NCBI GenBank assembly: GCA_964613815.1
Contig: CAZTKG010000001.1
Location: 136,895-200,894 of the forward strand
Reading direction: 5' to 3'
DNA length: 64,000 bases
Source of the DNA: an uncultured Gammaproteobacteria bacterium
GTDB lineage: Bacteria > Patescibacteriota > Patescibacteriia > UBA9934
Shown here: piece after piece, positions 1-64,000 of the stretch
Position numbering within the stretch: position 1 is the stretch's first letter
How the letters are laid out: each line of letters opens with the position of its first letter
Position numbers and translations under genes: made by a program
The notes under the pieces: model-generated
Databases searched by the model: none
What the model was told of the DNA's origin: nothing
Seen by the model: only the letters and a program-made list of their open reading frames with translations

Positions 1-1390
1 TTCGCACTGGATGTCTGGCGTTCACTATTTCTTCTTGCTCTAGTGAAGTAAACATTAAAGCCTTATAAATATCTATCTTTTTCAACTGAGCCTCCGTCAT
101 TCCGAGCATTTTTTCCGCTGACTTGTTGACCAATACGATTTTTCCCTCGATATCGGTTGCTATGGTTCCTTCGGCGAGAGCTAAGAGAAGTGCATGATCC
201 TTGGCTTTTGCACGCTTTAATTCAGACAGTGTTCTCCGCAAGCTTGCTGTTCGTTTTTTTACTGTTCGTTCAAGTACTTGGTTTGCTGACAACAGCTGGC
301 CTGCCATGTGCTTGAAACTTCTTGCGAGAATTCCTGTCTCATTATTTGAACCGTCTGGGATATCTGATTCAACGAATTCTCCTTTTTCAATCTTTTTTGC
401 TGCGAATGTTAGGTTTATAATTGGCTCGATCACTAAATGTCCCATGGAGTACGCAAGTACACCGAGGAGAAGCAGAATCAATATTATGCTAAAAATTACA
501 TAATACGCTAAGAGAAACACCGGGTTTATGATCTCTGCGAAGTCTTTTTTCAAGATCAAACCCCAAGAAAGCTCATCGATGAGGACGGTTGCCGCAAAGA
601 CTCTCTCACCGCGGTAGTCAATTGAGTGTTGATGGATACCTTCGGAGCCGATGAGTGAAAGCGCGTACGGAGACGATGCGCCTACCTCGTCTACGACGAG
701 TGATGTCTGTGTGTCTTCTGATGGGTCCCTTGGGGGCGTTATTAGCTGAGCTCCGCCGCCGTCGAGAGGTCTCACAAGTTGAAACTCCCCTGTCTGAGAA
801 AGCGCTTCGTAGTTTTTCTGAAGATCTAGGATTGGTGATAGGTCGACTTCTGCAACGATTACTCCTCCACGGACAACGCCGTATAGTGGACTAGAGATAT
901 ATGCTGTAAGACTGTCTTGGTTTGCTGAAAAATTTGTCAGTTTCTTGTTTATCGAGGCGTCTTGGAAAAATTCGAAATTGTCCAAATGAGACCCAATGGA
1001 AAATCCGTTAAACTCCGATAAAAGAAGTCCGTCAGAGTCTAGAATAAACGCATCTGATAAGTATTCTTGTTCTGCTGTGATCGTGTCTAGGGTTGCATTC
1101 AGAATCTGCTGGTTTTGTTCGGATCTTTCTATGTACAGTCCCGTTATTGCGTTGAGAAGCACCGTGTCCTCAGACATAGCTTCAAACGAGGCTTGAAATT
1201 CATCAACGAGCTCCGTTACCCTCCGTTCGTTAATGTCTGCTAAATAGACAAGCTCTTCTACCTCTCGCTCTGTGTTCTTTTGATTAAATGTCAAGAGCAT
1301 TAACCCAAAAATAATGAGCGGAACAATAAAAATGAGAGAAAAGAAAATGAAAAACTGTTTGTGTATCTGTAGATCTGAAAACCGTTTCAT
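1..1390 (-). CDS. Sensor signalling protein, N-terminal part (ATG at 1390; C-terminus beyond the left window edge). Architecture: N-terminal TM, extracellular Cache-like region, second TM, HAMP-like segment, start of a PAS domain.
   Basis: Manual translation of the minus strand from the ATG at 1390 gives MKRFSDLQIHKQFFIFFSLIFIVPLIIFGLMLL... It continues open to position 1 and ends in ...KAKDHALLLALAEGTIATDIEGKIVLVNKSAEKMLGMTEAQL (PAS-like). It is absent from the ORF track only because it has no stop within the window. Confidence 0.5.
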   Translation of the reverse strand, partial: MKRFSDLQIHKQFFIFFSLIFIVPLIIFGLMLLTFNQKNTEREVEELVYLADINERRVTELVDEFQASFEAMSEDTVLLNAITGLYIERSEQNQQILNATLDTITAEQEYLSDAFILDSDGLLLSEFNGFSIGSHLDNFEFFQDASINKKLTNFSANQDSLTAYISSPLYGVVRGGVIVAEVDLSPILDLQKNYEALSQTGEFQLVRPLDGGGAQLITPPRDPSEDTQTSLVVDEVGASSPYALSLIGSEGIHQHSIDYRGERVFAATVLIDELSWGLILKKDFAEIINPVFLLAYYVIFSIILILLLLGVLAYSMGHLVIEPIINLTFAAKKIEKGEFVESDIPDGSNNETGILARSFKHMAGQLLSANQVLERTVKKRTASLRRTLSELKRAKAKDHALLLALAEGTIATDIEGKIVLVNKSAEKMLGMTEAQLKKIDIYKALMFTSLEQEEIVNARHPVR

Positions 1391-1396
1391 AGATCT

Positions 1397-2311
1397 CTAA
1401 TGAGGCTTTGCGGTCAATACTAAATTGCTACTTGAGCAAACTCCGCCAACCCCTGCGAGCGGTACCTCCATGTTCCAATAGAGTGTTCTTGTTGAATTTG
1501 TTGCATCATCGTCTCTGTATAAGACGTTGATGTCTGTGTCTGCATTTATTCCTGTGAGGTCGGTTGATGCCCCGTCACTATGAGCGACGTCTGTGAGGGC
1601 CCATTCGATGTTTCCTCTCGGCAGCAGCCCTGATCCACATGTCAAGTTCCCATCTGTCATTTTTACTTCCAGGTCCGCTTCATCGTTTCCTGCTTGAGAA
1701 ATAATGCTCTCCACATTATTTCCAACAGTTGTCTTTGCTCCAAGCCCCATTGTTCCAAAACTCACAGATGGCGGGATTGTCAGCGCAAGCAATACCTGCA
1801 CTTCCTTGGTTACCGAGGTGTCTGTATCTGAGAGTTCGCCGTCACTGACCGTGACCTCCACTTGCCAATTATCTGATGGAAAACGCCCAATGCCAACCGT
1901 TGAATCAATCCAATACTCTAAGTCAATGAGACAGTCGTACTCTTTTTGGTCAAGATCTAGATTGTTTCGCAGTGAGCACCCAGTTTTCCGATAGCAATTG
2001 TTTTTGTCTGTTGTGCAGCTTGGACCTCCTGCAACGCTACTTCTGTAAAAAACAGCATCGACGGAGTCAATGTCGTCTCTCCCGTCCGTGTCCTGAACAA
2101 TTCCATTGATGTGAATTGTTTTTGTCCCACCGGCGATCAGATTATTGATAATCCCTCCTGAATAGCTGTCGGACTGAGCGTACGCTGCTGAGCTTATAAA
2201 TACGAATTCAACCGTTGGTGTTGCCCCTGCGCCCTTAACCTGCAAAGTGCCTATAAAGAACATTCCCGCTATTGTCGAAATGACTGCGGCTGAGGTGATA
2301 ATTCGTTTCAT
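1397..2311 (-). CDS. Secreted cysteine-containing hypothetical protein (paralog of 2647..3633)
   Basis: N-terminal signal peptide (MKRIITSAAVISTIAGMFFIGTLQVKG). Shares motifs with the neighbouring 328-aa protein (NNLI..G.T..I.INGI..D.DG.DI.SV, QAGND.ADL.VKM.D..TC, G..PR.NI.WALT, YR.DD...T.TLYW...VPL). Confidence 0.6.
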   Translation of the reverse strand: MKRIITSAAVISTIAGMFFIGTLQVKGAGATPTVEFVFISSAAYAQSDSYSGGIINNLIAGGTKTIHINGIVQDTDGRDDIDSVDAVFYRSSVAGGPSCTTDKNNCYRKTGCSLRNNLDLDQKEYDCLIDLEYWIDSTVGIGRFPSDNWQVEVTVSDGELSDTDTSVTKEVQVLLALTIPPSVSFGTMGLGAKTTVGNNVESIISQAGNDEADLEVKMTDGNLTCGSGLLPRGNIEWALTDVAHSDGASTDLTGINADTDINVLYRDDDATNSTRTLYWNMEVPLAGVGGVCSSSNLVLTAKPH

Positions 2312-2346
2312 ATTTAGTTAGATGATACCACAGGATCATTGTCTCA

Positions 2347-2386
2347 AAAATAAAACAACCGCGATTTCGCGGTTGTTTTATTTAGG
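2347..2386 (-). terminator. Rho-independent terminator (perfect hairpin AAAACAACCGCGATTTCGCGGTTGTTTT with flanking A/T runs), possibly bidirectional
   Basis: Seen directly: 11-bp stem, 4-nt loop, and a T-run on the minus strand after the small ORF 2389..2628. Confidence 0.55.
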
Positions 2387-2388
2387 GT

Positions 2389-2628
2389 CTATTCTACATC
2401 TACTGAAGCGGTCACATCGCTTGTACCATCTGTTACGTTTACTGATGCTGAAACGTTTCCATTTGATACATCTCCTCCTTCATCAACCGATGAAGGACTT
2501 GGAGCCGCTATTGGATCTACCGACACCGTTCCTTCGCTTGACGTACTCATGTAAGCGATAGAAACGACGAGGAAGCCACATAACAGCGCGAGCACCACCG
2601 CAAGCCCTGAAAGCATTTTGGTGTTCAT
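2389..2628 (-). CDS. Small secreted/membrane protein (79 aa), hypothetical
   Basis: ORF with a hydrophobic signal-like N-terminus (MNTKMLSGLAVVLALLCGFLVVSIAYM) followed by an S/T/D/V-rich low-complexity region. Sits between two secreted paralogs and is followed by a strong terminator. Confidence 0.35.
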   Translation of the reverse strand: MNTKMLSGLAVVLALLCGFLVVSIAYMSTSSEGTVSVDPIAAPSPSSVDEGGDVSNGNVSASVNVTDGTSDVTASVDVE

Positions 2629-2646
2629 AGTCTTCAGGTCAATTTA

Positions 2647-3633
2647 TTATGCAGCAATTGCGTCCATGACAAGAGTTGACGTGCAGCTACCCTCTGTTCC
2701 GAGTGGGACAAAGATATCCCAGTAAAGAGTGTCTGTGAGTGCAGCTCCGTCGTCTGTTCGATATCCTATTGCAATATCCGTGTCGACCTCAGTATCTGTT
2801 AGAGCCGTTGCTGAAGCCCATAGGACTCCTTCCGTGAGAGCCCACCGGATGTTAGCCCTTGGAATGGTCCCGCGAACGGTACAGGTCATATCATCAGCTA
2901 ACATTTTGACGCGAATGTCTGCTACATCGTTCCCTTCTTGCTCAATTGACTGCTCAACATCGTTTGCTGCTGTTGTCGTCGTGTTTGGTGCAAGACTCCC
3001 CCATGCGATCGTATCTGCAGGGTCGAGCGCTGCCAGTAGACCCATCTCGTTTGTTAGCGTATTCGTTACGTCACCCTGTCCGTCGTTAGCTGTAACTAGT
3101 GTTGTCCAGGTTTCCCCAGCAGCTACCCCGCCAGTAATAGTTGAGTCAGCATAGAACTGGATAGCGAACTGGCAAGAGTAGTCGAGTTGTTGTGCATTTC
3201 CTGCGCCTAGGTTTTTGTTGCAAGTTGCGTCGTAGTAACAGGTGTTGTTGTCTGTCTCGCTTGCCTCATCACAGTCAGCGTCTGCGATGCTTGACCGTCG
3301 GAATGAGCCAGTGACTGATGCAATGTCTCCCTCACCGTTATCGTCTGTGATTCGACCGTTTACAAAAATATTTCGCGTACTTGCCTGAACTAAGTTATTG
3401 ATCGTCCCCCCTGCTCCACTGTACCCGTGAGTGAAGGTCGTTGAGTTGGCGTCCGTGAGGAAGATCGTGTTAACCACCGGCGCCTGGTTTGTCACCGTTA
3501 CTGAGGCGTCCTCTGCCTGGGAGTTGATCATGACAAGCGCAATGACTACGAAGACGGCGATAAGAAGAAGTGCCGCTCCGAGAATCATGTGCATGCCACC
3601 AGCATTGTTTGAATCTGGCATATTTGTTTGCAA
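2647..3633 (-). CDS. Secreted cysteine-containing hypothetical protein (paralog of 1397..2311)
   Basis: Hydrophobic signal/TM segment (MHMILGAALLLIAVFVVIALVMI), conserved Cys positions and shared motifs with the 304-aa neighbour. The start codon may be an internal Met. Confidence 0.6.
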   Translation of the reverse strand: MQTNMPDSNNAGGMHMILGAALLLIAVFVVIALVMINSQAEDASVTVTNQAPVVNTIFLTDANSTTFTHGYSGAGGTINNLVQASTRNIFVNGRITDDNGEGDIASVTGSFRRSSIADADCDEASETDNNTCYYDATCNKNLGAGNAQQLDYSCQFAIQFYADSTITGGVAAGETWTTLVTANDGQGDVTNTLTNEMGLLAALDPADTIAWGSLAPNTTTTAANDVEQSIEQEGNDVADIRVKMLADDMTCTVRGTIPRANIRWALTEGVLWASATALTDTEVDTDIAIGYRTDDGAALTDTLYWDIFVPLGTEGSCTSTLVMDAIAA

Positions 3634-3675
3634 TGAATTATATGTATTAGTTAATGAATAGATTATACCGTAGCA

Positions 3676-5022
3676 TCAGCTAGGATCGGCATTGTTTGTG
3701 GATACTTTTTTGCTTTCCCCTGGAGATACTGGGCCTACCGTCTGATCTGACTCCATGGCAACTCGCGTGCCTTGGCTTTTTCTTTTCCGGATGATTGCGG
3801 CAAAGCCAATGATGAACAGAATTGCAATAATGATGAGCCCCCATGATGTAAGCGTGCTCACGTCAATGGCCGTTCCTGAAAAAATCTGTACTGATTCCTC
3901 TTCGTTGATGTTGATTTCGACTGTTTCTGGCGTTGTTTTTTTGTTTCCGTACTGTACGTACGCCGTCAGTTCATAGCCTCCCATTTCATCAAATTCCAAT
4001 ATCTGGTCGAAGTTCACGGAATCTCCAGGCTTTACCGCCAGCTCCTCTCCGCGAAGGAGCTCGATGTACTCACCGTCTCTGTAAACGTCAATGTAGAGTG
4101 TAGCGGTTATTGAGACCTCTCCCGTGTTTTCAAAAATTGTTTCGTACTTAATTTTCTCTCCCTGATTGTAGCTCGTTTTGTTTGTAGTTGCTGCACTTAT
4201 CGTCCCTGCCTGCGCATGCGTCCCCTCTTTATAAACGTTAAAAGGCTGGGAGGCCATGCTTGAAATAATGTCGTCTCCGTCATAGAAATGCACCATCGCA
4301 TTGTAAGAGCCGATAATCAGATTTGATGGCTGAATGATTGTAAACTCTGTTGACTCTCCCGGTGGAGCGATTTCAATGTCAGCGGAATCGACGGCGATTA
4401 ACGCCGTGTTCGTTGCATCTTCTTGGTCATTTGCCTCAATGTCTATTCTTGTTGGTTTCCATTCTACATTTCCAGTGTTTGCCACCGTATATGTGAGTGA
4501 CATCGGCATTCCCTCCTCCGGCTGGTCTACCTCTGCACTTCGTATTTCGCGCCCAATCACCTCGTCTCCAGTTACCGTGAAGTTTATGATAGCTGTTGCC
4601 CCTGTGATTACATAAATTCTTGCCGAACCTACGTTCGTTCCATCGGGGATGCTAGGCTTTGTTGTAAATGTCACCATGGCCTCATAGTCTCCGGTGGCGG
4701 CATCTTCTGGGTTAATTGTAAATGTGTAGTATTTACTCGACTCGCCGGCAGCAAATGTAAAGTCCCCAGGTAGATCTATATAATGCGCGTACTCGCCACC
4801 TGTCTCAACAAGTACCTCCTCTGGAGTACTTAGGTCCCCTGCCCTTGTCACGGACACGGTTTGATTAATTGTGGAGCCTCTCAGGACAGACTCTGCCGAA
4901 ATTACGGGCGGCGAAATGCCGATTGCTTGTGCGTCGAAGGCTGACAGCCCATAGCTGGTCATCATTAACGACATTGCAATAATTGCGATCGATAGCCTCT
5001 TGACTGTTCCTGTTTTCACCAT
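3676..5022 (-). CDS. Cell-surface protein with signal peptide and a C-terminal single TM anchor plus basic tail
   Basis: Signal peptide, then AIGISPPVISAESVL... The C-terminal end reads WGLIIIAILFIIGFAAIIRKRKSQ. The N-terminal domain resembles those of the 5883..7688 and 7696..9402 proteins (..PGTYEA.VTFT..). The architecture is reminiscent of DUF916/DUF3324-type surface proteins (inference). Confidence 0.55.
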   Translation of the reverse strand: MVKTGTVKRLSIAIIAMSLMMTSYGLSAFDAQAIGISPPVISAESVLRGSTINQTVSVTRAGDLSTPEEVLVETGGEYAHYIDLPGDFTFAAGESSKYYTFTINPEDAATGDYEAMVTFTTKPSIPDGTNVGSARIYVITGATAIINFTVTGDEVIGREIRSAEVDQPEEGMPMSLTYTVANTGNVEWKPTRIDIEANDQEDATNTALIAVDSADIEIAPPGESTEFTIIQPSNLIIGSYNAMVHFYDGDDIISSMASQPFNVYKEGTHAQAGTISAATTNKTSYNQGEKIKYETIFENTGEVSITATLYIDVYRDGEYIELLRGEELAVKPGDSVNFDQILEFDEMGGYELTAYVQYGNKKTTPETVEININEEESVQIFSGTAIDVSTLTSWGLIIIAILFIIGFAAIIRKRKSQGTRVAMESDQTVGPVSPGESKKVSTNNADPS

Positions 5023-5032
5023 ATTTTTTTGA

Positions 5033-5371
5033 TTACAAAGCTAAGAATGCTGCCAGAACGAGCAGCATCACGATTAGTGCAGCCAAGCCAAATAAAAACT
5101 TGACGTTGTCTGCTTTTTTTGAGAACTCAGCATAAGATGCTGTGTATGACCCTCCATCTGATCTCGCATTTAGTTTTTCAAAACTTTTTGCTCTGTCATT
5201 GAGTAGGATCGTTGATACCATCTTTGGATCGGTGATCAAGAAGCCGTGTACCAATGTTGACACAAGGAACCCGAGCGCAAAGCCCCAAAAAAGCTCGTAT
5301 TGGGTCACCTGTCCGGCCATACTAAAGCCGTGTCCAAGAACCGCCTTCACACCATATATCAGGTTTTGCAT
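5033..5371 (-). CDS. Small membrane protein, hypothetical (112 aa)
   Basis: ORF with a C-terminal hydrophobic helix (FLFGLAALIVMLLVLAAFLAL) and an internal hydrophobic stretch. Divergent from lepB. Confidence 0.4.
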   Translation of the reverse strand: MQNLIYGVKAVLGHGFSMAGQVTQYELFWGFALGFLVSTLVHGFLITDPKMVSTILLNDRAKSFEKLNARSDGGSYTASYAEFSKKADNVKFLFGLAALIVMLLVLAAFLAL

Positions 5372-5403
5372 AGTCTCCTTTTTCGTATGTTATTATACCA
5401 TAC

Positions 5404-5919
5404 ATGTCTACGCGATATCTTCTCAGAACCCTCCGCCTTACAACGATAATCGTTGTTGGAATCTTTCTCATCCGTTCATTTGTTGCTGAGCCCGGTCGGG
5501 TCAATGGACGCTCGATGGAACCAACATTTTACGACCATGAATCGTTTGCTATCAATAAATTTCTCCTCCTGTTCCGTCAACCAAAAAGAGGAGAGATCGT
5601 TCAATTAACCTCTCCTCGCCTTGGCGATCTCGTCATCAAACGCATTATAGGGCTCCCTGGCGAGACTGTGCATATTCAGCAAAATAGTGTCTTCATCACA
5701 GCGGTAGACGGCAGCTATTACAAACTTGATGAATCATATCTCCCTGACAATAGCGTCACCCGTCACGATGATGGCAATGTGTCTATTGGTCCACTTAGTC
5801 CATTTACTTACTACCTTCTTGGTGACAATAGGTACGAAAGTGGAGACTCAAGAGAATACGGCCCAGTACACAGATCTGCTATTTACGGCACCGTGATCAA
5901 ACTCCCTTCGCTCAACTGA
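5404..5919 (+). CDS. lepB: Signal peptidase I (S26 family)
   Basis: N-terminal TM. Catalytic Ser box GRSMEPT (compare GDSMxPT). Lys box KRIIGLPGETV. Box E GDNRYESGDSREYGPV. A -10-like TATTAT lies 7 nt upstream of the ATG, suggesting a possibly leaderless transcript. Confidence 0.85.
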   Translation: MSTRYLLRTLRLTTIIVVGIFLIRSFVAEPGRVNGRSMEPTFYDHESFAINKFLLLFRQPKRGEIVQLTSPRLGDLVIKRIIGLPGETVHIQQNSVFITAVDGSYYKLDESYLPDNSVTRHDDGNVSIGPLSPFTYYLLGDNRYESGDSREYGPVHRSAIYGTVIKLPSLN

Positions 5920-7688
5920 TGCAGGCGCATCCCTTGCTCCATGTTTTCCATAAATAGTTCAAAGGTTCCGTCTTCAGCGTTCACAAAATAAATGTTCCTG
6001 TCCTTGTCTTTCATGATGTATCTAGAATCTGTCATCTGATAAAATTCTGATCCGCTTGGTGCTCGAAAGACATTTCCATTTCTAAAAAATGCGAGTGAGC
6101 CAAACCACGTTGTCTTTATTGGCTCTTTTGAAAAAATGTCCTGTGATTGCGTTGTGTTTACGGGTACGAATTCTTTCTCCAGCTCCACTATACCGCCCTC
6201 CCATGGGTCTATAGTTTGCTTGTGACCCTGTTCATTTTTTAGCACAAGCATTCGTGTTTCATCCATTGCCCAACCAAACTGCACGACCTCTCCCTCGATC
6301 AAATCTGTTGCAATGATGCAGTCAGGACCTGCAGATATCGCGATCTCAGATAAACAGATGTACGAGGACCCGTCTTCAATGTCGATTCCACTAATTGCCA
6401 TGTAGTAGCCCCCGGGACTTTCTGAAATGGAAGCTATCGGTCCTGGGACCTGGCTTGTCGCAAATGCCTTTATTCCTTTCTCAACAAACACGTAAAATGC
6501 ACTTAGTGATTCGTTCTCTGCATTTCTTTCTGTTCCCAAGGGGAACGCGAAAGCATGATTGTCCTGGTTTCCAAGCACCATCCAGTCGCCCTCGAGATAA
6601 CTTGACGTCTTTGCCTGCAACTCATGCAGTGTCACTCTAGATGTATCAGGTTGAACCGTCGCAATCATCGTTATCCCTCCTCTCGACGACCCCTTTACGA
6701 GACTCTCGTGGTTATAAACCCATAAAATCATCAGTGATAACAACAGCGCGAGCGCGAGAAGGCCCAAAACCGCTGCGATCATTTTCTTTTGTTTGACAGG
6801 GAGATTGGCCAGAGGCCTACTGTCAACCTTGTCGTTTTTCACTAAAATGAAACCGCAAATAAACGATGCTATCCCGATTATTGAAAGGATCGTTTGCATC
6901 ATTGAAAGCGGGTTTGTAAATGGGACCCTGATCTCCCCCTCCAAGGTCTGATCCCCAACCTTCGCTACAACGTCATACCTTCCGCTTTTTGCCTGCTCAC
7001 TCAACGTGTACTGCCAAGTAATGTCTTCTGACCCGCCTGGCTGCATTGCTCCCGTTGCTGATGACTGTGTTGCTAGTGTCGTCCCTCTTCTTGAGACGGC
7101 GATTTCGTAGGGCGCCGAAACAAGAGGGATATCCGCTCTGTTCACAACTGTCCACGTGACCTGCACCGACTCCCCCGGCTTGAATGATTGCCCGATCGGA
7201 TAGCTCAGTTCTGATATTTCTAGAAATTCAATCTCTTTGTCTGTCACCTTTGTTGCGATTTCTTGTGCTGATTCTCGCACCTCGATGTGAATCCTAGCAG
7301 ATAGGGCGATTTTTATATTCACTGCCCCTCGCTCAGCAGCTTCTTCAGCCGTAAACGTAAGGATTGCCTCATATGTCCCTGGCTCTGCACCGTCGGCATT
7401 CGCAATAAATTGATAATCGAACTCATCCTGTCCTTTTTGAACATTTATTCTTGTGCCCCCAATGAGCTCGAGCATCCCTGACGCGTCCCCGCCTTTCGTT
7501 ACTTGGAAAAACTCGTCTTCTTTTGGATTTGCTCTCGTTAATTTAATGAAATCCTGCGCTTCTTCCCCTACTACAACGACAACTGTTTTTTCGCTTGGTG
7601 ACATTCCTACAACTGCATGCGCAACTCCCACGTGAAGAACTCCAACAGCTATAAGCAGCCCTAACACAACACTCGTAACTCGACTCAT
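5883..7688 (-). CDS. Surface/membrane protein: signal peptide, N-domain shared with neighbours, two TM helices, C-terminal (possibly beta-propeller-like) domain
   Basis: The ORF track extends to a TTG at 7703; the first ATG (MSRVTSVVLGLLIAVGV...) is at 7688. TM helices QTILSIIGIASFICGFILV and MIAAVLGLLALALLLSLMILWV. The N-domain motif PGTYEAILTFTA is shared with 3676..5022. Confidence 0.55.
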   Translation of the reverse strand: MSRVTSVVLGLLIAVGVLHVGVAHAVVGMSPSEKTVVVVVGEEAQDFIKLTRANPKEDEFFQVTKGGDASGMLELIGGTRINVQKGQDEFDYQFIANADGAEPGTYEAILTFTAEEAAERGAVNIKIALSARIHIEVRESAQEIATKVTDKEIEFLEISELSYPIGQSFKPGESVQVTWTVVNRADIPLVSAPYEIAVSRRGTTLATQSSATGAMQPGGSEDITWQYTLSEQAKSGRYDVVAKVGDQTLEGEIRVPFTNPLSMMQTILSIIGIASFICGFILVKNDKVDSRPLANLPVKQKKMIAAVLGLLALALLLSLMILWVYNHESLVKGSSRGGITMIATVQPDTSRVTLHELQAKTSSYLEGDWMVLGNQDNHAFAFPLGTERNAENESLSAFYVFVEKGIKAFATSQVPGPIASISESPGGYYMAISGIDIEDGSSYICLSEIAISAGPDCIIATDLIEGEVVQFGWAMDETRMLVLKNEQGHKQTIDPWEGGIVELEKEFVPVNTTQSQDIFSKEPIKTTWFGSLAFFRNGNVFRAPSGSEFYQMTDSRYIMKDKDRNIYFVNAEDGTFELFMENMEQGMRLHQLSEGSLITVP

Positions 7689-7695
7689 AGACCTC

Positions 7696-9402
7696 TTAAT
7701 CAAACAAGAAATTTAATACCCCCTTTACCCCCTCTGTTATTGTTTTTGTTACCGTTGATGCGGTTGATGCAACCGCTCTAGTCACTGCCCTTGCAGCACC
7801 TGACACCGCCCTTGTCGCAGGCTGAAAAACTGTCTCTGCCATTGGTTTTACCATATTTTTCACCGGAGCAAAAACAACGCTCGCTGCCTCGGATATTGCC
7901 GTTGTGACTGCGCCAGCATCCTTGTTTTTAAATTTGACAAGCGCCTCAGATGATCTTGTATTTCCTGCCTTGTCTATTGCTGTAACGATGAATACATATG
8001 AACCAGGCTGCATTGTTGGAAGGTACATCTTTCCGGTTTGCATTTCCGATGTCATCAACGGAGTACCATCCTGCTCTTCGTGCACAAGAAAGTACTCTAC
8101 CCCTGACATCTCGTCCGTTGTGCCATAAACGAGATATCTCGTCTCTCCGTCTTTTTCAACCTCTACGTCAAATGATTCTGGCGGTTCTGTGTCGACTGCG
8201 ATTCTGAACGAATGCATGGGGGACATATTTCCCTCCCGCTCCCTCATGATATGGAAGTGAGATTCTCCGTCCTCCACTCTTCCATTCCAAACAGGCCTAC
8301 TTGTTTGCCTTGTTAGTACGCCGTCGAGAACACTTGACGCTCTACTCAGCGCATACCAGTACACATCCCCGTCCTTGTGGCCCTGCATCCACTCAATGGA
8401 TACCCTATCTTCTCCGTACCAGTTGTGTTCTGACGGATGTGTTGCTGATGCAATATTCACTTCAGGGACCTGCACTGCCTCTTTTGCAATCTCCTCAACG
8501 ATCCCTGCCTCAGTCGTGTCTTCTGCGATATGACCCCCCTCATCTTCCGGACTCTCCTTTGTTGAAGATCTTCCGCTGGCAGGGCCCGCGTTTGGAACGC
8601 CAATGCCTGAATTTTGTTCAGATGCTGCAGGCTCACTCGTGTCCTCTGTGGTACTGCTCTCCGCCTCTGTCTGCTCACCATTACCCTCTTCGCTCTCGGA
8701 TTCGGTCTCGCTACCTGTCTCTTCTGCGTCTTCCTCGGCAACGACTTCTTCCGATTCAACGTCTTCCCCTTCCGTTTCGTCACCATCCTCAACCCCTTCC
8801 TCTTCATCAACTAGCTCATCTTCAGCTGTGTCACTATCCTCTTCTGCGGCTACGGTTCTTAGCCCACCGGATGCGCTCCCGCTGCCATCATCAGACACCC
8901 TTCCTCCAGAAACCGTGTATGTAATCAGTACAGCTACTCCCACCTCAACCCCAAGTCCCACGGCATAATTGGAACTTGTTGGCGCCGACATCCGCACGGC
9001 AACAAGTTCGCTATATGTTCCATCTACTGCCGTTTCCGGGCTGACCTTTACTGTTAATCTTATTTGAGATTCTCCATCTGGAATTGTTATCGATGCCGGT
9101 CCACCTATGAACCCGTCTGTTTCGTAACTTACTGCATACGTCTCTGCCGAACCCGCAGAAGACCTGACAATATTAAAAGAGGTATACGAGGTATCTTGTC
9201 TTTCGAGAACTCTCTCTACGACGATTACTGGTGGAGACGCGCCAATCGCATGCGCCTCTGAAAAAAACGCAAAATTTCCCACGCTGGCCATCCCGGCAAT
9301 GAGAAGTATTGATAGACACCTTTTTATGATCCCCTTCCTCGCTGTCACATTTGCTGATTTACGCACCAATGTACCCCCGAATCTTCTCAATAATCTCCGC
9401 AA
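7696..9402 (-). CDS. Secreted surface protein with a long acidic (D/E/S/T-rich) low-complexity linker and a C-terminal Ig-like domain
   Basis: Signal peptide ...CLSILLIAGMASVGNFAFFSEAHA. IGASPPVIVVERVL matches IGISPPVISAESVL of 3676..5022. An about 150-aa E/D-rich region. The track start is a TTG; the true start is uncertain. Confidence 0.55.
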   Translation of the reverse strand: MRRLLRRFGGTLVRKSANVTARKGIIKRCLSILLIAGMASVGNFAFFSEAHAIGASPPVIVVERVLERQDTSYTSFNIVRSSAGSAETYAVSYETDGFIGGPASITIPDGESQIRLTVKVSPETAVDGTYSELVAVRMSAPTSSNYAVGLGVEVGVAVLITYTVSGGRVSDDGSGSASGGLRTVAAEEDSDTAEDELVDEEEGVEDGDETEGEDVESEEVVAEEDAEETGSETESESEEGNGEQTEAESSTTEDTSEPAASEQNSGIGVPNAGPASGRSSTKESPEDEGGHIAEDTTEAGIVEEIAKEAVQVPEVNIASATHPSEHNWYGEDRVSIEWMQGHKDGDVYWYALSRASSVLDGVLTRQTSRPVWNGRVEDGESHFHIMREREGNMSPMHSFRIAVDTEPPESFDVEVEKDGETRYLVYGTTDEMSGVEYFLVHEEQDGTPLMTSEMQTGKMYLPTMQPGSYVFIVTAIDKAGNTRSSEALVKFKNKDAGAVTTAISEAASVVFAPVKNMVKPMAETVFQPATRAVSGAARAVTRAVASTASTVTKTITEGVKGVLNFLFD

Positions 9403-9736
9403 GCGGCGTGTCCGCCTTCACCACATAATCCTTAGCCCCAAGGTCCATACCGGTCTTGATGTCTGACTCCTGTCCAAGATTTGAGAGGATGATGACCGGC
9501 ACCGCTTTCAACGCGTCCGACTTCTGCATCTCCGTAAGAACGCCAAACCCGTCCATCTTTGGCATGATGATGTCGAGAAGTACCAAAGCCGGCACCTCGC
9601 GCTTCATTGACTCTACTGCCTCCAAGCCGTTTTCGGCGATTTCGATGTTGAACCCTTCTTTTGCGAGCTTTTTCTGGTAGACGCCTGCGATTGCTGCGTC
9701 GTCTTCTACGATGAGGATCTTGTTCTCGGTGGCCAT
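9359..9736 (-). CDS. Stand-alone response-regulator receiver (CheY-like) protein
   Basis: KILIVEDD..., conserved D (LDIIMPKMDG), T/S (ILSN), K (KDYVVKA). 125 aa with no output domain. Confidence 0.85.
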   Translation of the reverse strand: MATENKILIVEDDAAIAGVYQKKLAKEGFNIEIAENGLEAVESMKREVPALVLLDIIMPKMDGFGVLTEMQKSDALKAVPVIILSNLGQESDIKTGMDLGAKDYVVKADTPLAEIIEKIRGYIGA

Positions 9737-9748
9737 AGCGATGATAAA

Positions 9749-11020
9749 TTACTGGCGTTTTTTCTTTTCTTCTTTGACGCGTCTTTTGATTGATCGCGAC
9801 AGCGTAACCTCTCCTTTCTTCTTGATCATACCACTCTTGGGAAGCGTGAACCAAAAGGTTGTCCCCTTCCCCATCGTTGAGGAAAAGCCGATTTCTCCGC
9901 CGGATGAGTCGACGATTGCTTTTGTGATGTAGAGACCGAGGCCGTTGCCGTCTGTGACGGAGCTTACGGCGTTGTCTGCGCGGAAGAATTTGGAGAAAAT
10001 GCGTTCTTGTTGTTCGTCTGGAATCCCGAGGCCGTCGTCGGTGATTTTAATTTTGATCATGTCGTTTGTTTGCGAGGATGCAATAGTGACATGTCCGCCT
10101 TCTGGCGTGTACTTGAGCGCGTTTGTCGTGAGGTTCATGACGACTTCGTGGATGAGGGATGGGTCTAAGTTGATTTGCGGGATTGTCTCGTCCTCTTCTA
10201 ACTTTACGTTTTGCTTCTTTTTTTCAATAAGCGCCTTTACGTCTTCTATCACTCCTCCAATAATCTCGCCCAGCGCTGTTGGGACAGGGTTTACCTGAAT
10301 TCTTCCGGACTCGATACGAGATACGTCGAGTAATGACCGAACGAGGCCTGCCATTCTATCTAATGACTTGGACATTTCTTTGATGTAGTCACCTTGCTCC
10401 TCGTTGAGTTTTCCCGCGTCTCCGTCGAGAAGCATCTCTGCATACCAACGAATTGAACTGAGCGGGGTGCGGAGCTGATGAGAGGCGACAGAGATGAATT
10501 CGCTTTTCATTTTGTCGATCGCTCGTTCGCGGCCGACGTCTCGAAAGACGACGATTGCGCCTTCGATTTCGCCGTGGACGACAAGCGGCGCTGCGGTGAC
10601 GTCGACCTCGATCTTGTGACCATCTGCATGATCAAATGTGAAGTCTGATGGACCTTTGACGGCAGATTTTTCCTTCATGCACTGCGTGACCGGTAGCTCG
10701 TCGGCGGAGGCGATGGACGTTCCTGCCGATCCCTGCCTGAGGAGTTCGAGTGCGGATTTACCGATAACGTCTTCGCTCACACGTCCAATGATTTTTTTGC
10801 CGGCACGGTTCATGAAGGTGATGTTTCCGTCGTGGTCTACCACGAATACCCCGTCCTCCATGGCGGCGAGGATAGCGTCGTTCTTTTGCGCCTGACGCTC
10901 CGCCTCATCTTTCTCGGCTTGGACGTCTTCTAGCACGCTCAATAATGATCGACGTGCATCTTCTGCGTACTGTTTTTCTGAGGTGACTTTGTAGTCGATT
11001 TTTTGATCTTCGCTTGGCAT
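9749..11020 (-). CDS. Cytoplasmic PAS-domain sensor histidine kinase
   Basis: PAS (ILAAMEDGVFVVDHDGNITFMN...). H-box SVASHQLRTPLSSIRWYAEML. N-box NLTTNALKYT. G1 DDGLGIP. F-box FSKFFRA. G2 GNGLGLYITK. No TM segments. Confidence 0.85.
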   Translation of the reverse strand: MPSEDQKIDYKVTSEKQYAEDARRSLLSVLEDVQAEKDEAERQAQKNDAILAAMEDGVFVVDHDGNITFMNRAGKKIIGRVSEDVIGKSALELLRQGSAGTSIASADELPVTQCMKEKSAVKGPSDFTFDHADGHKIEVDVTAAPLVVHGEIEGAIVVFRDVGRERAIDKMKSEFISVASHQLRTPLSSIRWYAEMLLDGDAGKLNEEQGDYIKEMSKSLDRMAGLVRSLLDVSRIESGRIQVNPVPTALGEIIGGVIEDVKALIEKKKQNVKLEEDETIPQINLDPSLIHEVVMNLTTNALKYTPEGGHVTIASSQTNDMIKIKITDDGLGIPDEQQERIFSKFFRADNAVSSVTDGNGLGLYITKAIVDSSGGEIGFSSTMGKGTTFWFTLPKSGMIKKKGEVTLSRSIKRRVKEEKKKRQ

Positions 11021-12477
11021 ATGTGAGAGTACTATACCATTTTCATGCCCATGACTTTCTCTCTGAGAATTGTATTCGTGCTAAGATCATTGCAAAGAAA
11101 ATCTTGCCTGTGGACAACTTGCTTCGGAACTTGATCAAGGAGGAACATGTACGTATTGAGGGTACGGCGAATTGTATTGCGAGCGAATCATACCCCTCGC
11201 AGGATGTTATTGATGCTGCGGCAAACGTGTTTACGGCGAAATATCAGATGGGCCTTCCCTACTCACGTGATGAGGATGGCGCGATTGATCGGTCGCGGCC
11301 GAGCCGTCTGTATGCAGGGACGCGCGTTTATGATCAGGTTGAGCTTCGAGCGATTGATGAATTGTTGAAGCTGTTTGGCTTGCGGGAGCTTGGGGATAGT
11401 TGGGCGAGCGTACAACCACTGTCTGGATCTCATGCGAATCTTTCTGTTTACCATGCGTTTTTGGGACGTGATGTTCGCGCTGTTGGATTTAATGCTGACC
11501 ATGGTGGACACTTCTCTCATGGAGACTCGCGATCGATCACGCAGCTTTCGGCAAATTGGGTGCAGTACGGAGTGACTTCATCTGGCCATATTGATTACGA
11601 TCAGATTGAAACGCTTTGTAAGCACTATCAACCTCGACTCTTGCAGGTTGGTGGCTCAACGATCGGGACGATTGTGAACTTTGAGCGCATTCGATCGATT
11701 GCTGATGCTTGTAATGTGCCGTATGTGATGGCGGACATCGCGCACACGGCAGGGCTTGTCGCGGCGCGTGTTGGGAAGTTTCAACAAGACGCGTTCGTGC
11801 CGTGGAAATGGTGTGATATTGTGACCACAACGACGCACAAAACGTTGCGTGGGATTTCTGGTGGAGCGATTCTTCTGCCGGATGGCCGGATGCTGAATTC
11901 GTGCGGGGTTTCGAATGATGCTGGACGGGTTTTGATGAATGCTGAAGTGCTTGAGGCGGCTATTTGTCCTGGCACCACGGCGAAGTCACCTGGGAATACC
12001 GTGCTCGCGAAGGCGGTCGGGTTTGCGGAAGGTCAGACGGATGCATTTCGTGATTGGGCGCAGCGCGTCGTTGATCATGCCGTTGCTATTGATAGGGCCC
12101 TGCGGCGTGAAGGCATTCCGTTGTTTGGAGTCGAGACAGAATCGCATTGTATTTTGATAGACACTGGCAGTCTCGGCTTTAGCGGTGCGCAGGTTCAGGA
12201 GGCGCTTGAAACGGCGAACATCATTACCAATGCTTGTTCACTCCCTCTTGCTGGTCATGACCTTGGCGGCGTGCGGATTGGAAGTACTGCGCTCACGTGC
12301 CGATTAGGGTTTGATGTCGATTCTGCGAATGCATTTGCGAAACTCCTTGCTCGCGCGATTAAATCTACCAACGATGAGAGCGCTCTCCGTGGTATCGGCG
12401 CTGAAGTCGTCTCTTTGATGAAACAATTTCCTATATATGGAGCAGTATCACAACATTCTCGTCCGCCAGATTCGTAA
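11014..12477 (+). CDS. glyA: Serine hydroxymethyltransferase-like PLP enzyme (divergent). The true start is probably an internal TTG/GTG near 11104-11122.
   Basis: SHMT motifs: NCIASESYPSQDVIDAAANVFTAKYQ, SVQPLSGSHANLSVYHAFL, TTTTHKTLRGISGGAILL (PLP-Lys). The annotated ATG at 11014 would overlap the divergent HK start by 7 nt. Confidence 0.7.
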   Translation: MAYVRVLYHFHAHDFLSENCIRAKIIAKKILPVDNLLRNLIKEEHVRIEGTANCIASESYPSQDVIDAAANVFTAKYQMGLPYSRDEDGAIDRSRPSRLYAGTRVYDQVELRAIDELLKLFGLRELGDSWASVQPLSGSHANLSVYHAFLGRDVRAVGFNADHGGHFSHGDSRSITQLSANWVQYGVTSSGHIDYDQIETLCKHYQPRLLQVGGSTIGTIVNFERIRSIADACNVPYVMADIAHTAGLVAARVGKFQQDAFVPWKWCDIVTTTTHKTLRGISGGAILLPDGRMLNSCGVSNDAGRVLMNAEVLEAAICPGTTAKSPGNTVLAKAVGFAEGQTDAFRDWAQRVVDHAVAIDRALRREGIPLFGVETESHCILIDTGSLGFSGAQVQEALETANIITNACSLPLAGHDLGGVRIGSTALTCRLGFDVDSANAFAKLLARAIKSTNDESALRGIGAEVVSLMKQFPIYGAVSQHSRPPDS

Positions 12478-12772
12478 GTTTTTGGCTGGAAAATCTTGTG
12501 AGCATGATCATAATGATTTTCTGGAGTCTGTTAGCGATACGTATACGCACGCGGATGAGGATCATGATTTGATTGAGCGTTCGCTTGATATTAGCTCCAA
12601 AGAATTGACGTCGATCAATGAGCAGTTGCGTGGGGAGATTAAACGGACAAAAGAGCAGGCCGATGAGTTGCGACGGCTCAATAAGGTGATGATTGGACGC
12701 GAGCTACGCATCATCGAATTAAAACAAGAAGTAAATTCACTACTTAATTCTAATAAGTATAAAGTCGAATAG
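12437..12772 (+). CDS. Coiled-coil signalling-linker-like hypothetical protein (111 aa)
   Basis: HDHNDFLESVSDTYTHADEDHDLIERSLDISSKELTSINEQL, then a heptad-rich C-terminus. Overlaps the glyA 3' end and is immediately followed by the FIST gene. Confidence 0.4.
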   Translation: MEQYHNILVRQIRKFLAGKSCEHDHNDFLESVSDTYTHADEDHDLIERSLDISSKELTSINEQLRGEIKRTKEQADELRRLNKVMIGRELRIIELKQEVNSLLNSNKYKVE

Positions 12773-12775
12773 CCT

Positions 12776-13906
12776 ATGCGTGTTGAACAAAAGCGGTGGA
12801 CCACTGATGGGTGGTCAGACGTGCGTGCGTTTGAAGGTGAGGCGAGTGCTCAGCTCGTTCTTGCGTTTGGTGGAAAAGCTGCGGTGATGGATGCGGATCG
12901 ATATAACGAGATGAAGGAGATGTATCCTGATGCGAACATTATTAGCTGCTCGACAGCTGGGGAGATTTTGGAAACGAGCGTTACAGACGATCAGATTGGA
13001 CTTGCGGCCGTCGCTTTTGACTCAACGGAGCTAAAGTTTGCTCAAGAGAGTATCGACAATGCTGATCAGAGTGAGGAGGTTGGTGCCAAGCTTGCGGGTG
13101 ATCTTGCTCCTGATGGTTTGCAGCATGTCCTTGTGTTTTCTGATGGAACGAAGGTGAATGGAACTGGGCTTGTGAAGGGACTGACAGATAATCTTCCTGA
13201 GAGTGTTTCTGTTACCGGCGGCCTTGTTGGTGACGGTGCGAACTTTAAGGAGACGGCTGTTGGGTTTAATGCTGCAGCAACACCTGGAAGTATCGTTGTT
13301 GTGGGACTTTATGGGGACTCTATTGAGGTCGGGTACGGCTCTCTTGGAGGTTGGGATCCGTTCGGCCCCGAAAGAACGATTACAAAGGCTGATGGAGGCG
13401 TACTGTTTGAGCTTGACGGTCAACCGGCGCTTAAGCTTTACAAAGAATATCTTGGTGATCAGGCGAAGGACTTGCCAGGATCTGGACTACTCTTCCCTCT
13501 TGCGCTTGAGGTTGATGGTGTGGAAGTTGTGCGGACGCTTCTTGGGGTGGATGAAGAGGCTCAGAGCATGACGTTTGCTGGAACGATGCCTGAGGGCGTG
13601 AAGGCGAAGTTGATGAAAGCGAATTTTGATCGACTTGTTGAGGGTGCGGCTGGAGCTGCTGCTTTGAATGCGGATAATATGAAAGATGGCGCTCAGCTTG
13701 GGATCTTGATTAGTTGTATTGGGCGGAAGCTTGTTTTGAAAGAGCGGATTGAGGATGAGATTGATGCGGTTCGGGAGAAGCTTGGGGAGAATGTGCCGCT
13801 GATTGGGTTTTACTCGTATGGAGAGATTTGTCCGACGAGTCCGACGGAGAAACAATGTCAGCTGCATAATCAGACGATGACGATTACGACGCTGCGGGAG
13901 AAATAA
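12776..13906 (+). CDS. FIST-domain sensory protein (FIST_N + FIST_C)
   Basis: The C-terminal GFYSYGEICP...QLHNQTMTITTL is characteristic of FIST_C. Length and lack of TM segments fit stand-alone FIST proteins. Confidence 0.7.
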   Translation: MRVEQKRWTTDGWSDVRAFEGEASAQLVLAFGGKAAVMDADRYNEMKEMYPDANIISCSTAGEILETSVTDDQIGLAAVAFDSTELKFAQESIDNADQSEEVGAKLAGDLAPDGLQHVLVFSDGTKVNGTGLVKGLTDNLPESVSVTGGLVGDGANFKETAVGFNAAATPGSIVVVGLYGDSIEVGYGSLGGWDPFGPERTITKADGGVLFELDGQPALKLYKEYLGDQAKDLPGSGLLFPLALEVDGVEVVRTLLGVDEEAQSMTFAGTMPEGVKAKLMKANFDRLVEGAAGAAALNADNMKDGAQLGILISCIGRKLVLKERIEDEIDAVREKLGENVPLIGFYSYGEICPTSPTEKQCQLHNQTMTITTLREK

Positions 13907-13907
13907 G

Positions 13908-13932
13908 AAAACGGCCTTCGGGCCGTTTTTTC
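13908..13932 (+). terminator. Rho-independent terminator after the FIST gene (AAACGGCCTTCGGGCCGTTTTTT)
   Basis: GC stem with TTCG loop, then a T-run. Confidence 0.6.
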
Positions 13933-13938
13933 TATCCA

Positions 13939-13987
13939 ACAATTTACCCTCCCATCTCGACCCTGCGGAGAGATCTCTCCATAAGGT
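13939..13987. repeat. REP-A palindromic element, short form (CTCCCATCTCGACCCTGCGGAGAGATCTCTCCATAAGGTCGAGATGGGAA)
   Basis: Inverted repeat sharing the CCCATCTCGACC...GGTCGAGATGGG arms with 14 other copies in the window. Confidence 0.85.
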
Positions 13988-14013
13988 CGAGATGGGAACG
14001 AAGGAGCTGTGTT

Positions 14014-14042
14014 CATTGTTCATAAAAAATCCTGCATATTTA
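14014..14042 (-). terminator. Rho-independent terminator downstream of the GNAT gene (ATCCTGCATATTTATGCAGGAT hairpin with flanking A/T runs)
   Basis: Perfect 9-bp stem and a T-run on the minus strand. Confidence 0.55.
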
Positions 14043-14056
14043 TGCAGGATTATGCG

Positions 14057-14596
14057 TCATGCAGCTGCGTAGAGCACGCCGCTGAGATGATCTTCGATGC
14101 GCTCTCCGTCGAGTCGTAGGACAAATCGTCGGTTGGGTTTGTAGTCGCTCTCGTACCAGATGAGACGGAATCCCATTGAACGGTAGAGCGTTCTGGCTGC
14201 CACTCTTCCTGGCTCGCTGATGAGCCTGAGGTAAGGCATGCCTCGCTCGGTGGCGAGCCTGATCAGCTCGGTCATGATGGCTCTGCCGAATTGGCGACCG
14301 CGATAGTCTGGGTGCACCAGGACATCGAAGATCTCGCCTTCTGGACTGCAGTCCTTGAGTCTGCCGCCTGCAATTGCCTCGCCGGTGGCATCGTCAACGA
14401 TCACGACCGTGGTAACCCGCCTGACTCCGGCGAATGTCTGGGCATATCGTATGCATGCCTGCCGTGCCAGCCACTCGTAGTTCTCGTGGTCCTTGTCGAG
14501 GATGAGCGCTGCGAGTTCGTGGCCGTGCTCTGCGATGAGGCGCTTGAGTAGGTGACCTGTCTCGATCTGCAGGGTGAAACCGGATGGTAGAATCAT
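14057..14596 (-). CDS. GNAT family N-acetyltransferase
   Basis: Acetyl-CoA motif VLVHPDYRGRQFGRAIM. Start taken at MILPSGF..., which is preceded by AGGAGG. The ORF track extends 6 codons further. Confidence 0.8.
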   Translation of the reverse strand: MILPSGFTLQIETGHLLKRLIAEHGHELAALILDKDHENYEWLARQACIRYAQTFAGVRRVTTVVIVDDATGEAIAGGRLKDCSPEGEIFDVLVHPDYRGRQFGRAIMTELIRLATERGMPYLRLISEPGRVAARTLYRSMGFRLIWYESDYKPNRRFVLRLDGERIEDHLSGVLYAAA

Positions 14597-14671
14597 GTTC
14601 CCTCCTTGGGACAAAGACCGTGCCCTGTTTTTTGACTTTTGTCAATAAAAAAGCACCAAGCTCAGCTTGGG

Positions 14672-15430
14672 CTAGAAACGAATGGTCGTGCGGCCACCGG
14701 TGATCACGACTCTCTTTCTCGCGACGATGTCGCTTCCGTCTGCGAGCAAAACGGTGACAACCTCTCCCTGCTCGAAGCCGATGAGTTCGACGCTGCCAGA
14801 AGTGACGAGCGTTGCGAGGACTGGCTGGAAGTTGTTGTGGAAGACAATGCTAACGATGGTGGGCGGCTTGCCGTTGACGAGGAGGCCTACGGTGTAGTTG
14901 CAGTGACGCAGGTTTTTGAGCGTCACAACCGAGTCGTCTGCTGGAGCCTTGATGCGCGCAGAGAGGCTCCGGCCACGTTTGCGGATGGTCTGCGTGGTTC
15001 TGATCTCTGGGCAGCTATGCGCGCCGGGCTGGTCTTCGAACCAGTCTTGGATGTGTTCCCAGTTTGCTCCGGTGCGATGTCTGCTTGGCACACTGCAGAT
15101 TCTTGGCTCGATCTCGACCAGGCACTTGAAGCTGTCTACTGCCTGGTCGAACCGGAGGCTGTAGAGATGCCGCTTTGCCTGCGCGAGGGCAGTGATTGCT
15201 TCTTGGCAGCGTCGCTGACTGCATCCGTCGCGACACATCAGGTGCACGAAGCTCTCTGCCTCTCCAGTTGCGATGGCGAGGATTCTGATGAGGTCTTCGT
15301 GGTTCCCCGAGCGCTGGTAGGCCTCTGCGGCACGGACTTGGCTCTTGAGAGCCGTGTGGACCACGAGCACCGGATCGTCTCCAGCTATCGCGGATGTGAG
15401 GAGTGATAAAAGAAGCAATAATACGTTCAT
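14672..15430 (-). CDS. Secreted hypothetical protein (252 aa, signal peptide)
   Basis: MNVLLLLLSLLTSAIAG signal peptide. Own promoter (TTGACA-N17-TAATCT) and AGGAG ribosome-binding site. GC-rich. Confidence 0.5.
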   Translation of the reverse strand: MNVLLLLLSLLTSAIAGDDPVLVVHTALKSQVRAAEAYQRSGNHEDLIRILAIATGEAESFVHLMCRDGCSQRRCQEAITALAQAKRHLYSLRFDQAVDSFKCLVEIEPRICSVPSRHRTGANWEHIQDWFEDQPGAHSCPEIRTTQTIRKRGRSLSARIKAPADDSVVTLKNLRHCNYTVGLLVNGKPPTIVSIVFHNNFQPVLATLVTSGSVELIGFEQGEVVTVLLADGSDIVARKRVVITGGRTTIRF

Positions 15431-15451
15431 GAACTCTCCTGTGGCGCGCTG

Positions 15452-15480
15452 AGATTAGTCTGTTTTCTTGATTTTGTCAA
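15452..15480 (-). promoter_or_regulatory. Sigma70-like promoter for 14672..15430: TTGACA-17 bp-TAATCT on the minus strand, followed by an AGGAG ribosome-binding site
   Basis: Reverse complement of 15431-15500 reads ...TTGACAaaatcaagaaaacagacTAATCT...aggagagttCATG. Confidence 0.5.
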
Positions 15481-15514
15481 GGATAAAAACAACCCGCCAG
15501 ATGGCAGGTATGAT

Positions 15515-16162
15515 CTATTCTACGCTGATGACGCCCGTCCTGAGCCCATCTTCTGTTCCAATGCAGGCGTAGTAGCCGGGGTTGCCGTGGACGATGATCT
15601 GGTGGGCGAATACCGTGCTCTTGGAGTTCCTGGGATTGCGACAGTCTCTCTCCCAGGAGTAGACGACGCGGACGCGGCCATGTGTTGAGACGATGACGAC
15701 AGCTTCTACATAGCGGTGCTGATCGCCGATGCGTTCGATGTGCCAGTCGCGGTACTTGTATGGCTCATCTTTGATAATGGTCAGCAGATCGTTTCCGATG
15801 ACCCCTCTGCGCTTTGAGCCTTCTGGGACGCATTCGCCGGACAGGGCCGGCTGTGCGCCGTAGAGGCTAGCGAGTGCCATGCTGTTATTCCCGGCCGCGT
15901 GCTCAGCGAGCATTTGCTGAAGATAGCCCTCGAGGTCGTCGGCATTCCCGAGACACTCTTGCCCGTAATTCCGGATCCATGCGCGACCGAGGCTTGCCGC
16001 TTGCTGGATCTGAGCGTTGAATCGGCTTGTGTTGTTGTCGTCCAACGCCTTCTGTGCGTTGGAATGGATTGCCACCATCTGAATAGCGAGTCTGTCACGG
16101 CGCTCTTCTGCGTCGGTCACGATGGAGGCGAGAGCGGATGAAATGAGAAATAGCCAGAACAT
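15515..16162 (-). CDS. Secreted hypothetical protein (215 aa, signal peptide)
   Basis: MFWLFLISSALASIV signal peptide. Upstream TTGACA-N17-TATCAA and AAGGAG ribosome-binding site. Confidence 0.5.
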   Translation of the reverse strand: MFWLFLISSALASIVTDAEERRDRLAIQMVAIHSNAQKALDDNNTSRFNAQIQQAASLGRAWIRNYGQECLGNADDLEGYLQQMLAEHAAGNNSMALASLYGAQPALSGECVPEGSKRRGVIGNDLLTIIKDEPYKYRDWHIERIGDQHRYVEAVVIVSTHGRVRVVYSWERDCRNPRNSKSTVFAHQIIVHGNPGYYACIGTEDGLRTGVISVE

Positions 16163-16185
16163 ATTCTCTCCTTGCGTGCGTGTCG

Positions 16186-16214
16186 TTGATACCTTGTTTT
16201 CTTCTTTTTGTCAA
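16186..16214 (-). promoter_or_regulatory. Sigma70-like promoter for 15515..16162 (TTGACA-17-TATCAA on the minus strand)
   Basis: Reverse complement of 16163-16225: ...TTGACAaaaagaagaaaacaaggTATCAA...aaggagagaatATG. Confidence 0.5.
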
Positions 16215-16234
16215 TAAAGTCCCACTCCCCACCC

Positions 16235-16312
16235 TCCCATCTCGACCTTGCGGAGAGATCTCTTCGGATGCCGGATACTGCAAGATCTCTCCGCAAGGTC
16301 GAGATGGGGGGG
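16235..16312. repeat. REP-A palindromic element
   Basis: CCCATCTCGACCTTGCGGAGAGATCT...AGATCTCTCCGCAAGGTCGAGATGGG with an about 25-nt central spacer. Confidence 0.85.
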
Positions 16313-16370
16313 ACTGGATGAGGCCTTGTATAAAAAAGAACCACGACTTGCGTGGTTTACGACGATGTCA

Positions 16371-16952
16371 TCAGAGACCGAGCATCCTGCCGATACGGAC
16401 GAAGGCGCGGTAGAAGTTGTGCTGCCGCGTGTACTGACGCGCCTTGTCGGCGTAGATGTCGCACATCACGCCCGCCGTGCACTGGCGCTCGGCGTTTGCG
16501 ATGAGGCCTGCCATCAACTCATCGAGCTCGTCGTCCATGTCGCTCTCGAGGAGATGCACAGCGAGGGTCTTGGCCTCGTTGAGGTCGACCTGGACCGAGT
16601 TGGGTTCCGCGTGTGTCCCCACGTCTTCGAGGGTCTTGATGAGGCGAGCCATGGCGTTGAAGATGTCGTCGCTGAGCACTGCGACCTCTGTCCACCTGTT
16701 GCAGATGATCATTGCAGAGGTCCCGGCGTCGACATGCTGGTCACCGTAGGCATGGTTCCAGTGCCATACCTCCCGGCAGAACCTTGCCACTTCGGCGCGC
16801 GGGCTGATGTCGGTCTGACCCTGGGCCATCATGAGTTTGGCGTCGAGGACCTGCGTGGTCATCTCCGAGAGAATCTGGTCGGTGGCGTGGCTGCACTCGG
16901 CAGCCGAGGCAGCGGCCCATGAGAGGAGGAGGGTGAAGAGGAGGTTGAGCAT
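16371..16952 (-). CDS. Secreted hypothetical protein (193 aa, signal peptide)
   Basis: MLNLLFTLLLSWAAASAAEC signal peptide. Upstream TTGACA-N17-TAACCT. Confidence 0.5.
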   Translation of the reverse strand: MLNLLFTLLLSWAAASAAECSHATDQILSEMTTQVLDAKLMMAQGQTDISPRAEVARFCREVWHWNHAYGDQHVDAGTSAMIICNRWTEVAVLSDDIFNAMARLIKTLEDVGTHAEPNSVQVDLNEAKTLAVHLLESDMDDELDELMAGLIANAERQCTAGVMCDIYADKARQYTRQHNFYRAFVRIGRMLGL

Positions 16953-17021
16953 GTGCTTCTCCGTGTTGAATGAGCGATGGAAGGTTAGCGGAAATGTTGC
17001 TTTTTGTCAATTGTTTTGTGC

Positions 17022-17048
17022 TAAAAAACAGCCGCTTTGGCTGTTTTT
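17022..17048 (-). terminator. Rho-independent terminator after the major pilin gene (AACAGCCGCTTTGGCTGTT hairpin with a T-run)
   Basis: Hairpin CAGCC-GCTTT-GGCTG flanked by A6/T6 runs. Confidence 0.6.
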
Positions 17049-17051
17049 TGC

Positions 17052-17555
17052 TTATTTCGCTACCGTGATCTCTTCCTTATTCTCACTCTCACATGACCTG
17101 ATGTGAACGATGCCCGTTGAGTCTCTTTGAAGCGTATACCCGCTTCCGTTTGGCGAGCCTGTACTCCATTCTATTGCTCCGGATCCGCTGACCGGGATGC
17201 TTCCGAGATACCCTTCTGTTTTGAGGAAGTCGAGGTTGACGCAGTGGCCTGAGCTTGTGACTGGGACGTCGCAGGTTGAGTTGCAGCCTGAGGTCATGCC
17301 GCTTGCGATCATGTAGACTTCGCCGGCGTTCAAGTTTGCGATGTTGTCGTGGTAGCTGCCGCCGTTGTCGATCTGGTCTACCTTGATAGCGTTTAGCGTT
17401 TCTACGATGTCTGCCACTCGCTTAGCGTCTCTTGCGTCTGCGAATCTTGTTGCCGGATCGAGGGCGACGAAGACGATGCCTGCAAGCGTTGCGATGATCG
17501 CGATGACGATGAGGAGCTCAATGAGCGTGAAGCCTTTTTGGTTTGATGGGTTCAT
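17052..17555 (-). CDS. Type IV pilin (major pilin-like), prepilin-type N-terminal cleavage/methylation domain
   Basis: MNPSNQKG|FTLIELLIVIAIIATLAGIVFVAL: canonical class-III signal with Gly, then F+1 and E+5. Confidence 0.8.
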   Translation of the reverse strand: MNPSNQKGFTLIELLIVIAIIATLAGIVFVALDPATRFADARDAKRVADIVETLNAIKVDQIDNGGSYHDNIANLNAGEVYMIASGMTSGCNSTCDVPVTSSGHCVNLDFLKTEGYLGSIPVSGSGAIEWSTGSPNGSGYTLQRDSTGIVHIRSCESENKEEITVAK

Positions 17556-17586
17556 ACGGGTCTATTTGATGGAAAGTATATCATGA

Positions 17587-18573
17587 CTAGAGGAAATTTG
17601 GCTCAGATTCGATCCCTTGTCGGTGTTTTTTGCGCATACCGGCGCCGATCGCTGCGAGGAATTTGTGGGTCATTTGAGGCTCTACGTCTGGGAGGGCCAT
17701 GAGGGCTCCTACCTGTTCGATGTCGGTATCGAGGATGGCGCCCTGACATGCCGCGAGCGTTTTTTCTGTTGAAGCCTCTGTTCCGGCGAGGATGAGTTTA
17801 GGAATGGTGAACTTGCGTTTTTTGAGGAAAGTCATGGTCTCGTTGACGGCGTCTGTGATCGATTTGAGCATATCTGCGTCGAGCTGGATCAGCTCCCCTG
17901 TTCCGGTATCTGTGTGAGGCCGAATAGCCATTGAGCGAGAGAAAATGGCGAGACCGTGACGATTGTAAACGACGATGTTGATCCATCTGTAGCCGATGTC
18001 AACGAGGAGATCTACTTGCGTTTCTGGGTATGCTTTAGCTGGATCGCCGAGAACTGGAAGAAGTGCCCTGTAGATTGACATGTGTGCCGGTTCTGCAAAT
18101 TCTAAGGTGATCTGTGGATTGTGGATGACGATCTGCTCGTAGGCCTGCACGATTTCTTTTTGGATCGCAAAAAGTCCAACCATTGGGGTTTCTCCGCGTT
18201 CTGGCTTGGGGACATAGACGCCCACGCTTGATTTTTGGAAGGGGATCGGAATTTTTTGCTGCGCGCGTTTTTTGAGGTCTGGAATTTGGTCCTCTACCCT
18301 CCCCTCTGCTGCGCGGAAGCTTGCGGAGAAGGCTCTTGATTCGGGGATGATGAGGGTCGCGCCTGCGGACTTTGTGGCGATTTTCCCGGATGTGAAGAGC
18401 TCGGTGACTAAGTCCGCTGCGCGTTTTGGATTGATGACACGGTCGTCGATGATGTCGCCGTGTGGAATGACGACTTCATGCAGACCCTTTAAGCTCAGCG
18501 AGGAGCTGAGATGTGCAAGGCGGACGTGATGATCTGAAATTTCGATCCCGATTCTGTCTTGAAAAAGCTTCAT
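17587..18573 (-). CDS. pilM: Type IV pilus assembly protein PilM-like (actin-like ATPase fold)
   Basis: Start taken at MKLFQDRIGIEISDHHVRLAHL (ATG 18573, ATGA-coupled to the upstream ORF). The ORF track carries a 73-aa Arg-rich extension that looks like out-of-context sequence. Length and position in the pilus operon fit PilM. Confidence 0.65.
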   Translation of the reverse strand: MKLFQDRIGIEISDHHVRLAHLSSSLSLKGLHEVVIPHGDIIDDRVINPKRAADLVTELFTSGKIATKSAGATLIIPESRAFSASFRAAEGRVEDQIPDLKKRAQQKIPIPFQKSSVGVYVPKPERGETPMVGLFAIQKEIVQAYEQIVIHNPQITLEFAEPAHMSIYRALLPVLGDPAKAYPETQVDLLVDIGYRWINIVVYNRHGLAIFSRSMAIRPHTDTGTGELIQLDADMLKSITDAVNETMTFLKKRKFTIPKLILAGTEASTEKTLAACQGAILDTDIEQVGALMALPDVEPQMTHKFLAAIGAGMRKKHRQGIESEPNFL

Positions 18574-19019
18574 AGCTCTTGCCAGGTTAGCATGCCGATA
18601 TCGCCCGACATGTTGGCGGTTATTTCTATTTCTTCTGTGTAGTTGTCGATGGTTGCCTGCGCGCGGATCGTGCATGTCCCTGCGCATGGCGCGCCGATCA
18701 CCTGCATGGTGCAATACCCTTCCCCGACCGCGAATGATCCTCCTGTGTAGTCTGGGTTGCGGTAAACGCCGAGCATTGCCTCGCGCGCGCACGTCTCTGC
18801 CATGAGTGAGGCGTAGAGCCCCTGCTTGGCATTGAGGCCCGTTTCTAGGTTTGTGGTTGCAGATATTCCCACAGCGAACATGAAGAGGAAGATGAGGGCT
18901 GTGAACGCGAAAATAGCGAGCAAGCCTGCACTGCCGCCCTGGCTAGTCTTGATCGATTGGAATGCGGATTGCTGTCTGGAATTCCTGCTCGAATTGGTAA
19001 TAAGGTCCGTTGCCTCCAT
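18570..19019 (-). CDS. Membrane protein within the pilus operon (possibly PilN/PilO/ComGG-like), hypothetical
   Basis: One TM helix (LLAIFAFTALIFLFMFAVGI) and a Cys-containing periplasmic domain. The 5' end overlaps the minor pilin gene, so the true start is probably an internal TTG near 18921. Confidence 0.4.
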   Translation of the reverse strand: MEATDLITNSSRNSRQQSAFQSIKTSQGGSAGLLAIFAFTALIFLFMFAVGISATTNLETGLNAKQGLYASLMAETCAREAMLGVYRNPDYTGGSFAVGEGYCTMQVIGAPCAGTCTIRAQATIDNYTEEIEITANMSGDIGMLTWQEL

Positions 19020-19455
19020 CGTTGTACGAAAGGGTGAATTCTACTTGGATTATACCTGTATCTTCTTCTGTTGTCAGATTGGTGAACGTGAGATTTTTTA
19101 CCGCGACTCGCGAGGTGGAGAGGATTGTCGCGTCTTGATCGTCGACCTGGCGCGTGACCTGTCCATCGTCTGATGTGAGTGTGAACGTGATGTCTTCTGC
19201 ACCCTCGAGCGTCAGTCTGCCAGGGTCGGCTTCGAATCTTGATGAGGCCTCGTCGATACCCGTCGCGTTGTTTGCGGTGTTGTTTAGGCTTGCGATGATG
19301 AGCGCGGCATTGTATTCGACCTCTGACATGGCGCGGACTTTTGCGCGCGTATTGAGGAGGTTTAAGGTGTATCGGATCAATACGGTCATGACAATGCACA
19401 TGACGGCGACGTAGATCATGGTTTCTGCGAGGCTGAATCCTTTTTGGTTCTTCAT
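18943..19455 (-). CDS. Minor (pseudo)pilin, prepilin-type N-terminus
   Basis: MKNQKG|FSLAETMIYVAVMCIVMTVLI. Confidence 0.75.
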   Translation of the reverse strand: MKNQKGFSLAETMIYVAVMCIVMTVLIRYTLNLLNTRAKVRAMSEVEYNAALIIASLNNTANNATGIDEASSRFEADPGRLTLEGAEDITFTLTSDDGQVTRQVDDQDATILSTSRVAVKNLTFTNLTTEEDTGIIQVEFTLSYNDGGNGPYYQFEQEFQTAIRIPIDQD

Positions 19456-22214
19456 AGGCTATAGGATACGCGGACGTCGTCGATGGTGGCGTCTGTGCCG
19501 GTGAAGTACGCTTTCCATTGGAAGAATTTGGTGCCTTCGGTGTCATCATGAAGCGTTATGGATGATCCTGATGCGGTGATTGGATCTGACCATGGCGCTG
19601 AGGTGATGAGCTCTTCTGAAGAGGCGGTGCGGACACGGAACGTGATCGTGTCTGTGGCTGATAGCGTCCAGTCGATTGTTTTCCATTCGGTATTTGGACT
19701 TGCGCTATCAAACACCTGCGATGTGAACGTCGCGTTTTCGGAGGCAGCATTTGGGGTTGATGCCTCCGTCATCGTGAAGCCGTCTACGATCGCTACTGTT
19801 GATGAGGAGGATATTGATGTTGCTGCGCTTGCTGTTTTTCCCGTGATCGTTGGGTTTGTTTGGTTGGTGATGTTGATGTGGAGAAATTCTGCTGATGCGG
19901 CGACGGCAATAGCTGTTTGTGAAAAGAATGACGCGTCTCGAACATCGCCCGCAAAATCCATGGATGATTTTGTTTCCGGGACGCCTGCTGATGCGTCCAT
20001 GATGTAGAGCTCCTTGTCGGAAGATACTTCCCTGCCGACGATGAGGATGTTGTTACTTGCGGTGATTGACAGTGCGTCGGCATCCCCGGAGAAGTTCATG
20101 ATCGTTTCCTCTACTGCTTCTGGGTTTGAGATGTCATAGGTGATTAGCTCCTCCTTGTCCTGACTTGTGACGGCGTAGAGATTTGATCCGGCGAATGCGA
20201 TGTCGTTGATGTTGTTTGATGATTCTGCCTGCCAGGCTGGGGATAACTCCGCAACGTCTTCACATGCCTGCGGCGAGATATCAGCGGCAATAATTTCTGC
20301 GTCTGCACCCTTTTCTCTTGCGAGGAAGACGTGTGATGAGGAGCCTGTGATCGCGGCGCCCGCCTGATCTCCATCGGCGTTTAGCGTTGCGGCTAGGCAC
20401 GGAGATGATATGTCTTGGACGTTGATGATTTGGAGCTCGGCGTCTTCATCCCCTGTTGCGAGGTAGAGATGACCGGCGTTTAGCCATGCATCTTTTGGCG
20501 CGGTAAGCGGTAGCTCTGCTGTTTGGTCTGGAGCCTCTGGGTCGGTGATGTCGTGGATATAGAGCGTGTCTGAGGTGATTGAATAGGCGGTGTTTCCATC
20601 AACTTGCGAGGCGATCGTGCCGGTTGCGAGGATGGCTGCTAGGGTTGGCTCACTCCAACCGCCTTCTGATGATCTTGCGATGGCGACTTCGTTTGATTCT
20701 AGGTTGGAACCTGTGTAGATGAGGCCTGCGTGATGCGTGATCGCTGTGCCGCCCGCCTCTTGGTCGAGTGTGATCTGGTCGGTTATTGAGAGGTCTGATG
20801 CTGCTATGACGGTCATTTCTTTGTCGTCTGATCCGCCTGTGGTGAAGAGGGCGTCGCCTGCTGGGTTGATGGCGATTGCGCGGACATGTGTGCCGGTGTC
20901 TATTTCTGCTGATAACGTAGGAGTGGCAGGGTCTGCGATGGAATACTTGAACATGTCAGATGCCTCTGCGGCGTTTTGTTTGCCGATGAAAAGGGCTGTG
21001 CCGTTTGTGATAATTGCCTCGGCTGATGCTTCTCCTGGGACATCTACGCGTGCGACTTCGCCTGTACTTGAAAGATCGAAGACAATGAGCTCTTGTGATG
21101 ACGCCGCTGATGCGATAAAGGCGTGCGTACTCGTGAGGGCGACATCGATTGCCCCTGCGCTTACCTCGCCCGAAGTTAGGCCTCGGCGCGTCATTGATCC
21201 AGTACCATCGATTGTGTAGAAAACGACCTCCTTCTCTTCTGATGCCGATGATCTTGTTGCGACGAGATTGTTCCCGTTTATCGCTAGGGCCTGCATTGAT
21301 TCATCACCTGGGATGTCTTCTTGGTGGATGATCTCGCCTGTGGACAGGTTTATTGAAATCAGCTCCGCGTCGTTTGCTTCGCAGCTGACGTAGGCTATTC
21401 CTGATGCAATCTCTAGGTCGGTGATGTTTTTGCCGTCTAGGTTTATTTCCTTGATGCGTACTGGAGCTGCGTTCGACGCATTTGCGACGCTGTAGCCTGT
21501 AAGCTCTGCGCCCCCTGAGTTTTCTGTGGCGATGTAGAGCATGTCGGCTGCGCTATCCATTGCGAATGCAACGACATCACCGTTCCCTTCTAGGTTGATG
21601 TTTGTGATGGCTTCCATGCCGCTAAAGTCTTCTTGTCTCGCCCTTGGAGCGACCTCGCCTGTTTCTGATTCTTGGACTCTTGAACCGCCAACCTCACCCT
21701 CTGTGAAATCTTCTTTTGTGGACTGTGACCAGAATAGGTCTCCGAATGAGTAGAGGTAGACGACATGATCGAGTGTGCGGGTTAATCCGTTCAGTGCGGT
21801 CCAGCTGAGTGTTACCGTGGCTTTTTTTGCGCCTGGGTCGTAGACGCCTCCGTTTACGATCGAGCCAAGCAAGTCCCCTTCTCTGTAAACGTCGCTGATT
21901 TCTATTGTGCGCGTGTAGATCTCATTTATCGCTGGTTTTGATGAGGTGAGAGTGTATTTTCCCTCTGTTGTTGAGAGTCCGTAGGTGCCAGATATCATTG
22001 CTTTTGCGTCTTGGTCGTGGATGGATCTGACTGCTTGGACACCCTCTGCGATGAGTGATGAAGCGACGATGAAGTTGACGCCCTGTTTACTTGCGCTTGT
22101 CGCGTAGATGAAGACGGAGACGGTCGCCGTTGCGATGATCGCAAAAAGCGCAATGGCGAGCATTGCTTCTACGAGGGAGACGCCTCGGGGTTTAGTTGAG
22201 TTCGATCTTGCCAT
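19452..22214 (-). CDS. Large (about 921 aa) pilin-like protein with a prepilin-type N-terminus and repeat-rich extracellular region; candidate pilus-tip adhesin
   Basis: First plausible start MARSNSTKPRG|VSLVEAMLAIALFAIIATATVSV (ATG 22214); the track ORF extends to 22379. The body is long and rich in D/G/T/S, with a repeated beta-strand-like pattern. Confidence 0.55.
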   Translation of the reverse strand: MARSNSTKPRGVSLVEAMLAIALFAIIATATVSVFIYATSASKQGVNFIVASSLIAEGVQAVRSIHDQDAKAMISGTYGLSTTEGKYTLTSSKPAINEIYTRTIEISDVYREGDLLGSIVNGGVYDPGAKKATVTLSWTALNGLTRTLDHVVYLYSFGDLFWSQSTKEDFTEGEVGGSRVQESETGEVAPRARQEDFSGMEAITNINLEGNGDVVAFAMDSAADMLYIATENSGGAELTGYSVANASNAAPVRIKEINLDGKNITDLEIASGIAYVSCEANDAELISINLSTGEIIHQEDIPGDESMQALAINGNNLVATRSSASEEKEVVFYTIDGTGSMTRRGLTSGEVSAGAIDVALTSTHAFIASAASSQELIVFDLSSTGEVARVDVPGEASAEAIITNGTALFIGKQNAAEASDMFKYSIADPATPTLSAEIDTGTHVRAIAINPAGDALFTTGGSDDKEMTVIAASDLSITDQITLDQEAGGTAITHHAGLIYTGSNLESNEVAIARSSEGGWSEPTLAAILATGTIASQVDGNTAYSITSDTLYIHDITDPEAPDQTAELPLTAPKDAWLNAGHLYLATGDEDAELQIINVQDISSPCLAATLNADGDQAGAAITGSSSHVFLAREKGADAEIIAADISPQACEDVAELSPAWQAESSNNINDIAFAGSNLYAVTSQDKEELITYDISNPEAVEETIMNFSGDADALSITASNNILIVGREVSSDKELYIMDASAGVPETKSSMDFAGDVRDASFFSQTAIAVAASAEFLHINITNQTNPTITGKTASAATSISSSSTVAIVDGFTMTEASTPNAASENATFTSQVFDSASPNTEWKTIDWTLSATDTITFRVRTASSEELITSAPWSDPITASGSSITLHDDTEGTKFFQWKAYFTGTDATIDDVRVSYSL

Positions 22215-22635
22215 TTTTGCTGATGGTGATCTTTTTTTCGTTTTCACCGTTTGCGAGGAGAATGTCGCCTGCGGCGCTCGGGGTTCCCGTATCTTTTGAG
22301 AAGACGATTTCTGTAAATCCTCCAGATGTGACGATGCCGCCAAAGTCTCTTTGTTCGTCGAATCGAATGTCCCTTGCAAGGAAGGTTGAGCCCATGAAAA
22401 GCGTGTACCCGTCTGCGTCCATACTTACCCCCCATTCGGCATTTTGAAAGCCGTTTATGGACCTTAGCTGTGCTCGGCGGAAGGCGTCTGTGAGTCCATC
22501 ACTGTCGATGGAGACTTGGTGTTTGTGAAAAAGGCCTGTTGCTGGGCCGGCGAAGGCGACGACTAAGATGACCGTGATGGCGGTTACGACGAGAAGTTCT
22601 ATAAGCGTAAAGCCGTTTTGGTCTTTGACTGTCAT
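22192..22635 (-). CDS. Minor (pseudo)pilin, GspH/PilE-like
   Basis: MTVKDQNG|FTLIELLVVTAITVILVVAFAG. Confidence 0.75.
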   Translation of the reverse strand: MTVKDQNGFTLIELLVVTAITVILVVAFAGPATGLFHKHQVSIDSDGLTDAFRRAQLRSINGFQNAEWGVSMDADGYTLFMGSTFLARDIRFDEQRDFGGIVTSGGFTEIVFSKDTGTPSAAGDILLANGENEKKITISKNGKIELN

Positions 22636-22641
22636 GGCGAT

Positions 22642-23721
22642 CTAGATATTCATTCCAGATGTGACTGAGTAGATTGGGGTGAGGATGGAGATCGCGACAA
22701 AGGCCACGACTCCGCCGATGACGATGAGCATAAGGGGCTCGATGAGTGAGGAGAAGGTTTTGGATTTTACTTCTACGCTCTCTTCGAAAAATGTTGCGAG
22801 ATCGGTAAAGACGAGGCCGAGCGATCCTGATTTTTCCCCGACAGAGACCATGCGGTGGATGACGTGCGTGTAGAGCTTGATGTCTTTTTCCATAATGTCC
22901 GCGAGTGTGGTTCCGGTGCTAATGCGGGCGTGCATGTCTGCGACGGAGTTTCGGTAGACCGTGTTTGTCATGACCTGCGAACAGATACTTAGCCCTTCTT
23001 CGATGGCGATTCCGCTGTGGAGAAGCGTTCCCATGGTGCGGCAGAATCTTGCGCGCTGAATCTCGTTGAGGAGCTTTCCGAAGATTGGGAGGTGGAGGAT
23101 GATGTGGTCGATGATGGCTCGTGTGGATTTGATTTTGGTTGATGCGTAGATGAGGCCCGCGAAGATGAGGAAGCCAATGCTGATAAGGATGCCGTGGGCT
23201 TCGAACATGTCTGAGGTCCAGATAAGGAAACGCGTGGATGCTGGGAGGTCTAGCTGGAGGGAGTGGAAGAGACCGGTGATTTGCGGGAGGACGAATTTTA
23301 CGATGCCGAATCCTAGAGAGATTGCAAGAAAGAGGACAAGAGACGGGTACATCATGGCTGACTGGATGCTTTTTTGGAGGCGCATCTCTTTGTCGAGCCT
23401 TGTTGCGAGCTGTTCTAGATTTTCTTTGAGGGTTGCGGATTGCTCACCGATGACGACGGATTGGATGAAGATTGGGCTGAAGACCTTCTTTTCCATAGCG
23501 AGTGCGTCGCCGAGGCTGGATCCTTGCTGGACGCGAGCGTCTACTCTTGAGAGAGCTTTTTTGAGCGTTCCTGATGATTGCTGGATGAGAACGGGGACGG
23601 CCTCTGGTGCGGTGAGTCCAGCCTGAAGCATGACGGCGAAGTATTTAGCCATCATGACGATGTCGACTTTTTTGACTCTGCCGACAGAAACTTCTCGTTT
23701 GTACCACGGTGTTTTTGGCAT
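22642..23721 (-). CDS. pilC: Type IV pilus inner-membrane platform protein PilC (GspF family)
   Basis: Two GspF repeats, three TM segments, conserved LSRVDARVQQGSSLGDAL / PSLVLFLAISLGFGIVKFVLP regions. Confidence 0.85.
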   Translation of the reverse strand: MPKTPWYKREVSVGRVKKVDIVMMAKYFAVMLQAGLTAPEAVPVLIQQSSGTLKKALSRVDARVQQGSSLGDALAMEKKVFSPIFIQSVVIGEQSATLKENLEQLATRLDKEMRLQKSIQSAMMYPSLVLFLAISLGFGIVKFVLPQITGLFHSLQLDLPASTRFLIWTSDMFEAHGILISIGFLIFAGLIYASTKIKSTRAIIDHIILHLPIFGKLLNEIQRARFCRTMGTLLHSGIAIEEGLSICSQVMTNTVYRNSVADMHARISTGTTLADIMEKDIKLYTHVIHRMVSVGEKSGSLGLVFTDLATFFEESVEVKSKTFSSLIEPLMLIVIGGVVAFVAISILTPIYSVTSGMNI

Positions 23722-23722
23722 G

Positions 23723-25408
23723 TTATTCCTTGGTTACGCGGAGGACCTCCTCGAGCGTTGTTCTGCCGATGAGGATTTTTTTGATTCCGTCTTGGAGCAT
23801 GGTCCGCATGCCGGCCGAGATCGCGCCCTGGCGGATGATGTCGGCGTTTTCTTGTTTCATGATTTGGGTTCGTACCCCGTCTGTGACCTCTAGAATCTCA
23901 AAAATCCCGACTCGGCCTCTGTAGCCGGAATTGTGACAGGTTGGGCAGCCTTTTCCGCGGAAGAGGCGGATTCCTTCTAGGGTTTCTTTGCCCGCGTCTT
24001 TGAGGAGAGCAGCCTTTACGGACGGCATCTGTTCGAGGAATTGGAGACGTTTTGCGTCTGGGATGTAACTTTCGATGCAGGTGAGGCAGATTTTTCGGAC
24101 GAGGCGCTGGGCGAGGACGGCGAGGACGGTGGAGGATATCAAAAAGTCCTCTACCTCCATGTCGAGGAGTCGTGGGAAGGCGGTTGAAGCGTCGTTTGTA
24201 TGGAGAGTTGAGAAGACGAGATGACCGGTCATCGCAGCGTTGACGGCGATGTCCGCTGTTTCTTTGTCTCGGATCTCTCCGACCATGATGACGTCTGGGT
24301 CTTGGCGGACAAGGGCGCGGAGACCTTGGGCGAAGGTGAGGTTTGTTTTGGTATTTACCTGAATCTGGTTGATGCCGTCGATGTCGTACTCCACCGGATC
24401 TTCGATGGTGGAGATGTTGATTTCTCGTTTGTTGAGTTCTTTGAGGGCTGCGTAGAGCGTCGTGGTTTTTCCTGATCCTGTTGGGCCGGTGACGAGGATC
24501 ATGCCCCATGGTTTTTTGATGGTTTCTTCGAATGCTTGAAGGTCTTCTCCTTCGAATCCGAGGTCTTTGAGGTGGAGTTCTCGAGATTTGTCTGACAGGA
24601 ATCGCAGCACGGCCTTTTCCCCATCGACCGTTGGGACGATAGAGACTCGGATGTCGACCGTGTCGCCCCACTTGCTTTTGTGTTCGATTTTTCCGTCTTG
24701 GGCGGCGCGATGCTCGTCTGTTGCGAGCCTTGCGAGGACTTTGAGCCGTGTGAGAACAGCTTCGTGAACGGTTACTGGGATGCGGCCGATATCTCGGAGG
24801 ACACCGTCGATGCGGAGGCGGATGACAGAGTACTCGTCTTCTGGCTCGACGTGGAGGTCAGAGGCGTTGAATTGGTAGGCGTATTCGAACAGGGCGTCAA
24901 CCAAGGTGATCATGTTTGCCTCGGCCTTTCCGGATTGCTGGACTTTGTCGATGATGGTTTGGAGGACTTGGCCCGGGTCTTCTCCGAGGCGGAAGAGGTT
25001 TGCCTCAACATCGCCTGGGGTGACGTAGACGAATTTAACCGGAATGCGGACGTACTTTTCGAGGAGCGCCTTTAAGGAAATGTCGTTTGGATTGGAAACG
25101 CCGATTTTGACGAAGTCGTCGTTTTGCACAATTGGGACGGCGTGGTAGTGCTTGGCAAAGGCGCTCGGGAGCATGGCGAGGAGCTCTTTTGGCACGTTTG
25201 TGGTGCGCAGATTGACGTATGGGACGCCGTAGAAATTAGCCATCAGCTGACCGAATTGCTCGTCCGTAACACGCCCTTTTTTGAGAAGGGCTGTGCCAAT
25301 GTCGATTTTGCTAATTTTTGCTTCGTCCGTCGTCTGTTTGAATACTTGCTCTGTGACGCCGCCAGAGTCGACGAGCACCTCGCGCCATTCCTCCTGGGTA
25401 AGCCTCAT
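23723..25408 (-). CDS. pilB: Type IV pilus assembly ATPase PilB (GspE family)
   Basis: Walker A VTGPTGSGKTTT. Asp box. Walker B DVIMVGEIRD. His box TGHLVFSTLHTNDA. Tetracysteine motif CPTC...C. Confidence 0.9.
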   Translation of the reverse strand: MRLTQEEWREVLVDSGGVTEQVFKQTTDEAKISKIDIGTALLKKGRVTDEQFGQLMANFYGVPYVNLRTTNVPKELLAMLPSAFAKHYHAVPIVQNDDFVKIGVSNPNDISLKALLEKYVRIPVKFVYVTPGDVEANLFRLGEDPGQVLQTIIDKVQQSGKAEANMITLVDALFEYAYQFNASDLHVEPEDEYSVIRLRIDGVLRDIGRIPVTVHEAVLTRLKVLARLATDEHRAAQDGKIEHKSKWGDTVDIRVSIVPTVDGEKAVLRFLSDKSRELHLKDLGFEGEDLQAFEETIKKPWGMILVTGPTGSGKTTTLYAALKELNKREINISTIEDPVEYDIDGINQIQVNTKTNLTFAQGLRALVRQDPDVIMVGEIRDKETADIAVNAAMTGHLVFSTLHTNDASTAFPRLLDMEVEDFLISSTVLAVLAQRLVRKICLTCIESYIPDAKRLQFLEQMPSVKAALLKDAGKETLEGIRLFRGKGCPTCHNSGYRGRVGIFEILEVTDGVRTQIMKQENADIIRQGAISAGMRTMLQDGIKKILIGRTTLEEVLRVTKE

Positions 25409-25443
25409 ATGGCGGTATTATAGCACGTTAATGAGAGCATCTT

Positions 25444-25480
25444 CCCCTCCCATCTCGACCTTGTGGAGAGATCTTTTACT
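25444..25480. repeat. REP-A half element (left arm only), fused to the REP-B copy that follows
   Basis: CCCCTCCCATCTCGACCTTGTGGAGAGATCT with no matching right arm; immediately followed by CCCATCCTGAGG... Confidence 0.7.
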
Positions 25481-25612
25481 CCCATCCTGAGGAGAGGGCG
25501 TGAAGGCGATGGACGGAAGGATCTCACGGCACGGCGCACTCTTTCGGCATGGACGTTGCTGTCCGCACGGGATCCTTCCGTCGCGCTAGGGCTGGCGCGA
25601 CTCAGGATGAGG
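25481..25612. repeat. REP-B palindromic element (about 130 nt, nested inverted repeats: CCCATCCTGAGGAG...GACGGAAGGATCTC...GGGATCCTTCCGTCG...CTCAGGATGAGGG)
   Basis: Intergenic between rpoD and pilB. Homologous to copies at 42153, 48640 and 50047. Confidence 0.8.
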
Positions 25613-25649
25613 GATTGTGGAAGAAAAAAATGCCTTTCGGCATGTTTTT

Positions 25650-26831
25650 CTAGTAATCTCGTAGCTTGTGGATCACTTCTTTCTGTTGAATCTTTTCTAG
25701 CGCTTTTGCCTCAATCTGACGGATGCGCTCTCGCGTCACATCGAATTCCCTTCCAACCTCCTCGAGCGTATGACTCACCCCATCTTCGAGGCCGAATCGC
25801 ATTTCGAGGATCTTCTGCTCTCGTGGCGTGAGATCAGTCATCGCCTCGTGGACATAGTCTCTCAGAAGCTCGCGGGCTGCTGACCTGTCTGGGGAGATTG
25901 ATTTTACGTCTTGGATGAAGTCTTCGAGTTTTGAGTCTTCGTCGTCGTCTCCGACAGATGCTTCGAGCGATACAGTCTCTTGCGAGATCTTCTTGATGTG
26001 CCGGACCTTGTGGATTGGCAGGTCCAACTCGCTTGAGAGCTCCTCTGCGAGCGGCTCTCGTCCGAGGTCTTGGATGAGTCGGCGCTCAACCTGCTTGAAC
26101 CGGTTGATGGTCTCGACCATGTGAACCGGGATTCGGATGGTTCGGGACTGGTCAGCAAGGGCTCGCGTAATGGCTTGGCGAATCCACCAAGTGGCGTATG
26201 TGGAAAACTTGTACCCCTTTCGATACTCAAACTTTTTGACGGCGCGGAAGAGGCCGACGTTTCCTTCTTGGATGAGGTCGAGGAGCGACAATTGCTTACC
26301 GACGAACTTCTTCGCGATTGAGACGACGAGTCGAAGGTTTGCTTCGATGAGTCGGAGCTCTGCCTCTTTGTCGTTGCGCTCTTTTCGTTTTGCGAGCGCG
26401 ATCTCTTCTTCTGCGGTGAGGAGCGGGATCTTTCCGATTTCTCGGAGGTACATTTGAATCGAGTCTTGCGTAATGTCTGAAAAGTCGACTTTGCGATCCA
26501 CCTTTACGCGGAGTTTGTCGTAGACGCCTTCGATTGATGAAGAGCGGCCGAGATAGCCCTCTTTCATTTCGATAACGTGAATTCCTTTGAGTTCTAGTCT
26601 GTCTAAAAACATCTCGAGAAGCATGAGGTGGTCTTCGATCTCTCCAAACGAAAACAATACCTCGTCTTCAGTAATGAATCCTCGATTCATTCCACGCTCA
26701 ACAAGGCGGTCTAGACGTTTTTCTGGTGGTGGAGCTGAGCGTTTATAGCGCTCTTTTCGCACTTTTTTGACAGGAACTTCCTCTTCTTTTGCATCGGGCT
26801 TTTTTGCGGGAGCTTTTTTGGTTGCTGTCAT
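25650..26831 (-). CDS. rpoD: RNA polymerase sigma factor RpoD (sigma-70)
   Basis: Regions 1.2-4 conserved: [40 protein letters not shown], region 4.2 [25 protein letters not shown]. Confidence 0.9.
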
Positions 26832-26861
26832 AACACAGATTGCCCTCAGTTTTTGAGGGAA

Positions 26862-28679
26862 TTAAGAAAGCATTTTTGTATAAGCCTCCATGAGCTCGCG
26901 TAAGCGATCCTTGTTTCCGCTTCGCTCAGCTTCGCGGATGGCCATCTCCATGTGTTTGCGTTGTTTTTTTGTCTCTGCACTTCGCAAAAGTGCAATCTGT
27001 CGGTTCAATTCAGCACGCACTTGGTCGCTTTTCAGTCCATTAAATAGACGCTCAGCCTTCATGAAGATGGGTCGAAGCCGATCTTCGGCATTTTCACCCC
27101 CTTGATTTGTGAGCTCTTTTAGGACCTGCGAGTAGATATCATTTTGCGTGGAACCTGACAAGTTAGCCTGAGTATAACTCTCTTGCACTATTTTGTAAAT
27201 CTTTTGTAGATCTCCTTCTGGAAAAAGACTTGGATTCGGCAAAGAATCTGTTTGGATATCGATGCCTTTGAGCATGATACCGATCGTGATTGAGGCTGCG
27301 CGGTGCTCGGCGGTGTCCGGAAGTGGGGCTGGCCCGGTCTTGATGTCCGGCGGCTGGACTTGTACGACGTTCTTTTTTGGCGCAGCTTTGAATTTGGGGC
27401 CGGTTTGGATGATCGGGCGGAGGACGGAGGCGTCTACCTGGAGAACGTCGGATAGTCTTGATATCCAGTGGTCGCGTTCGATAGGGTCTTTGAGGCGCTT
27501 GATTTCGCTGAGGAGCTGGTGGCCGACGTGACGTTTTGCTTTGACGTTTGATGGGTCAAAGCCTTTGAGAGCGTTTTCGAAGTAATACTCCATGATTGGG
27601 ATCGGTTCTGATGTGACCTTTACCCAAATCTCTGGATCTTTTTGGACGACGTCGTCTGGATCTTTTCCAGCCTCTGGTGGGATGCGGATGACCTGGACTT
27701 CGATGTCGAGGGCTTGCGCGGCGTGGATTCCTCTAGTTGCCGCTTTGAAGCCGGCGGCGTCACCATCAAAACAAAAACTGATGGTGTTTGTGAATTTTTT
27801 GAGTTGCTTGAGCTGCTCGTCGGTGAGCGCGGTTCCAGAGCTGGCAACGACGTTTTTGACGCCTGCTTTGTGGGAGGCGATGACATCTAGGTTACCTTCG
27901 ACGATGATGACGTTCTGTTGTGATCTGATGGCAACTTTGGCGAGACTGAGACCGTAGATGACTTTGCGCTTCTGGTAGATTTCGGTTTCTGGGGAGTTTA
28001 AGTATTTTGGGCCGGACTTTTCGCTTTCTGGAGCGAGGCGGCGTGCGGTAAATCCAACGACGCGGCCGGATTGGTCCTTGAGCGGAATCATGACGCGGTT
28101 TCGGAAGCGGTCGATGAGTTTGTGGCCCGACGATGTCTTCTTTGCAAGGCCGGCCTCGATGATTCGCTCGTCTTTGAACCCCTGTTTATGCAAGTGTTTT
28201 GTGAGACTGTCCCAAGCATCTGGCGCCGCACCGAGGCGGAAGGTTGCTGCGAGGTCTTTGTCGATGTTTCTGGAGGTGATGTAGTCTGCGGCTACCTTTC
28301 CTTGTTCATGCATGACTACCTTTTCGTAGTATTTGCATGCAAGCTCGTTAAGATCTCTTTGGAACGTTTCTTTGGCGGACTCTTTCGAAGATCGAAAGTC
28401 TGGAATTTCTACCCCGGCTTTTTTACCGAGCTTTCTGAGCGCTTCGCCGAAACCGACACCTTCGATCTCCATGACGAATGCGTAGATGTCTCCCCCTTTA
28501 TCACACCCAAAGCAATGCCAGATCTCTTTTGGGAGCGAAAGATAAAAGGATGGGGTTTTCTCGCTATGAAATGGACAGCACGCCTTGAAGCTGCCAGATC
28601 CTGCTGGCCTGAGGTCGAGATAGTCTTTGATGACGTCTTCGACAGTGAGGCGCTGTTTGATTTCTTCTTTTGGTTCCAT
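26862..28679 (-). CDS. dnaG: DNA primase DnaG
   Basis: N-terminal CHC2 zinc finger CCPFHSEKTPSF...CFGC and a Toprim domain (EGNLDVIA). The dnaG-rpoD arrangement is conserved. Confidence 0.9.
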   Translation of the reverse strand: MEPKEEIKQRLTVEDVIKDYLDLRPAGSGSFKACCPFHSEKTPSFYLSLPKEIWHCFGCDKGGDIYAFVMEIEGVGFGEALRKLGKKAGVEIPDFRSSKESAKETFQRDLNELACKYYEKVVMHEQGKVAADYITSRNIDKDLAATFRLGAAPDAWDSLTKHLHKQGFKDERIIEAGLAKKTSSGHKLIDRFRNRVMIPLKDQSGRVVGFTARRLAPESEKSGPKYLNSPETEIYQKRKVIYGLSLAKVAIRSQQNVIIVEGNLDVIASHKAGVKNVVASSGTALTDEQLKQLKKFTNTISFCFDGDAAGFKAATRGIHAAQALDIEVQVIRIPPEAGKDPDDVVQKDPEIWVKVTSEPIPIMEYYFENALKGFDPSNVKAKRHVGHQLLSEIKRLKDPIERDHWISRLSDVLQVDASVLRPIIQTGPKFKAAPKKNVVQVQPPDIKTGPAPLPDTAEHRAASITIGIMLKGIDIQTDSLPNPSLFPEGDLQKIYKIVQESYTQANLSGSTQNDIYSQVLKELTNQGGENAEDRLRPIFMKAERLFNGLKSDQVRAELNRQIALLRSAETKKQRKHMEMAIREAERSGNKDRLRELMEAYTKMLS

Positions 28680-28700
28680 GGCCTGGATGGTAACACACTC

Positions 28701-29423
28701 CTAGACCCCCTTGCCCATGAACACACGTTCGAGAATATCACCTTCGGCAAACTTCTCTGCAGGACCTTCTGAGACGATCTTGCCCTCAGCTAATACGTAC
28801 GCTCTGTGGACGATGCCGAGGAGGGACTTAATGTTGTGCTCTACCATCAAGACGCCCATGCCGGTTGCGTCGTTGATCTCTTTGATTTTTTGGAACATGA
28901 CTTTGACGAGTTTTGGCGATAGGCCGAGTGTAGGCTCGTCGAGGAGGAGGAACTGTGGGTTTGTGACCATGCCGCGAGCGATGGCTAGCATTTGTTGCTG
29001 GCCGCCTGATAAGGAGCCGGATGGGTCTTTTCGTTTTGTTTTGAGGTCTGGGAAGAGGTCCATGAGGTTCTCGATTCGGCGTTTTACCTCTTGTTTGTCT
29101 TTGATGATGAAGCCGCCTATTTCTAGGTTTTCTTCGACGGTGAGATGGGTGAAGACGCGTCTTCCCTGCGGGACGTAGGCGATCCCCATGCTGACGAGCT
29201 CGTGAGGGCGTGGTTTTTTGATTTGGTCGCCTTGCCAGTGAATGGAGCCCGAGGTGATGTCTGCGAGGCCGAAGACTGCCTTGAGGATCGTGGACTTCCC
29301 TGCTCCGTTTGGGCCCATAAGGGCGACGACTTCGCCTTTTGCGAACTCAAGTGACGCATCGTGGATAATGCGGATGTCGCCGTAGCCGGCGTGGAGGTTT
29401 TTGATGTTTAGTGTGGTTTGCAT
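28701..29423 (-). CDS. livF: Branched-chain amino-acid ABC transporter ATP-binding protein LivF
   Basis: Walker A GPNGAGKST, signature LSGGQQQMLAIARG, Walker B LLLDEP. Start taken at MQTTLNIKNL (ATG 29423); the 13 upstream codons in the track are REP-A sequence. Confidence 0.85.
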   Translation of the reverse strand: MQTTLNIKNLHAGYGDIRIIHDASLEFAKGEVVALMGPNGAGKSTILKAVFGLADITSGSIHWQGDQIKKPRPHELVSMGIAYVPQGRRVFTHLTVEENLEIGGFIIKDKQEVKRRIENLMDLFPDLKTKRKDPSGSLSGGQQQMLAIARGMVTNPQFLLLDEPTLGLSPKLVKVMFQKIKEINDATGMGVLMVEHNIKSLLGIVHRAYVLAEGKIVSEGPAEKFAEGDILERVFMGKGV

Positions 29424-29428
29424 ATCAT

Positions 29429-29480
29429 TCCCATCTCGAGCGGAGTCGAGAGATCTCTCCACTGCGGTCGAGATGGGAGG
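29429..29480. repeat. REP-A palindromic element (short form) in the livG-livF intergenic region
   Basis: TCCCATCTCGAGCGGAGTCGAGAGATCTCTCCACTGCGGTCGAGATGGGAGG. Confidence 0.85.
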
Positions 29481-29500
29481 TTACCCAGTTTTTGATCTTG

Positions 29501-30232
29501 CTACGCGCCTAAGTACGCCTCCATAACATCTTTTCTTGATAGCACCTCGTCTGGGCTCCCCTCTGCGAAGAATTTTCCTGCATCTACCATGATGACGTGG
29601 TCTGAAAGTTCGCGGATGAGGTCCATGGAATGCTCGATGAAGATGATGGTTTTTTGCTGTTCGCGGAGGGATTTGATGATGTCGACGACTTGTTTGCGCA
29701 TTTCTTTGAAGAGGCCAGCAAAGGGTTCGTCGAGGATGATGATGTCGGCGTTTATCGCGATGACGCGAGCGATTTCGAGAAGCTTCTTTTGGCCGTAGGA
29801 AAGGTCGCCTGCCATGGCGTTCTTTTTCTCGATAAGGCCGACTTGCTCGAGCGCTGATTCTGCTTGTTTGATGTGGAAGTCCTTGTGCTGTTCGAAGAGT
29901 GCTCGCCAGGGAGAGCGCTCGGTGACGGTGATGAGGATGTTGTCGAGCGCGGACATCTGATCAAAAAGGCGGACGTGCTGGAAGGTTCTGGTGATGCCGT
30001 AGGTTCGGATGTCTTTGCGTTTGATTTTTGTGAGTTTGGATCCGAGGACGGAGACGTCGCCTGTGTCTGATTTGGTGAATCCGGTGATGAGATTGACCAT
30101 AGTCGACTTCCCTGCTCCGTTTGGGCCGATGAGGGAGGTGATTTTTCCTTTTTGTATCTCAAAGCTGACGGCGTTTACGGCCTTGTTGCCGCCGAAGGAT
30201 TTAGATAGGTTTTGGATTTTTAGGGCGATCAT
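29501..30232 (-). CDS. livG: Branched-chain amino-acid ABC transporter ATP-binding protein LivG
   Basis: Walker A GPNGAGKSTM, LSYGQKKLLEIARV, ILDEP. Confidence 0.85.
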   Translation of the reverse strand: MIALKIQNLSKSFGGNKAVNAVSFEIQKGKITSLIGPNGAGKSTMVNLITGFTKSDTGDVSVLGSKLTKIKRKDIRTYGITRTFQHVRLFDQMSALDNILITVTERSPWRALFEQHKDFHIKQAESALEQVGLIEKKNAMAGDLSYGQKKLLEIARVIAINADIIILDEPFAGLFKEMRKQVVDIIKSLREQQKTIIFIEHSMDLIRELSDHVIMVDAGKFFAEGSPDEVLSRKDVMEAYLGA

Positions 30233-31095
30233 AATCTGAATTCACCGTAAATTCCGGTCGGTTTGTAGACCATTAATAGCGCCACTGCCAAGCCGTAGGC
30301 GACCATGCGGAGTTGTCCGGTGATTTCTGGCGGGAAGCCTGCAAAACGTAGTGCTTCGAGGATTAGGACGAAGACAATGGCGCCCACGATTGCCCCCTTG
30401 TGGCTTGCTAGGCCGCCAATGACGGCGATCACGAAGTAGTCCACAGATGCCATGGTTTTGAATGAGGCTGGATCAATGAAGGAGATGTATGAACCGTAAA
30501 TTGCTCCTACTGCACCTGCGAGCGCGGCGCTTATCATGAAAATAATGAGCTTGTAGGCAAAGACATTGTAGCCGATCATTTCTGTTGCTTCCTGGTCTTC
30601 TCTTATGCCTTTCAGGACCCTGCCGAATGAGGAGTTTGTGATGAATTTGCAGATAAGGTAGATGATTCCTGATGCCGCCAAGAAGAACAGAAAATATTCT
30701 TCGCCAGGAGAGATCTTGTTTCCGAACACGACTGGATTTGCGATGCCGGGGATACCGAGCGGGCCGCGTGTGAGCTCTGTCCAGTTCATGAAGATGCCGT
30801 AGACTATTGCTGTGAATGCCAACGACGCTAGTGCGTAGTAGTCGCCTCGAAGCTTGGAAATGATGGAGCCCACAGCTGCAGCTGCGGCGGCAGCCATGAT
30901 CATGCCTGCGCCCATTACTAGAAAGAAATTTAGATCATAATTACGCATGAGTAATGCCGATGTATAGCTGCCGATACCGACAAACCCTGCATGCGCTAGG
31001 TTGAGCTGACCTGCGTAACCTAAGACCAGGTTTAGCGTGAGAATGATCATGGCATACAGTGAGATGATAATGCCGATGTGCATGAGGTAGTCCAT
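30229..31095 (-). CDS. livM: Branched-chain amino-acid ABC transporter permease LivM
   Basis: Polytopic membrane protein of the LivM/BPD_transp_2 type. ATGA overlap with livG. Confidence 0.8.
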   Translation of the reverse strand: MDYLMHIGIIISLYAMIILTLNLVLGYAGQLNLAHAGFVGIGSYTSALLMRNYDLNFFLVMGAGMIMAAAAAAAVGSIISKLRGDYYALASLAFTAIVYGIFMNWTELTRGPLGIPGIANPVVFGNKISPGEEYFLFFLAASGIIYLICKFITNSSFGRVLKGIREDQEATEMIGYNVFAYKLIIFMISAALAGAVGAIYGSYISFIDPASFKTMASVDYFVIAVIGGLASHKGAIVGAIVFVLILEALRFAGFPPEITGQLRMVAYGLAVALLMVYKPTGIYGEFRL

Positions 31096-31096
31096 A

Positions 31097-31966
31097 CTAC
31101 TTTTTGCCGAATATGCCTTGCGGGCGGAATAATAGGAAAATCAGGAATATGACATAGGCGATGACATCCTTCCATTCGCTGGATACCTTCCAGATACCTA
31201 GGTTTTCTACGATCCCGAGAGCGAATGCGCCGATGATGGCTCCGTGAATATTTCCGAGGCCGCCGATTATCGCTGCGATAATTCCCTTTAGGAGCATGGA
31301 CATACCCATAACTGGCTCGATGCCGATGTCGAATCCGTAGAGCGCGCCCGCGAGACCAGCTATCGCCGAAGCGATGAAGAATATACCTCCTAAGACTCGC
31401 TCTACGCGAATCCCTATTATTGTTGAGACCTCTACGTCGTCGCTAACAGCCTTGATTAGTTTGCCGAAGAGGGTTTTTTTGAGGACAACGGCCAACATCA
31501 GCCAGGTGACTATGGCAGCAATGAAGATTATGAGCTGAGTTTGCGTGAACGTGGCGCCGGCTATGGAATAGATTTCTGTGATTTCTGATGTGGAGTAAAG
31601 GCGCTTGAAGCGGCTGGAGAATATGATGGCGATGATGGACTGGATGGCGGTGAAGATTCCAAGGGACGCCACGAGCATCACGAGGTTTGTGGCCTTGCGC
31701 TTGCGGAGGGCTTTGTTGAGCGTTTGGTCGAGAGCAGCTCCCGCGAGGCCTCCGACGATGAGTGCCGCGATGACAGCGACGATCGGCGAGGCGTTGAATG
31801 AGTTTAGAAAAATGTAGGCCGTGTAGGCTCCCACGACCGCGAATGCTCCGTGGGCGATGTTGAAAAATTTGGTTGCGCCGTATTGCAAGGTCACGCCCAG
31901 GGCCATGAGGGCGTAGATAGATCCTGCAATGAGGCCGTTTACGATGAGTTGAGGGAGGATGGACAT
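31097..31966 (-). CDS. livH: Branched-chain amino-acid ABC transporter permease LivH
   Basis: MSILPQLIVNGLIAGSIYALMALG is a typical LivH N-terminus. The track ORF extends to a GTG at 31984. Confidence 0.8.
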   Translation of the reverse strand: MSILPQLIVNGLIAGSIYALMALGVTLQYGATKFFNIAHGAFAVVGAYTAYIFLNSFNASPIVAVIAALIVGGLAGAALDQTLNKALRKRKATNLVMLVASLGIFTAIQSIIAIIFSSRFKRLYSTSEITEIYSIAGATFTQTQLIIFIAAIVTWLMLAVVLKKTLFGKLIKAVSDDVEVSTIIGIRVERVLGGIFFIASAIAGLAGALYGFDIGIEPVMGMSMLLKGIIAAIIGGLGNIHGAIIGAFALGIVENLGIWKVSSEWKDVIAYVIFLIFLLFRPQGIFGKK

Positions 31967-32028
31967 GTTTTTATCATCAGGCACAAAGAGAGCTCAATTG
32001 AGCTCTCTTTGCCTTGTTCTGATAACTG

Positions 32029-33189
32029 CTATTCCTGATCTTCTGTTGCTGTAAGAGGAATAATCTCACCGCCTCGGATTACTTCTGGCTTGTGAGCACC
32101 TGTTGCTCGGTCGCCGTTTTCGTCGAATGTGGTCGGTCCAGAAATGCCCTCATATGCCTCCATATTGAGAAGGTATTCTCTGATCGCTGGCGCATCTTCT
32201 CCAACAGCGTCGAGAGCTGCTGCGATGATGTATGGTGCGTCGTACTCTGTTTGTGCGTAGTTGAGATACTCAACCGCTTCTCCGTATGCTGCCATGTACG
32301 CCTCCATGAATGCCTTGAAGCCTTCTGTCTCAGCGTCGTATCCGAACTCTGCAACAATCATGCCCTCAACAAGCTCTGGGCTGTCTTGTGGGATTGATGA
32401 AGTCGGGATTACGTCTGCTCCCATGAGTGGGACATCCCATCCCAGCTCTCTTACCTGCTTGAGTACACGTTCTGCGGATGCGGGAGTTTGAACGCTGACA
32501 AGTAAAGCTTCTGGATTTGTGTCGCGGAGCTTTGTTAGCATTGTTCGAAAATCTTCCGTTTCTGAATCAAATCCTTCCGTTGTCGTGGTTCCGCCTAGCT
32601 CTACAAACGCTGCAGAAAAAGCATTTGAGATCCCTGTTGGATAGTCTAGGTTTTCCTGCACTACAGCTACGTTTTCCCATTTGTTCCAATTGTATGCCAC
32701 GTCTGCCAGGACTGTGCCCTGTGTTGCGTCACTTGGATAATTTCGAAAGAAGTAGTCTCCGCCCTCTGTTGTAAGATCTGGGGTTGAGGATGCGGCAGAA
32801 AAGAGAATTACCTCGTTTTCGTTTGCAATCGGAGCTGCTGCTAGCGATTCTCCACTACAGAATGAAAAAACGATCTTTGCTCCATCTACGTTGACGAGCT
32901 TTTGCATGGCGTTTGCTCCCTCGAAACCGTCGCACTGTCCGTCTTCTGCGATGAGTTCGATCATGCGACCACCGTCAACACCTCCTGCGTCGTTGATTTC
33001 GTCGATAGCTAGTTGCGTCGCCTTGAGTGCGGGCTCTCCATATACCGCAGCATCCCCGCTCAACGGTGCAATAAACCCGACACGAATATTCCCTCCTTCA
33101 CTCCCTCCTCCGCTGAAGGCAAAGTAGCCTACAACAATAACTGCGGCAACAACTAAAAATGCGACCCAGTTCTTGGATTTTTCTTCCAT
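32029..33189 (-). CDS. livK: Branched-chain amino-acid ABC transporter substrate-binding protein (LivK/LivJ family)
   Basis: Signal anchor, then IRVGFIAPLSGDAAVYGEPALKATQLAIDEINDAGGVDG (Peripla_BP_6). Confidence 0.8.
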   Translation of the reverse strand: MEEKSKNWVAFLVVAAVIVVGYFAFSGGGSEGGNIRVGFIAPLSGDAAVYGEPALKATQLAIDEINDAGGVDGGRMIELIAEDGQCDGFEGANAMQKLVNVDGAKIVFSFCSGESLAAAPIANENEVILFSAASSTPDLTTEGGDYFFRNYPSDATQGTVLADVAYNWNKWENVAVVQENLDYPTGISNAFSAAFVELGGTTTTEGFDSETEDFRTMLTKLRDTNPEALLVSVQTPASAERVLKQVRELGWDVPLMGADVIPTSSIPQDSPELVEGMIVAEFGYDAETEGFKAFMEAYMAAYGEAVEYLNYAQTEYDAPYIIAAALDAVGEDAPAIREYLLNMEAYEGISGPTTFDENGDRATGAHKPEVIRGGEIIPLTATEDQE

Positions 33190-33261
33190 AGTTCATGGTT
33201 ATGAATGAATCTGGGTATAGGTTAACAAATATTGAGTTTTTGGGGAATATGATATCAACGC

Positions 33262-33333
33262 CTCCCTTCCCATCTCGACCTTGTGGAGAGATCTTGCCGC
33301 CATCAGATCTCTCGGCGTTGCTCGAGATGGGAG
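33262..33333. repeat. REP-A palindromic element
   Basis: CCCATCTCGACCTTGTGGAGAGATCTTGCCGCCATCAGATCTCTCGGCGTTGCTCGAGATGGGAGG. Confidence 0.85.
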
Positions 33334-33349
33334 GAAAAAGGCGTCTTAT

Positions 33350-34507
33350 CTATTCAGAGTAAAACTCCACAATCGCCTTCTCGTAGATTTCGAAAACCTT
33401 TGGGATGGTTGTGATGTCTACCCACTCATCTGGCGCGTGGACATTGCCGCTGTCGCATCCGAAGGCGTTGATGATGGGGATGCCTGTTTTGGAAACGACG
33501 TTACCGACAGAGCCTTGGCCGCTGGCGACGAGGGGGATGTTTTTGTTGAGGATGGTTGTTGCGGTTTTTTGGAGGGTACGGACGAAGGTGTTTTTTGGGT
33601 CTGTGATGTGAGCGTCCTCCCCCTGACGTAGCTCGATTTCGTATTCGATCGGACCGTGTTTTTTGATGTCTTTTTTGATGAGGGTGTGCATTTGTTCGAC
33701 GACTGATTCCGGGGTTTGGCTTGGGACGGTGCGAATATCGGCTTCTGCGGAACAAAAATCTGGGACGACGTTGATTGCTGTGCCGCCCTCTATTTTGGCG
33801 ATGTTTGTGCGGGAACCGAACCAGAAGTAGGGATCTGTCTTGCCATTGACCTTCATATCCTTGAGGGCACAGATGATTCTGCCCATGCCGTGGATGGCGT
33901 TTACCCCTTTCTTTTTGCGACTTCCGGTGTGGTGCGCCTTGCCGATCACGCGGATTTCTGCGCGGGCCCATCCCCGGGCGCCGATCGAGATTTCGTCCAT
34001 ACCTTGGTAGCCGAGGATGCAGATGTCGGCTTTTTGTGGGGCGTAGTTGATGATGTTGCGGATACCGGTGAATGTGCCGCTTTGCTCATCAGCGTCGAAG
34101 CCAAGGAAGATGTTTCCGTTGAACGCGTTATTTTGGCGTAGTTCACGGGCTAAATAGCAAAAAATGGCAATGGCGACCTTACAGTCGGCGACTCCCCTTC
34201 CGTACATTTTGCCGTCGATGATGTCTCCGGCAAATGGAAGTTTACTCCAGTTTTCGAGAGCGCCTGCTGGAACGGTGTCTAAACACGCCTGGAGCCAGAC
34301 GGTTTTTGCGTCAGAATTTTGCTGAAGATCGCAAATAATTGATGGTCGGTACTCTTCGCCGATGCGTTTTGGTTGAAAGCCGAATGATTCCAGCTTTTCT
34401 GCGACACGTTTTGCAATGCGGCGTTCGGAATCGATCCCGTTTTGGGACGGGATTTGGACGAGTTCCTTTGCGAACTGTACGACTTCGTTTGTCAGTTCTG
34501 GGGTCAT
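33350..34507 (-). CDS. M20 family metallopeptidase (ArgE/DapE/succinyl-diaminopimelate desuccinylase-like)
   Basis: Metal-binding motifs LQACLDTVP, GRGVADCK, FLGFDADEQSG, with a dimerisation-domain insert. 385 aa. Confidence 0.7.
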   Translation of the reverse strand: MTPELTNEVVQFAKELVQIPSQNGIDSERRIAKRVAEKLESFGFQPKRIGEEYRPSIICDLQQNSDAKTVWLQACLDTVPAGALENWSKLPFAGDIIDGKMYGRGVADCKVAIAIFCYLARELRQNNAFNGNIFLGFDADEQSGTFTGIRNIINYAPQKADICILGYQGMDEISIGARGWARAEIRVIGKAHHTGSRKKKGVNAIHGMGRIICALKDMKVNGKTDPYFWFGSRTNIAKIEGGTAINVVPDFCSAEADIRTVPSQTPESVVEQMHTLIKKDIKKHGPIEYEIELRQGEDAHITDPKNTFVRTLQKTATTILNKNIPLVASGQGSVGNVVSKTGIPIINAFGCDSGNVHAPDEWVDITTIPKVFEIYEKAIVEFYSE

Positions 34508-34516
34508 GCTTCCATT

Positions 34517-34975
34517 CTAGGCATTGATGAGCTTTTGTGACAAGTCTTTGATCCTCGCGTAGAAGCCTTTTGTGTGGATGGAGTTGAGATTGAGTTTGCA
34601 GAAATCGTAGTGGTGCATCCATTCGTGGAGAAGTGTGTCGAGGAATGATTTTGGGGCGAGGATCTGACCGCGGACAGCGGTGCGGTTGGTGATGTAGATG
34701 TATTTTGTGGCGGGCTTGTAGTAGCCGTACCTGCGCATGGATACGCGCTTTCCTCGGCGTTTGTGATACTGCTTGGCGTCTGAGACCTTGAGGTTGCAGA
34801 TGTCGATCATGGCTTGGTCGGCGAGGTCGTCGAGAAGGTCGTCGCCGAAGCGTTGGCGGTCTTCGGCGGAAGATGAGGCTAGGATCTCTCGCGCGGTATG
34901 CTGGCCGAATTCGGAGACGTCGAAGTCGATGGTGAGGATGGCGTTTGAGCGTTTGTAGTTTGATTGGGCGAGCAT
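34517..34975 (-). CDS. HExxH zinc metallopeptidase-like small protein (SprT-like/WLM-like), hypothetical
   Basis: LLHEWMHHYDF motif. Start taken at MLAQSNYKRS (ATG 34975); the track ORF's N-terminal 49 aa are translated REP-A sequence. Confidence 0.4.
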   Translation of the reverse strand: MLAQSNYKRSNAILTIDFDVSEFGQHTAREILASSSAEDRQRFGDDLLDDLADQAMIDICNLKVSDAKQYHKRRGKRVSMRRYGYYKPATKYIYITNRTAVRGQILAPKSFLDTLLHEWMHHYDFCKLNLNSIHTKGFYARIKDLSQKLINA

Positions 34976-35037
34976 GGGGGGAATGGTAGCATAATTAGGA
35001 GAATCAGCACTCCTGTTCCCCCATCTCGAACACCTCC

Positions 35038-35115
35038 TTTTCCCATCTCGACCTTGTGGAAAGATCTTGCTGCTATTCGAGTTCTCGGAGATCTCTCCAC
35101 AAGGTCGAGATGGAA
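35038..35115. repeat. REP-A palindromic element (preceded by a partial duplicate arm at 35015-35037)
   Basis: TCCCATCTCGACCTTGTGGAAAGATCT...AGATCTCTCCACAAGGTCGAGATGGAACG. Confidence 0.85.
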
Positions 35116-35168
35116 CGACCACTCATTGACCCCTCCCCTCTTTTCACGCTACGATCAGCACCCACCTT

Positions 35169-35675
35169 GTGGAGGCTCTTTTGACCGATTCCGTACCCGC
35201 AGACCTTCTCGATGCTGGACTTGCCTTCATGGTTCAAGTCCTCACACTTCAACAGCAAGGCCTGCAGCTGACCAATAAGCAGGCTCACGCGTTTACAACC
35301 ATCATGATCGAACTTGGTATCCTGTCCGATCTCAGCACGGCCATGACGGATGAAGACGCCGCGCGACTTCGCGAGCTCGTTAGCCGTGTCGACCGCGAGT
35401 CAGCTGAAGCAGCGAGACCCACGGTTCTCAACGCCGGCATCCACACGCGGACCTGGTGTGAGGAGATCCGCTGCCCGACGTGCCGTGCCAAGCTTCGGCT
35501 CACGCGGAGCTCGATCCATCTATGGACCGGTGCTGATATGAACCATGGCAGAAGCGCCGTGTGCTACCTCTGCCCGAGCTGCAATATCTGGCACGAGTTC
35601 CTGCCGTACCATGAGCGCGTCGGCGAGCTCCCGCAAATGCCGAGCGGGATGCACATCCGGCTGCTGGAGCGCTGA
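35169..35675 (+). CDS. Hypothetical protein with C-terminal zinc-ribbon (CPTC...CPSC)
   Basis: Helical N-terminal domain followed by CPTCRAKL...CYLCPSCN. GC-rich. Confidence 0.45.
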   Translation: MEALLTDSVPADLLDAGLAFMVQVLTLQQQGLQLTNKQAHAFTTIMIELGILSDLSTAMTDEDAARLRELVSRVDRESAEAARPTVLNAGIHTRTWCEEIRCPTCRAKLRLTRSSIHLWTGADMNHGRSAVCYLCPSCNIWHEFLPYHERVGELPQMPSGMHIRLLER

Positions 35676-35718
35676 TCGCCTGCGAGGCGGTCTTTTTCTT
35701 TTATGAGGCCCGCCTATT

Positions 35719-35783
35719 TCCCATCTCGACCTTGTGGAGAGATCTGATGGCTGCAGGATCTCTCCACAAGGTCGAGATGGGAG
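35719..35783. repeat. REP-A palindromic element between convergent genes
   Basis: CCCATCTCGACCTTGTGGAGAGATCTGATGGCTGCAGGATCTCTCCACAAGGTCGAGATGGGAGG. Confidence 0.85.
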
Positions 35784-35827
35784 GATGGTACTGTTTTTGA
35801 GATTAAAAACACCCGGCCTAAGCCGAG

Positions 35828-36034
35828 CTAGAGACCTCTTGGACGTGGGAGGTAGAAAGTCCAGAAGAGGAAGATAACGATGTACATGGCAATCGCGTCC
35901 GCCATGGTTTCGAGATTGTCGCTGTAGCAGGCAAGGTCTTTGCGGCCCATCTGCCAGGTGTAGTACTTACGGGCAGTTGCGAAGCCGTGTGCGCCGTAGG
36001 TGATGACAGCGGCGGTGATGAGGACTGCGTTCAT
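35828..36034 (-). CDS. Small membrane protein (68 aa), ATGA-coupled to the upstream small membrane protein
   Basis: MNAVLITAAVITYGAHGFATARKYY...AIAMYIVIFLFWTFYLPRP has two hydrophobic segments. The first 90 codons of the track ORF look non-coding (R-rich). Confidence 0.4.
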   Translation of the reverse strand: MNAVLITAAVITYGAHGFATARKYYTWQMGRKDLACYSDNLETMADAIAMYIVIFLFWTFYLPRPRGL

Positions 36035-36282
36035 GCCGTGATTGGCCTTCCGATGTAATTCTGAAGGCCGTACCAGACGATGAGGACTGGCCAGATGAGC
36101 ATGTGGAAGACGCACCTGATGCGCTTCATGTCTTCGGTCACGTCCCCTCCCAACTCCCATATCCTTGTGTTGAGCCGGGTTCCGAGGACGCTGCCGAGCA
36201 CGGGGTAGCACATCGCGAGGAGTGTGAGCACGGGTTCTGTGTAGTCCATCTGATCTCCTTTTGGACAAAAATAGGCTAACAT
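36031..36282 (-). CDS. Small membrane protein (83 aa)
   Basis: MDYTEPVLTLLAMCYPVLGSVLG...VFHMLIWPVLIVWYGLQNY has two hydrophobic segments. Its stop overlaps the next gene's ATG (ATGA). Confidence 0.4.
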   Translation of the reverse strand: MLAYFCPKGDQMDYTEPVLTLLAMCYPVLGSVLGTRLNTRIWELGGDVTEDMKRIRCVFHMLIWPVLIVWYGLQNYIGRPITA

Positions 36283-36303
36283 TATTGACGGGAATGATCA
36301 ATT

Positions 36304-36864
36304 GTGGTTGAATGTGGGCGTTCTTTTGGAGGAACGATGAATAGAGCAGATCGAGCCTACGCGATTGTTGGCGCGATGTATCCGCGAAGCGGCCTTCCGC
36401 TTGAAACTCGGCAGCATCTAGCGCGGGCGGTTGTGGATATTCTGAGTGGTAGAGATGGCACTTATTTCGATGGACGTATCCGAGATGAGCACTTGGGGCA
36501 TGCCCGTGAGATCATCAGCGAGCAGCTTCCGTCTGACCCGTGCGAGGAGGAGGCAGCGCCCGTTGAGCTGGAGTCAGATGTCTGCATCATGCAGCGCGGG
36601 CTTGGGCCCAAGCCGGTTTGGCTGCGGATCGTGTGTCCACATTGCTTCACTTCGCAGAACGTGAAGAGTTCGGGGCTCAGGCTCTATCGACTTCGCCACG
36701 ATGAATTCCTGAGCTTCAAGTGCGGCAATTGCCTTGAGCCTATCAGGCTTGAGGGGCATGGCGGCATGTTCTTCAACGCTCCGCACGCTGACCAGCCAGT
36801 TACGTTCATGCCCCGAGTCGCTCTCAGCGTCACCGCCGTCGGCCCGGTAGAAGAGTCTTCGTAA
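36304..36864 (+). CDS. Hypothetical protein with C-terminal zinc-ribbon (CPHC...CGNC). The start may be the internal MNRADRAY at 36337.
   Basis: Same N-helical plus Zn-ribbon design as the 35169 and 37058 proteins. Confidence 0.45.
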   Translation: MVECGRSFGGTMNRADRAYAIVGAMYPRSGLPLETRQHLARAVVDILSGRDGTYFDGRIRDEHLGHAREIISEQLPSDPCEEEAAPVELESDVCIMQRGLGPKPVWLRIVCPHCFTSQNVKSSGLRLYRLRHDEFLSFKCGNCLEPIRLEGHGGMFFNAPHADQPVTFMPRVALSVTAVGPVEESS

Positions 36865-37057
36865 CCTCCCGTTTGGGTGGTTTTTTGATCTGATGGGATC
36901 AGATCAACCCTTCGTAGCTCGCAGAGCGCCTGCCCTTCGAAGCTTCAGCGAAGAATGGGAAGAACGGGTCCCCTCTTTTTTTTACAGAGCTCCTCATATT
37001 GACAAATCACCTATTCCCTACTATGGTTCTTCTCCGTTCATTCAAATGGGAGAGCAA

Positions 37058-37591
37058 ATGAATCCGAATGATCAAGAGCTTCTGAAGAATCTGGTCACCG
37101 TGGTGCTCCTGGGAGAGTCTGATGAGGCAGAGTACCCTCCCGAGATGGTTGATCTTGCCGCCAACCTAGGCCTTCGGCTGATTGAGTTGCGTAGCATAGA
37201 TGACCGATCTTCTTTGGTCGTACTATCTCGCGGTGTGAAGGAGTCGGTCATCACTGACGCTGAAGGAGAGGAGAGTCCCGCTAGCGCCGAATGTGATGAT
37301 GGAGCTACGGTACTCACCCCCGGGATCGGCAAGTCGGCAGATGTGCTGGTCACGGTGAAGTGCTTCGCGTGCTCCTGTGAATACAAGGTCCCGCTTCGGA
37401 GCTGCACAGCGGCCGACGTCAAGTCTGCGCATGGCTTCAAGATGATCATCTCTTCCTGCCCTCGATGCGGTATGAATGGGATGCTTGGACGGGCGTCGTA
37501 CGACATTCGTAAACATCTCGTGCAGTGCTTCACCCGAGATTACTGCGGTGAGCACACCGTCGTGACGACCGAGAACCTTCCGCCTGCGTAG
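37058..37591 (+). CDS. Hypothetical protein with C-terminal zinc-ribbon (CFACSC...CPRCG)
   Basis: Start taken at MNPNDQELL, preceded by GGAG. The track ORF starts at 36893. Confidence 0.45.
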   Translation: MNPNDQELLKNLVTVVLLGESDEAEYPPEMVDLAANLGLRLIELRSIDDRSSLVVLSRGVKESVITDAEGEESPASAECDDGATVLTPGIGKSADVLVTVKCFACSCEYKVPLRSCTAADVKSAHGFKMIISSCPRCGMNGMLGRASYDIRKHLVQCFTRDYCGEHTVVTTENLPPA

Positions 37592-37621
37592 CTGCGCATG
37601 CGGTTTTTTTGATAGCGAAAA

Positions 37622-37690
37622 AGACCAGTCCTCCCATCTCGACCTTGTGGAGAGATCTCTCGACTACGCTCGAGATGGGAGGACTGGTCT
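37622..37690. repeat. REP-A palindromic element (full palindrome including the outer GACCAGTCC/GGACTGGTC arms)
   Basis: Between the convergent 37058..37591 gene and lepA. Confidence 0.85.
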
Positions 37691-37737
37691 TTTTTATGTC
37701 ATCCAGAGCGAAGCGCGGGATGACTGCATGGAGGCGT

Positions 37738-39519
37738 TCAGCGTTTCAACACTTTCAAATACGTCTCACTTGGAATATTCACCTTCCCCTTCCCCATTGC
37801 CATCATCTTTTTCTTTCCTTTCTTCTGCTTTTCGAGAAGCTTTCGTTTTCGCGTGACGTCACCACCATATAGTTTTGCGGTCACGTCTTTTCGCAGTGCC
37901 GATATTCGCTCTCCTGCGACAATCTTTCCGCCAATGCAGGCCTGGAGTTTGATGACGAATTGCTGTTTTGGGATTGATGATTTGAGCGTGTGGACGATTT
38001 TCTTTCCGACTTTGTGAGCTTCTTCGCGATAAACAAACGTTGCAAATGCTTCAACTGGCTCTTCTGCGACGAGGATATCCATGCGGACAATATCGGCCCG
38101 GCGGTAGTCTTTGAGATCGTAGTTCATGCTCGCAAATCCGGATGTCACCGATTTTAGACGGTCGTAAAAATCCACAATCAGCGACGCCATCGGGATCTCG
38201 TATTTGATGATGGAGCGGTCTTCGCTGAGGTATTCGGTGTTTTTGTAGACGCCGTGCTTGTCTTGCGCAAGCTGCATGACGTTGCCGATGTATTCGGCTG
38301 GGGTGATGATGTCTAGCGTTGCCCATGGTTCTTCGATGTGTTCGACGTGGGACCTATCAGGAAGCGCGAGCGGGGTTTTGATGACGTGGGAGTCGCCGCT
38401 GTCTCGCATGAAGACTTTGTAGGCTACGGATGGGACGGTGACCACGAGCGTGATGCCGAATTCTCGTTCTAGGCGCTCTTTGAGGATCTCGAGGTGGAGC
38501 ATGCCGAGGAACCCAGCGCGGAAGCCGAAGCCTAGGGCTGGGGACTGTTCTGGTTCGAAGATGAGGGATGCGTCGTTGAGTTTGAGGCGCTCCATGGCGT
38601 CTCGGAGGGCGGAATAATCGTCACCCTCCTGTGGAAAGATGCCGGCGAAGACCATTGGAGTCACTTCTTTGTAGCCTCCGAGGGCTTCTGCAGGGTCTTT
38701 TTCTAGGGTGATCGTGTCACCGACGCGGCAAGCGTTGATGTCTTTGAAGCCGGTGATGATGGAGCCGATTTGGCCGGCGGCGAGGTCTGGCGTTGAGGTG
38801 AAAACGGGCTTGAGGGCGCCGACGTCTTGGATTTCTGCGGTGGACTTGCTGTTGGCCATTTTTAGTTTTGACTTGGCTTTGAGGGCGCCTTCGAAGACGC
38901 GGACGTAGGCGATGACGCCTTTGTAATCGTCGTAGTGAGAATCAAAAACCAATGCCTGTGTTTGTTTTGATGCTGATCCTTGCGGGGCTGGAATGCGGTC
39001 TGCGATGGCGTCGAGAAGCGTTGGTACGCCCTCGCCTGTTTTTCCTGAGACGGCTAGGATCTCTTCTTTTTTGCAGCCGATGAGTCGAATGAGTTCTTCT
39101 GAGCGACCTTCGACGTCTGCTGCTGGGAGGTCGATTTTGTTGAGGACTGGGATAATTTCTAGACCTTGCTCGAGGGCGAGGTAGAGGTTGGCGATCGTTT
39201 GGGCTTGGACTCCCTGTGTTGCATCGACGAGGAGGATTGCGCCTTCGACGGCGGCGAGGGATCGGGACACCTCGTAGTTGAAGTCCACGTGGCCTGGGGT
39301 ATCGATGAGGTTGTAGGTGAATTCTTTGTGCTGCATGCGGACCGGAGCGAGCTTGATGGTGATGCCCTTTTCTTGCTCAAGGTCCATGGAATCGAGGATT
39401 TGGGTGGACATGTTTCGCTTTTCGACGGTGCCTGTGAGCTCCAAAAGACGGTCCGCGAGCGTGGACTTTCCGTGGTCGATGTGAGCGATGATGCAGAAGT
39501 TTCGGATGGTGTTTGTCAT
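37738..39519 (-). CDS. lepA: Translation elongation factor 4 (LepA)
   Basis: IRNFCIIAHIDHGKSTLADRLL (G1), DTPGHVDF, NKID, and the LepA-specific C-terminal domain. Confidence 0.9.
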   Translation of the reverse strand: MTNTIRNFCIIAHIDHGKSTLADRLLELTGTVEKRNMSTQILDSMDLEQEKGITIKLAPVRMQHKEFTYNLIDTPGHVDFNYEVSRSLAAVEGAILLVDATQGVQAQTIANLYLALEQGLEIIPVLNKIDLPAADVEGRSEELIRLIGCKKEEILAVSGKTGEGVPTLLDAIADRIPAPQGSASKQTQALVFDSHYDDYKGVIAYVRVFEGALKAKSKLKMANSKSTAEIQDVGALKPVFTSTPDLAAGQIGSIITGFKDINACRVGDTITLEKDPAEALGGYKEVTPMVFAGIFPQEGDDYSALRDAMERLKLNDASLIFEPEQSPALGFGFRAGFLGMLHLEILKERLEREFGITLVVTVPSVAYKVFMRDSGDSHVIKTPLALPDRSHVEHIEEPWATLDIITPAEYIGNVMQLAQDKHGVYKNTEYLSEDRSIIKYEIPMASLIVDFYDRLKSVTSGFASMNYDLKDYRRADIVRMDILVAEEPVEAFATFVYREEAHKVGKKIVHTLKSSIPKQQFVIKLQACIGGKIVAGERISALRKDVTAKLYGGDVTRKRKLLEKQKKGKKKMMAMGKGKVNIPSETYLKVLKR

Positions 39520-39523
39520 ATTT

Positions 39524-39611
39524 CATTCCATCTCGACCGAGCGCAGTGAGTGGAGAGATCTTGCCGCTCATGAGCTTGCAGGGATCTCTCGACTACGCTC
39601 GAGATGGGAGG
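39524..39611. repeat. REP-A palindromic element, immediately upstream of the lepA start
   Basis: TTCCATCTCGACCGAGCGCAGTGAGTGGAGAGATCT...GGGATCTCTCGACTACGCTCGAGATGGGAGG. Confidence 0.8.
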
Positions 39612-39710
39612 TGTTGAGTATAGCCGTATACTAGGGAAAATTGGCGGATTTGTCGAGAAAAAACTGACCCCGCACCAGAGCGGTGCGGGGTGAACGATGA
39701 GGAGTGAGGC

Positions 39711-40646
39711 CTATGCCTTGCTCCAGGAGTTCTTGAATTCGAGTTGGCGTGCACGGATAGCCACTGCGAGCCTGTTGATGCTCGCCCAGTCCTTCGTATT
39801 CATCTGCGCACGGAGCTTGTAGCGCGGATGTTGGCCGCCCTCGTACTCGAGTACTGCCTGGAGTCCGGGGAACCTACCATGGGTCGACGGAAGGCTGATC
39901 TCGCCAAGCTCATAGGCCTCGATTGCGGACCAGCTGATCACGACGTCGATGCAGTCGATGGCTTCCTTCAGCTGACACTCACGCCACCACTTCGGGACCG
40001 GGAATCCGCGTGGACGGTAGACCAGCTCTTTGCCGTTTTTGTCCTTGAGGACGAGCGTCTCCCCTTCGATCAGGTAGTGCCTGAACGAAGTGATTGGGAC
40101 GAGGCAGTTCGCATGGAGCCAGGCGGTTGCCGTTTCGGTGTCGACGGAGGAAGGGTGGAGGTCCTCGAGAGCCTTCTGTGCCGTAGCGAGCGCGGCTTGA
40201 ACACCTTCAAGCACCTGTGTCGCCACCCTCCTTGCTGTCGAAGCCCTACCATGTTCGCGGCCCGCTTGGCCTCCATCGACACTGTTCAGGTCAGACATGA
40301 GCTTGTCGATGCGCGTGCGTACTTCTGACGTCTCGATGATACCTGCGAGCGTGGGCGCATCACGTTCGACGATGTGCTTGCGCACTTCCGCGATCGCATC
40401 GTCACGCGCGATCACCGCATTGACGAAGGCGATGTCTGCCGAAGCCACCGTGCTGCGGGCATCTTTGAGCGCTGCTTGAGCGGCCTCCACATCAGCCTGA
40501 GCGGCCGCCTTTACTGCCTTGTGACGCTCTTTGCCGAGCAGCCACTGAAGATGGTCGTCCCTGTAGCCGGTCTTGGCCCAGAGAACGAGGGTTTCTGGAC
40601 CGATCTTGGTCCCCGGTTTGAATCGCACCGTAATCAGCGCTTTCAT
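39711..40646 (-). CDS. Hypothetical protein (311 aa), GC-rich
   Basis: Long ORF with an Ala-rich coiled-coil-like middle and a C-terminal globular region. No recognisable motifs. Confidence 0.4.
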   Translation of the reverse strand: MKALITVRFKPGTKIGPETLVLWAKTGYRDDHLQWLLGKERHKAVKAAAQADVEAAQAALKDARSTVASADIAFVNAVIARDDAIAEVRKHIVERDAPTLAGIIETSEVRTRIDKLMSDLNSVDGGQAGREHGRASTARRVATQVLEGVQAALATAQKALEDLHPSSVDTETATAWLHANCLVPITSFRHYLIEGETLVLKDKNGKELVYRPRGFPVPKWWRECQLKEAIDCIDVVISWSAIEAYELGEISLPSTHGRFPGLQAVLEYEGGQHPRYKLRAQMNTKDWASINRLAVAIRARQLEFKNSWSKA

Positions 40647-40782
40647 GGTTCTCTCCTTGGGTTGAATTGTCGTGCAGTGTTTTCCTGTACTGTTTATGAC
40701 AGGACCGCGACGACCTCGGGAAATTACCAGCTCTTTTCCCCTTTGTCAATGAGCTTGATGCAATCTCTTAACTCATATACGA

Positions 40783-41436
40783 TTGGCAAACCTCAAACCT
40801 GGAGCTCTTTTGAATATTGATGTTACTCGTCACTTTAATGTCTCAGCTGATCGCACCCGCGGACCCAAGCGCCCCATCGTTCGCATGGCTCGGGATGTGC
40901 CGCGGGAATACGCGTATTGGTGGTACGTCTTCCTGGTTGGTGATGGTCAGGTTGGTGCAACTGTGCCGGTGAATCTGGTTCCCTCCTGGGTTAGCAGGCG
41001 GCGGATGAAACGACTGCTGTTTGAGCTGTGTGATGACTGGAAGATGGATCCTTGCAACGGACGCGTTCAGATCTTTGCTCATGTTCGACGACGTCACAGC
41101 GTTCTCCCTCATTCCATCGATGACTTGCATGATGCCATGGACCTTGCGTGCGGCGTGCGCCCGTTCTTGGGAAGACTCACGGAGGTGAGGCCGAGCGTGC
41201 CACGCGTGTCCTGGTGGCTCGAGTGTGGCAAGGTCTACCGAAACGGCGTACTTCTGACCAACGATCTGTGGATGGATTCGGAAACGTTGACCGAGGAAGG
41301 CGTGCCCCGACTCCGTCGCGCTCGCTATTTGCTTGGCATGTCAGCATTTGGCGGCGAAGTCAGCATCGTCACCGCTGAGCCGATTCGCACCTTCCGCGAG
41401 GAATATTCTTCTCGTAGCCGACGCTGGCAGCTGTAA
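40783..41436 (+). CDS. Hypothetical protein (217 aa), GC-rich; the track start is a TTG
   Basis: ORF only. A TTGTCAAT motif lies upstream. Confidence 0.35.
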   Translation: MANLKPGALLNIDVTRHFNVSADRTRGPKRPIVRMARDVPREYAYWWYVFLVGDGQVGATVPVNLVPSWVSRRRMKRLLFELCDDWKMDPCNGRVQIFAHVRRRHSVLPHSIDDLHDAMDLACGVRPFLGRLTEVRPSVPRVSWWLECGKVYRNGVLLTNDLWMDSETLTEEGVPRLRRARYLLGMSAFGGEVSIVTAEPIRTFREEYSSRSRRWQL

Positions 41437-41461
41437 TCTTCGCTAGCTCTTGCTAGCGGTT

Positions 41462-42682
41462 TTATTTTTGGATAATTGCTGAGCCAATGAGCTCATCTTC
41501 TTTGTAAAATGCGACAAACTGCCCTGGGGCGACTGCCCATTGCGGGACCTTGAATGTGACAGTGAGTTGATCTTCGATGAATTGGTATTCGCAGTCTTGC
41601 AGCTCCTGACGATAACGAATGCGGGCTTTAAGGGGAGTGTTTTGGTTGGTTTTGATGGCGCCCTTGGTTGTTTCTGTGATGTTTGTTGCAATGATCGTCG
41701 TCTTGAGGAGGATTTGATCTTCGCGATGCACTACAACGAGCTCGTTTGTGCCTGGACGTTTTTCTGCCACGTAAAGAGGATCACCGCCGCCAATGCCGAG
41801 GCCGTGGCGTTGGCCGATGGTGTAGTAGGCGTGGCCCTTGTGGGTTCCGAGGATGTCGCCGGCGGCGTTGATGATGTTTCCTGGTGATGGCGGGATTTGG
41901 TCGCTGAGGAATTCTTCTAGGGTGATGTGACCGACGAAGCAGAGGCCTTGGCTATCCTTCTTTGTTGCGACGGATAGGCTGTGCGTCTCTGCGATGCTGC
42001 GGACTTCTGATTTTTCGATGTTACCGATTGGGAACATCACTTTTTTTAGTTGGTCTTGCGTGAGACGGCAAAGGAAGTAGGATTGGTCCTTGTTTTTGTC
42101 GATACCAGCGAGGAGGTGGACTAGCTCACCTCCTTCCGATGCGCCTTCTCCTCTCCCATCCTGAGGAGGGGGATAGTTGCCCCCGACGGAAAGATCTTGT
42201 GCGGATGGCAACGTCCCTGCCGCGCGGCATGAGATCCTTCCGTCCGTCGGCTGGCGCTCTCCCTCCTCAGGATAGGAGGCAATATCAGCTGCGTTGAGTA
42301 TGCGCGCGTAGTGGCCTGTTGCGAGATAGTCGCAGCCCAAATCCTCTAACTGATCGAGAAGAAGGCCGAACTTCATATATTGATTACAGAGCACGTCTGG
42401 ATTTGGTGTTCGGCCGGCGGCGTATTCGTCTACCATGTATTGATAGACTTTTTCGCGGTACTGCTCTTCGAAGTCGAAGGTGTGGAGCTCGATATCTAAT
42501 TGCGCGGCAACCCGCATCGCATCTCGACGCTCTGCACGCCAAGTACATTCGCTGCCTGGGATGTTTTCTGACCAGTTTTTCATGAACGCGCCGACGACCT
42601 CGTAACCTTGTTCCAATAGCAAAACAGCCGACACACTTGAGTCGACGCCACCGCTCATAGCCAGGAGAACGCGTTTTTTCAT
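41462..42682 (-). CDS. mnmA: tRNA-specific 2-thiouridylase MnmA, carrying an in-frame REP-B insertion
   Basis: PP-loop LAMSGGVDSSV; conserved ...LATGHYARI and ...KNKDQSYFLCRL. Between them lies about 45 aa (DIASYPEEGERQPTDGRISCRAAGTLPSAQDLSVGGNYPPPQDGRGEGASEGG) that is the translation of REP-B. Confidence 0.85.
   Translation of the reverse strand: MKKRVLLAMSGGVDSSVSAVLLLEQGYEVVGAFMKNWSENIPGSECTWRAERRDAMRVAAQLDIELHTFDFEEQYREKVYQYMVDEYAAGRTPNPDVLCNQYMKFGLLLDQLEDLGCDYLATGHYARILNAADIASYPEEGERQPTDGRISCRAAGTLPSAQDLSVGGNYPPPQDGRGEGASEGGELVHLLAGIDKNKDQSYFLCRLTQDQLKKVMFPIGNIEKSEVRSIAETHSLSVATKKDSQGLCFVGHITLEEFLSDQIPPSPGNIINAAGDILGTHKGHAYYTIGQRHGLGIGGGDPLYVAEKRPGTNELVVVHREDQILLKTTIIATNITETTKGAIKTNQNTPLKARIRYRQELQDCEYQFIEDQLTVTFKVPQWAVAPGQFVAFYKEDELIGSAIIQK
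42153..42279. repeat. REP-B palindromic element inserted in-frame inside mnmA
   Basis: TCCCATCCTGAGGAGGGGG...GACGGAAAGATCTTGTGCGGATGGCAACGTCCCTGCCGCGCGGCATGAGATCCTTCCGTCCGTCGG...CCTCCTCAGGATAGGAGG. Confidence 0.85.
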
Positions 42683-42727
42683 AGTTTGAGATGATAGCTT
42701 GGATTTTGATGTTTGGCAACTGCCTCA

Positions 42728-42800
42728 CTCCCATCTCGACCTTGTGGAGGGATCTGATTGCGGCAGGTGCAAGATCTCTCCACAAGGTCGAGATGGGAGG
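42728..42800. repeat. REP-A palindromic element
   Basis: TCCCATCTCGACCTTGTGGAGGGATCTGATTGCGGCAGGTGCAAGATCTCTCCACAAGGTCGAGATGGGAGG. Confidence 0.85.
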
Positions 42801-42844
42801 AATGAGAATGACAGGAAACAAAAAAGCCCTGCTTGCTGCAGAGG

Positions 42845-43240
42845 CTACGGACGATCGTCTTTGGGGAAGTCGATCAGGATGTTGCAGGTCCCGTAGAAAC
42901 CAGCGCAGACCTGCGGGTCGGTGCGACCGTTATCGCAGACGTGCTCGGCGACGGGGATGGTGTCGGCGTACTCGATCCAGGTGACCGGGCCGTCCGTGAT
43001 TTTTTGGATGAAGTAGGTGACGTTCGGGCCGCTCATGGCGAGCGCATAGCCCGGATGCCCCATCCCGGAGGTGCTTTCGAGGTAGATGTCGAACTCGCCC
43101 CAGTCGATGATGGTGACCGCTGCGCGAGGCGGGGCCTGCACGCGCTCCTCGTTGACGAAGATCGTGTTCACGGGCCAGGCCTTGACCCTGGGAGCGTCGC
43201 CAGCGGAGACTGTGAGGGAGAGAAGGAGCAATGGGATCAT
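42845..43240 (-). CDS. Small secreted hypothetical protein (131 aa)
   Basis: Signal peptide MIPLLLLSLTVSAGDA, 4 Cys. Confidence 0.45.
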   Translation of the reverse strand: MIPLLLLSLTVSAGDAPRVKAWPVNTIFVNEERVQAPPRAAVTIIDWGEFDIYLESTSGMGHPGYALAMSGPNVTYFIQKITDGPVTWIEYADTIPVAEHVCDNGRTDPQVCAGFYGTCNILIDFPKDDRP

Positions 43241-43297
43241 GTCGTCTCCGTGTGAAGTGACGGTTTAATCTAACACTTCTTTAAAGATATGTCAAGA

Positions 43298-43326
43298 TTG
43301 ACACAGCTATTTCTATCATCTATATT
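43298..43326 (+). promoter_or_regulatory. Consensus sigma70 promoter for tRNA-Gln: TTGACA-17 bp-TATATT
   Basis: TTGACA at 43298-43303, 17-bp spacer, TATATT at 43321-43326. Confidence 0.6.
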
Positions 43327-43401
43327 GTCGACACATCACTCCCGGACCCCACGTCGCTCTTTGAGCTATGTTAGGGGTTGATCCGGGATCGATTTTATTA
43401 C

Positions 43402-43475
43402 TCCCGGATCGTCTAACGGCAGGACACCAGGTTCTGGTCCTGGTAATCGGGGTTCGAGTCCCTGTCCGGGAACCA
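43402..43475 (+). tRNA. tRNA-Gln (anticodon CUG), CCA encoded
   Basis: Manual cloverleaf. Acceptor TCCCGGA/TCCGGGA. D-arm GTCT-AACGGCA-GGAC. Anticodon arm CCAGG-TTCTGGT-CCTGG (anticodon CTG). T-arm CGGGG-TTCGAGT-CCCTG. Discriminator A, then CCA. Confidence 0.75.
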
Positions 43476-43478
43476 AGT

Positions 43479-43507
43479 AAAAAAGCTATCTTTGGATAGC
43501 TTTTTTA
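43479..43507 (+). terminator. Rho-independent terminator after tRNA-Gln (AAAAAGCTATCTTTGGATAGCTTTTTT)
   Basis: 9-bp stem, TTTG loop, T-run. Confidence 0.6.
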
Positions 43508-43538
43508 CTTGGTTTGATGTCTATTTGCAAATCCCCCC

Positions 43539-43612
43539 TTCCCATCTCGACCTTGTGGAGAGATCTTTGGATTTCGGAGGCTACAGGATCTCTCCACAAG
43601 GTCGAGATGGGA
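43539..43612. repeat. REP-A palindromic element
   Basis: CCCATCTCGACCTTGTGGAGAGATCTTTGGATTTCGGAGGCTACAGGATCTCTCCACAAGGTCGAGATGGGAG. Confidence 0.85.
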
Positions 43613-43624
43613 GATTGAGGTCTT

Positions 43625-43662
43625 ATTGACAATCCTGTATTACAATTGTATTATTTTAGCAA
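43625..43662 (+). promoter_or_regulatory. Sigma70 promoter for the TA operon (TTGACA-17-TATTAT), with a 10-bp perfect palindrome TACAATTGTA overlapping the spacer/-10; candidate antitoxin operator
   Basis: TTGACAatcctgtattacaattgTATTAT read directly. The palindrome TACAATTGTA is self-complementary. Confidence 0.5.
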
Positions 43663-43677
43663 ACATAATCTATTTCT

Positions 43678-43905
43678 ATGCGACAAGTTGTCAGCCTCTC
43701 TTTAGCTCCCGCAGATGTCAAAAAACTCAAAAGGCGCGTGAAGGAGCGTGGCCTTGCTTCATCTAGCGCATATGTGAAGCAGCTCCTCGACGAAGACGAG
43801 AATCTCATCTCCGCAGACGAGCTTGAATCCATCATTAAAGAAGGAGATGCAGAGTATGATCGCGGAGAGACGGTTTCTGCAAAATCTGTTCTCGATCTTC
43901 TATGA
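43678..43905 (+). CDS. Type II antitoxin (RelB/ParD/Phd-like, 75 aa)
   Basis: Small acidic protein immediately upstream of, and ATGA-overlapping, a RelE/ParE-like toxin. AT-rich. Confidence 0.55.
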   Translation: MRQVVSLSLAPADVKKLKRRVKERGLASSSAYVKQLLDEDENLISADELESIIKEGDAEYDRGETVSAKSVLDLL

Positions 43906-44174
43906 TCGTTCGTGATATTAAATTCACAAAAAGATTTATCAAGGACCTCTCTGGGCTCAGTGAGACTGATCGTGACTTAGTTGCGAAAAAGGAGTCTATC
44001 TTTAGATCCAACCCCCTTCATCCTTCTCTTCGGCTTCATCGACTCAAGGGCAATTTGTCTGGCGTGTGGTCTATTTCTGTGACAAATAAGATTCGCATAA
44101 TTTTCAAACGGAAGGACGGAGGAGTTATCCTGTTTTACTCTGTTGGAAAACACGACATTTACAAAAACCTATAA
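43902..44174 (+). CDS. Type II toxin, RelE/ParE superfamily (90 aa)
   Basis: HRLKGNLSGVWSISVTNKIRIIFKRKDGGVILFYSVGKHDIY matches the RelE/ParE C-terminal fold signature (h.LkG...W..R...YRiiY...). Confidence 0.7.
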   Translation: MIVRDIKFTKRFIKDLSGLSETDRDLVAKKESIFRSNPLHPSLRLHRLKGNLSGVWSISVTNKIRIIFKRKDGGVILFYSVGKHDIYKNL

Positions 44175-44204
44175 AAACTCCTCCCAATTGGGAGGTTTTT
44201 GGGA

Positions 44205-44636
44205 TCAGCGAGGCTCTTCTACCCGCTTGACCATGAGGGATCTCGTGCTTCGTAGAACCTGGAAGATGTGAAGCTTGCCGTCCAGCCAGCACAGTGCAAT
44301 GAGATATTCCCAAAGCATGAATGCAATGGCGCCTCCAGCGGCGAGATGCTGGAATGCTTCCATTGCTCCACTCAGCTTGAACAGCTTGCACTCGATGTCT
44401 GCCGGGAGCTCGTCGTAGAGCCCAATGTGAGACTTTCCATCGATCCGGAGCGTGACCTGTTGCGGGGTGCCATCATCGGCGATGGCATGGATCCCGATCA
44501 CGAGGCTTTTGATGTAGCGATGCGTTTGAATGTGACTCGCTGCGATGTCCACCGCTCCGTGCGGGTTGTCTTCTGTGATCCGCACTTCTCGAATGACTGA
44601 ATTGCTCGACCCGATGACGATTCTTTGGACCTGCAC
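44205..44636 (-). CDS. Hypothetical protein (143 aa)
   Basis: ORF only. Possible PRC-barrel/PilZ-like beta-rich N-terminus; no firm motif. Confidence 0.35.
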   Translation of the reverse strand: MQVQRIVIGSSNSVIREVRITEDNPHGAVDIAASHIQTHRYIKSLVIGIHAIADDGTPQQVTLRIDGKSHIGLYDELPADIECKLFKLSGAMEAFQHLAAGGAIAFMLWEYLIALCWLDGKLHIFQVLRSTRSLMVKRVEEPR

Positions 44637-44716
44637 CTTTTCTCCTTAAAAGAACTGGCTTTAACGTAGCAATCTGCGTATAAAAAGTCCACCCCGTGAG
44701 GGGTGGTTCGAGGGTT

Positions 44717-45529
44717 TCAAACGGGGAGCATTTGATGGAACGCAAACTTCTCGTCGTGCGTCTCGATGTGGATCTTCTCCCAGCTGCCGTCATCGTCGAC
44801 CCAGACCACACCTTCGTACGTGTGCCCGCCGAGTTCGACGAGGACAGAGAATTGGACGCGGTCGGTGGCGGTGCCGTCTCGGACGCCGGCGATGATGATC
44901 CTAGCGTTCCCCTTCGTGGGGGTTCCGCGACGGACGAGGGGGAGAACGATCGCCTCTTGCGATCGCATCATGCCCCAGAGCATGTCAGGCGGGAGCTTGA
45001 TAGGCTCTCCTCTTCCAGCTGCCTTGCGGCGATCCATGATGTCGAGATTGAGCTGGAATGTTCGACGAAGGTATTCGGTGTGTGTCAGCAGCCTATTCAG
45101 CTCCGACAGAGAATGCCCAGCCGGAGCAACGAAGCCCCTGTGCCCCCGACCCCTGGGATTGTAGCAGCCGTAGATGAGCTGAGCACCTTCAAGCTGTCCG
45201 CACGCTGAGTGATACTGTTTCATTTCGCGACTCAAATTGAACCACGAATTGCCACCGGCATTTGCGCGTTCCAGAAAGGCCCAGAACGTGTCCGGACCAC
45301 CCAGTCCGAGATTTACCACACCGAGCAATACGATGCGGACAGACTTAACTTCGGCACACTCGTTGCAGGTGTCGGCATGGGGATGGTCGCATCTCGCCGT
45401 GTGACCACGAATTCCGATCGTCGTTACACGACCCCTGTCTGCCATGGCCAGACTCCATTCATGTACCCCGGGACCGCTCATGACAGACCGTGTGCCGACG
45501 AGCTCGTAGCCCCCTCTTCTTGAGGTCAT
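44717..45529 (-). CDS. Hypothetical protein (270 aa), GC-rich, His/Cys-rich N-terminus
   Basis: ORF only. A metallophosphoesterase was considered but the motif order does not fit. Confidence 0.35.
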   Translation of the reverse strand: MTSRRGGYELVGTRSVMSGPGVHEWSLAMADRGRVTTIGIRGHTARCDHPHADTCNECAEVKSVRIVLLGVVNLGLGGPDTFWAFLERANAGGNSWFNLSREMKQYHSACGQLEGAQLIYGCYNPRGRGHRGFVAPAGHSLSELNRLLTHTEYLRRTFQLNLDIMDRRKAAGRGEPIKLPPDMLWGMMRSQEAIVLPLVRRGTPTKGNARIIIAGVRDGTATDRVQFSVLVELGGHTYEGVVWVDDDGSWEKIHIETHDEKFAFHQMLPV

Positions 45530-45610
45530 GCAGACCTCCTTGCGCTTGTGCGCGGCTTGGATTGCACTGCCGGATGCACCGGTCAGTGTTCTGCCTTGTG
45601 GCGGAAATGT

Positions 45611-46018
45611 TTATATCCTTTCCCAATGCACATGCAGAAGGAACGGGTCCCAGTGCAGGGCGATGATGTGGGTCTTTGTATTGATCGAGACCGCCTTGCC
45701 GGTGAGGAGTGCCTCCGCGGCAAGCTTGATCTGACTGATCGTGAATGGGTGGCAGGTCTTGCCTGAAGGAATTGGCTCTGAACCTGTTGTTCGGGCGGTG
45801 CCGTTCTTCTCGATCCGCATCTCGCCTAGATCATCTCCAACGATGGCGATCTCGGCGGATTCTGACAATTGGAATGTGCTGATCATGTCGATGAATTCAT
45901 GGTGCTCAGCGAACTCTCGCGGATCGCCCCAATTATCACGCCCGTCGCCTCCATGCAGAAAGCTGACGCGCGTAATGACTTCTGTGCCATTTCGCAGCAT
46001 GAATTCGCGTACGCGCAT
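45611..46018 (-). CDS. Hypothetical protein (135 aa from MRVREFML)
   Basis: ORF only. The track ORF starts at 46078, which lies inside REP-C. Confidence 0.35.
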   Translation of the reverse strand: MRVREFMLRNGTEVITRVSFLHGGDGRDNWGDPREFAEHHEFIDMISTFQLSESAEIAIVGDDLGEMRIEKNGTARTTGSEPIPSGKTCHPFTISQIKLAAEALLTGKAVSINTKTHIIALHWDPFLLHVHWERI

Positions 46019-46076
46019 GCTTGCCTCCTGTGTGAATGAGCGGTGTGGGAGTGTAGCAGGGGGGTTGGGAGATGTC

Positions 46077-46192
46077 AATGCGTCTGCGTGTCATCCTGAG
46101 GCACGAAGGACCCATTCGGTTGGCACTACCTATATCGGTCGACGTCGATCGTGGGCACGTATGCAGCCGAATGGATCCTTCGTGCCTCAGGA
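46077..46192. repeat. REP-C palindromic element (GTCATCCTGAGGCACGAAGGACCCATTCGG...CCGAATGGATCCTTCGTGCCTCAGGATGAC), a full long inverted repeat
   Basis: About 21-bp perfect terminal arms plus inner CATTCGG/CCGAATG arms. Related to REP-B (shared CATCCTGAGG core) and to partial copies at 58940 and 62868. Confidence 0.8.
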
Positions 46193-46223
46193 TGACACAG
46201 GGAGGATCTGCTATAATCCACGC

Positions 46224-46661
46224 ATGACCACTCTCGAACAGCACGTCCTCACTGGACTTCGGGCGCATAGTGCGCAGATACTTCGTTTTAGCCTTGGTGT
46301 TGTCTTTCTCTGGTTTGGCGTCATGAAGTTAATGATGAATACGCCGGTGACCGAGCTTTTGGCGGCGACGTATACCATGCTGCCGGTGATGGAGACTGTT
46401 ATTGTGCTCGGAGTTCTGGAAGTCTTTGTAGCGATCGGACTTCTTTGCGGGATCTTTTTGCGGACGACGATTGCGTTCACGGTTCTTCACCTTCTTGGGA
46501 CGTTTTTTACGTTAGCTCTTAATCCCTCCCTCTTTTTTGAACCTGGGCAGTTTTGGATTCTGACGTTTGAGGGGGAATTTATTATCAAAAATGTTGTGCT
46601 ACTTGCTGCGGCGCTTGTGATTGCGGGGCATCAGACGCATGAGAAGAAGTACGGGAAATAA
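46224..46661 (+). CDS. Small four-TM membrane protein (DoxX/YkgB-like), 145 aa
   Basis: Start MTTLEQHVL. A TATAAT box ends 6 nt before the ATG, suggesting a possibly leaderless transcript. Four hydrophobic helices. Confidence 0.5.
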   Translation: MTTLEQHVLTGLRAHSAQILRFSLGVVFLWFGVMKLMMNTPVTELLAATYTMLPVMETVIVLGVLEVFVAIGLLCGIFLRTTIAFTVLHLLGTFFTLALNPSLFFEPGQFWILTFEGEFIIKNVVLLAAALVIAGHQTHEKKYGK

Positions 46662-46679
46662 AAAATCCTCCTGAGGTTT

Positions 46680-47048
46680 TCAGGCGGACAAGTGGTAGAT
46701 GTTGAGGCCGTCGGCGCGCCAGGCGAGGCCGATGAGGCCGCCTCGGTGGAGCATTGCGGCCGCGCCTCCATCGGCGATGATGGTGAGCATGGTGCGGAGC
46801 CCCTCTAGGTAATGGACTCTGTATGGGATCCCCTGAACCCAAGGGATGTCACCACTGAGTATCACGTCCATCCCCCGCTCATTGAACTTGACCCTAATGC
46901 CAGCGGCATAGAATATCACGCCCCAGTCTGTGGTCATGTTACGGAAGATACGCCTGACATTGGCACGGTCGTTCTTGTGAGCCCCCGGGGTTTGGATGAT
47001 TTCGGATGCGTCTTCGCTGGTCACGACGGTGATCTGCTGTACTTTCAT
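46680..47048 (-). CDS. Hypothetical protein (122 aa from MKVQQITVV)
   Basis: ORF; divergent from the phosphatase gene. Confidence 0.4.
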   Translation of the reverse strand: MKVQQITVVTSEDASEIIQTPGAHKNDRANVRRIFRNMTTDWGVIFYAAGIRVKFNERGMDVILSGDIPWVQGIPYRVHYLEGLRTMLTIIADGGAAAMLHRGGLIGLAWRADGLNIYHLSA

Positions 47049-47130
47049 GATTTCTCCAAGGTGCGCATGCAGACTATCATGCGGACATGGCATTGTCCAT
47101 GCTATTTCCTATCATCAAATCAGACCACTT

Positions 47131-47583
47131 ATGCAAGACCACGAAGCAATTGAAAGCGTTAGCCAGATCACAGACCAACTCTATGTTGGGTCGAGTTTTT
47201 GTTGCCAGACGCATTTTTCGGAGAAGCTTTTGGCATTAGGGATCTCGGCGGATGTTTCGATGCAGCTTGAGAGGATCGACCGAGCTGAGGGGGCGGAGTC
47301 TTACTTGTGGCTGCCAGTGATGGATATGACGGCGCCGAGTCAGGATGTTTTGAAGATTGGAGCGGATCATATCGCGAGCTTGATCGCGCTCGGGCGGAAG
47401 GTGTTTGTGCATTGTCGGAATGGGCATGGACGGGCGCCGACGATGGCGAGCGCGTACCTTGTCAGCACTGGAATGAACGCGGAGGAGGCAATGCATCTTG
47501 TTATGAAAAAGCGGCCCGAGACGCATATGAATGCGGAGCAGCGGGCCGCTGTTGAGGAGTTTGCTGTTCGGTTTTCCGCGTAG
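47131..47583 (+). CDS. Dual-specificity / protein-tyrosine phosphatase (CX5R family)
   Basis: Active-site P-loop VHCRNGHGRAPTM (HCxxGxxR) with an upstream Asp-containing loop. Start taken at MQDHEAIES. Confidence 0.7.
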   Translation: MQDHEAIESVSQITDQLYVGSSFCCQTHFSEKLLALGISADVSMQLERIDRAEGAESYLWLPVMDMTAPSQDVLKIGADHIASLIALGRKVFVHCRNGHGRAPTMASAYLVSTGMNAEEAMHLVMKKRPETHMNAEQRAAVEEFAVRFSA

Positions 47584-47655
47584 TTTGTATCCGTAAACGA
47601 TAAAGCCGCACTCGAGAGTCCGAGTGCGGCTCTTTGAGTGCGGCAAAGATGAGGA

Positions 47656-48147
47656 TCAGGGAGCGAGGACGTCGCAGCCGGTGCCCTCGCAGCCCACGAA
47701 GTTCGAGAGGTTGACGTAGTAGGGCTGCCCGAATACCGGGCGGCTGGCTGTGAACTGGCTCTGCGTGGCCATCTCAGCGCCTACGGTGAGGCGAGCGTCG
47801 GGGATGCTCGTGACCACGCCACGGACGTCTCGAGTCTCGATCCGAAGTTCGATGTACTCGAACGTCGCGATCATGAAGCTCGGGACGCGGTAGGTCGCGA
47901 CCCCGACCTCGGCCATGACCGAGCCGTTCAGGTTGTACATCCCGGTCCAGGGACCGTCGACGGCGTTGATGTCCTTGGTCAGGAGGCGGACGAGCGGGTA
48001 GTCACCGGTCCAGTCCACCATCACGAAGTTGGAGACCAGGAGCGGCTCACCGACTTCGTTCTCCTTGGCGTCTCCCTAGGTGGCGAGCGCGGTGTTCGGG
48101 ATCAGCGTTCCGAGGCCCAGGAGGGCGAGGAAAATCAGGTTGCGCAT
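47656..48147 (-). pseudogene. Secreted protein gene interrupted by a single in-frame TAG (codon 24, directly after the predicted signal peptide MRNLIFLALLGLGTLIPNTALAT); possible pseudogene, sequencing error or stop-codon readthrough
   Basis: ATG at 48147 and TAG at 48076-48078 are in the same frame as the downstream ORF 47656..48024. Upstream there is a TTGACA-N17-TATACA promoter. Confidence 0.45.
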
Positions 48148-48294
48148 TGGCAAACCCCTGTGATAGTTGTGGTAAAAAAGGTCTGTCGGCTATCCCTGCC
48201 GTAGGGGTACTGAGACATATATGTATAGCACAAAAAATTGCTTTTGTCAATGTGATAACCCTGTTTTGTGTGTCTTTGTTGCGTTTTGAGCTAA

Positions 48295-50010
48295 CTAATC
48301 CACCACACTCCCTCCAAACGCTAACGCGAGGTCGTGGAGGTTTTTTTCGTCTTCTGAGAGTTCGAGGATTGGTTCGATTTTCACGGAGCCCTGCATGACC
48401 TTGCCTACCGCTTCTTCGATGATGTCGAGATGCTTGCGGGCGTTACAGGTTTCGAAGTGAAACGCGTGCGTGAATGAGAGGACAACGACGTTTCCTCGGA
48501 TAGATGTTGGCTTTGCGGACTTGAGGACTAAGGGTAGGGCAACGCTTCTTTTCGCGACCAGCTCGCAGCAGCGGCCCCATTTTGCGGCAAGGTCTTCTGC
48601 GGTGAATTTGGCTAGCGGGGCTTCATCTGTTGTTTTTTTTTGAGGTTCTTCATTCCCGTCCTGAGGAGGGAGAGCTGAGCCGACTGACGGAAGGATCTCT
48701 TCCGACTTCCCCATATCGACCGGTGTGGAGATATCTTGCATTTTGGCCGCGGCCTGAGATCTCTCCGCAGGGTCGAGATAGGAGGCGGGAGTTTGTGTTG
48801 GCGGTGATGACTGCGGCGATCGTGATGGCTGTGCCGCGTGGGGGGAGATCCTTCCGTCGAGGGGGGTATCCCTCGACTCAGGATGGGAGGGAGGCGGAGA
48901 CTGTGTCGGTGATAGCAGCTGTGCTGACCCTTCTTCCTCGCAGAATTCTACAAATGCAATTTCTATTGGGAGCTGTGGGAAGAGCTCGTGTGCCGGTCTT
49001 GATCTTGCGGTGAGCAGGAGGTCGATGAGTTTTCTTGCGCGTGCGGACGGGAGCGCGGTTGCGGATGATTTGAGGTTTGCGAGCGCTTGTTCGTCGTAGC
49101 GTTCTGAAAGGTTGCCTCCGAGGCCGGTGAGCATGACGTCGCGGACGTATTCGATGAGTTCGTCGAGGAGGTGGCGGACGGAGGTACCTGCTGCTGTGGC
49201 CTCGGTGAGCTTGTCGATGGAGGCTTTTGCGTCCGATGTGGCGAGGGTTGTGGTCATTTGTGCAACGAGATCGGCGTGGGTCTTTGGAAGGACAAGCGAG
49301 GCGTCGTCTGTGGATATCTCGTCGAGGCCGAGTGCGAGGACCTGTTCGAGGATGCTTTCTGCGTCTCGGAGGCAGCCTTCTGAAAGGCGGGCGATGGATG
49401 GGTAGACTTCGTCGGCGATCTTGACACCTTCTTTTTCTGACAGCAGCTTTAGGCGACCGATCATGCCTTTCATGGAGATTCTGTGAAAATCAAAACGCTG
49501 ACATCTGGAAAGGATGGTTTGCGGGATTTTGTGGAGCTCGGTTGTGGCGAGGATGAAGATAACGTGTGCTGGAGGTTCTTCGAGGGTTTTGAGGAGGGCG
49601 TTGAACGCTGAGGTTGAAAGCATGTGGACCTCGTCGATGATGAAGACTTTTTTGCGATCTCCGCCTGGAGAGACGCGGGCGGCTTCGATGATGTTTTCTC
49701 GGACGTTGTCGACACCTGTGTGAGACGCGGCGTCGATTTCTGCGACGACCATTGTTCGGCCGTTTGTAATGCCTTCGCAGGACTGGCACGTACCGCAGGG
49801 CTCGTAGCCGTCTTTTAGCTCTCCGCAGTTGACGGCTTTTGCGAGGAGGCGGGCCGTGGTCGTCTTCCCTACTCCGCGCGGGCCGGAGAAAATGTAGGCA
49901 TGAGCGACTTTGTCTTGTTTTATTTGGTTTTGAATGGTTTTGGAGACGTGCTCTTGGCCGCAGACGTCTGCGAATGTTTGTGGGCGGTATTTTCGATAGA
50001 GTGAAGGCAT
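48295..50010 (-). CDS. dnaX: DNA polymerase III subunit gamma/tau DnaX, carrying in-frame REP-B plus nested REP-A insertions in the linker region
   Basis: Start MPSLYRKYRPQTFADVCGQEHV (ATG 50010; the track ORF extends 52 codons into the upstream REP-B). Walker A GPRGVGKTT, Zn module CGTCQSC, SRC motif, conserved C-terminal domain. About 88 aa of translated repeat sits between domain III and the C-terminal domain. Confidence 0.85.
   Translation of the reverse strand: MPSLYRKYRPQTFADVCGQEHVSKTIQNQIKQDKVAHAYIFSGPRGVGKTTTARLLAKAVNCGELKDGYEPCGTCQSCEGITNGRTMVVAEIDAASHTGVDNVRENIIEAARVSPGGDRKKVFIIDEVHMLSTSAFNALLKTLEEPPAHVIFILATTELHKIPQTILSRCQRFDFHRISMKGMIGRLKLLSEKEGVKIADEVYPSIARLSEGCLRDAESILEQVLALGLDEISTDDASLVLPKTHADLVAQMTTTLATSDAKASIDKLTEATAAGTSVRHLLDELIEYVRDVMLTGLGGNLSERYDEQALANLKSSATALPSARARKLIDLLLTARSRPAHELFPQLPIEIAFVEFCEEEGSAQLLSPTQSPPPSHPESRDTPLDGRISPHAAQPSRSPQSSPPTQTPASYLDPAERSQAAAKMQDISTPVDMGKSEEILPSVGSALPPQDGNEEPQKKTTDEAPLAKFTAEDLAAKWGRCCELVAKRSVALPLVLKSAKPTSIRGNVVVLSFTHAFHFETCNARKHLDIIEEAVGKVMQGSVKIEPILELSEDEKNLHDLALAFGGSVVD
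48640..48905. repeat. Composite repeat inside dnaX: REP-B left arm (48640-48710), a degenerate REP-A (48711-48784), about 60 nt, and the REP-B right arm (about 48845-48905)
   Basis: TCCTGAGGAGGGAGAGCTGAGCCGACTGACGGAAGGATCTC | CCCATATCGACCGGTGTGGAGATATCT...AGATCTCTCCGCAGGGTCGAGATAGG | ...GAGATCCTTCCGTCGAGGGGGGTATCCCTCGACTCAGGATGGGAGGG. Confidence 0.8.
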
Positions 50011-50046
50011 AGATGATGGGAGTTTAACATATCCTTCCGCGTCGAC

Positions 50047-50190
50047 CGAGTCTGACATGCCTCCCATCCTGAGGAAGGAGAGCGCCAGCCGACGGACGGA
50101 AGGATCTCGTGCCGCGCGGCATGGACGTCGATGTCCGCACGGGATCCTTCCGTCGGGGGCGGCCATCCCCCTCCTCAGGATGGGAGCTCA
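50047..50190. repeat. REP-B palindromic element in the dnaX 5' leader
   Basis: CCTCCCATCCTGAGGAAGGAGAGCGCCAGCCGACGGACGGAAGGATCTCGTGCCGCGCGGCATGGACGTCGATGTCCGCACGGGATCCTTCCGTCGGGGGCGGCCATCCCCCTCCTCAGGATGGGAGC. Confidence 0.8.
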
Positions 50191-50261
50191 GGTATTGACA
50201 CTTCCCTCATCCTCTGCTAGCGTTAGCGCGCTCCTTCCCTCATTCACACCCGGAGAACACT

Positions 50262-50897
50262 TTGGAACCCAAACTCTCTATCTTCGCTCCTCACGCCGAC
50301 AATCGCGATGCACTCTACAGGGTCATCGGCGAACTCGCCAAGGCCGAACCCATCTCTCGCGACAAGATCCGCCTGACCCTCAGCGAGCGCTGCCACCTCC
50401 TCTTCTACCGCATGCACACGCAGGTGAAAGAAGTATCCACGCCCTTCTACCTCATGTGCTTTGGGTCGGGGTCGGAAGAAGCGCTCCAGCAGGCCACCGA
50501 ATCGATTCACGGTGCCGAGATCTGTGCGATGGGCAAGATCCTTGGCGCGCGGTGGCACGAGCTCCGCGGAGCCTTTGCTCTCGAGAGCATCCGCGACATG
50601 GGCATCGCTATCTCGCCGGCATCGCTCAAGTTCCTCGCCAACGATCCCGCAGAACCCGACCGAGACAAGCTCCTTCTGACGGTCCCTGATCTCATCGGAG
50701 GAGACAACGACATCGCCCTCTTCCACGCGCTGGGAATCGCTGAACTCGAGAAGATGTACCCCAACGCCCGCATCGACCAGATCGTCATCCACCGTGGCTT
50801 CGATGGCGTGCCGCGCTCGTGGATCATCCACATGCGCCCGGTTACGCCGATCCAGCGAATCCTTGCGGCACTGGGTCGTGGCCCTGCCGGGAAGTGA
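50262..50897 (+). CDS. Hypothetical protein (211 aa), monocistronic
   Basis: Upstream TTGACA-N17-TAGCGT. Downstream terminator CCCCCCTCCGGGGG plus a T-run. No TM segments. Confidence 0.45.
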   Translation: MEPKLSIFAPHADNRDALYRVIGELAKAEPISRDKIRLTLSERCHLLFYRMHTQVKEVSTPFYLMCFGSGSEEALQQATESIHGAEICAMGKILGARWHELRGAFALESIRDMGIAISPASLKFLANDPAEPDRDKLLLTVPDLIGGDNDIALFHALGIAELEKMYPNARIDQIVIHRGFDGVPRSWIIHMRPVTPIQRILAALGRGPAGK

Positions 50898-50911
50898 TTC
50901 GGACAGCGTCC

Positions 50912-50940
50912 GCCCCCCCTCCGGGGGTTTCTTTTTTTTC
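50912..50940 (+). terminator. Rho-independent terminator (CCCCCCTCCGGGGGTTTCTTTTTTTT)
   Basis: GC stem and a long T-run. Confidence 0.6.
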
Positions 50941-50983
50941 AAAATCTGCTACGGTCTTAGCGCCCTTTTCACCCGGAGGCCTT

Positions 50984-51631
50984 GTGCCCGTTATCACCCC
51001 TGAAGAAGCCCCCTTCCCTCCCGTGATCTACGTCGTCAATGACGGCCTAGTGCCATTCCCGGATGGATTCACGTCTAATCCGCTCAATGCCATGATCGTA
51101 CCCCATCTGTTTTACTTTTTGGGTCGTTCGGTGCGATATGCAGGTGACGACCCAGTGATCTGTCTTGTCATGACCGACACTTCATTTCTGACGATCATGT
51201 CTGCGATTGCAGCTATTCAGGCACAATTCCATGACACGCCGCTCTTCATCCACGGGCTCCTGTCCATCGCCCCCTCGGGCCAGGATATGTTGGCGGATTT
51301 TGTGTACTTCCCTCGTCACGGCAGTAATGGCGCCTGTCCAGATGTCCCGCCGTCGGTTCTGGCGAAGTTCAAGCTTCTCGTGAACCCAGCGACCGTGGTG
51401 CCGCCCGGCCCCGCTGGACCGGACTGGCATCGACGCGTCAAGCAAGCCGACCGCGTCACTGTGCGGTCGCCCTACAGCGACCCGCTCAAGCATCGCCTCT
51501 TTCTCGACGCGGTCATGGTCGCGCTGAACGGAAGGCCGTTCAACACCCGTCCGCGCCTGGATAGCGTGAACTCGTTCAGACTCCATGCGGCCGGCATGAC
51601 TGCCGACTCCTGGCTCGTTCGGCACGGGTAG
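50984..51631 (+). CDS. Hypothetical protein (215 aa), GTG start preceded by GGAGG
   Basis: The track ORF starts at 50819; GGAGG at 50975-50979 and an in-frame GTG at 50984. Confidence 0.4.
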   Translation: MPVITPEEAPFPPVIYVVNDGLVPFPDGFTSNPLNAMIVPHLFYFLGRSVRYAGDDPVICLVMTDTSFLTIMSAIAAIQAQFHDTPLFIHGLLSIAPSGQDMLADFVYFPRHGSNGACPDVPPSVLAKFKLLVNPATVVPPGPAGPDWHRRVKQADRVTVRSPYSDPLKHRLFLDAVMVALNGRPFNTRPRLDSVNSFRLHAAGMTADSWLVRHG

Positions 51632-51728
51632 CGTGCTCAACCTCTTCTGATTTGGAAGGGGATTTTTTATTGACATTAGCCACTGGCCTTGATAGCGTTT
51701 GGTCGCACACTCGCACCTTGGAGATATC

Positions 51729-52253
51729 GTGGTTTTTATTCACAGCGAGCAGTTCCCCCTCCGCACTCGGTCACCTGCCCATGTGTACCCTGCCGACATG
51801 TGCAGCGTCACGGTTGCAAGCTTTGTCGCGAGAGGCGAGAGGCACTACATCGTCGCGCACTCGCAGGATGAGAGGTTTAGCAGCGAGCGCCACTGGGAAG
51901 CGATCATTCGTCAACACACGAGCCTCATTCCCGACCTGGGTACGCCTACCGACTTCAAGTACTTCTTCATGAACCTCGATACCGGAACTACGTACTGCGG
52001 CGAATTTTGGACCCCGGGCGTCCTCGACCATCTCGACCTTCTCCTGAACCGATTGACGCATCGAGCGAGAGGCGATACGCACTTGATCCTCTGTCCGGAT
52101 GTATTCCGTATAGCGCCGCTCGCTGGAGAATTCTTCTTCTTGATGCTCTTGCGTATTCGGAAGCAGGGCCAGTCCTACACCGCCAACCCGACGTGCGAAC
52201 TGTCACGTGGCAATAGCCTCCTTCCTGTGGAATGGGTCGTGACCTGCCACTAG
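51729..52253 (+). CDS. Hypothetical protein (174 aa), GTG start preceded by GGAG
   Basis: The promoter TTGACA-N17-TAGCGT ends at 51698. The track's TTG start at 51699 is therefore implausible. GGAG-5 nt-GTG at 51729. A terminator follows the stop. Confidence 0.4.
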   Translation: MVFIHSEQFPLRTRSPAHVYPADMCSVTVASFVARGERHYIVAHSQDERFSSERHWEAIIRQHTSLIPDLGTPTDFKYFFMNLDTGTTYCGEFWTPGVLDHLDLLLNRLTHRARGDTHLILCPDVFRIAPLAGEFFFLMLLRIRKQGQSYTANPTCELSRGNSLLPVEWVVTCH

Positions 52254-52347
52254 CGCCGCCGCTGTTGGCGGTTTTTTATTTACCCTGATCTTTGACATCC
52301 TTACCTTCCCCTGCTACGATCGCTCCGCCCTTTCAAAGGAGAGCTTC

Positions 52348-52962
52348 ATGACCCCCTCGCCCATTCACACCATCCTGTCCCTCCAGGGGCCCGGTAGATT
52401 GCTTCGCCGTCATCTTCCCGGTGATGACCCCAATTTCCGACGCTTGCTTGCAGAGGGCGCGCGGCTGTACTTCTTGGACTTGGCGGACGGGACTACGAGT
52501 TGCTTCGCGATTTCTGAGTCAGATGCACAGCATCTTGGCAAGACGGTGAGCTCGTTTCTTCATAGCCTTTGCACGTTTGTCTCCAAGCGATACCTGTTCG
52601 TCCCGCCTCTGCCCCGCCATCCTCATGATGACCCCTGCATTCCGAATGGCGACTGTATGTTCGATGAGCTGATCTCCTTTGGACTGACCTTGAGCCCGAT
52701 GTCTGTTCAGCCGATCGTTCCCGAGGAGCGACCTGGCGTGAGCGACCCTCTTGCCGCGTGGCTTGCGGACATTGGCGATGCGCAGCACTTGATTCTGCGG
52801 ATTCCTTGGACGGATGTGGAGAGCGGCAATCCTCAGCACTGGGTTGGGATTGTTTTGCGTCAGCTCGATCGACTGCTCGGGTTCGGCGTTCATGTTCAGC
52901 TCGCTGGGAATTGGGGGGATGATCCTCGATGCCTGCTTCTGAATGTGATTCGGCGTTCGTAG
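52348..52962 (+). CDS. Hypothetical protein (204 aa), monocistronic
   Basis: AGGAG ribosome-binding site 8 nt before the ATG. Terminator ACCACCGAGAGATCGGTGGT plus T7 after the stop. Confidence 0.45.
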   Translation: MTPSPIHTILSLQGPGRLLRRHLPGDDPNFRRLLAEGARLYFLDLADGTTSCFAISESDAQHLGKTVSSFLHSLCTFVSKRYLFVPPLPRHPHDDPCIPNGDCMFDELISFGLTLSPMSVQPIVPEERPGVSDPLAAWLADIGDAQHLILRIPWTDVESGNPQHWVGIVLRQLDRLLGFGVHVQLAGNWGDDPRCLLLNVIRRS

Positions 52963-52970
52963 AGCGCGAA

Positions 52971-52998
52971 ACCACCGAGAGATCGGTGGTGTTTTTTT
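52971..52998 (+). terminator. Rho-independent terminator (ACCACCGAGAGATCGGTGGTGTTTTTTT)
   Basis: 8-bp stem, GAGA loop, T-run. Confidence 0.6.
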
Positions 52999-53002
52999 CG
53001 CC

Positions 53003-53078
53003 CCCCCATCTCGACCTTGTGGAGAGATCTTGCAGTCCTGCCGTGATCAGATCTCTCCACAAGGTCGAGATGGGAGCG
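53003..53078. repeat. REP-A palindromic element between convergent genes
   Basis: CCCCCATCTCGACCTTGTGGAGAGATCTTGCAGTCCTGCCGTGATCAGATCTCTCCACAAGGTCGAGATGGGAGCGG. Confidence 0.85.
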
Positions 53079-53132
53079 GGGAGATGATGAACATCTTTTG
53101 ACAGTTGAAAAGCGGCCATGTGGCCGCTTTTC

Positions 53133-55607
53133 TTATTTCTTCATCCCCTTCGGAGCCGGAGCCTTCTTTTTCGCTCCTATTCCTGATCGAATCGCGATCT
53201 CGCGTTCCACAAGGTCTCTTGGCTGACCGTAGGTGAGTCTGGACACTTCCTTCAACGCATCTGAAAGCTTCACATTCGGCTCCCCTGGCGGTACGGCCTT
53301 CATCGTAAACGGCCGCTCCTGGGAGTTGTCGATGATCATCTTCACATTCCAGGTAAACATGCCGGTGTTCATGAGGTCATACGGGCTGAATGTCGGCTCG
53401 AAGATCTTTCCAAGCACATCTGTATCCTCTGGCCCCACGCGCGCGACGAACATGGAACCAACGTTTCCAAGTACAGCGTCGCGGATTTCGGTCTTGCCGT
53501 CTTTGACGAGCTGCCCCATGTATTGGTGCGCGAGGACCAACGATAGCCGGTACTTTCGGGCTTCTGATAAGATCGTGGCGATAGATGGCGTAATGAAGTT
53601 CTGGAACTCGTCGATGTAGAGAACAAAGTCTTTTCGGTCTTCTTCTGCCATGTCTGCGCGGCCAAAGGCGGCCATTTGGAGCTTGGCGACGAGGATGAGA
53701 CCGAGGAGGTTTGCGTTGACTTCTCCTGTTTTTCCTTTGGAGAGGTTGACGAGGAGGATCTTGCCTTCGTCCATGATCTCTCGGAAGTTGAAGGCACTCT
53801 TGGTTTGTCCGATGATGTTTCGCATCATCTCGTTTTCGACGAAGCGGCCGACTTTGGATGATAGATACCCCATCATTTCAGACTTTTGATGGTCGCTCGT
53901 GTTTGCCATTTCGTCTTCCCAGAAGCTGCGGACGACCGGGTCTTTGACCTTTGCGATCCACTTGTCCTGGAAGGCTTTGTCGGCGATCATGCGAGGGATT
54001 TCGACGATGGTTCCCGGGTTTTTAACGTCGGCCATGAGCGTGAGCATGTAGTTTCGCATGCTATGTTCGAACATTGGGCCGATCATTTCTGGCGGGAACA
54101 GCATGTAGAAAATGCTGATCATCTCTTGGACGACAAAGTCTCGCATGGCAGCATTTGGCGCTTCGAGCATATTGAGACCCATTGGCCGGTCCATGTCTGA
54201 TGGGTTGAAGTAGATCACGTCGTCGATGCGCTCTTTCGGGATCATGCCCATGAGAGAGTCGACGAGGTCGCCGTGTGGGTCGATGACAGCTACGCCCTTG
54301 CCGGCCTTGATGTCCTGCGCGGCCATATAGCGGACAAAGTAAGACTTACCGGACCCGGTTTTACCGATGACATAAGCATGTCGACGGCGGTCCTTGTCCT
54401 TCATGTAGATCTCGGTCTTTGTGCCGCGGTACTCGTTGAAGCCGATGTGGAGACCCTCTGTTGGGATCGTGGTTGGCGGTGGTTGCACACGGGCGCCGAG
54501 CCATTCGATGTTTGGCGTGTCCATGCTTGGAAGCGGGAGATGCCAGACACTTGCTAGCTCTTCGATGTTTAGTACTGACTTGTATTTTTCATGGAAACGA
54601 CGGTAGACAAAATCCTGAACCAGTCTTGATGTGGAAGACGGGATGTTCTTGCTGAATGCGTTGCCGTATTCGTAGATGTTGTACTGACCATATGCCTGAA
54701 GGACCTGGTTGAGGTTTGCTTCTATGGATTGTGGGCTTTTTCCTGCGACGAGAATGCGAATGTTTACGTCCAAACCAGCCTTACTTGCTTTTGTCTCCAT
54801 GCCTTCCATCATTTTCTGATCTGCCTGACTATGCTTGTGCTCGCGTCGCTGTTGCAGTTCTTGGTCTTGTGATTTCTGTGTTACATGCCAGCCTTTGTAC
54901 CAACGCGTCCCACCTTTTCTCGCCTTGTCGAACGTCATCCCCTTGTTCATATCTTTCACAATGCGCGTCCCATTGTACCGCCAGCGTTTTGGCGCTGATC
55001 GGATGATGTACTGGATAGCTACCCCCTCGCCCTCCGGGATCTTACTTAGAGCGTTTGTTACTGCGTTGAGCGGGTCTCCTTCGATTTCTTTGTATGTTTT
55101 GATTGGGAGACCGTCTAAACGTCGCAGCGTCAAATATCCTCCACCTACCGATCCTGTTGGGGTGAAGATGTTGAAGTCTTCTACTTCTTCGATGTGAGCG
55201 TCTGGATATTGTGCGTGAAGTTGTTGCTCTAGGAATTGCTGCAGGAACTTAGGAACCGTTATGTAGAAATAGATGAGTCCATCTTTACTGACGATTTCTA
55301 GTGCCATCTCGTCTGTGCGACCGTAGAGCCAGGCTTTGATTCCGTACTGTGCCTTGAGGCCTCCGAGGGCTGCGAAGAAGGTTTCTGTTATGGCGATGTC
55401 CTCGTTCATCTGCTGGGCGTTTGATGGGCCCTTAATGTCGTCTGCGTCGCGAATCTTTGGGACGAGTATTTTTAGCGTCACCGTGGAATGCTTACCTGCG
55501 CGGACGCGGACCTGTTTGCGTATGTAGAGGCGTGCGCTAAAAACCACGACGATGATTGCGATGAAGATACCGAATAGTACGGCAAAAAGAGTGATTACAG
55601 CTTCCAT
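53133..55607 (-). CDS. Membrane-anchored T4SS-like ATPase of the VirB4/VirD4 (FtsK-HerA fold, AAA-like/DUF87, TraG-D_C-like) superfamily, 824 aa
   Basis: N-terminal TM. Walker A at mid-protein (HAYVIGKTGSGKSYF). AVIDPHGDL. Walker B-like FVLYIDEFQNFIT...ARKYRLSLVLAHQYMGQL resembling the TraG-D_C/VirB4 C-terminal motifs. K-rich tail. Confidence 0.5.
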   Translation of the reverse strand: MEAVITLFAVLFGIFIAIIVVVFSARLYIRKQVRVRAGKHSTVTLKILVPKIRDADDIKGPSNAQQMNEDIAITETFFAALGGLKAQYGIKAWLYGRTDEMALEIVSKDGLIYFYITVPKFLQQFLEQQLHAQYPDAHIEEVEDFNIFTPTGSVGGGYLTLRRLDGLPIKTYKEIEGDPLNAVTNALSKIPEGEGVAIQYIIRSAPKRWRYNGTRIVKDMNKGMTFDKARKGGTRWYKGWHVTQKSQDQELQQRREHKHSQADQKMMEGMETKASKAGLDVNIRILVAGKSPQSIEANLNQVLQAYGQYNIYEYGNAFSKNIPSSTSRLVQDFVYRRFHEKYKSVLNIEELASVWHLPLPSMDTPNIEWLGARVQPPPTTIPTEGLHIGFNEYRGTKTEIYMKDKDRRRHAYVIGKTGSGKSYFVRYMAAQDIKAGKGVAVIDPHGDLVDSLMGMIPKERIDDVIYFNPSDMDRPMGLNMLEAPNAAMRDFVVQEMISIFYMLFPPEMIGPMFEHSMRNYMLTLMADVKNPGTIVEIPRMIADKAFQDKWIAKVKDPVVRSFWEDEMANTSDHQKSEMMGYLSSKVGRFVENEMMRNIIGQTKSAFNFREIMDEGKILLVNLSKGKTGEVNANLLGLILVAKLQMAAFGRADMAEEDRKDFVLYIDEFQNFITPSIATILSEARKYRLSLVLAHQYMGQLVKDGKTEIRDAVLGNVGSMFVARVGPEDTDVLGKIFEPTFSPYDLMNTGMFTWNVKMIIDNSQERPFTMKAVPPGEPNVKLSDALKEVSRLTYGQPRDLVEREIAIRSGIGAKKKAPAPKGMKK

Positions 55608-55608
55608 G

Positions 55609-56130
55609 TTAGATCGCGTTAGGGTCTTCTTCTTCTGAAGGCGCGAAATCTTTTACGACCAGCATAACGCCGTCCGTTTTTCGTTTTGCCTCCTGTTCTA
55701 AATAATGTGTACTTACATTTGGGATGAGCTTTAGCCAGTCACGAATAAGCTCGAGAATTTCTGGTTTTTTGATTTTTCCCGTTGCATGCATTTCCATGAC
55801 CGACACTGCGACGGCCTCGCCCTTTTCTTTGAATGTCGGCTGTATTTCTGGGGTTAGCTCTAAATAGATCTCTTTGAGATCTTTTGCAAGCACCTCTTCT
55901 AGCGCGTTTTGAAATTTGCGCTCGCTTGGCTCTTCCTCGACTGGCGAAGCAGCTTCTGGCTGAGGTGCTTGCGACTCAGGAGTGAGGGCCGATTCTTGCT
56001 GTGGCAGGTTTTGATCCTCAATGTCTTCTGCGCTCGCCGGCGCTGGAGGAGCCTCCTTCGTCTCTTTTGACTCGGGCGCGAGCCCCTTTCCTAGGTCTGG
56101 GGATGAGATGAATTCTTCGTTGTCTGGCAT
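55609..56130 (-). CDS. Hypothetical protein (173 aa) with an acidic/Pro-rich N-terminal low-complexity region, co-operonic with the ATPase
   Basis: Its stop lies 1 nt from the ATPase start. Confidence 0.4.
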   Translation of the reverse strand: MPDNEEFISSPDLGKGLAPESKETKEAPPAPASAEDIEDQNLPQQESALTPESQAPQPEAASPVEEEPSERKFQNALEEVLAKDLKEIYLELTPEIQPTFKEKGEAVAVSVMEMHATGKIKKPEILELIRDWLKLIPNVSTHYLEQEAKRKTDGVMLVVKDFAPSEEEDPNAI

Positions 56131-56167
56131 AGCGTTGTTTGTGGGTATGATATCACATCCTCGCTAT

Positions 56168-56216
56168 TCCCATCTCGACTGAAATGGAGAGATCTCTCCG
56201 CAAGGTCGAGATGGGA
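56168..56216. repeat. REP-A palindromic element, short form
   Basis: TTCCCATCTCGACTGAAATGGAGAGATCTCTCCGCAAGGTCGAGATGGGAAT. Confidence 0.85.
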
Positions 56217-56222
56217 ATATGA

Positions 56223-57611
56223 CTATCTAATAGGTCGCACCTTCTGCCCTCCGGGCGTATCTTCGACGATATAGCCCGCCGCCTTGATCTCGTCACGAAT
56301 CCTGTCTGTCGCCTCCCAGTCCTTTGCTTCTCGCGCGTTTTGCCGATTATTGAGGAGCTTTTTGATCTCTTCTGGAATCGATTTCTCCTCTGCGATCGAT
56401 GCTTTTAGATTTAGCCCGAGGACCTTGTCCATCTCGAGAATCGTGGCGAGCTTATCTGGTTTTGATAGGGATTGGTCTTTTGTGAGATCCCAGAGTGCAG
56501 CAAGGGCGCTTGCGGTGTTGAGGTCGTCGTTCAACGCTGATGTGAACTTCTCTATGTCTGGCTCTGATAGCGCTCCGATGTCTGCGCCGAGATTCCAAAT
56601 GACGCCCTGTAAGTTGTGGAGCGCGTTGCTTGCGGCCTCGAGCGCCTCCCAAGTGAAATTTAGCGGTGATCGGTAGTGGGCAGTGAGGCAGAAATACCTG
56701 TAGGCGATGGGACCGTAGCCATGCTCTTCGACATCGTTGATAGTGAAAGCGTTACCAAGTGACTTGGACATCTTGCCACCATTGACTTGGATAAAGTCGT
56801 TGTGGAGCCACCATTTTGATAACTCGTGACCGCGCGCGCCCTCTGTTTGCGCCATTTCATTTGGATGGTGGACGGGGATGTGATCGATACCTCCGGTATG
56901 AATGTCGAATGGCGTGTCGAGATATTCTTCGCTCATGGCGGAACATTCTATGTGCCAGCCTGGAAAACCGGTGCCCCAGGGGGACTCCCATTCCATGTCT
57001 CGTTTTGTGTCTTGTGGTGAGAGTTTCCAGAGCGCGAAGTCTGAAGGGCTTCGTTTTTCGCTGTTGATGGCGACCCGACTTCCCTCTTGTTTTTCGTCCT
57101 GTTTTTGCCCGTCCAGCTTGCCGTAGCCTTCGAGTTTTGTGGTGTCGAAATACACGCCGTCCGATGTTTTGTAGGCGTAGCCGTTTTTTTCTAGATCTTG
57201 GATGAGGGCGATTTGCTGCGGGATATGGTCGGTTGCACGCGGCATGACATGTGGGTCGAGGATGTTGAGCTTTTTCATGTGCTCGAGGAAGATCTTGGTG
57301 TAAGCCTCGGCGATTTCCCAGGCGGACTTCCCCTCCTTCTTCATGGCAACGATCATTTTGTCCTCGCCGGCGTCAGCATCATCCGTTAGATGTCCGACGT
57401 CGGTGATGTTCATAACCATGCGGACCTCGTATCCGTTCATTTCCAAAACTCGGCGGAGAACATCGTCGAAGATGAAAGCACGGAAGTTGCCGATTGTCGG
57501 GATTTGATAGACGGTTGGACCACAACAGTACAAGCTCACTTTCCCTTGATTGATTGGGGTAAACTCGTCTTTGGAGCGAGTGAGGGTATTGGTGAGCTTG
57601 AGTGTATTCAT
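56223..57611 (-). CDS. cysS: Cysteinyl-tRNA synthetase (class I), with HIGH replaced by TIGN
   Basis: CGPTVYQIPTIGNFRAF (Zn-Cys plus HIGH-position motif), Zn ligands WHIECS, KMSKS motif, anticodon-binding C-terminal domain. Start taken at MNTLKLTNT (ATG 57611). Confidence 0.85.
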   Translation of the reverse strand: MNTLKLTNTLTRSKDEFTPINQGKVSLYCCGPTVYQIPTIGNFRAFIFDDVLRRVLEMNGYEVRMVMNITDVGHLTDDADAGEDKMIVAMKKEGKSAWEIAEAYTKIFLEHMKKLNILDPHVMPRATDHIPQQIALIQDLEKNGYAYKTSDGVYFDTTKLEGYGKLDGQKQDEKQEGSRVAINSEKRSPSDFALWKLSPQDTKRDMEWESPWGTGFPGWHIECSAMSEEYLDTPFDIHTGGIDHIPVHHPNEMAQTEGARGHELSKWWLHNDFIQVNGGKMSKSLGNAFTINDVEEHGYGPIAYRYFCLTAHYRSPLNFTWEALEAASNALHNLQGVIWNLGADIGALSEPDIEKFTSALNDDLNTASALAALWDLTKDQSLSKPDKLATILEMDKVLGLNLKASIAEEKSIPEEIKKLLNNRQNAREAKDWEATDRIRDEIKAAGYIVEDTPGGQKVRPIR

Positions 57612-57717
57612 ATGGAGGGAATGATAACGGGAAAGTGGGAGGTATGGCAATGATATCCGCCTTGACAATATGCATTTTTTCTGGTAAGCCTTCTCCCTGC
57701 TCATTCAGGATACAAAC

Positions 57718-58296
57718 ATGAAAACCTTTCTCATCCGCGTTCTCCCTGTTCTCGCCCCGTTTCTGGGAATCGTGCTCTGCGTTGTGAGTATATTTTCGAA
57801 GAAGCTTGATCTTTCACTGATCAACCTCCCCTTGTTCGTCGTGTACCTTCTTCTTGGGTTCGTTCTCGCTCCGGTTTATGCGCGGCTCTATTCTTCTGTC
57901 ACGCAAGACGCTGAATATCTACACGCCTTGACACGAGTCTCTACAACTGACTCCGAGCTGGAGCCAGACGTGGAGCGGCTGTCAAAAGTCACCTTGAAGA
58001 TGAAACATATGCTGCGTCTATTTTTCATCTCTGAGCGTCGCCGCGCGCTTCTCTATATGCAGGCAAAGGCGCTCATTAGCCTTGCCTTGATGGAATCGAT
58101 GGATCGTCGCGCACTCATCGAGATCGCTGGCCAGTTTTACAAGCTGGTTGATACCATGTCGCCCGCGTCATTAGATCGACTGTTTCTGGATGTTCCTGGT
58201 GTCGAAGATGCAGCCAAACGCATGCGATCTGCGCGACCAATCTCGAACATGAAAAATTCGGATTGTGAATCAATGCTGCGGTCAATCTCCTCGTAA
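57718..58296 (+). CDS. Small two-TM membrane protein with a cytoplasmic helical domain (192 aa); member 1 of an 8-gene tandem array
   Basis: Own promoter (TTGACA...), terminator (CTGAGACCTTGAGTCTCAG plus T-run). TM hairpin in the first 60 aa. Confidence 0.5.
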   Translation: MKTFLIRVLPVLAPFLGIVLCVVSIFSKKLDLSLINLPLFVVYLLLGFVLAPVYARLYSSVTQDAEYLHALTRVSTTDSELEPDVERLSKVTLKMKHMLRLFFISERRRALLYMQAKALISLALMESMDRRALIEIAGQFYKLVDTMSPASLDRLFLDVPGVEDAAKRMRSARPISNMKNSDCESMLRSISS

Positions 58297-58313
58297 ACGC
58301 TTGGAGCTCCGCT

Positions 58314-58343
58314 ATCCTGAGACCTTGAGTCTCAGTTTTTGTT
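58314..58343 (+). terminator. Rho-independent terminator
   Basis: CTGAGAC-CTTGA-GTCTCAG, then TTTTTGTTT. Confidence 0.55.
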
Positions 58344-58404
58344 TCACTATTGATCTCTGCCCATTTTTCTGCTAGCCTTAGCACGCACCTCCCACGGAGA
58401 ACCC

Positions 58405-58902
58405 ATGTCTCAAATGCTCAAAAGCCCTGCTCTCCTCATCGTTCAATGGGCCCTCTGCGCCGGCTCCATCATCTCGGCTATCATCTTCGGCATACTGTGG
58501 ATGGAAAATCCCGCGCTCGCCTTCATCCCGATGATCTCCACGTTCACGTTCGTCATCCTTGCGCTCGCGGTCAGTGGATATGCGACGGTCCGGAACATGC
58601 AGCTCATGAAGAGCGCCTCACTGAGCCTCTGCGATCTGGCTCGCGCTATCAAGCAGGACGCCACCGGCCTGTTCACGGCCGAGTACTTCCTCGGTCTGGC
58701 CAATAACGCAGCGACTGCCGAGGAGTTCGGAGGCCTGATCGATGATCACGGTCTCGCCGCCGCGCTCAGCGCATTCAACTACAAGAACCCGAACTTCCGG
58801 CTCCGTCGCCCGCTGCAGAAGGTCTACATGGAGCGCATTCGGGCGTACCGCGACGCACCTCCGCTCACCGCAGCGCCGACCGAGGCCGATGGCGGCGTCT
58901 GA
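58405..58902 (+). CDS. Small two-TM membrane protein (165 aa); array member 2
   Basis: Promoter TTGATC-N17-TAGCCT. Ribosome-binding site GGAG. Terminator hairpin GTGAGGCAAGTGCCTCAC. Confidence 0.5.
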   Translation: MSQMLKSPALLIVQWALCAGSIISAIIFGILWMENPALAFIPMISTFTFVILALAVSGYATVRNMQLMKSASLSLCDLARAIKQDATGLFTAEYFLGLANNAATAEEFGGLIDDHGLAAALSAFNYKNPNFRLRRPLQKVYMERIRAYRDAPPLTAAPTEADGGV

Positions 58903-58939
58903 TCTCTCGTGAGGCAAGTGCCTCACTCGCCCAGCAATG

Positions 58940-59010
58940 GGTGATTTTTTATATGCCGGGGGCATATAAACCCTTCGTAGCTCTACGAGCGAAGAACGGG
59001 TGGACACCCC
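58940..59010. repeat. REP-C partial copy in reverse orientation (TTTTTTATATGCCGGGGGCATATAAACCCTTCGTAGCTCTACGAGCGAAGAACGGGTGG)
   Basis: Its reverse complement aligns, at about 80 percent identity, to 62890-62950 (CCATTCTTCGCTGAAGCTTCGAAGGGTTCATATGCCCCCGGCATATGAAAAAAATCACC). Confidence 0.65.
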
Positions 59011-59197
59011 GCAGGATCGAGGCAGGAATCGATGCACCGTACCTATACAGCTTCGCAACCTCCTTGTCGGCCTGTGCGACCTCGGCGCCGGGAGCATCTT
59101 CGCGGCGCATCCAGAAGCGCCGAGATTCGGAGAGAGCTCGCCAGGAGCTGGCAAGCACTGGTTGAGACTTGATCACCCGTTTGGGTGTTTTTTTCTT

Positions 59198-59232
59198 GAC
59201 ATCACGCAAGAAATCAGCCTAGTATGTAGTGT
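59198..59232 (+). promoter_or_regulatory. Sigma70-like promoter TTGACA-18-TAGTAT, with ribosome-binding site AAGGAGG, for 59252..59758
   Basis: cTTGACAtcacgcaagaaatcagccTAGTATgtagtgttctttgccAAGGAGGcaacGTG. Confidence 0.55.
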
Positions 59233-59251
59233 TCTTTGCCAAGGAGGCAAC

Positions 59252-59758
59252 GTGGCTGATCGTATTTATCGCGGCAACTGGTCTGACTTTCTTTTCACCG
59301 GCATGATCCTCATGGTTGGCGGCGCTTTCCTCTTGGCGAGTAGCGCGGATAGCCATGGCGAGCTTGTCGTGTTCATTCCGGTAGGTACCGGCATGGTTCT
59401 CCTGATTGCCTCCGCCTGCTGCATTTTCGGGCTCTCCGCAACGCATGCGAAGTCCCTCGAGAGCCTGCACGAGACGACGTGGTACCTCATCCATCACCTG
59501 TGCCATGCAGATGCTCGTCACCCCATGTTCGATACGTGGGCGCGGCGTATTCTGGAGAACTGTGACCAGATCGGCATGCATGCAGAGGAGTTTGAGAAGC
59601 TCTTGCGCGGCGATGGGATTCTGTCTCAGATCAACACCTTTCTCTATCTCAATTCCGACTTTGAGATGAGTCGCGGCCTGAACGAGGTTCTGCGGCGGCT
59701 CGTCAAGGAGTACCGCCAGTCGCTCGAAGGCGCCGAGCCGGATGAGCAGGCGGTCTAG
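59252..59758 (+). CDS. Small two-TM membrane protein (168 aa, GTG start); array member 3
   Basis: AAGGAGG-4 nt-GTG. The track ORF starts at 59000, upstream of the promoter and terminator. TM hairpin FLFTGMILMVGGAFLLA / VFIPVGTGMVLLIASACCIFGL. Confidence 0.5.
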   Translation: MADRIYRGNWSDFLFTGMILMVGGAFLLASSADSHGELVVFIPVGTGMVLLIASACCIFGLSATHAKSLESLHETTWYLIHHLCHADARHPMFDTWARRILENCDQIGMHAEEFEKLLRGDGILSQINTFLYLNSDFEMSRGLNEVLRRLVKEYRQSLEGAEPDEQAV

Positions 59759-59870
59759 ACTTCCTTTTTTGGGGAGTTTTTTTATTTTCTCATCGTCTCA
59801 TTCCCTATTTCGCAGCACGCTACATGGAGGTAGGTTGAATGACGGAGAGCGATGATTCAGCGACCCACGC

Positions 59871-59899
59871 TTGACAACCCCTCCATTTTTTGCTAGCAT
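59871..59899 (+). promoter_or_regulatory. Sigma70-like promoter TTGACA-17-TAGCAT for 59949..60401
   Basis: Read directly. Confidence 0.55.
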
Positions 59900-59948
59900 T
59901 CTCAGCTGTTGATACAGTAAAATCAGCCCTTTCCACGGAGACAACGCC

Positions 59949-60401
59949 ATGCGTAGCCCCTACCTGTACCTCATCCCCCTCAGCGTTCTCCTCTCTTCCG
60001 GCGTCTTTGCGTTCGGGACCCACATGAGCCTTCTCCACATCCTCGCCGGCCTCCTTGCTGTTGGCCTCTCTACTGCCGGCGCTGTCTACCTCGCCGGATT
60101 GGCCACCGATCTACGGAGCGCCATGTTCGACAGCATGGACGACAGCGCGCGGTTCATCGGAACTCGCCAGTACTGCGAGCTGCGTATCCGAGCGTTCCTG
60201 AACCGCGCCGTGCTCTGTATGAGCCCGAGTGAGTTCCAGGACCTTCTCGGCGCCGAGCGGATGGGACCCCACATCCTCCCCGCGCTCGCGATCTTCGTCG
60301 AGCGCAATCCGGAATTCGAGCTCCGCGCTCCTCACCGGCGCGCGATCATGTCGGCCGTGACTCAGCACCTCCTGCGCTCAAGCGAGATCGCTGTCGCATA
60401 G
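59949..60401 (+). CDS. Small two-TM membrane protein (150 aa); array member 4
   Basis: Ribosome-binding site GGAG. TM hairpin. Terminator CGCCCGTTCTTGGGCG plus T7. Confidence 0.5.
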   Translation: MRSPYLYLIPLSVLLSSGVFAFGTHMSLLHILAGLLAVGLSTAGAVYLAGLATDLRSAMFDSMDDSARFIGTRQYCELRIRAFLNRAVLCMSPSEFQDLLGAERMGPHILPALAIFVERNPEFELRAPHRRAIMSAVTQHLLRSSEIAVA

Positions 60402-60404
60402 CTC

Positions 60405-60432
60405 TTCGCCCGTTCTTGGGCGGTTTTTTTAT
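60405..60432 (+). terminator. Rho-independent terminator
   Basis: CGCCCG-TTCT-TGGGCG plus TTTTTTT. Confidence 0.6.
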
Positions 60433-60486
60433 TGATACCTCTTGGCACCATCACCCTTTCATGGGTGATTTTTTTCCTAGATCTCC

Positions 60487-60518
60487 TTGACATTTCTCGT
60501 GTTTTCCTGTTTTATAAC
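60487..60518 (+). promoter_or_regulatory. Sigma70-like promoter TTGACA-18-TTTATAAC for 60543..61019
   Basis: Read directly. Confidence 0.5.
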
Positions 60519-60542
60519 CCTCCGTTCATTCTAGGAGCACCC

Positions 60543-61019
60543 ATGGAAATCCATCTCAATTCCGTTGACTCACTATTCACCAAACGCGGCCGCGCTTTTC
60601 TCGCGACGTTTGGCTGCTTGATGATGTGCCTGCTCATCATGGCTGCGTTCAGCGCGAGCGATAAAAGATCCGCGACGCTCCTCGTGATCCCACTTGGGCT
60701 GATGGGAGGATATGTTCTCGACTACTACATGAAGCGAGAAAGTGAGCATCAACTCGTCTTTGACGCTATGCAAGCGCAGATTCCCATGCTTGCCTTGGAT
60801 CTTCGGGGGCTGGAAGCAAATGACCGACGATTTCCGGATCGCGTGAAGCACCTTCTTTCTTGCGCAGTTCTCAGCATGGAACCTGCTGACCTGATCCTTG
60901 TTCTGGAGCGCGCATGCGTTTTTCATCCCGTGCACGAGTATATTCAGACCTTGAATCGGTCGAATGTCTCGCCCGCATCGCTTGCGCGTATGATGGAAGA
61001 GATCCTGGATCACCCATGA
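60543..61019 (+). CDS. Small two-TM membrane protein (158 aa); array member 5
   Basis: AGGAG-6 nt-ATG. The track ORF starts at 60432. Confidence 0.5.
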   Translation: MEIHLNSVDSLFTKRGRAFLATFGCLMMCLLIMAAFSASDKRSATLLVIPLGLMGGYVLDYYMKRESEHQLVFDAMQAQIPMLALDLRGLEANDRRFPDRVKHLLSCAVLSMEPADLILVLERACVFHPVHEYIQTLNRSNVSPASLARMMEEILDHP

Positions 61020-61118
61020 GCTCTCAACGTGATCGCACCTCCCGGTAACGGGCGGTTTTTCTTTTTCCTTGACGCCTTCCTAATAAACTGCTAATGTTCC
61101 ACGTTCTTTGGAGCTATC

Positions 61119-61397
61119 ATGTTTCTTCCCATTCACTTGACTATTCCCACGGCACTGCTCTGGATCGTGGTCGGCTGCTTCCTTGCCCACGGTGTCTGGC
61201 TTGGTCATCATGTTTTCTGGGCCGCCATCGCTGTGCATGTCGTGATGGGGATCACCGGAGCCCTGTGCGTATTCAAGCTCACCACCGAAAACGAGCGTTC
61301 TCGCATGTTCATGCGCCTCTTTTCTGTGATCTCATCTGATCCCGGACTTGATGCGTCCAAGCTTCCGCGTCCTCCCCTTGAGGTTGATGACCCCTGA
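61119..61397 (+). CDS. Small two-TM membrane protein (92 aa); array member 6 (truncated form)
   Basis: Promoter TTGACG-N17-TAATGT, ribosome-binding site GGAG, terminator ACCCCCAAACCGGGGGT. Confidence 0.45.
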   Translation: MFLPIHLTIPTALLWIVVGCFLAHGVWLGHHVFWAAIAVHVVMGITGALCVFKLTTENERSRMFMRLFSVISSDPGLDASKLPRPPLEVDDP

Positions 61398-61401
61398 TGA
61401 C

Positions 61402-61427
61402 AACCCCCAAACCGGGGGTTCTTTTTA
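61402..61427 (+). terminator. Rho-independent terminator
   Basis: AACCCCC-AAAC-CGGGGGTT plus a T-run. Confidence 0.6.
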
Positions 61428-61518
61428 TCAATCATATCGCTCGCCTACTGGTAGACGATATGCTTGACTTTTTGGCTATTTTGACCTAATCTCTGGCTAC
61501 CTGTTCTTTGGAGGTGCG

Positions 61519-62103
61519 ATGAAGCACATCAAGTATCGTCGAGTCCTTCAGGTCATGCTGGGACTGATCCTGCTCCTGTGTATCGTCAGCCACATTGTGA
61601 AAGGCGTAGACCTCGCCCTCTTCAGCGGCCTGATCACTGCTGTTGTTCTCTGGAAGCTACGGAAGCACCCGCTTGACCATCTTCCTGGGCTGCTGCGATC
61701 ACGATATGAGCAACTGCTTGGAGATCGCTATCTGCCGCTGCATCGTGATCAGCATCCGTTTATGAATCAGGCGCTGCGTGGACCAGCAGCAGATCTTCCG
61801 ACAGAGCTGTATGCCCATCATCTTTTCGAGAGCGCCTCTCGACGCGGAGTCGTTATCGGTCAGATGTTTGCGAGGCTACTTCGACTTGCCGACGAGCAGA
61901 TGAACGATGGAAATCCTGCATTTGCAGACAAGCTCCTCGATGAGGCAGCGCGGATCGTTGTCGCCTTGAAGCCTGATGTTGCGCAGCAAGTTGTCGAGGT
62001 CGAAAAGCTCGCTCCGATCGTACGCGCTATGATGACTCCTCAGCGGTATGACAAGGTTCCCCGCCCGTGGGCTGAAGCGCTTTCGGCGGCGAGTGGGGAC
62101 TGA
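61519..62103 (+). CDS. Small two-TM membrane protein (194 aa); array member 7
   Basis: Promoter TTGACT-N17-TAATCT, ribosome-binding site GGAGG, terminator GAGCCGATTTCGGCTC plus T-run. Confidence 0.5.
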   Translation: MKHIKYRRVLQVMLGLILLLCIVSHIVKGVDLALFSGLITAVVLWKLRKHPLDHLPGLLRSRYEQLLGDRYLPLHRDQHPFMNQALRGPAADLPTELYAHHLFESASRRGVVIGQMFARLLRLADEQMNDGNPAFADKLLDEAARIVVALKPDVAQQVVEVEKLAPIVRAMMTPQRYDKVPRPWAEALSAASGD

Positions 62104-62105
62104 TT

Positions 62106-62131
62106 CTGAGCCGATTTCGGCTCTTTTTTTA
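62106..62131 (+). terminator. Rho-independent terminator
   Basis: GAGCCGA-TTT-CGGCTC plus TTTTTTT. Confidence 0.6.
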
Positions 62132-62189
62132 TTGACTTACTTCATTATTTGTGCCATCTTAATGATCTGCACCTTCCCCTGGAGAGACT

Positions 62190-62819
62190 ATGAAATCCTC
62201 CCTTTTCCGCCTTGCCGCTTGGATGGTCCCCTCGATCGTTCCGGCGCTCGGGGCGTCCGCGTCTGCGTGGGCTGTGTTCGAGGTCGGCGGTACCACTCCG
62301 CTTCTGTTGCTTGGCGCGTTTCTGTTTTGCTGGATCATCAGCATTGGGTTCTCGAAGAGCCTTTTGAACGTGATGAGCACGACGGATATCCTCGTTTCGT
62401 CTGATCGGATGATGCGTGAGCATATTGGTCGCATCATGACGTTCTCACATCGCCAGTTTGACCATCTTCCGCGTGATCTTGACGAGGCGCTTCGGACAAT
62501 GATTGAGCGACGTGACGTGCATCGCGCGACGATCCTCATTGCCATGACGGACTGTCTGGACATGATGGCGCGTCATGCTGACCGCCCTGGCTCTGAAATC
62601 CTGATCCGGCATTTGGGGATTGTGTTCATGACGATTGCTGGACGGCAGAGCACGGATGTCGTTCGTCGACTTCTTACTGAGACGCCGAGCGCTTCGGCAG
62701 CAATGAGGGCCGGCGTTGCCGCGTTTGGCGGCATGGAAGGCTTTGCCATCTATGGCTCGAATGCGATCGGCAAGATCGTGCGGGACTATTACGACTCACT
62801 TCCGGCGAACGCGGCGTAA
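62190..62819 (+). CDS. Small two-TM membrane protein (209 aa); array member 8
   Basis: Ribosome-binding site GGAGAG. TM hairpin. Terminator GACCCGACTGGGTC plus T-run. Confidence 0.5.
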   Translation: MKSSLFRLAAWMVPSIVPALGASASAWAVFEVGGTTPLLLLGAFLFCWIISIGFSKSLLNVMSTTDILVSSDRMMREHIGRIMTFSHRQFDHLPRDLDEALRTMIERRDVHRATILIAMTDCLDMMARHADRPGSEILIRHLGIVFMTIAGRQSTDVVRRLLTETPSASAAMRAGVAAFGGMEGFAIYGSNAIGKIVRDYYDSLPANAA

Positions 62820-62830
62820 GCTGCTATGCG

Positions 62831-62856
62831 TTGACCCGACTGGGTCTTTTTTTCTT
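62831..62856 (+). terminator. Rho-independent terminator
   Basis: GACCC-GACT-GGGTC plus TTTTTTTC. Confidence 0.6.
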
Positions 62857-62867
62857 TGTCGCAGCTG

Positions 62868-62950
62868 TCATCCTGAGGCACGGAGGATCCATTCTTCGCT
62901 GAAGCTTCGAAGGGTTCATATGCCCCCGGCATATGAAAAAAATCACCACC
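62868..62950. repeat. REP-C partial copy (TGTCATCCTGAGGCACGGAGGATCCATTCTTCGCTGAAGCTTCGAAGGGTTCATATGCCCCCGGCATATG...)
   Basis: The left arm matches the REP-C at 46077. The inner part matches the inverted 58940 copy. Confidence 0.65.
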
Positions 62951-62963
62951 GCGGGTGCGGTGG

Positions 62964-63599
62964 CTAGGTGTCCCTCTTTGCCGGCGGAGGCGCGTCGAGA
63001 TCGTTCTTGATGACATCGACCAGGCGCTTGGTCTCGAGCTTGTGGAGCTCGAAGTCCTTACGTGCCTGCTTGAGGTCAGACCAGGTTCGGATGTGGCGGA
63101 GCTGCGCGTGCTTGATCCATGCGTCTCTCAGGAGCATGTATGCGCCGTTGATCGTTGAGTGGTGTGTCCCGCGCACGAGTGGTGTATCGCCAAAGTGCTT
63201 GAGATAGTCCTTTGCGGCAACGCGATTCCTGTGCCACCCGTCCAGAGCCTTGGTCATGTCGAGGAGAATCTTGAGATAGGAGTCCCCGTTTTCGTAATCG
63301 GTGAGATCAGCATCTACACTGTCGAACTCGATGTCGATGACGCGTACCAAGACTTCTTCCATGAGCTCTGTACGGAACTCTGGCTCGTCCTGCGTATCCG
63401 ATCTGATGGCGGAGTTGGCACGGATCGTGATGAGCTTCGCGGTCTCGTCGTAGTGATGGAGCGACTCCATCGTGAGTGCGAAGGCGCCGTCGGCGAGGCG
63501 TTCGGAGCGCTGATACATGCGCTCGGCTGAGACGCCAGCGAGGAAGACAGTGATGAAGATCAGGAAGCCGATAGCTGCCTTGACTGCGTTTCTGTTCAT
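62964..63599 (-). CDS. Membrane-anchored/secreted hypothetical protein (211 aa from MNRNAVKAAIGFLIFITVFLAGVSA)
   Basis: Promoter TTGACA-N17-TAAAAA and ribosome-binding site GGAG upstream. Signal-anchor helix. Confidence 0.45.
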   Translation of the reverse strand: MNRNAVKAAIGFLIFITVFLAGVSAERMYQRSERLADGAFALTMESLHHYDETAKLITIRANSAIRSDTQDEPEFRTELMEEVLVRVIDIEFDSVDADLTDYENGDSYLKILLDMTKALDGWHRNRVAAKDYLKHFGDTPLVRGTHHSTINGAYMLLRDAWIKHAQLRHIRTWSDLKQARKDFELHKLETKRLVDVIKNDLDAPPPAKRDT

Positions 63600-63624
63600 G
63601 ACTTTCTCCAGAAAAGAACGCTTG

Positions 63625-63653
63625 TTTTTATCATTTTTTTGCGGATTTGTCAA
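63625..63653 (-). promoter_or_regulatory. Sigma70-like promoter TTGACA-17-TAAAAA on the minus strand
   Basis: Reverse complement of 63600-63665: ...TTGACAaatccgcaaaaaaatgaTAAAAA...ggagaaagtCATG. Confidence 0.5.
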
Positions 63654-63659
63654 TGCCTT

Positions 63660-63735
63660 TCCCCATCTCGACCTTGTGGAGAGATCCTGCGCTCTTGATG
63701 ACCGCTAAGATCTCTCCACAAGGTCGAGATGGGAA
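63660..63735. repeat. REP-A palindromic element
   Basis: CCCCATCTCGACCTTGTGGAGAGATCCTGCGCTCTTGATGACCGCTAAGATCTCTCCACAAGGTCGAGATGGGAAGC. Confidence 0.85.
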
Positions 63736-63765
63736 GCTTGAGCGACTTCCTCCATTTAACAACCA

Positions 63766-63792
63766 AAAAGAGCCCATTCGGGGCTCTTTTTG
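63766..63792. terminator. Bidirectional rho-independent terminator (AAAAAGAGCCCATTCGGGGCTCTTTTT)
   Basis: Stem GAGCCC/GGGCTC flanked by A and T runs. Confidence 0.6.
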
Positions 63793-63828
63793 GCAATGCT
63801 TGGCGGATGCTCCAACCGCTTGCTGTGG

Positions 63829-64000
63829 CTACTCGCGATGCGGAGCAAAGAAGATGACTGAGGCGTGTTTTTCGCCATTTTCGTCTTCTTCAAATTTTAG
63901 GCCGATGCGGATCCCTTCTTCTAGACTCGATTCTGAAACTTCGTCGGTTTTTGAGAGGAACTCTGTTTCATCGGTGTAGGTGACCTCGATCTCGTTACCA
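63829..64000 (-). CDS. C-terminal end (57 aa) of an unidentified protein; the gene body lies beyond the right window edge
   Basis: Minus-strand frame reads ...GNEIEVTYTDETEFLSKTDEVSESSLEEGIRIGLKFEEDENGEKHASVIFFAPHRE*, followed by the terminator. Confidence 0.4.
   Translation of the reverse strand, partial: GNEIEVTYTDETEFLSKTDEVSESSLEEGIRIGLKFEEDENGEKHASVIFFAPHRE

Follow-up and report, generated by a model that had tools for sequence, protein, structure and literature searches.

REP-A, a family of paired hairpin modules in a CPR bacterium, resembles CGTC-tagged REPs and Ssn-related motifs

The window, a 64,000-nt stretch of the genome of a CPR bacterium that was analyzed over its whole length, carries a dense family of repeats, REP-A, whose unit is a single arm of ~28 nt rather than a palindrome of 75 nt. 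On balance, we are inclined to regard these repeats as REP-type DNA hairpin modules belonging, by their architecture, to the superfamily of CGTC-tagged REPs and Ssn-related motifs (SRMs), with an Ssn-type nuclease as their putative partner.

A covariance model derived from the arms found 29 of them at 15 loci, 14 of which hold an inverted pair and one a lone arm (chance expectation, 0), which bears out both the 15 copies counted in the initial annotation and its description of a dense REP-type family whose palindromes lie outside genes and form inverted pairs. The density is ~1 copy per 4 kb and most copies are head-to-head pairs, with a poorly conserved central spacer of 0-22 nt. The 26-nt arm CCCATCTCGACCTTGTGGAGAGATCT gave 21 matches with three mismatches or fewer in the window and no match in each of 100 shuffles. 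The REP-A copies, followed by those of family C and REP-B, are:

13950..13997: REP-A pair, head-to-head without spacer, the arms overlapping at AGATCT; between convergent genes, ~20 nt past a terminator
16235..16309: REP-A pair, spacer of 21 nt; the end of the JGI contig falls here, the assembly breaking at the repeat
25448..25475, + strand: single REP-A arm; a REP-B element (about 25479-25612) starts 4 nt later
29429..29478: REP-A pair lacking a spacer, inner sequences GCGGAGTC and CCGCAGTG; two ABC-ATPase genes (livG/livF-like) lie on either side, 77 nt apart
33268..33332: REP-A pair with arms of unlike types (type 1 and GCAACGCC)
35041..35115: REP-A pair upstream of ORF 35169-35675
35719..35782: REP-A pair flanked by the terminators of convergent genes (35674-35692 on +, 35828-35811 on -)
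37632..37680: REP-A pair (type 1 and GCGTAGTC) within the loop closed by a bidirectional terminator hairpin of 15 bp, AAAAAGACCAGTCCT / AGGACTGGTCTTTTT
39526..39609: REP-A pair of a long-tip arm and a GCGTAGTC arm, between the terminator of the upstream gene and the lepA start
42729..42798: REP-A pair upstream of mnmA
43540..43612: REP-A pair 3' of tRNA-Gln and its hairpin
48709..48783: diverged REP-A pair, in frame in the dnaX coding sequence, nested in a REP-B element (about 48650-48890)
53004..53075: perfect REP-A pair flanked by the terminators of convergent genes (52971-52990, 53107-53132)
56168..56216: REP-A pair with inner sequences CTGAAATG and CCTTGCG, in an operon gap
63661..63734: REP-A pair
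46089..46197: family C pair, TGTC-ATCCT-GA-GGCAC-GA-AGGAT-CCA, of the same design as REP-A, with a canonical TGTC tag and a CCA tail
62866-62891: family C single arm
50058..50189: REP-B element of ~130 nt, arms CCC-ATCCT-GA-(25-30 nt tip)-GA-AGGAT-CTC
about 25479-25612, 42150-42281 and 48650-48890: further REP-B copies

These positions are those of the intergenic placement described earlier, and the nesting and fusion of REP-A with a second family, REP-B, are likewise upheld. The copy assigned to dnaX does lie within that gene, with the correction that it sits in a REP-B element which itself occupies the dnaX linker, all in frame. Two other statements of the initial annotation were too broad: both arms of the sequence that it attributed to all 15 copies are found in just eight pairs, and the GGGAGG with which the copies were said always to end is present in about half, the remainder ending in GGGAAC, GGGGGG, GGGAGA, GGGAGC, GGGAAT or GGGAAG. 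The region is 99.96-100% identical among independent assemblies (JGI and three ENA samples), and REP-A is therefore not an assembly artifact. Nor is it confined to the window, as a check past both of its ends revealed a further pair ~8 kb outside position 1 (L058 19078-19126) and a further arm beyond position 64000 (L057 2216-2244).

Read on one strand, an arm consists of a tag, (T/C)CCC, followed by the stem strand ATCTC, G-A, a tip hairpin, G-A, the stem strand GAGAT, an invariant C, and T or C. The five base pairs of the stem are prolonged by tandem G·A/A·G and a tip helix of 1-2 bp carrying a tip of 3-5 nt, which amounts to 8-9 stacked positions when the G·A pairs are counted; the tip hairpin varies in sequence and length (CCTTGTG, GCGnAGTC with its C-GNA-G triloop, or 16-45 nt). 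Tags lie on the outside in all 14 pairs and read TCCC (22), CCCC (4) or TTCC (2) in the window. The 3' tail always begins with C (CTC in 12 arms, CTT in 10, CTG in 4, CCT in 3), and the C directly 3' of the GAGAT stem is invariant in a 21-arm alignment, in which the stem starts with A-U at columns 6/27 (20 of 21 arms) and U-A at columns 7/26 (21 of 21).

Each arm is a conserved mini-hairpin supported by covariation: among 21 distinct arms, 97.3% of cells pair and two-sided changes occur in five of the seven pairs, a pairing score that none of 500 shuffles reached, while slid registers pair at 22-65%. Pairing is kept in the stem variants ATCTC/GAGAT, ATCCT/AGGAT, ATATC/GATAT and ATTTC/GAAAT, and the left arm of the dnaX copy (48709..48783) retains its stem through the compensatory change ATATC/GATAT. 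One design, CAT-xyz-GA...z'y'x'-ATC, runs through REP-A, REP-B and family C; the window has 40 instances of it versus 0.9 in shuffles. Five or six REP-A pairs mix arms with unlike inner sequences, CCTTGTG with GCGTAGTC for example, indicating that the arms are independent modules.

The 26-base core of REP-A is identical, letter for letter, to a repeat of Anaerococcus, an unrelated genus of gut and skin, and the exact REP-A 25-mer was found elsewhere in Anaerococcus only. All 26 arm letters are conserved across genomes of 30% and 53% GC; the Anaerococcus tag is ACCC in 95 of 114 cases. All nine sequences share an unchanged 27-nt arm at one orthologous Anaerococcus locus, adjacent third codon positions being 79% identical and the flanks 69-81%, and at another locus the type-1 arm likewise shows no change, next to a decaying partner arm. 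The arm is thus under sequence-specific constraint in this genus, where REP-A also forms tandem arrays of alternating orientation. One Anaerococcus-like contig carries an IS110-family element inserted within a REP-A arm; dRS3 and REPs are known targets of IS110-type recombinases (PMC11893778).

CGTC REPs (Di Nocera, De Gregorio and Rocco 2013; PMC3733652), a class that includes Neisseria dRS3 and Rickettsia RPE-4/RPE-6, carry a CGTC, TGTC or CCTC tag, a stem that almost always starts A-T, T-A, one of few loop types and a short CCA tail, and occur mostly as head-to-head dimers; they are not associated with tyrosine transposases and do not flank such genes. REP-A has the stem start, the C-initial tail and the head-to-head pairing of this class but not its tag, which is found on family C (TGTC).

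The candidate partner is modeled on SsnA, a GIY-YIG protein of 94 aa whose binding to the NTS hairpin is limited to ssDNA and which cuts upstream of it, the most crucial base for binding being the C just 3' of the palindrome and the three upstream nucleotides mattering most for cleavage (Chenal et al. 2025; PMC11893778). Ssn genes have their own motifs on either side, and their homologs occur mostly in Gram-negative bacteria; the biological role of the system is known only for Neisseria, where it modulates transformation (PMC11893778). On a Planktothrix plasmid, a Pfam-confirmed GIY-YIG gene of the Ssn family (L174 598-882) is flanked by the hairpins TGTC-ATTCT-GA-GTGAAAC-GA-AGAAT-CTC and TGTC-ATCCT-GA-...-GA-AGGAT-CTC, which have the G-A...G-A design and the CTC tail in common with REP-A. 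A REP-A covariance model (R1) built solely from arms of the window, L058 and Anaerococcus matches all six Planktothrix hairpins (E 4.5e-5 to 1.2e-3) and gives no match to the Neisseria NTS. About half of 33 viral contigs with Ssn relatives have tagged hairpins directly on both sides of the gene, and some Ssn-flanking viral hairpins display the CTTGT loop of REP-A type 1. IMG/VR has 109 stretches, ranging from 35 to 71% GC, that contain a sister module, CATTGCGAGCGAAGCGAAGCAATC, with CGTC (67) or TGTC (48) tags and CCA or CTC tails. Compared by hand, the published SRM string HGTCWYN(0-2)YYVSBRHN(0-5)WNVSBRGN(0-2)RNCYNB disagrees with REP-A at the GTC and at the G·A stem positions, and with family C and the widespread ATTGC module at stem positions as well; it is the G·A/A·G interruption of the stem that makes REP-A escape this search string.

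In the mechanism that we propose, each REP-A arm would fold once the DNA becomes single-stranded, whether in replication, in repair or when the cell takes up DNA by natural transformation. The folded arm would then be bound sequence-specifically, and cut a few bases 5' of the tag, by an Ssn-family nuclease, a small GIY-YIG protein of one domain encoded at another place in the genome; we infer that the source organism has such an enzyme, that it recognizes the CCC tag and that this variant owes its spread to it. Such a pairing of nuclease and hairpin would explain the extreme constraint on the arm sequence, the spread and maintenance of the copies (Ssn genes being hairpin-flanked in the manner of insertion sequences), and a role at host level, namely to restrict or shape how incoming ssDNA recombines, as would be plausible in a CPR bacterium dependent on DNA uptake. 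A long shot is that the CCC module represents a separate hairpin-nuclease specificity class that has recently moved between the CPR (Patescibacteria) lineage and Anaerococcus, or that it is shared because the CPR bacterium lives on an Anaerococcus-like host. In both cases the shared 26-nt hairpin would serve as a "self/host" mark controlling the fate of ssDNA that enters the CPR cell, and if this is true, the recognition code would tie an episymbiont to the DNA of its host.

We consider it rather unlikely that REP-A is recognized by a sequence-specific ssDNA- or hairpin-binding protein that is no homolog of Ssn, the likeness to SRMs then reflecting convergence or older shared ancestry and CCC marking a separate system. 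In keeping with such a protein, no REP-A arm has GTC as its tag (TCCC 22 and CCCC 4 here, ACCC in 95 of 114 in Anaerococcus), and the exact module is confined to two lineages with no reported Ssn; no Ssn/GIY-YIG gene, the single-domain cd10448 kind included, was found in ~84 kb of the source organism (the window plus or minus 10 kb), a size at which a single-copy gene would probably be missed, or in ~300 kb of Anaerococcus loci. However, the A-T/T-A start, the 3' C, the CTC tail, the G-A...G-A design, the CTTGT and GNA tips and the head-to-head pairs all match Ssn-flanking hairpins, and the canonical TGTC tag is present on family C in the very same window.

Mobilization by a RAYT, as suggested in the initial annotation, is improbable. 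REP-A pairs would then be non-autonomous REPINs and would owe their copying to a RAYT (HUH/Y1 tyrosine transposase) whose single-copy gene lies at another site, and they do consist of two inverted REP hairpins around a less conserved spacer, with many near-identical copies and no target-site duplication; RAYT groups are known in many classes, Clostridia included (PMC5581495). Yet the GTAG / GT[AG]G guide tetranucleotide is missing at the hairpin foot, GTAG and GTGG being absent from both strands of every REP-A arm, and the arms instead have the CGTC/Ssn architecture; repeats of the CGTC class were specifically observed not to border genes for tyrosine transposases (PMC3733652). Species specificity is, moreover, described for the REPs of RAYT systems (PMC6006769), whereas the REP-A arm is identical across phyla. 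A phmmer search with E. coli RayT returned no match in the ~84 kb of the organism or the ~300 kb of Anaerococcus loci, and no Y1 transposase was seen in this limited sample.

Similarly doubtful is the proposal that REP-A works mainly in RNA, terminating transcription, stabilizing 3' ends or offering RNase III sites, and is kept on that account. As hairpins the pairs are very stable (-55 to -60 kcal/mol, z about -9), the majority of copies lie downstream of genes, and such effects are known for E. coli REPs (PMC6006769). Most copies, however, have no T-run, and at least five (35720, 53005, 37633, 13951, 39527) are located just past canonical hairpin-plus-T-run terminators or between those of convergent genes. 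Given these adjoining terminators, REP-A is probably not itself a terminator, and since the genes already own theirs, several copies probably lie outside transcripts. The two orientations are equivalent within a pair, and the conservation of 26 letters across genomes of 30% and 53% GC together with the decay of partner arms is not expected from hairpin stability alone. Recognition of the SsnA type is restricted to ssDNA (PMC11893778), and no Rfam family corresponds to REP-A. As to the classical MITE also evoked initially, i.e., a DDE-transposase insertion sequence that has lost part of its interior and is bounded by terminal inverted repeats of 26 bp, the enclosure of a variable centre by terminal inverted repeats hardly makes it credible when single arms are conserved alone, arm types are mixed, each arm has a covarying internal stem, REP-A shows no target-site duplications (the flanks share only palindrome-extending T/A), and no IS with REP-A ends was found in the plasmid, phage or viral collections.

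Compared with known systems, REP-A resembles the REPINs/BIMEs of Escherichia and Pseudomonas in its inverted doublets, weakly conserved spacer, high copy number, extragenic location, alternating tandem arrays (in Anaerococcus) and targeting by the IS110 family; it differs from them in having no GTAG guide and no RAYT found, and in an arm that is shared across phyla where RAYT-type REPs are species-specific. The in-frame palindrome in the linker of an essential gene, dnaX, adding residues and leaving the frame intact, recalls the Rickettsia palindromic elements (RPE), but REP-A is overwhelmingly intergenic, with one genic copy in 64 kb. With NTS/SRM motifs REP-A has in common an oriented hairpin, a conserved upstream triplet (CCC in REP-A) and a conserved C past the palindrome, as well as a distribution of the NTS/SRM type, in hundreds of copies, clustered intergenically and rare in genes; it departs from them in its CCC tag as opposed to GTC, the three bases of which control cleavage in Neisseria. 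The likeness to CGTC REPs extends to the unpaired 5' tag ending in C, the A-T/T-A stem start, the few recurrent tip types, the unpaired 3' tail starting with C, the mostly head-to-head dimers, the extragenic location with occasional copies within replication/repair genes, and the lack of a link to tyrosine transposases. In contrast, the REP-A tag is (T/C/A)CCC and has only its last C in common with CGTC/TGTC/CCTC; the tail is CTC/CTT instead of CCA; and 5 bp, tandem G·A and a tip helix of 1-2 bp, together 8-9 stacked positions with the G·A pairs counted, replace the continuous 8-9 bp stem of CGTC REPs, whose loop is of 4-5 nt (PMC3733652). The hosts differ as well, a CPR bacterium and Anaerococcus for REP-A versus five phyla, mostly Alphaproteobacteria, for CGTC REPs in the available part of that survey (PMC3733652). 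From the published class REP-A thus departs in two respects, a CCC tag instead of GTC and an internal G·A pair in its stem.

The repeat unit of REP-A is the single arm (TCCCATCTCGACCTTGTGGAGAGATCTC), which reads in order a (T/C)CCC tag, ATCTC, GA, a variable tip, GA, GAGAT, C and a final T or C. The initial annotation had described a palindrome of about 75 nt; its inverted pairing stands, the palindrome as unit does not. Tips take the form CCTTGTG (type 1), GCGnAGTC (with a single bulge and a C-GNA-G triloop) or a stretch of 16-45 nt, and arms with unlike tips are joined in five or six pairs, so that the long hairpin of such a pair contains an internal loop and each arm keeps its own small hairpin intact. 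When 21 distinct arms were aligned, some of them gathered by a pattern demanding three complementary stem positions and mismatch-bearing arms then added, the small hairpin was paired in 97.3% of cells, compared with only 22-65% in shifted registers; both-sided changes occurred at five of its seven pairs, and no shuffle reached the observed score. The spacers are recognisably related, with conservation far below that of the arms. The bare design (CAT-xyz-GA...z'y'x'-ATC) has 40 matches in the window against 0.9 in shuffles, and these show that two sister families share the REP-A construction. The elements that fall outside the REP-A pairs are the following:

25448, lone REP-A arm abutting a different palindrome
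25479-25612, 42150-42281, 48650-48890 and 50058-50189, REP-B, another palindromic family, with elements of about 130 nt
46089-46197 and 62866-62891, family C (TGTC-ATCCT-GA-GGCAC-GA-AGGAT-CCA)

The REP-B arm (CCC-ATCCT-GA-long tip-GA-AGGAT-CTC) has the stem ATCCT/AGGAT, and one REP-B copy lies at the start region of dnaX and another within the dnaX linker. Family C is a canonical module with a TGTC tag and a CCA tail, and since it occurs in the same genome as REP-A, two tag classes (GTC and CCC) coexist there.

The CCCATCTCGACCTTGTGGAGAGATCT arm has 21 matches in the window at three mismatches or fewer and none in shuffles. Place-by-place reading, together with a covariance-model search built from the arms, raised the number of arms to 29 and placed them at 15 loci, the lone arm and 14 inverted pairs whose centre measures 0-22 nt, bearing out the 15 copies of a dense family first reported. 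Every locus but one is intergenic, the exception being nested in dnaX, as had also been noted. The region is matched at 99.96-100% identity in other assemblies of the same organism, one from JGI and three from ENA samples, hence the repeats are real; the copy at 16.2 kb is the end point of one JGI contig, and two further copies lie just beyond the window edges, which disposes of an assembly artefact or a family confined to this stretch. Given that these assemblies carry no indels, strain comparison yielded no empty sites, and intergenic DNA of the nearest relative, whose LepA is 76% identical, has diverged too far to be aligned. Judged by LepA, the organism belongs to the candidate phyla radiation (CPR); its best named relatives are Candidatus Uhrbacteria, with 73-75% identity. 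In CPR bacteria genomes are small and streamlined, yet REP-A and its two sister families make up about 2.5% of the window. We note that positions 1-12000, which hold genes for large proteins with no match in Pfam as well as for a signal peptidase and a PAS histidine kinase, contain no REP-A arm and have a lower GC content (46-51% versus 52-57%) and opposite GC skew. A gene for a HigB/YafQ-like toxin, preceded by a small partner (region 43678-44174), sits beside the tRNA-Gln and REP-A cluster.

Three earlier suggestions about the function and origin of the family fare less well. Canonical stem-plus-T-run terminators already adjoin at least five copies, which lie directly past such a terminator or, where two genes converge, in the gap between their terminators, and the copy at 37632 occupies the loop of a 15-bp bidirectional terminator hairpin; REP-A copies are thus probably additions beside terminators rather than terminators themselves. 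A MITE origin is poorly supported, as no target-site duplication was found around REP-A. Mobilisation by a REP-associated tyrosine transposase (RayT) also finds little backing, in that an E. coli protein query recovered no RayT among all ORFs of the window, 10 kb on each side and approximately 300 kb of Anaerococcus loci, nor did this DNA yield other transposases. Pfam detected no nuclease or transposase in 20 window ORFs, including the REP-A-bracketed 35169-35675 and 42833-43255. Rfam, searched at permissive as well as gathering thresholds with the window, with one element and with 18 Anaerococcus loci, returned only tRNAs and long-hairpin miRNA-precursor noise; literature searches by sequence string gave chance primer matches only, BLAST of one REP-A pair against plasmids and phages gave no match, and a protein-database search with six-frame arm translations revealed no other hosts through spurious ORFs. 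An invertible promoter (spacers of only 0-22 nt), an integron attC site (core sites absent), a DNA-uptake sequence (the hairpin covaries), a CRISPR (array structure absent) and a k-turn (G·A pairs symmetric, with no 3-nt bulge) were dropped.

The dnaX locus speaks to the age of the family. A REP-A pair lies within REP-B, which itself occupies part of the linker that joins the ATPase domain to the C-terminal domain; the reading frame is kept throughout. DnaX has 507 aa in the nearest relative and 590 or 623 aa here, according to which start is taken. The relative's linker holds a diverged REP-A-like pair whose stems are kept by compensatory changes (ATTTC/GAAAT), and its 21.8 kb of sequence contain no other REP-A-like copy, on which grounds the family is older than the species, with expansion in the lineage of the window organism. 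A run of nine A (about 48610-48630, minus strand), absent from the relative, follows the linker insert by about 11 nt; we take it to resemble the Thermus A9 transcriptional-slippage site that yields a short DnaX form. In some Anaerococcus species (aligned loci L009, L013 and L049; L010 4660-4860), type-2 arms bear in their tip an insertion of 100-190 nt composed of further small repeated units. In view of these inserts, of REP-A within REP-B and of REP-A in a terminator loop, hairpin tips seem to be preferred insertion points.

Among 185,579 species represented by one genome each, exact 25-mer matches occurred in Anaerococcus only (30 stretches from seven named species and one uncultured isolate, all at about 30% GC), and a metagenome scan returned only Anaerococcus-like contigs; the window's own organism is not among the collections scanned. 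Anaerococcus arms stand singly, in pairs with AT-rich spacers of 40-280 nt, or in tandem arrays of alternating orientation. At one orthologous locus upstream of a conserved gene, a 27-nt arm is identical in nine of nine sequences, beside third codon positions that are 79% identical and flanks that are 69-81% identical; at a second, the type-1 arm is invariant and its partner arm decays. Because arms are invariant while flanks or partner diverge, comparison of these loci shows constraint or concerted evolution acting on the arm sequence itself and not only on its capacity for pairing. A 26-nt non-coding module letter-identical in genomes of 53% and 30% GC is an unusually clean case of repeat constraint, as is the invariance amid partner decay. 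Anaerococcus jeddahensis (L010 3950-5320) also harbors a 1.4-kb non-coding stretch of tandem units of about 300 nt, each with arms of alternating orientation and with a CTTTAGCAAT box that recurs some 25 nt ahead of arms. In an Anaerococcus-like metagenome contig (OKWK01000740; L047 6959-8564), an IS110-family transposase gene (Pfam DEDD_Tnp_IS110 and Transposase_20) splits a REP-A-type arm as GAGATCTCT and TCTCCACTCATTGCATTCGGTCGAGATGGG, paralleling the targeting of REPs and dRS3 by IS110-type recombinases (PMC11893778).

A wider module is represented by the 24-mer CATTGCGAGCGAAGCGAAGCAATC, found exactly in 109 IMG/VR stretches, viral or proviral, that come from many samples and range from 35 to 71% GC, usually as inverted pairs with CGTC (67) or TGTC (48) tags and CCA or CTC tails. 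It is the published CGTC-tagged REP superfamily, which is defined by a CGTC, TGTC or CCTC tag, stems starting A-T then T-A, a short tail and head-to-head dimers, includes Neisseria dRS3 and Rickettsia RPE-4/6, has some copies inside replication and repair genes, and is explicitly not linked to tyrosine transposases (PMC3733652). Since the exact 24-mer spans genomes so different in GC, letter-perfect conservation seems to be a general property of the hairpin class; what is unusual about REP-A is its identity across phyla, with Anaerococcus, and the lack of variation at orthologous loci.

The partner of these hairpins was identified in 2025 as an Ssn nuclease. SsnA, a 94-aa single-domain GIY-YIG protein, binds the Neisseria NTS hairpin when it is single-stranded DNA and in no other form, and makes its cut a few bases upstream; binding depends above all on the C after the palindrome, cutting on the three bases that precede the palindrome. 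Copies of the motif flank the ssn gene, and the Neisseria system modulates natural transformation (PMC11893778). NTS copies likewise surrounded the GIY-YIG gene of N. gonorrhoeae in our searches. Using a consensus of the family as tblastn query, we obtained 35 records from the plasmid collection that carry the annotation GIY-YIG nuclease family protein. On a Planktothrix agardhii plasmid, a Pfam-confirmed GIY-YIG gene is flanked by TGTC-ATTCT-GA-GTGAAAC-GA-AGAAT-CTC and TGTC-ATCCT-GA-...-GA-AGGAT-CTC; gene and hairpins, in the stretch NZ_LR882964 18250-19713, lie between an MmeI-type restriction-modification gene and DISARM drmA, a defence island. In about half of 33 viral contigs encoding Ssn relatives, tagged hairpins adjoin the gene at either end, and several contain the CTTGT loop of type 1 REP-A. 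A covariance model built from window, flanking and Anaerococcus arms only (R1) matched six of six Planktothrix hairpins (E 4.5e-5 to 1.2e-3) and did not match Neisseria NTS. Regex and profile searches found no Ssn or GIY-YIG gene in the window, 10 kb on each side or approximately 300 kb of Anaerococcus loci. As no homologue was found, the tag is CCC and REP-A does not fit the published degenerate Ssn-related motif (SRM) string, the Ssn assignment is one of architecture, not of a demonstrated partner.

Most likely, then, the REP-A arm would fold in single-strand DNA and be the site at which a small putative GIY-YIG nuclease acts. CPR cells are thought to depend on DNA uptake. A cognate nuclease, if it exists, would offer a handle on how they police incoming DNA; its ssDNA cutting specificity would be new and of a type wanted for molecular tools. 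REP-A extends the Ssn-motif/CGTC-REP class, itself of recent definition, to Patescibacteria and Anaerococcus; we found no earlier report for either. Compared with that class, REP-A has a new tag, CCC in place of GTC, and a G·A-interrupted stem, and is best described as a CCC-tagged, G·A-interrupted variant of the CGTC-REP/Ssn-related hairpins. The Ssn-flanking hairpins of Planktothrix have the G-A...G-A design and the CTC tail in common with both REP-A and REP-B.

Follow-up and report, generated by a model that had tools for sequence, protein, structure and literature searches.

The mnmA gene of this patescibacterial genome carries, in frame, a 129-nt palindromic repeat that we call REP-B, and the 406-aa ORF that contains it is intact. 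We consider it quite probable that REP-B is a small, non-autonomous palindromic repeat and that its mnmA copy was inserted there and has been retained as a disordered loop of the encoded tRNA-modifying enzyme. The window is the whole 64,000-nt stretch of DNA analysed; the coordinates of its relevant features are collected in Table 1.

Table 1. Features of the window bearing on REP-B and its host genes.
Feature	Position	Strand	Remarks
mnmA (tRNA 2-thiouridine(34) synthase)	41462..42682	minus	intact 406-aa ORF carrying the insert
REP-B copy in mnmA	42153..42281	minus	129 nt = 43 codons; profile match 42152-42283, 152 bits
REP-A hairpin	42726..42800		immediately upstream of the mnmA start
REP-B copy, best preserved	50058..50186	plus	most likely 5' leader of dnaX; profile match 50056-50188, 147 bits
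REP-B copy, diverged	25477..25611	plus	intergenic; neighbours are a pilB-like and a sigma-70 gene; profile match 25475-25614, 64-104 bits
dnaX (clamp-loader tau/gamma)	48295..50010	minus	probable true start Met53 of a 623-aa ORF
Composite insert in DnaX linker	48653..48889	minus	REP-B left arm 48653-48701, right arm 48846-48889; 237 nt = 79 codons, in frame

The repeat within mnmA

The 406-aa ORF matches all three MnmA domains of Pfam (tRNA_Me_trans HUP, 3.1e-75; PRC-barrel, 3.8e-20; C-terminal barrel, 3.5e-16), and solved MnmA structures match it at E = 1e-83 to 1e-87. In an alignment with 18 CPR MnmA sequences, every column invariant among them is kept, including the PP-loop SGGVDSS and both catalytic cysteines, Cys99 and Cys248. 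The gene contains no frameshift or stop, and a promoter-like site (42719-42691, minus strand) lies between the upstream REP-A hairpin and the start codon. Judged from the sequence, MnmA containing the insert is most likely made and still active. The first-pass annotation had called the gene essential, a label that is not supported, mnmA being dispensable in E. coli.

Within the gene, REP-B occupies nt 402-530, exactly 43 codons (residues about 135-176), and encodes the peptide ASYPEEGERQPTDGRISCRAAGTLPSAQDLSVGGNYPPPQDG. It is 89% identical over 129 nt to the copy at 50058, which lies on the opposite strand. The core of the element, CCCATCCTGAGGAGG, occurs six times in the window at no more than two mismatches, against 0.13 occurrences expected, a count reached in 0 of 100 shuffles. 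REP-B has 17-nt terminal inverted repeats at both ends (CTCCCATCCTGAGGAGG / CCTCCTCAGGATGGGAG) and an inner stem, GACGGAAGGATC, that starts with GACG and finishes with CGTC; the mnmA copy folds into a nested hairpin of -76.8 kcal/mol (z = -7.7), matched by 0 of 200 shuffles. The earlier description of a nested palindromic repeat lying in frame in an intact mnmA, between the GHYAR and KDQSYFL blocks, is thus confirmed by the ORF, the 129-nt match and the fold z. Its span needs a small correction, from about 127 nt (42153-42279) to 129 nt (42153-42281), and the roughly 45 added residues it reported become an insert of about 52 aa relative to orthologs, of which the repeat explains 43. The remaining residues, about nine (RGEGASEGG), are encoded just 3' of REP-B and are unaccounted for by the repeat. 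To the left of the 129-nt core, the mnmA and 50058 copies stay alike for about another 15 nt, so the boundaries of REP-B are uncertain by that length on one side.

These two copies differ at 14 of 129 positions, distributed 5/5/4 over the codon positions, and 10 of the 14 differences are non-synonymous; the REP-B peptide in MnmA would appear to be free of constraint and functionally neutral. REP-B matches no Rfam family, even at E <= 1, and no terminator-like signal was found at it. An intein or self-splicing intron was considered and rejected, the insert having about 52 aa where an intein has at least about 130, and matching neither a Pfam domain nor Rfam.

The closest MnmA homologs belong to Patescibacteria/CPR bins, some of them named Uhrbacteria, are typically about 357 aa long and reach at most 58% identity by BLAST (66% by alignment). 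Among the 120 closest homologs the distance from GHYAR to KDQ[ST]YFL has its mode at 18 residues and amounts to 13-19 in 100 of them; in this MnmA it is 70, and in the solved structures 2hma and 9hlv 3-4 residues stand in place of its residues 132-186. No ortholog carries the REP-B segment; certain CPR orthologs do contain inserts of another kind at this position, but with a hairpin character of their own. Together with the dispersed copies described below, this absence upholds the view that the segment is a repeat and not a native part of MnmA; orthologs sharing the segment without its palindromic character, named beforehand as a refutation, did not appear, since no ortholog has it. No empty-site allele of mnmA was found among the sister assemblies, which are 100% identical and clonal, or in the nearest other MnmA, at most 58-66% identical.

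The AlphaFold2 model of the protein (mean pLDDT 80, pTM 0.79) is confident outside the insert. In it, strands 126-130 and 188-192 form a hairpin, and residues 137-184 between them have pLDDT < 50. The model superposes on MnmA of S. pneumoniae and E. coli (2hma and the tRNA co-crystals 2DER/2DET/2DEU) with a target-normalised TM of 0.88-0.89 and an rmsd of 2.4-2.7 Å. The insert is predicted to replace a β-hairpin turn in the N-terminal catalytic domain and to be disordered, so that the tolerated loop proposed in the first-pass annotation agrees with both the model and the alignment to orthologs and structures, the rest of the fold being preserved.

Copies at other loci

A profile built from the mnmA and 50058 copies was searched against the window plus its flanks of about 17 kb, about 81 kb in all. 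It recovered four copies at unrelated loci, two of them genic, and no further copy in the flanks. The best-preserved copy, at 50058, has the most stable fold (-90.3 kcal/mol, z = -8.6), and the diverged copy at 25477 also folds (-66.4 kcal/mol, z = -4.5), each matched by 0 of 200 shuffles. The latter directly adjoins a half-site (25449-25473) of REP-A, a distinct and more abundant palindromic family with 21 half-sites in the window, nearly all intergenic. REP-A and REP-B have the terminal motif CCCATC...GATGGG in common, which suggests that one machinery may mobilise both.

The 50058 copy most likely lies in the dnaX leader, upstream of the true start, for the start of the syntenic DnaX on a related CPR contig aligns with Met53. 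Gene callers differ on this start (623 aa or 590 aa) because the longest ORF runs into the repeat. Of the two intergenic copies first placed at 25481 and 50047, the one is intergenic on the plus strand and begins at 25477; the other begins at 50058, away from the coordinate given, and is upstream of the probable dnaX start, not simply intergenic, being traversed by the longest ORF and by one gene caller. Repeats are a hazard for annotation here: in dnaX and several further genes, the ORFs and start codons have been extended too far, into repeats, and assembly contigs end within REP-B.

The further copy that had been reported within dnaX is there, in frame, split and degraded, and situated in a linker. 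Its two arms, the left of which the profile matches at 48650-48701, enclose a nested REP-A hairpin (about 48707-48785). The composite sits between Pfam domain III, which ends at about residue 390, and DnaX_C (522-601), in a Pro-rich linker that is variable in the ortholog too, and it has three open frames against 1.07 expected (P = 0.04). The peptide read from REP-B in mnmA runs SYPEEGE...PPPQDG and that in dnaX, read in the mirror orientation, SHPES...LPPQDG; the two are similar because the symmetry of REP-B is palindromic.

REP-B is not a coding-friendly design. Its open frames, three to four of six (four in the 50058 copy), are those expected from composition (P = 0.38-0.44), so that it is not unusually stop-free and the special coding compatibility implied by the earlier reading is not supported; about half to two thirds of random REP-B insertions would be stop-free. 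When the six frame translations of REP-B were concatenated and used in a census of 5.8 billion proteins, including those of this genome, only MnmA was returned, and many REP-B-colonised proteins can be rejected for well-preserved copies, the census missing degraded ones such as that of dnaX. Neither a conserved encoded peptide nor a high genic frequency was seen. Four copies in about 81 kb and MnmA alone in the census do not support the earlier proposal that the insertion would be a notable property of this genome and its proteins. A pattern scan for REP-B gave 64 single matches in GTDB representative genomes, where about 56 are expected by chance according to our estimate, and 54 in metagenome contigs, all scattered over unrelated taxa. 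None proved to be a full-length REP-B in the profile search, the best scoring 17.7 bits against 64-152 for real copies, a weak negative given that the metagenome collection missed JGI contig Ga0115650_1000592, which contains the pattern. By these sequence comparisons REP-B is a low-copy family without sign of coding adaptation, and those inside genes seem to be the rare insertions that passed a selection filter for lengths divisible by three, the absence of stops and a permissive loop.

Insertion, retention and alternative explanations

In the reading that we prefer, one REP-B copy would have landed in the DNA encoding a β-hairpin turn of the N-terminal catalytic domain of MnmA, and the approximately 43 Gly, Pro and charged residues that it supplies would form a disordered loop where variation in length is tolerated. 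Its retention would follow from a length divisible by three, the lack of a stop in the frame read and the tolerance of a disordered loop at that place. In DnaX, the older and degraded copy within the unstructured, Pro-rich linker may have been kept by the same logic, the REP-A hairpin having nested in it later. Insertion would have been by transposition. None of the four copies shows a target-site duplication, and their flanks share no direct repeat. Because no transposase, RAYT or Y1 gene is recognisable among the Pfam-annotated genes across the approximately 81 kb, it is only from the dispersed copies that we infer mobility. A weak Y1_Tnp match was seen solely in an unrelated CPR locus (L131).

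The insert could be present in the gene and absent from the protein, either through removal from the mRNA (an intervening sequence excised by an RNase III-type cut and religation) or through ribosome bypass, yielding MnmA of normal length. The sense transcript would indeed form a very stable hairpin (-77 kcal/mol, z = -7.7), GC-rich palindromic inserts are bypassed in T4 gene 60 and, as 'byp' elements, in yeast (Magnusiomyces) mitochondria, and the frequency of stop-free random insertions makes the in-frame state weak evidence for translation. Nevertheless, both genic copies are stop-free and multiples of three, including the 237-nt dnaX composite with its P of 0.04, which would be needless if they were removed. 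Intron and ribozyme families give no match, no stop follows a take-off site, and matched take-off and landing codons were not noticed; a review, moreover, describes insertions of Rickettsia palindromic elements (RPEs) as translational fusions with the host ORF. We regard removal or bypass as improbable, and the REP-B segment would then be translated. A different possibility is that mnmA has been inactivated, the insertion being a tolerated lesion in a decaying or unneeded gene and the open frame incidental. CPR genomes are reduced and have lost many functions, the insert falls within the catalytic domain, and with three to four of six frames open an open frame is a likely outcome of random insertion. 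We give this little credence nonetheless, considering that over 406 aa all residues invariant among the 18 CPR MnmA are kept, PP-loop and both catalytic cysteines included, that frameshifts and stops are absent, that the model is confident outside the insert, that the site is a hairpin tip with extra residues in 16 of 120 homologs, and that a promoter-like site precedes the start codon.

It is very unlikely that the segment is native to the MnmA of this lineage and that it, and not a mobile element, gave rise to the other copies through gene conversion or duplication. The clonal assemblies offer no empty-site allele, and other CPR MnmA have unrelated extensions of their own at the same hairpin, so the loop can grow in other ways; but nothing would lead one to expect a near-perfect nested palindrome in a coding loop, the best-preserved copy (50058) is non-coding, the copies occur in unrelated genic and intergenic contexts and nest with REP-A, whose termini they share, and the peptide shows no constraint. 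As for the repeat having been wrongly threaded into mnmA during assembly, short-read assemblies do break at repeats, and a Logan contig (SRR9166044) terminates within the REP-B element. However, 21.8 kb around mnmA are 100% identical in JGI 3300008954, ERZ23498905 (a 579-kb scaffold), ERZ23498677 and ERZ23499077, and these four further assemblies, three of them from different samples, contain mnmA, identical over 1221 nt, with the gene continuing on both sides of the repeat in the same frame. LepA and other neighbour proteins recur with unchanged sequence on 11-15 contigs, which come from several samples, and 14 differences in 129 nt from the nearest paralog show that this is not a collapsed or borrowed copy. 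Misassembly of the mnmA locus, which the first-pass annotation had named as a refutation, is not borne out and is effectively excluded.

Insertion and retention of a mobile repeat in MnmA, the reading preferred above, may be viewed beside the other Patescibacteria. Extra segments unrelated to REP-B occur at the same hairpin tip in 16 of the 120 closest CPR homologs, and of these, six were checked as DNA: each is richer in GC than its own genome and contains hairpin cores, for example ATCCCCGCGCAGGCGGGGAT in locus L128 and a 75-nt hairpin (z = -3.9) in L121. The fold z of whole inserts is modest (-0.5 to -2.6), and no second copies of them were found within 10-21 kb. CPR MnmA also have inserts elsewhere, after KNWS and in the C-terminal barrel. 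The hairpin tip might be a recurrent site of landing and retention for GC-rich, hairpin-forming DNA across Patescibacteria, a generalisation that we think rather unlikely. Were it true, lineage-specific peptide insertions, a hallmark of CPR proteins, would generally have palindromic repeats as a source, and REP-B in mnmA would be the one case recent enough that its parent repeat family can still be recognised.

Comparison with known systems

REP-B resembles the inserts of T4 gene 60 and the 'byp' elements in being a mobile, hairpin-forming insert in coding sequence. Those inserts interrupt the frame and need take-off and landing codons, whereas REP-B is in frame and stop-free, and for that reason bypassing is not required.

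The elements mobilised by RAYT proteins (IS200/IS605-like, Y1), REPs and REPINs, comprise REPs of 20-40 nt that are extragenic by definition (Di Nocera et al. 2013, PMC3733652). REP-B is like them in that GC-rich hairpin families occur, several sharing end motifs, and its GACG...CGTC inner stem is reminiscent of CGTC-tagged REPs. Unlike REPs, it is 129 nt long with nested stems and has genic copies, and no RAYT was found in the 81 kb examined. In-frame fusions of MITEs are described for ERIC/RU (Delihas 2007), for pneumococcal BOX/RUP/SPRITE (Croucher 2011) and for Coxiella QMITE2 (PMC5896051). REP-B shares with these elements its short length, non-autonomy, terminal inverted repeats and occasional presence in ORFs, to which residues are added. 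Most of these fusions, however, lengthen a gene at its 5' or 3' end or lie in hypothetical genes, whereas REP-B is internal to two conserved informational genes; moreover, no target-site duplication was found at the four copies and no cognate insertion sequence in the approximately 81 kb.

The likening of REP-B to RPEs in the first-pass annotation is apt as regards behaviour, both being dispersed palindromes and REP-B lying in frame at loop sites of mnmA and dnaX. R. conorii has 44 RPEs and R. felis 728, of which 85 lie inside ORFs (Ogata et al. 2000, 2002, as related in PMC10969869, PMC3184786 and PMC1166351). Like RPEs, REP-B is a palindrome of roughly 105-150 nt found between genes and in frame in housekeeping genes; in both cases a peptide is added at a position compatible with the fold, no transposase ORF is associated and the genome is small and reduced. 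Unlike RPEs, REP-B belongs to an unrelated phylum, the Patescibacteria, and has four copies in about 81 kb with two of them genic; these two are read as mirror images of each other, not in a single conserved frame, with no conserved peptide family. Since RPE families are defined by sequence in Rickettsia, membership of REP-B in any of them is implausible. We found no report of in-frame palindromic insertions in CPR/Patescibacteria in the literature searched.

In-frame insertion of a repeat is therefore a known kind of event, seen here with few copies in a lineage new to it, the poorly studied CPR/Patescibacteria; it entails no new mechanism and is rare, not pervasive, in this genome. REP-B offers a clean case outside Rickettsia of a selfish palindrome surviving in conserved informational genes, those of a tRNA-modifying enzyme and a clamp-loader subunit, and a concrete route by which reduced genomes could gain disordered loops in conserved proteins.

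Layered insertion in dnaX and the REP-A family

The DnaX linker is encoded in part by a REP-B copy that has a hairpin of the second palindromic family, REP-A, nested within it. This composite represents two layered repeat insertions, and its entire 237 nt is in frame. REP-A (CCCATCTCGACCTTGTGGAGAGATC ... GATCTCTCCACAAGGTCGAGATGGG) is commoner than REP-B in the window, with 21 half-sites that are almost all intergenic or located at the far 5' ends of over-extended ORFs. The terminal motif CCCATC/GATGGG is common to both families, which suggests that a single machinery mobilises them.

As for the edges of REP-B, the left flanks of the mnmA copy and of the copy at 50058 remain similar for ~15 nt past the 129-nt core (CTGAYAT(T)GCC). 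Immediately 3' of the element, mnmA contains a ~27-nt purine-rich stretch encoding RGEGASEGG, which is likewise extra with respect to the orthologs.

Other hairpins and neighbouring genes

A third palindrome, whose 35-nt arms are 94% complementary, resembles REP-B in its core (CATCCTGAGG) and inner motif (GAAGGATCC) and sits immediately upstream of a DUF417-like gene of 145, 166 or 214 aa, depending on the gene caller. A further family of small hairpins (TTTTTTATATGCCGGGGGCATATAAACCCTTCGTAGCT) looks terminator-like and is present in both orientations. REP-A hairpins flank a tRNA gene and a toxin-antitoxin pair, both just past mnmA.

Repeats and neighbouring features (window positions)
Feature	Positions	Remark
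REP-B/REP-A composite	48653-48889	dnaX
Left flank, mnmA REP-B copy	42284-42300	similar beyond core
Left flank, 50058 REP-B copy	50040-50057	similar beyond core
Purine-rich stretch	42120-42152	mnmA
REP-A example sites	13951-13996, 16236-16308, 35042-35114, 35720-35781, 42730-42797, 43541-43611, 53005-53074, 63662-63733	
Third palindrome	46088-46198	
Small hairpin family	36882-36928, 58945-58991, 62903-62940	
tRNA gene	43402-43472	Rfam, 55.8 bits
YafQ/HigB-like toxin and its antitoxin	43678-44174	

Recurrence of the locus in other assemblies

A segment of 21.8 kb (window ~27738-49519) is 100% identical in four assemblies (L123-L126), three of them from samples other than that of the source contig, with two sample series represented. 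This identity points to a clonal population recurring across samples; gene calls differ only because the gene callers differed. One of these contigs, JGI Ga0115650_1000592 (L123), contains the exact REP-B search pattern at positions 636 and 7247, yet it was not returned when metagenome contigs were scanned with that pattern. It follows that the collection does not cover this lineage fully, and negative scans call for caution.

Inserts in other Patescibacteria MnmA

The beta-hairpin tip that carries the insert here is also extended, by 7-58 unrelated residues, in 15 other Patescibacteria MnmA proteins (P0021, P0029, P0031, P0043, P0045, P0048, P0050, P0053, P0055, P0081, P0083, P0086, P0095, P0109 and P0119), making 16 of the 120 closest homologs once the window's own entry (P0001) is included. 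Additional insertion sites follow KNWS and lie within the C-terminal barrel. At the mnmA loci of other Patescibacteria (L120, L121, L128-L131), the inserted DNA has a high GC content and contains hairpin cores, and no paralogous copies of it were found within 10-21 kb. On L131, an unrelated CPR contig whose MnmA has a hairpin-tip insert, a 212-aa protein encoded ~7 kb from mnmA (contig positions 18199-18837) gives a weak match to Y1_Tnp (IS200/RAYT-like).

Follow-up and report, generated by a model that had tools for sequence, protein, structure and literature searches.

Palindromic repeat DNA nested in the dnaX reading frame of an uncultivated member of the Patescibacteria (CPR)

How does a gene as essential as dnaX come to carry dispersed palindromic repeats within its reading frame, and does such repeat DNA end up in the replicase itself? 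The question is raised by a locus in the genome of an uncultivated Patescibacteria (CPR) bacterium, of which we analyzed a stretch of 64,000 nucleotides (the window). The longest open reading frame at the locus (48295..50166, minus strand, 623 aa) was identified as DnaX with both Pfam and NCBIfam, which place domains I-III at residues ~54-410 and the DnaX_C domain at residues 522-601 of this ORF, and solved tau/gamma structures match its product. The features discussed below are collected in Table 1.

Table 1. Positions in the window of dnaX, its repeats and the related repeat copies.
Feature	Position	Strand	Remarks
REP-A left half (25445-25478) joined to 136-nt REP-B (25479-25614)	25445..25614		intergenic
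REP-B in mnmA (41462-42682, -), 126 nt, 42 codons	42153..42278	-	alignment gap
Probable dnaX (tau) coding sequence	48295..50010	-	571 aa, start at M53 of the longest ORF
A9 run (CAA AAA AAA ACA = Q K K T), candidate transcriptional slippage site	48633..48641	-	gamma-like product
REP-B/REP-A composite, 237 nt, 79 codons	48653..48889	-	residues ~374-453 (counted from M53); nhmmer
REP-B arm, left on the + strand, 3' arm in the mRNA	48653..48701		encodes ..EEILPSVGSALPPQDGNE; nhmmer
Decayed REP-A palindrome in the REP-B loop	48708..48784		encodes ..ASYLDPAERSQAAAKMQDISTPVDMGK..; nhmmer
Filler of 61 nt that separates REP-A from the REP-B right arm	48785..48845		P/S/Q-rich (SPHAAQPSRSPQSSPPTQTP); no repeat match
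REP-B arm, right on the + strand, 5' arm in the mRNA	48846..48889		encodes ..SHPESRDTPLDGRIS..; nhmmer
N-terminal ORF extension, 52 codons	50011..50166	-	probably outside the protein; homologs and profiles start at M53
Canonical REP-B in the dnaX leader, 126 nt	50061..50186		nhmmer, 146 bits

Two families of palindromic repeats occur in the window. REP-A is a palindrome of ~50-85 nt (TCCCATCTCGACCTTGTGGAGAGATCT..loop..AGATCTCTCCACAAGGTCGAGATGGGA) and is present in 15 copies, while REP-B is a 126-nt palindrome (CTCCCATCCTGAGGAGG..GACGGAAGGATCTC..loop..GGGATCCTTCCGTC..CCTCCTCAGGATGGGAG) represented by four copies and one variant, with sizes ranging from 126 to 136 nt. The REP-B unit (CTCCCATCC...GGATGGGAG) has its canonical length of 126 nt, equal to exactly 42 codons, in two copies; its loop measures 31 nt in two copies and about 42 nt in the copy at 25479. 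Both families share the same 8-nt termini, CTCCCATC...GATGGGAG, and the hairpins of the repeats reach z-scores of -4 to -12. Apart from the REP-A in dnaX, all copies of this family are intergenic, 14 in the window and one in the sequence extending it. A perfect host palindrome surrounds only the REP-A copy at 37627. The two families are physically associated a second time at the junction at 25445-25614, which is located between a sigma-70 gene and a T2SSE gene. Rfam holds no family for either REP-A or REP-B.

The repeats inside dnaX were located with nhmmer models built from the other copies, and the ends of the composite were set by comparison with the REP-B copies at 42153-42278 and 50061-50186. 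The left arm of REP-B was matched at 48649-48701 (model positions 9-62, E=4.7e-10) with 86% identity to the canonical copies, and the right arm at 48846-48889 (model positions 94-138, E=2.6e-7) with 82-84% identity. The two arms lie collinear on the same strand, separated by 144 nt versus ~31 nt in the model, an arrangement far beyond chance. The model coordinates put the split in the apical loop of REP-B, in agreement with an earlier note on this DNA, which had described a REP-A nested in a split REP-B within dnaX. The nested REP-A gave a full-length match (48706-48790, E=4.6e-14), although its arms are only 85-88% identical to the consensus, compared with 92-100% in the intergenic copies, and its hairpin is weaker (-31.5 kcal/mol versus -52 to -60 kcal/mol). 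For the 61-nt filler, only chance-level matches were found elsewhere in the window. The whole composite folds into a nested hairpin of -98.7 kcal/mol (z=-5.05), and a scan of the region against Rfam returned no intron and no other RNA family. The reading frame is open across the composite and runs on into the conserved C-terminal domain, the predicted tau sequence including the stretch SHPESRDTPLDGR...PPQDGNEEPQK. In this respect the earlier description of an in-frame insertion holds, whereas the size given there, about 265 nt and 88 residues, has to be reduced to that in Table 1. The open frame in itself is weak evidence, since the REP elements hold few stops and the composite is open in three of the six frames.

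The other REP-B at this locus lies ~50 nt upstream of the probable dnaX start, forms a hairpin of -92.5 kcal/mol (z=-9.5) and is 89% identical to the REP-B copy of mnmA, in inverted orientation. The ATG at 50166 sits within this element, and the public gene calls for dnaX, of 590 and 623 aa, begin inside it because it supplies false start codons. The N-terminal extension attributed in the earlier note to a repeat in the leader indeed exists as an ORF, and its probably spurious nature is apparent from the homologs: M53 ('MPSLYRKYRPQTF') corresponds to the start in 15 of 15 aligned sequences and is also the point at which the NCBIfam profiles begin.

None of these 15 homologs has a segment corresponding to the composite, as expected from the earlier proposal that it adds residues after domain III and ahead of the C-terminal domain. 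In the AlphaFold model, residues 362-465 have a pLDDT below 50 and enclose the composite, with confident domains on either side; the model places the composite wholly in the predicted disordered tether that connects domain III to the C-terminal domain. Measured from motif to motif, the DnaX linker comprises 125 residues, compared with 54-139 (median 85.5) in 112 homologs; a longer linker occurs in a single, unrelated homolog. Without the composite 46 residues are left, below the homolog minimum of 54, which implies either a later loss of native linker or an 'insert' that is partly native. Since a close relative is absent (the nearest DnaX proteins are ~51-55% identical, and a scan of genome contigs returned none), there is no true empty-site allele for dnaX. 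The dnaX linker of the closest relative bears no REP signal. The linker of P0002, the closest homolog, resembles the peptide encoded by REP, but its DNA shows no REP signal and the similarity was dismissed as a chance match of low-complexity sequences. According to the earlier note, a false insert should be missing from independent assemblies. It was found, however, in three independent metagenome assemblies, made from different samples (JGI 3300008954; ENA ERZ23498905; ERZ23499077), with the composite region 100% identical across 7773 nt (~7.8 kb), and the exact DnaX protein is present on nine contigs.

A second in-frame REP-B is provided by mnmA. It is read in the same phase as the REP-B of dnaX and forms a hairpin of -76.5 kcal/mol. 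Solved MnmA structures show a gap opposite query residues 132-186, and at the position of REP-B a clean gap of 52 residues, which represents an empty site, is seen in the MnmA of the closest relative (L206). REP-B is found in frame in two unrelated housekeeping ORFs, dnaX and mnmA, with the conserved flanks intact, as is known from the palindromic elements of Rickettsia. Both sites appear compatible with the protein fold, that of DnaX by its position in the low-pLDDT linker and that of MnmA by the alignment gap between conserved blocks alone.

The earlier note had suggested looking for a programmed frameshift around the insert, and a candidate was found in the A9 run, 11 nt 3' of the composite on the coding strand. 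It is the sole homopolymer of at least nine nucleotides in the 64 kb, and is followed by a stop after two codons in the -1 frame and after five codons in the +1 frame. In Thermus, an A9 slippage site in dnaX makes gamma (PMC3711429; PMC5009743). As in the site of the Thermus thermophilus type, nine A residues are located in the linker past domain III and both alternative frames stop within a few codons; unlike there, the putative slippage site described here is separated from domain III by the 237-nt composite. Because the composite precedes the run, any gamma-like product would carry the repeat-encoded peptide, and its predicted C-terminus would be ...PQKKNNR or ...PQKKQQMKPR. Runs of A8-A9 with nearby stops are recurrent in the dnaX linkers of relatives, and the production of tau and gamma by slippage may extend to CPR bacteria.

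Very probably, the segment 48653-48889 consists of selfish repeat DNA and is now translated within DnaX; we infer both the translation of the insert and the order of the insertions. A 126-nt palindromic, non-autonomous REP-B would have entered the unstructured tau tether at a point past clamp-loader domain III but before the A9 slippery site, itself located ahead of the C-terminal domain, and a REP-A (~77 nt, same termini) would have come to lie together with the filler in its apical loop, its later arrival being the simplest reading. The gene might have survived because the insertion of 237 nt is divisible by three, hardly any stops occur in the elements and the linker that received them is P/S/Q-rich, disordered and variable in length, for which reason dnaX would simply yield tau with 79 extra linker residues. 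An essential gene would be expected to keep only such non-disruptive insertions. The successive waves of insertion put forward in the earlier note find support in the nested topology but not in an ordering by divergence; the REP-A and REP-B parts are both ~85% identical to their families, so the order of insertion is not derivable from it. This equal divergence would also suit an arrival in one step, in which dnaX received as a single unit either a pre-formed REP-B whose loop already contained REP-A or a REP-B variant with a long loop, a course of events that we consider possible although clearly the less likely one. The filler points in the same direction, as the loop contains more than REP-A, and composites can form elsewhere, since REP-A and REP-B are joined at 25445-25614. 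That junction, however, is built differently, with the REP-A half outside a complete REP-B, and no second copy of the composite is found in the 64-kb window or its ~17 kb extensions.

Short dispersed repeats are a classic cause of misassembly in metagenomes, and the repeats might have been collapsed or mis-joined into dnaX; this is extremely improbable in view of the agreement of three assemblies from different samples across the site and of an intact frame and C-terminal domain. Moreover, the repeat copies of dnaX are 82-88% identical to every other copy, and with this divergence reads cannot be confused between copies. No more credible is the removal of the segment before the mature protein is formed, by way of an intron, an intein or a translational bypass, which would leave DnaX without additional residues. 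CPR genomes are known for introns in their rRNA genes, and the segment forms a large hairpin, but it matches no group I or group II intron or other Rfam family, and no intein-like domain was detected with Pfam. As the segment is in frame and contains no stops, nothing needs to be removed, and the same element in mnmA also amounts to exactly 42 codons. The insert might instead have been co-opted, in that a hairpin near the A9 run tunes slippage or frameshifting and with it the gamma:tau ratio, or that the 79 residues are required in the tether, or both. A9 runs with immediate out-of-frame stops are rare in this genome and recurrent in the dnaX of relatives, a strong nested RNA hairpin is positioned just 5' of the run, and stem-loops in nascent RNA can reportedly stimulate slippage (Penno et al., 2015, PNAS); since the linker without the composite is shorter than that of every homolog, the insert could supply most of the tau tether. 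Nevertheless, the A9 site of relatives comes without REP and that of Thermus works without a hairpin, the REP-A hairpin of dnaX is decaying and not maintained, as its folding energy indicates, and the 11-nt spacer together with the 9-nt run puts the stem farther from the polymerase active site than terminator-like stimulators. Co-option is therefore quite improbable, and the translated selfish repeat remains the preferred reading.

With regard to mobility, no target-site duplication was observed at any REP-B, and the flanks of 19 copies were without direct repeats. Among the genes called across ~81 kb, there was no Pfam hit for a transposase or RAYT-like gene, Y1_Tnp included; the mobility of the REP elements is suggested solely by their dispersed copies. 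A preference of REP-A for the loops of host hairpins was considered and rejected, as the self-complementarity of the flanks was not above the cross-copy control (p=0.13). A metagenome scan with a loose REP-B pattern, GATCCTTCCGTCN{12,28}CTCAGGA, gave 120 matches, all due to chance and none with REP-A or REP-B by HMM, and scans of viral contigs with the cores of REP-A and REP-B returned nothing. The 45-aa REP-B peptide had no match in a set of 5.8 billion proteins, and a profile of two REP-B peptide sequences, searched with HMMER against 1.84 billion representatives, produced one marginal, repeat-like match (E=7e-4). Since this exhaustive search gave only one marginal match, the REP-B peptides are probably not a widespread protein module, although proteins of the host genome may hide behind insert-free 50% representatives.

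The Rickettsia palindromic elements RPE-1 to RPE-10 (Ogata et al., 2000, 2002; summarised in PMC10969869 and PMC3767692) are found in frame in Rickettsia genes (PMC10969869), including that of Pol III alpha (PMC3767692). They appear to be the closest known analogue of the in-gene REPs, along with the related Wolbachia palindromic elements. As in the RPE, palindromic repeats of 100-150 bp with many copies are dispersed through a small, reduced genome, and a subset is located in frame and non-destructively in unrelated housekeeping genes, among them that of a replicase subunit, where a recurrent peptide is encoded. In contrast to the RPE of Alphaproteobacteria, the host belongs to the Patescibacteria/CPR, an unrelated phylum; two families with common 8-nt termini occur here, and within a gene the loop of one element accommodates the other, a nesting that is unmentioned in the RPE descriptions (PMC10969869, PMC3767692). 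Besides, just two coding insertions are documented here, in 64 kb. The in-gene REPs are treated as an analogue of the RPE and not as a member by descent, Rfam showing no match. An RPE-like phenomenon has been known since 2000, and the RPE in Pol III alpha of Rickettsia (PMC3767692) have already shown that essential replication genes can tolerate such elements; dnaX and mnmA constitute a new example in a new phylum. It is unlikely, though conceivable, that the CPR lineage has its own RPE-like system, in which 42-codon palindromes with few stops repeatedly join housekeeping proteins, and that the dnaX insert has moreover been co-opted as most of the tau tether, with its hairpin modulating gamma versus tau.

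Intragenic MITEs of bacteria, such as ERIC, Correia/NEMIS, BOX and cyanobacterial elements (review PMC10969869), resemble the REPs as well, being small and non-autonomous, with terminal inverted repeats, strong hairpins, many mostly intergenic copies and an occasional in-frame fusion to host ORFs. Indeed, both REP families have terminal inverted repeats and a size below 300 bp. Classical MITEs, however, duplicate their target site and have a cognate IS whose inverted repeats match their own; neither feature was found for the REP copies, the search for a transposase covering ~81 kb. RAYTs are IS200/IS605-like Y1 transposases, and the associated REPs are extragenic units of 20-40 nt with a conserved GTAG/CTAC head. 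Similar to the REP/BIME-RAYT systems, the elements described here are palindromic, lack target-site duplications and are located between genes, often at gene 3' ends or in convergent pairs. They differ in that their units measure 50-136 nt and begin with CTCCCATC, in that two copies are intragenic and in that no Y1 transposase is encoded in the ~81 kb; neither the short GTAG/CTAC-headed extragenic palindromes nor the RAYT gene of those systems is seen for REP-A and REP-B.

In-frame protein-coding palindromes have hitherto been reported as peculiar to Rickettsia and Wolbachia. Their occurrence in Patescibacteria, as a set that appears independent and unrelated, suggests that the phenomenon is tied more generally to small, reduced, host-dependent genomes, in which selfish hairpin elements can turn into raw material for protein linkers, that of the replicase included. 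The REP elements also inflate the apparent protein novelty of CPR genomes. With few stops, SD-like sequences and ATGs, they mislead gene callers, as seen for the 590- and 623-aa calls of dnaX and for a DUF417 gene, which has likewise been given a false N-terminal extension by a REP element.

A repeat search of the whole window yielded two palindromic families. REP-A consists of 27-nt arms (TCCCATCTCGACCTTGTGGAGAGATCT) flanking a loop of variable length, and REP-B has the structure CTCCCATCCTGAGGAGG..GACGGAAGGATCTC..loop..GGGATCCTTCCGTC..CCTCCTCAGGATGGGAG, with a loop whose length also differs among copies; the terminal octamer CTCCCATC/GATGGGAG is common to both. Using HMMs made from the copies outside dnaX, nhmmer found 15 copies of REP-A and four of REP-B in the 64 kb. 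According to gene calls on the source contigs, every REP-A copy other than the one in dnaX is intergenic, with convergent, divergent or co-directional neighbours, as is one additional copy in the ±9-kb extensions. The intergenic REP-A hairpins are near-perfect, with arms that agree with the consensus at 92-100% of positions and folding energies of -52 to -60 kcal/mol (z -9 to -12). No transposase-type Pfam domain was present among the genes called over ~81 kb, and the REP region showed no Rfam family match and no intron-like signal.

Repeat density is uneven along the genome, since window positions 1-13900 (~14 kb) contain neither REP-A nor REP-B; their G+C content is 44-49% vs 50-58% elsewhere. 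Between convergent genes, one of them lepA, the REP-A copy 37627-37683 lies within a perfect 16-nt host palindrome (37613-37697) with A-run/T-run tails (AAAAAGACCAGTCCTC on one side, GAGGACTGGTCTTTTT on the other), which looks like a bidirectional terminator; no other REP-A copy has such flanks. A separate small family, TTTTTTATATGCCGGGGGCATATAAACCCTTCGTAGCT, unrelated to REP-A and REP-B, occurs in direct and inverted copies at 36882-36928, 58945-58991 and 62903-62940.

The earlier note had described a REP-A nested in a split REP-B within dnaX. This observation was confirmed and its interpretation is supported, with three corrections concerning the size of the composite, a 61-nt filler and the order of insertion. 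The full-length REP-A match is enclosed by two REP-B arms that are collinear and on the same strand, with the break falling exactly in the apical loop. With ends set from the canonical REP-B units in mnmA and in the dnaX leader, the composite falls somewhat short of the ~265 nt and 88 residues first proposed, and the filler has no match elsewhere in the window. The arms of the dnaX REP-A are 85-88% identical to the consensus (hairpin -31.5 kcal/mol, z=-3.3), and a nested hairpin (-98.7 kcal/mol, z=-5.05) is still predicted for the entire composite. Successive waves of insertion fit the nested topology, but divergence gives no order: since both parts have diverged from their own families to about the same degree, the sequence REP-B first, REP-A later is suggested only by the topology. 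The equal divergence is also compatible with a composite that was preformed and arrived in dnaX in one step, which is conceivable given that REP-A and REP-B are physically joined a second time, at 25445-25614, in an architecture unlike the dnaX nest.

Features of the repeat-bearing loci (window positions)
Feature	Position	Strand	Remarks
REP-A left half abutting complete REP-B	25445-25614		REP-B 136 nt; intergenic, sigma-70 gene / T2SSE gene
mnmA ORF (tRNA 2-thiouridylase)	41462..42682	minus	406 aa
REP-B inside mnmA	42153-42278		126 nt, 42 codons; read in frame
REP-B-like palindrome, GTGTCATCCTGAGGCACGAAGGA...TCCTTCGTGCCTCAGGATGACAC	46088-46198		35-nt arms, 94% complementary; just upstream of DUF417 gene
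dnaX ORF (tau/gamma clamp-loader subunit)	48295..50166	minus	623 aa; encloses composite
A9 run (C-A9-C on dnaX coding strand)	48633-48641		T9 on + strand; tau linker, 11 nt 3' of composite
REP-B left arm in dnaX	48649-48701		model positions 9-62, nhmmer E=4.7e-10
dnaX composite	48653-48889		237 nt, 79 codons; begins at third base of codon 374 (from M53)
REP-A in dnaX	48706-48790		full-length, nhmmer E=4.6e-14
Filler between REP-A and REP-B right arm	48785-48845		61 nt
REP-B right arm in dnaX	48846-48889		model positions 94-138, nhmmer E=2.6e-7
Leader REP-B	50061-50186		126 nt; ~50 nt upstream of M53

That repeat-induced misassembly put the composite into dnaX is very unlikely, because the dnaX repeat copies are only 82-88% identical to any other copy. 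The insert is present and identical in three assemblies from different samples (JGI 3300008954; ENA ERZ23498905, a 579-kb scaffold; ENA ERZ23499077), whose loci match the window at 100% identity over 7773 nt spanning the composite, and the exact DnaX protein is present on nine contigs. The host is a Patescibacteria (CPR) bacterium with best matches to Uhrbacteria- and Magasanikbacteria-like bins, and since the nearest DnaX is just ~51-55% identical, public data hold no empty-site dnaX allele.

The dnaX ORF contains the Pfam domains DNA_pol3_delta2, AAA, lid domain, domain III and DnaX_C, and solved structures of E. coli tau/gamma align to residues 4-410. When 15 homologs are aligned with it, sequence conservation breaks off at ...PQLPIEIAFVEFC and restarts at ...FTAEDLAAKWGRCC, with the composite in the unalignable linker between. 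These motifs are 125 residues apart here vs 54-139 (median 85.5) in 112 homologs; minus the composite, the distance would be 46 residues, under the family minimum. An AlphaFold model on the homolog alignment predicts pLDDT <50 at residues 362-465, enclosing the composite (~374-453), with confident domains on either side. The position between domain III and the C-terminal domain given in the earlier note agrees with both the alignment and the model, and the encoded peptide is rich in P/S/Q, as are natural tau linkers. The frame does stay open; openness alone means little, however, because the elements are stop-poor and the composite is open in three of six frames. The informative point is that DnaX_C is kept in frame with domains I-III over 237 inserted nt of an essential gene, from which selection purges every frame-shifting or stop-bearing insertion.

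A second, cleaner case of REP-B insertion is mnmA. Solved structures of MnmA match the sequence before and after the site but leave residues 132-186 without a counterpart. In the closest relative, L206 (GCA_035092285.1), mnmA neighbours dnaX on one contig, and its MnmA is well conserved near the site and has a clean 52-residue gap exactly at REP-B. The mnmA and dnaX copies share their reading phase with respect to the element end and so encode the same motifs (S-H/Y-P-E ... DGRIS ... PPQDG); REP-B has therefore been inserted in frame more than once in this genome. The spacing of dnaX and mnmA is 386 nt in L206 (2659-3043) vs 5.6 kb here (42683-48294), with the same order and strand. Besides DUF417 and hypothetical genes, the block in between encodes a YafQ/HigB-like toxin pair (43678-44174), a DSPc phosphatase and tRNA-Gln (43402-43475); three repeat copies also lie in it. 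Together dnaX and this block span 7.8 kb and are flanked by the leader and mnmA REP-B copies, which are 89% identical and inverted; the stretch may have been inserted as an island or may be able to invert.

Homology supports the view that the 52-codon N-terminal extension of the dnaX ORF, attributed earlier to the leader REP-B, is spurious: M53 (MPSLYRKYRPQTF) is the starting point of the NCBIfam profiles and of each of the 15 homologs in the alignment, and the NCBIfam dnaX models cover residues ~54 to ~600. Public DnaX calls have 590 aa (start M34) or 623 aa (start M1), because the leader REP-B offers a GGAGG-ATG combination and additional ATGs. The REP-B-like variant lengthens the DUF417 ORF likewise (45741..46661, 306 aa, vs a called gene at 46224..46661, with calls of 145-166 aa).

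The nearest known counterpart is the Rickettsia palindromic element (RPE), a 100-150-bp palindromic repeat of which nearly half the copies were found in frame within unrelated genes (PMC10969869), including DNA polymerase III alpha (PMC3767692). Both kinds are dispersed palindromes of similar size that reside in frame in housekeeping genes, at flexible sites, and encode a recurrent peptide. They differ in phylum, the likeness being treated as analogy rather than common descent, and unlike RPEs, REP-A and REP-B have identical termini and one is nested in the other within a gene. From MITEs they are set apart by the lack of target-site duplications at any repeat copy, and from REP/RAYT elements by a different size, the lack of a GTAG head and the copies within genes. 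RPE-like coding palindromes, already known elsewhere, are thus present in a CPR bacterium, which matters mainly because selfish hairpin elements can supply linkers to proteins of reduced genomes and because annotation errors in CPR genomes can be avoided.

A programmed frameshift near the insert, raised in the earlier note, has a candidate in the A9 run, the sole homopolymer of at least 9 nt in the window, beyond which stops follow after two codons in the -1 frame and five in the +1 frame. In these features it resembles a transcriptional slippage site of the Thermus type, as the A9 run in Thermus thermophilus dnaX is established to yield gamma (PMC3711429). An A9 run with immediate out-of-frame stops recurs in dnaX linkers of other Patescibacteria (loci L001, L003, L020, L027, L032), Acidobacteriota and Geobacterales, with similar A8-A9 sites in L053, L056, L064, L065, L067 and others; dnaX of L206 has no such run. 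Where measurable, these A9 runs lie 24-49 codons past the domain III motif, in a shared KKT context. Here the distance is 105 codons, or 26 once the 79 of the composite are subtracted, which places the composite between domain III and an apparently conserved slippage site. If slippage operates here, the repeat-encoded peptide would be part of both tau and a gamma-like product, and one might speculate that the composite hairpin influences slippage.
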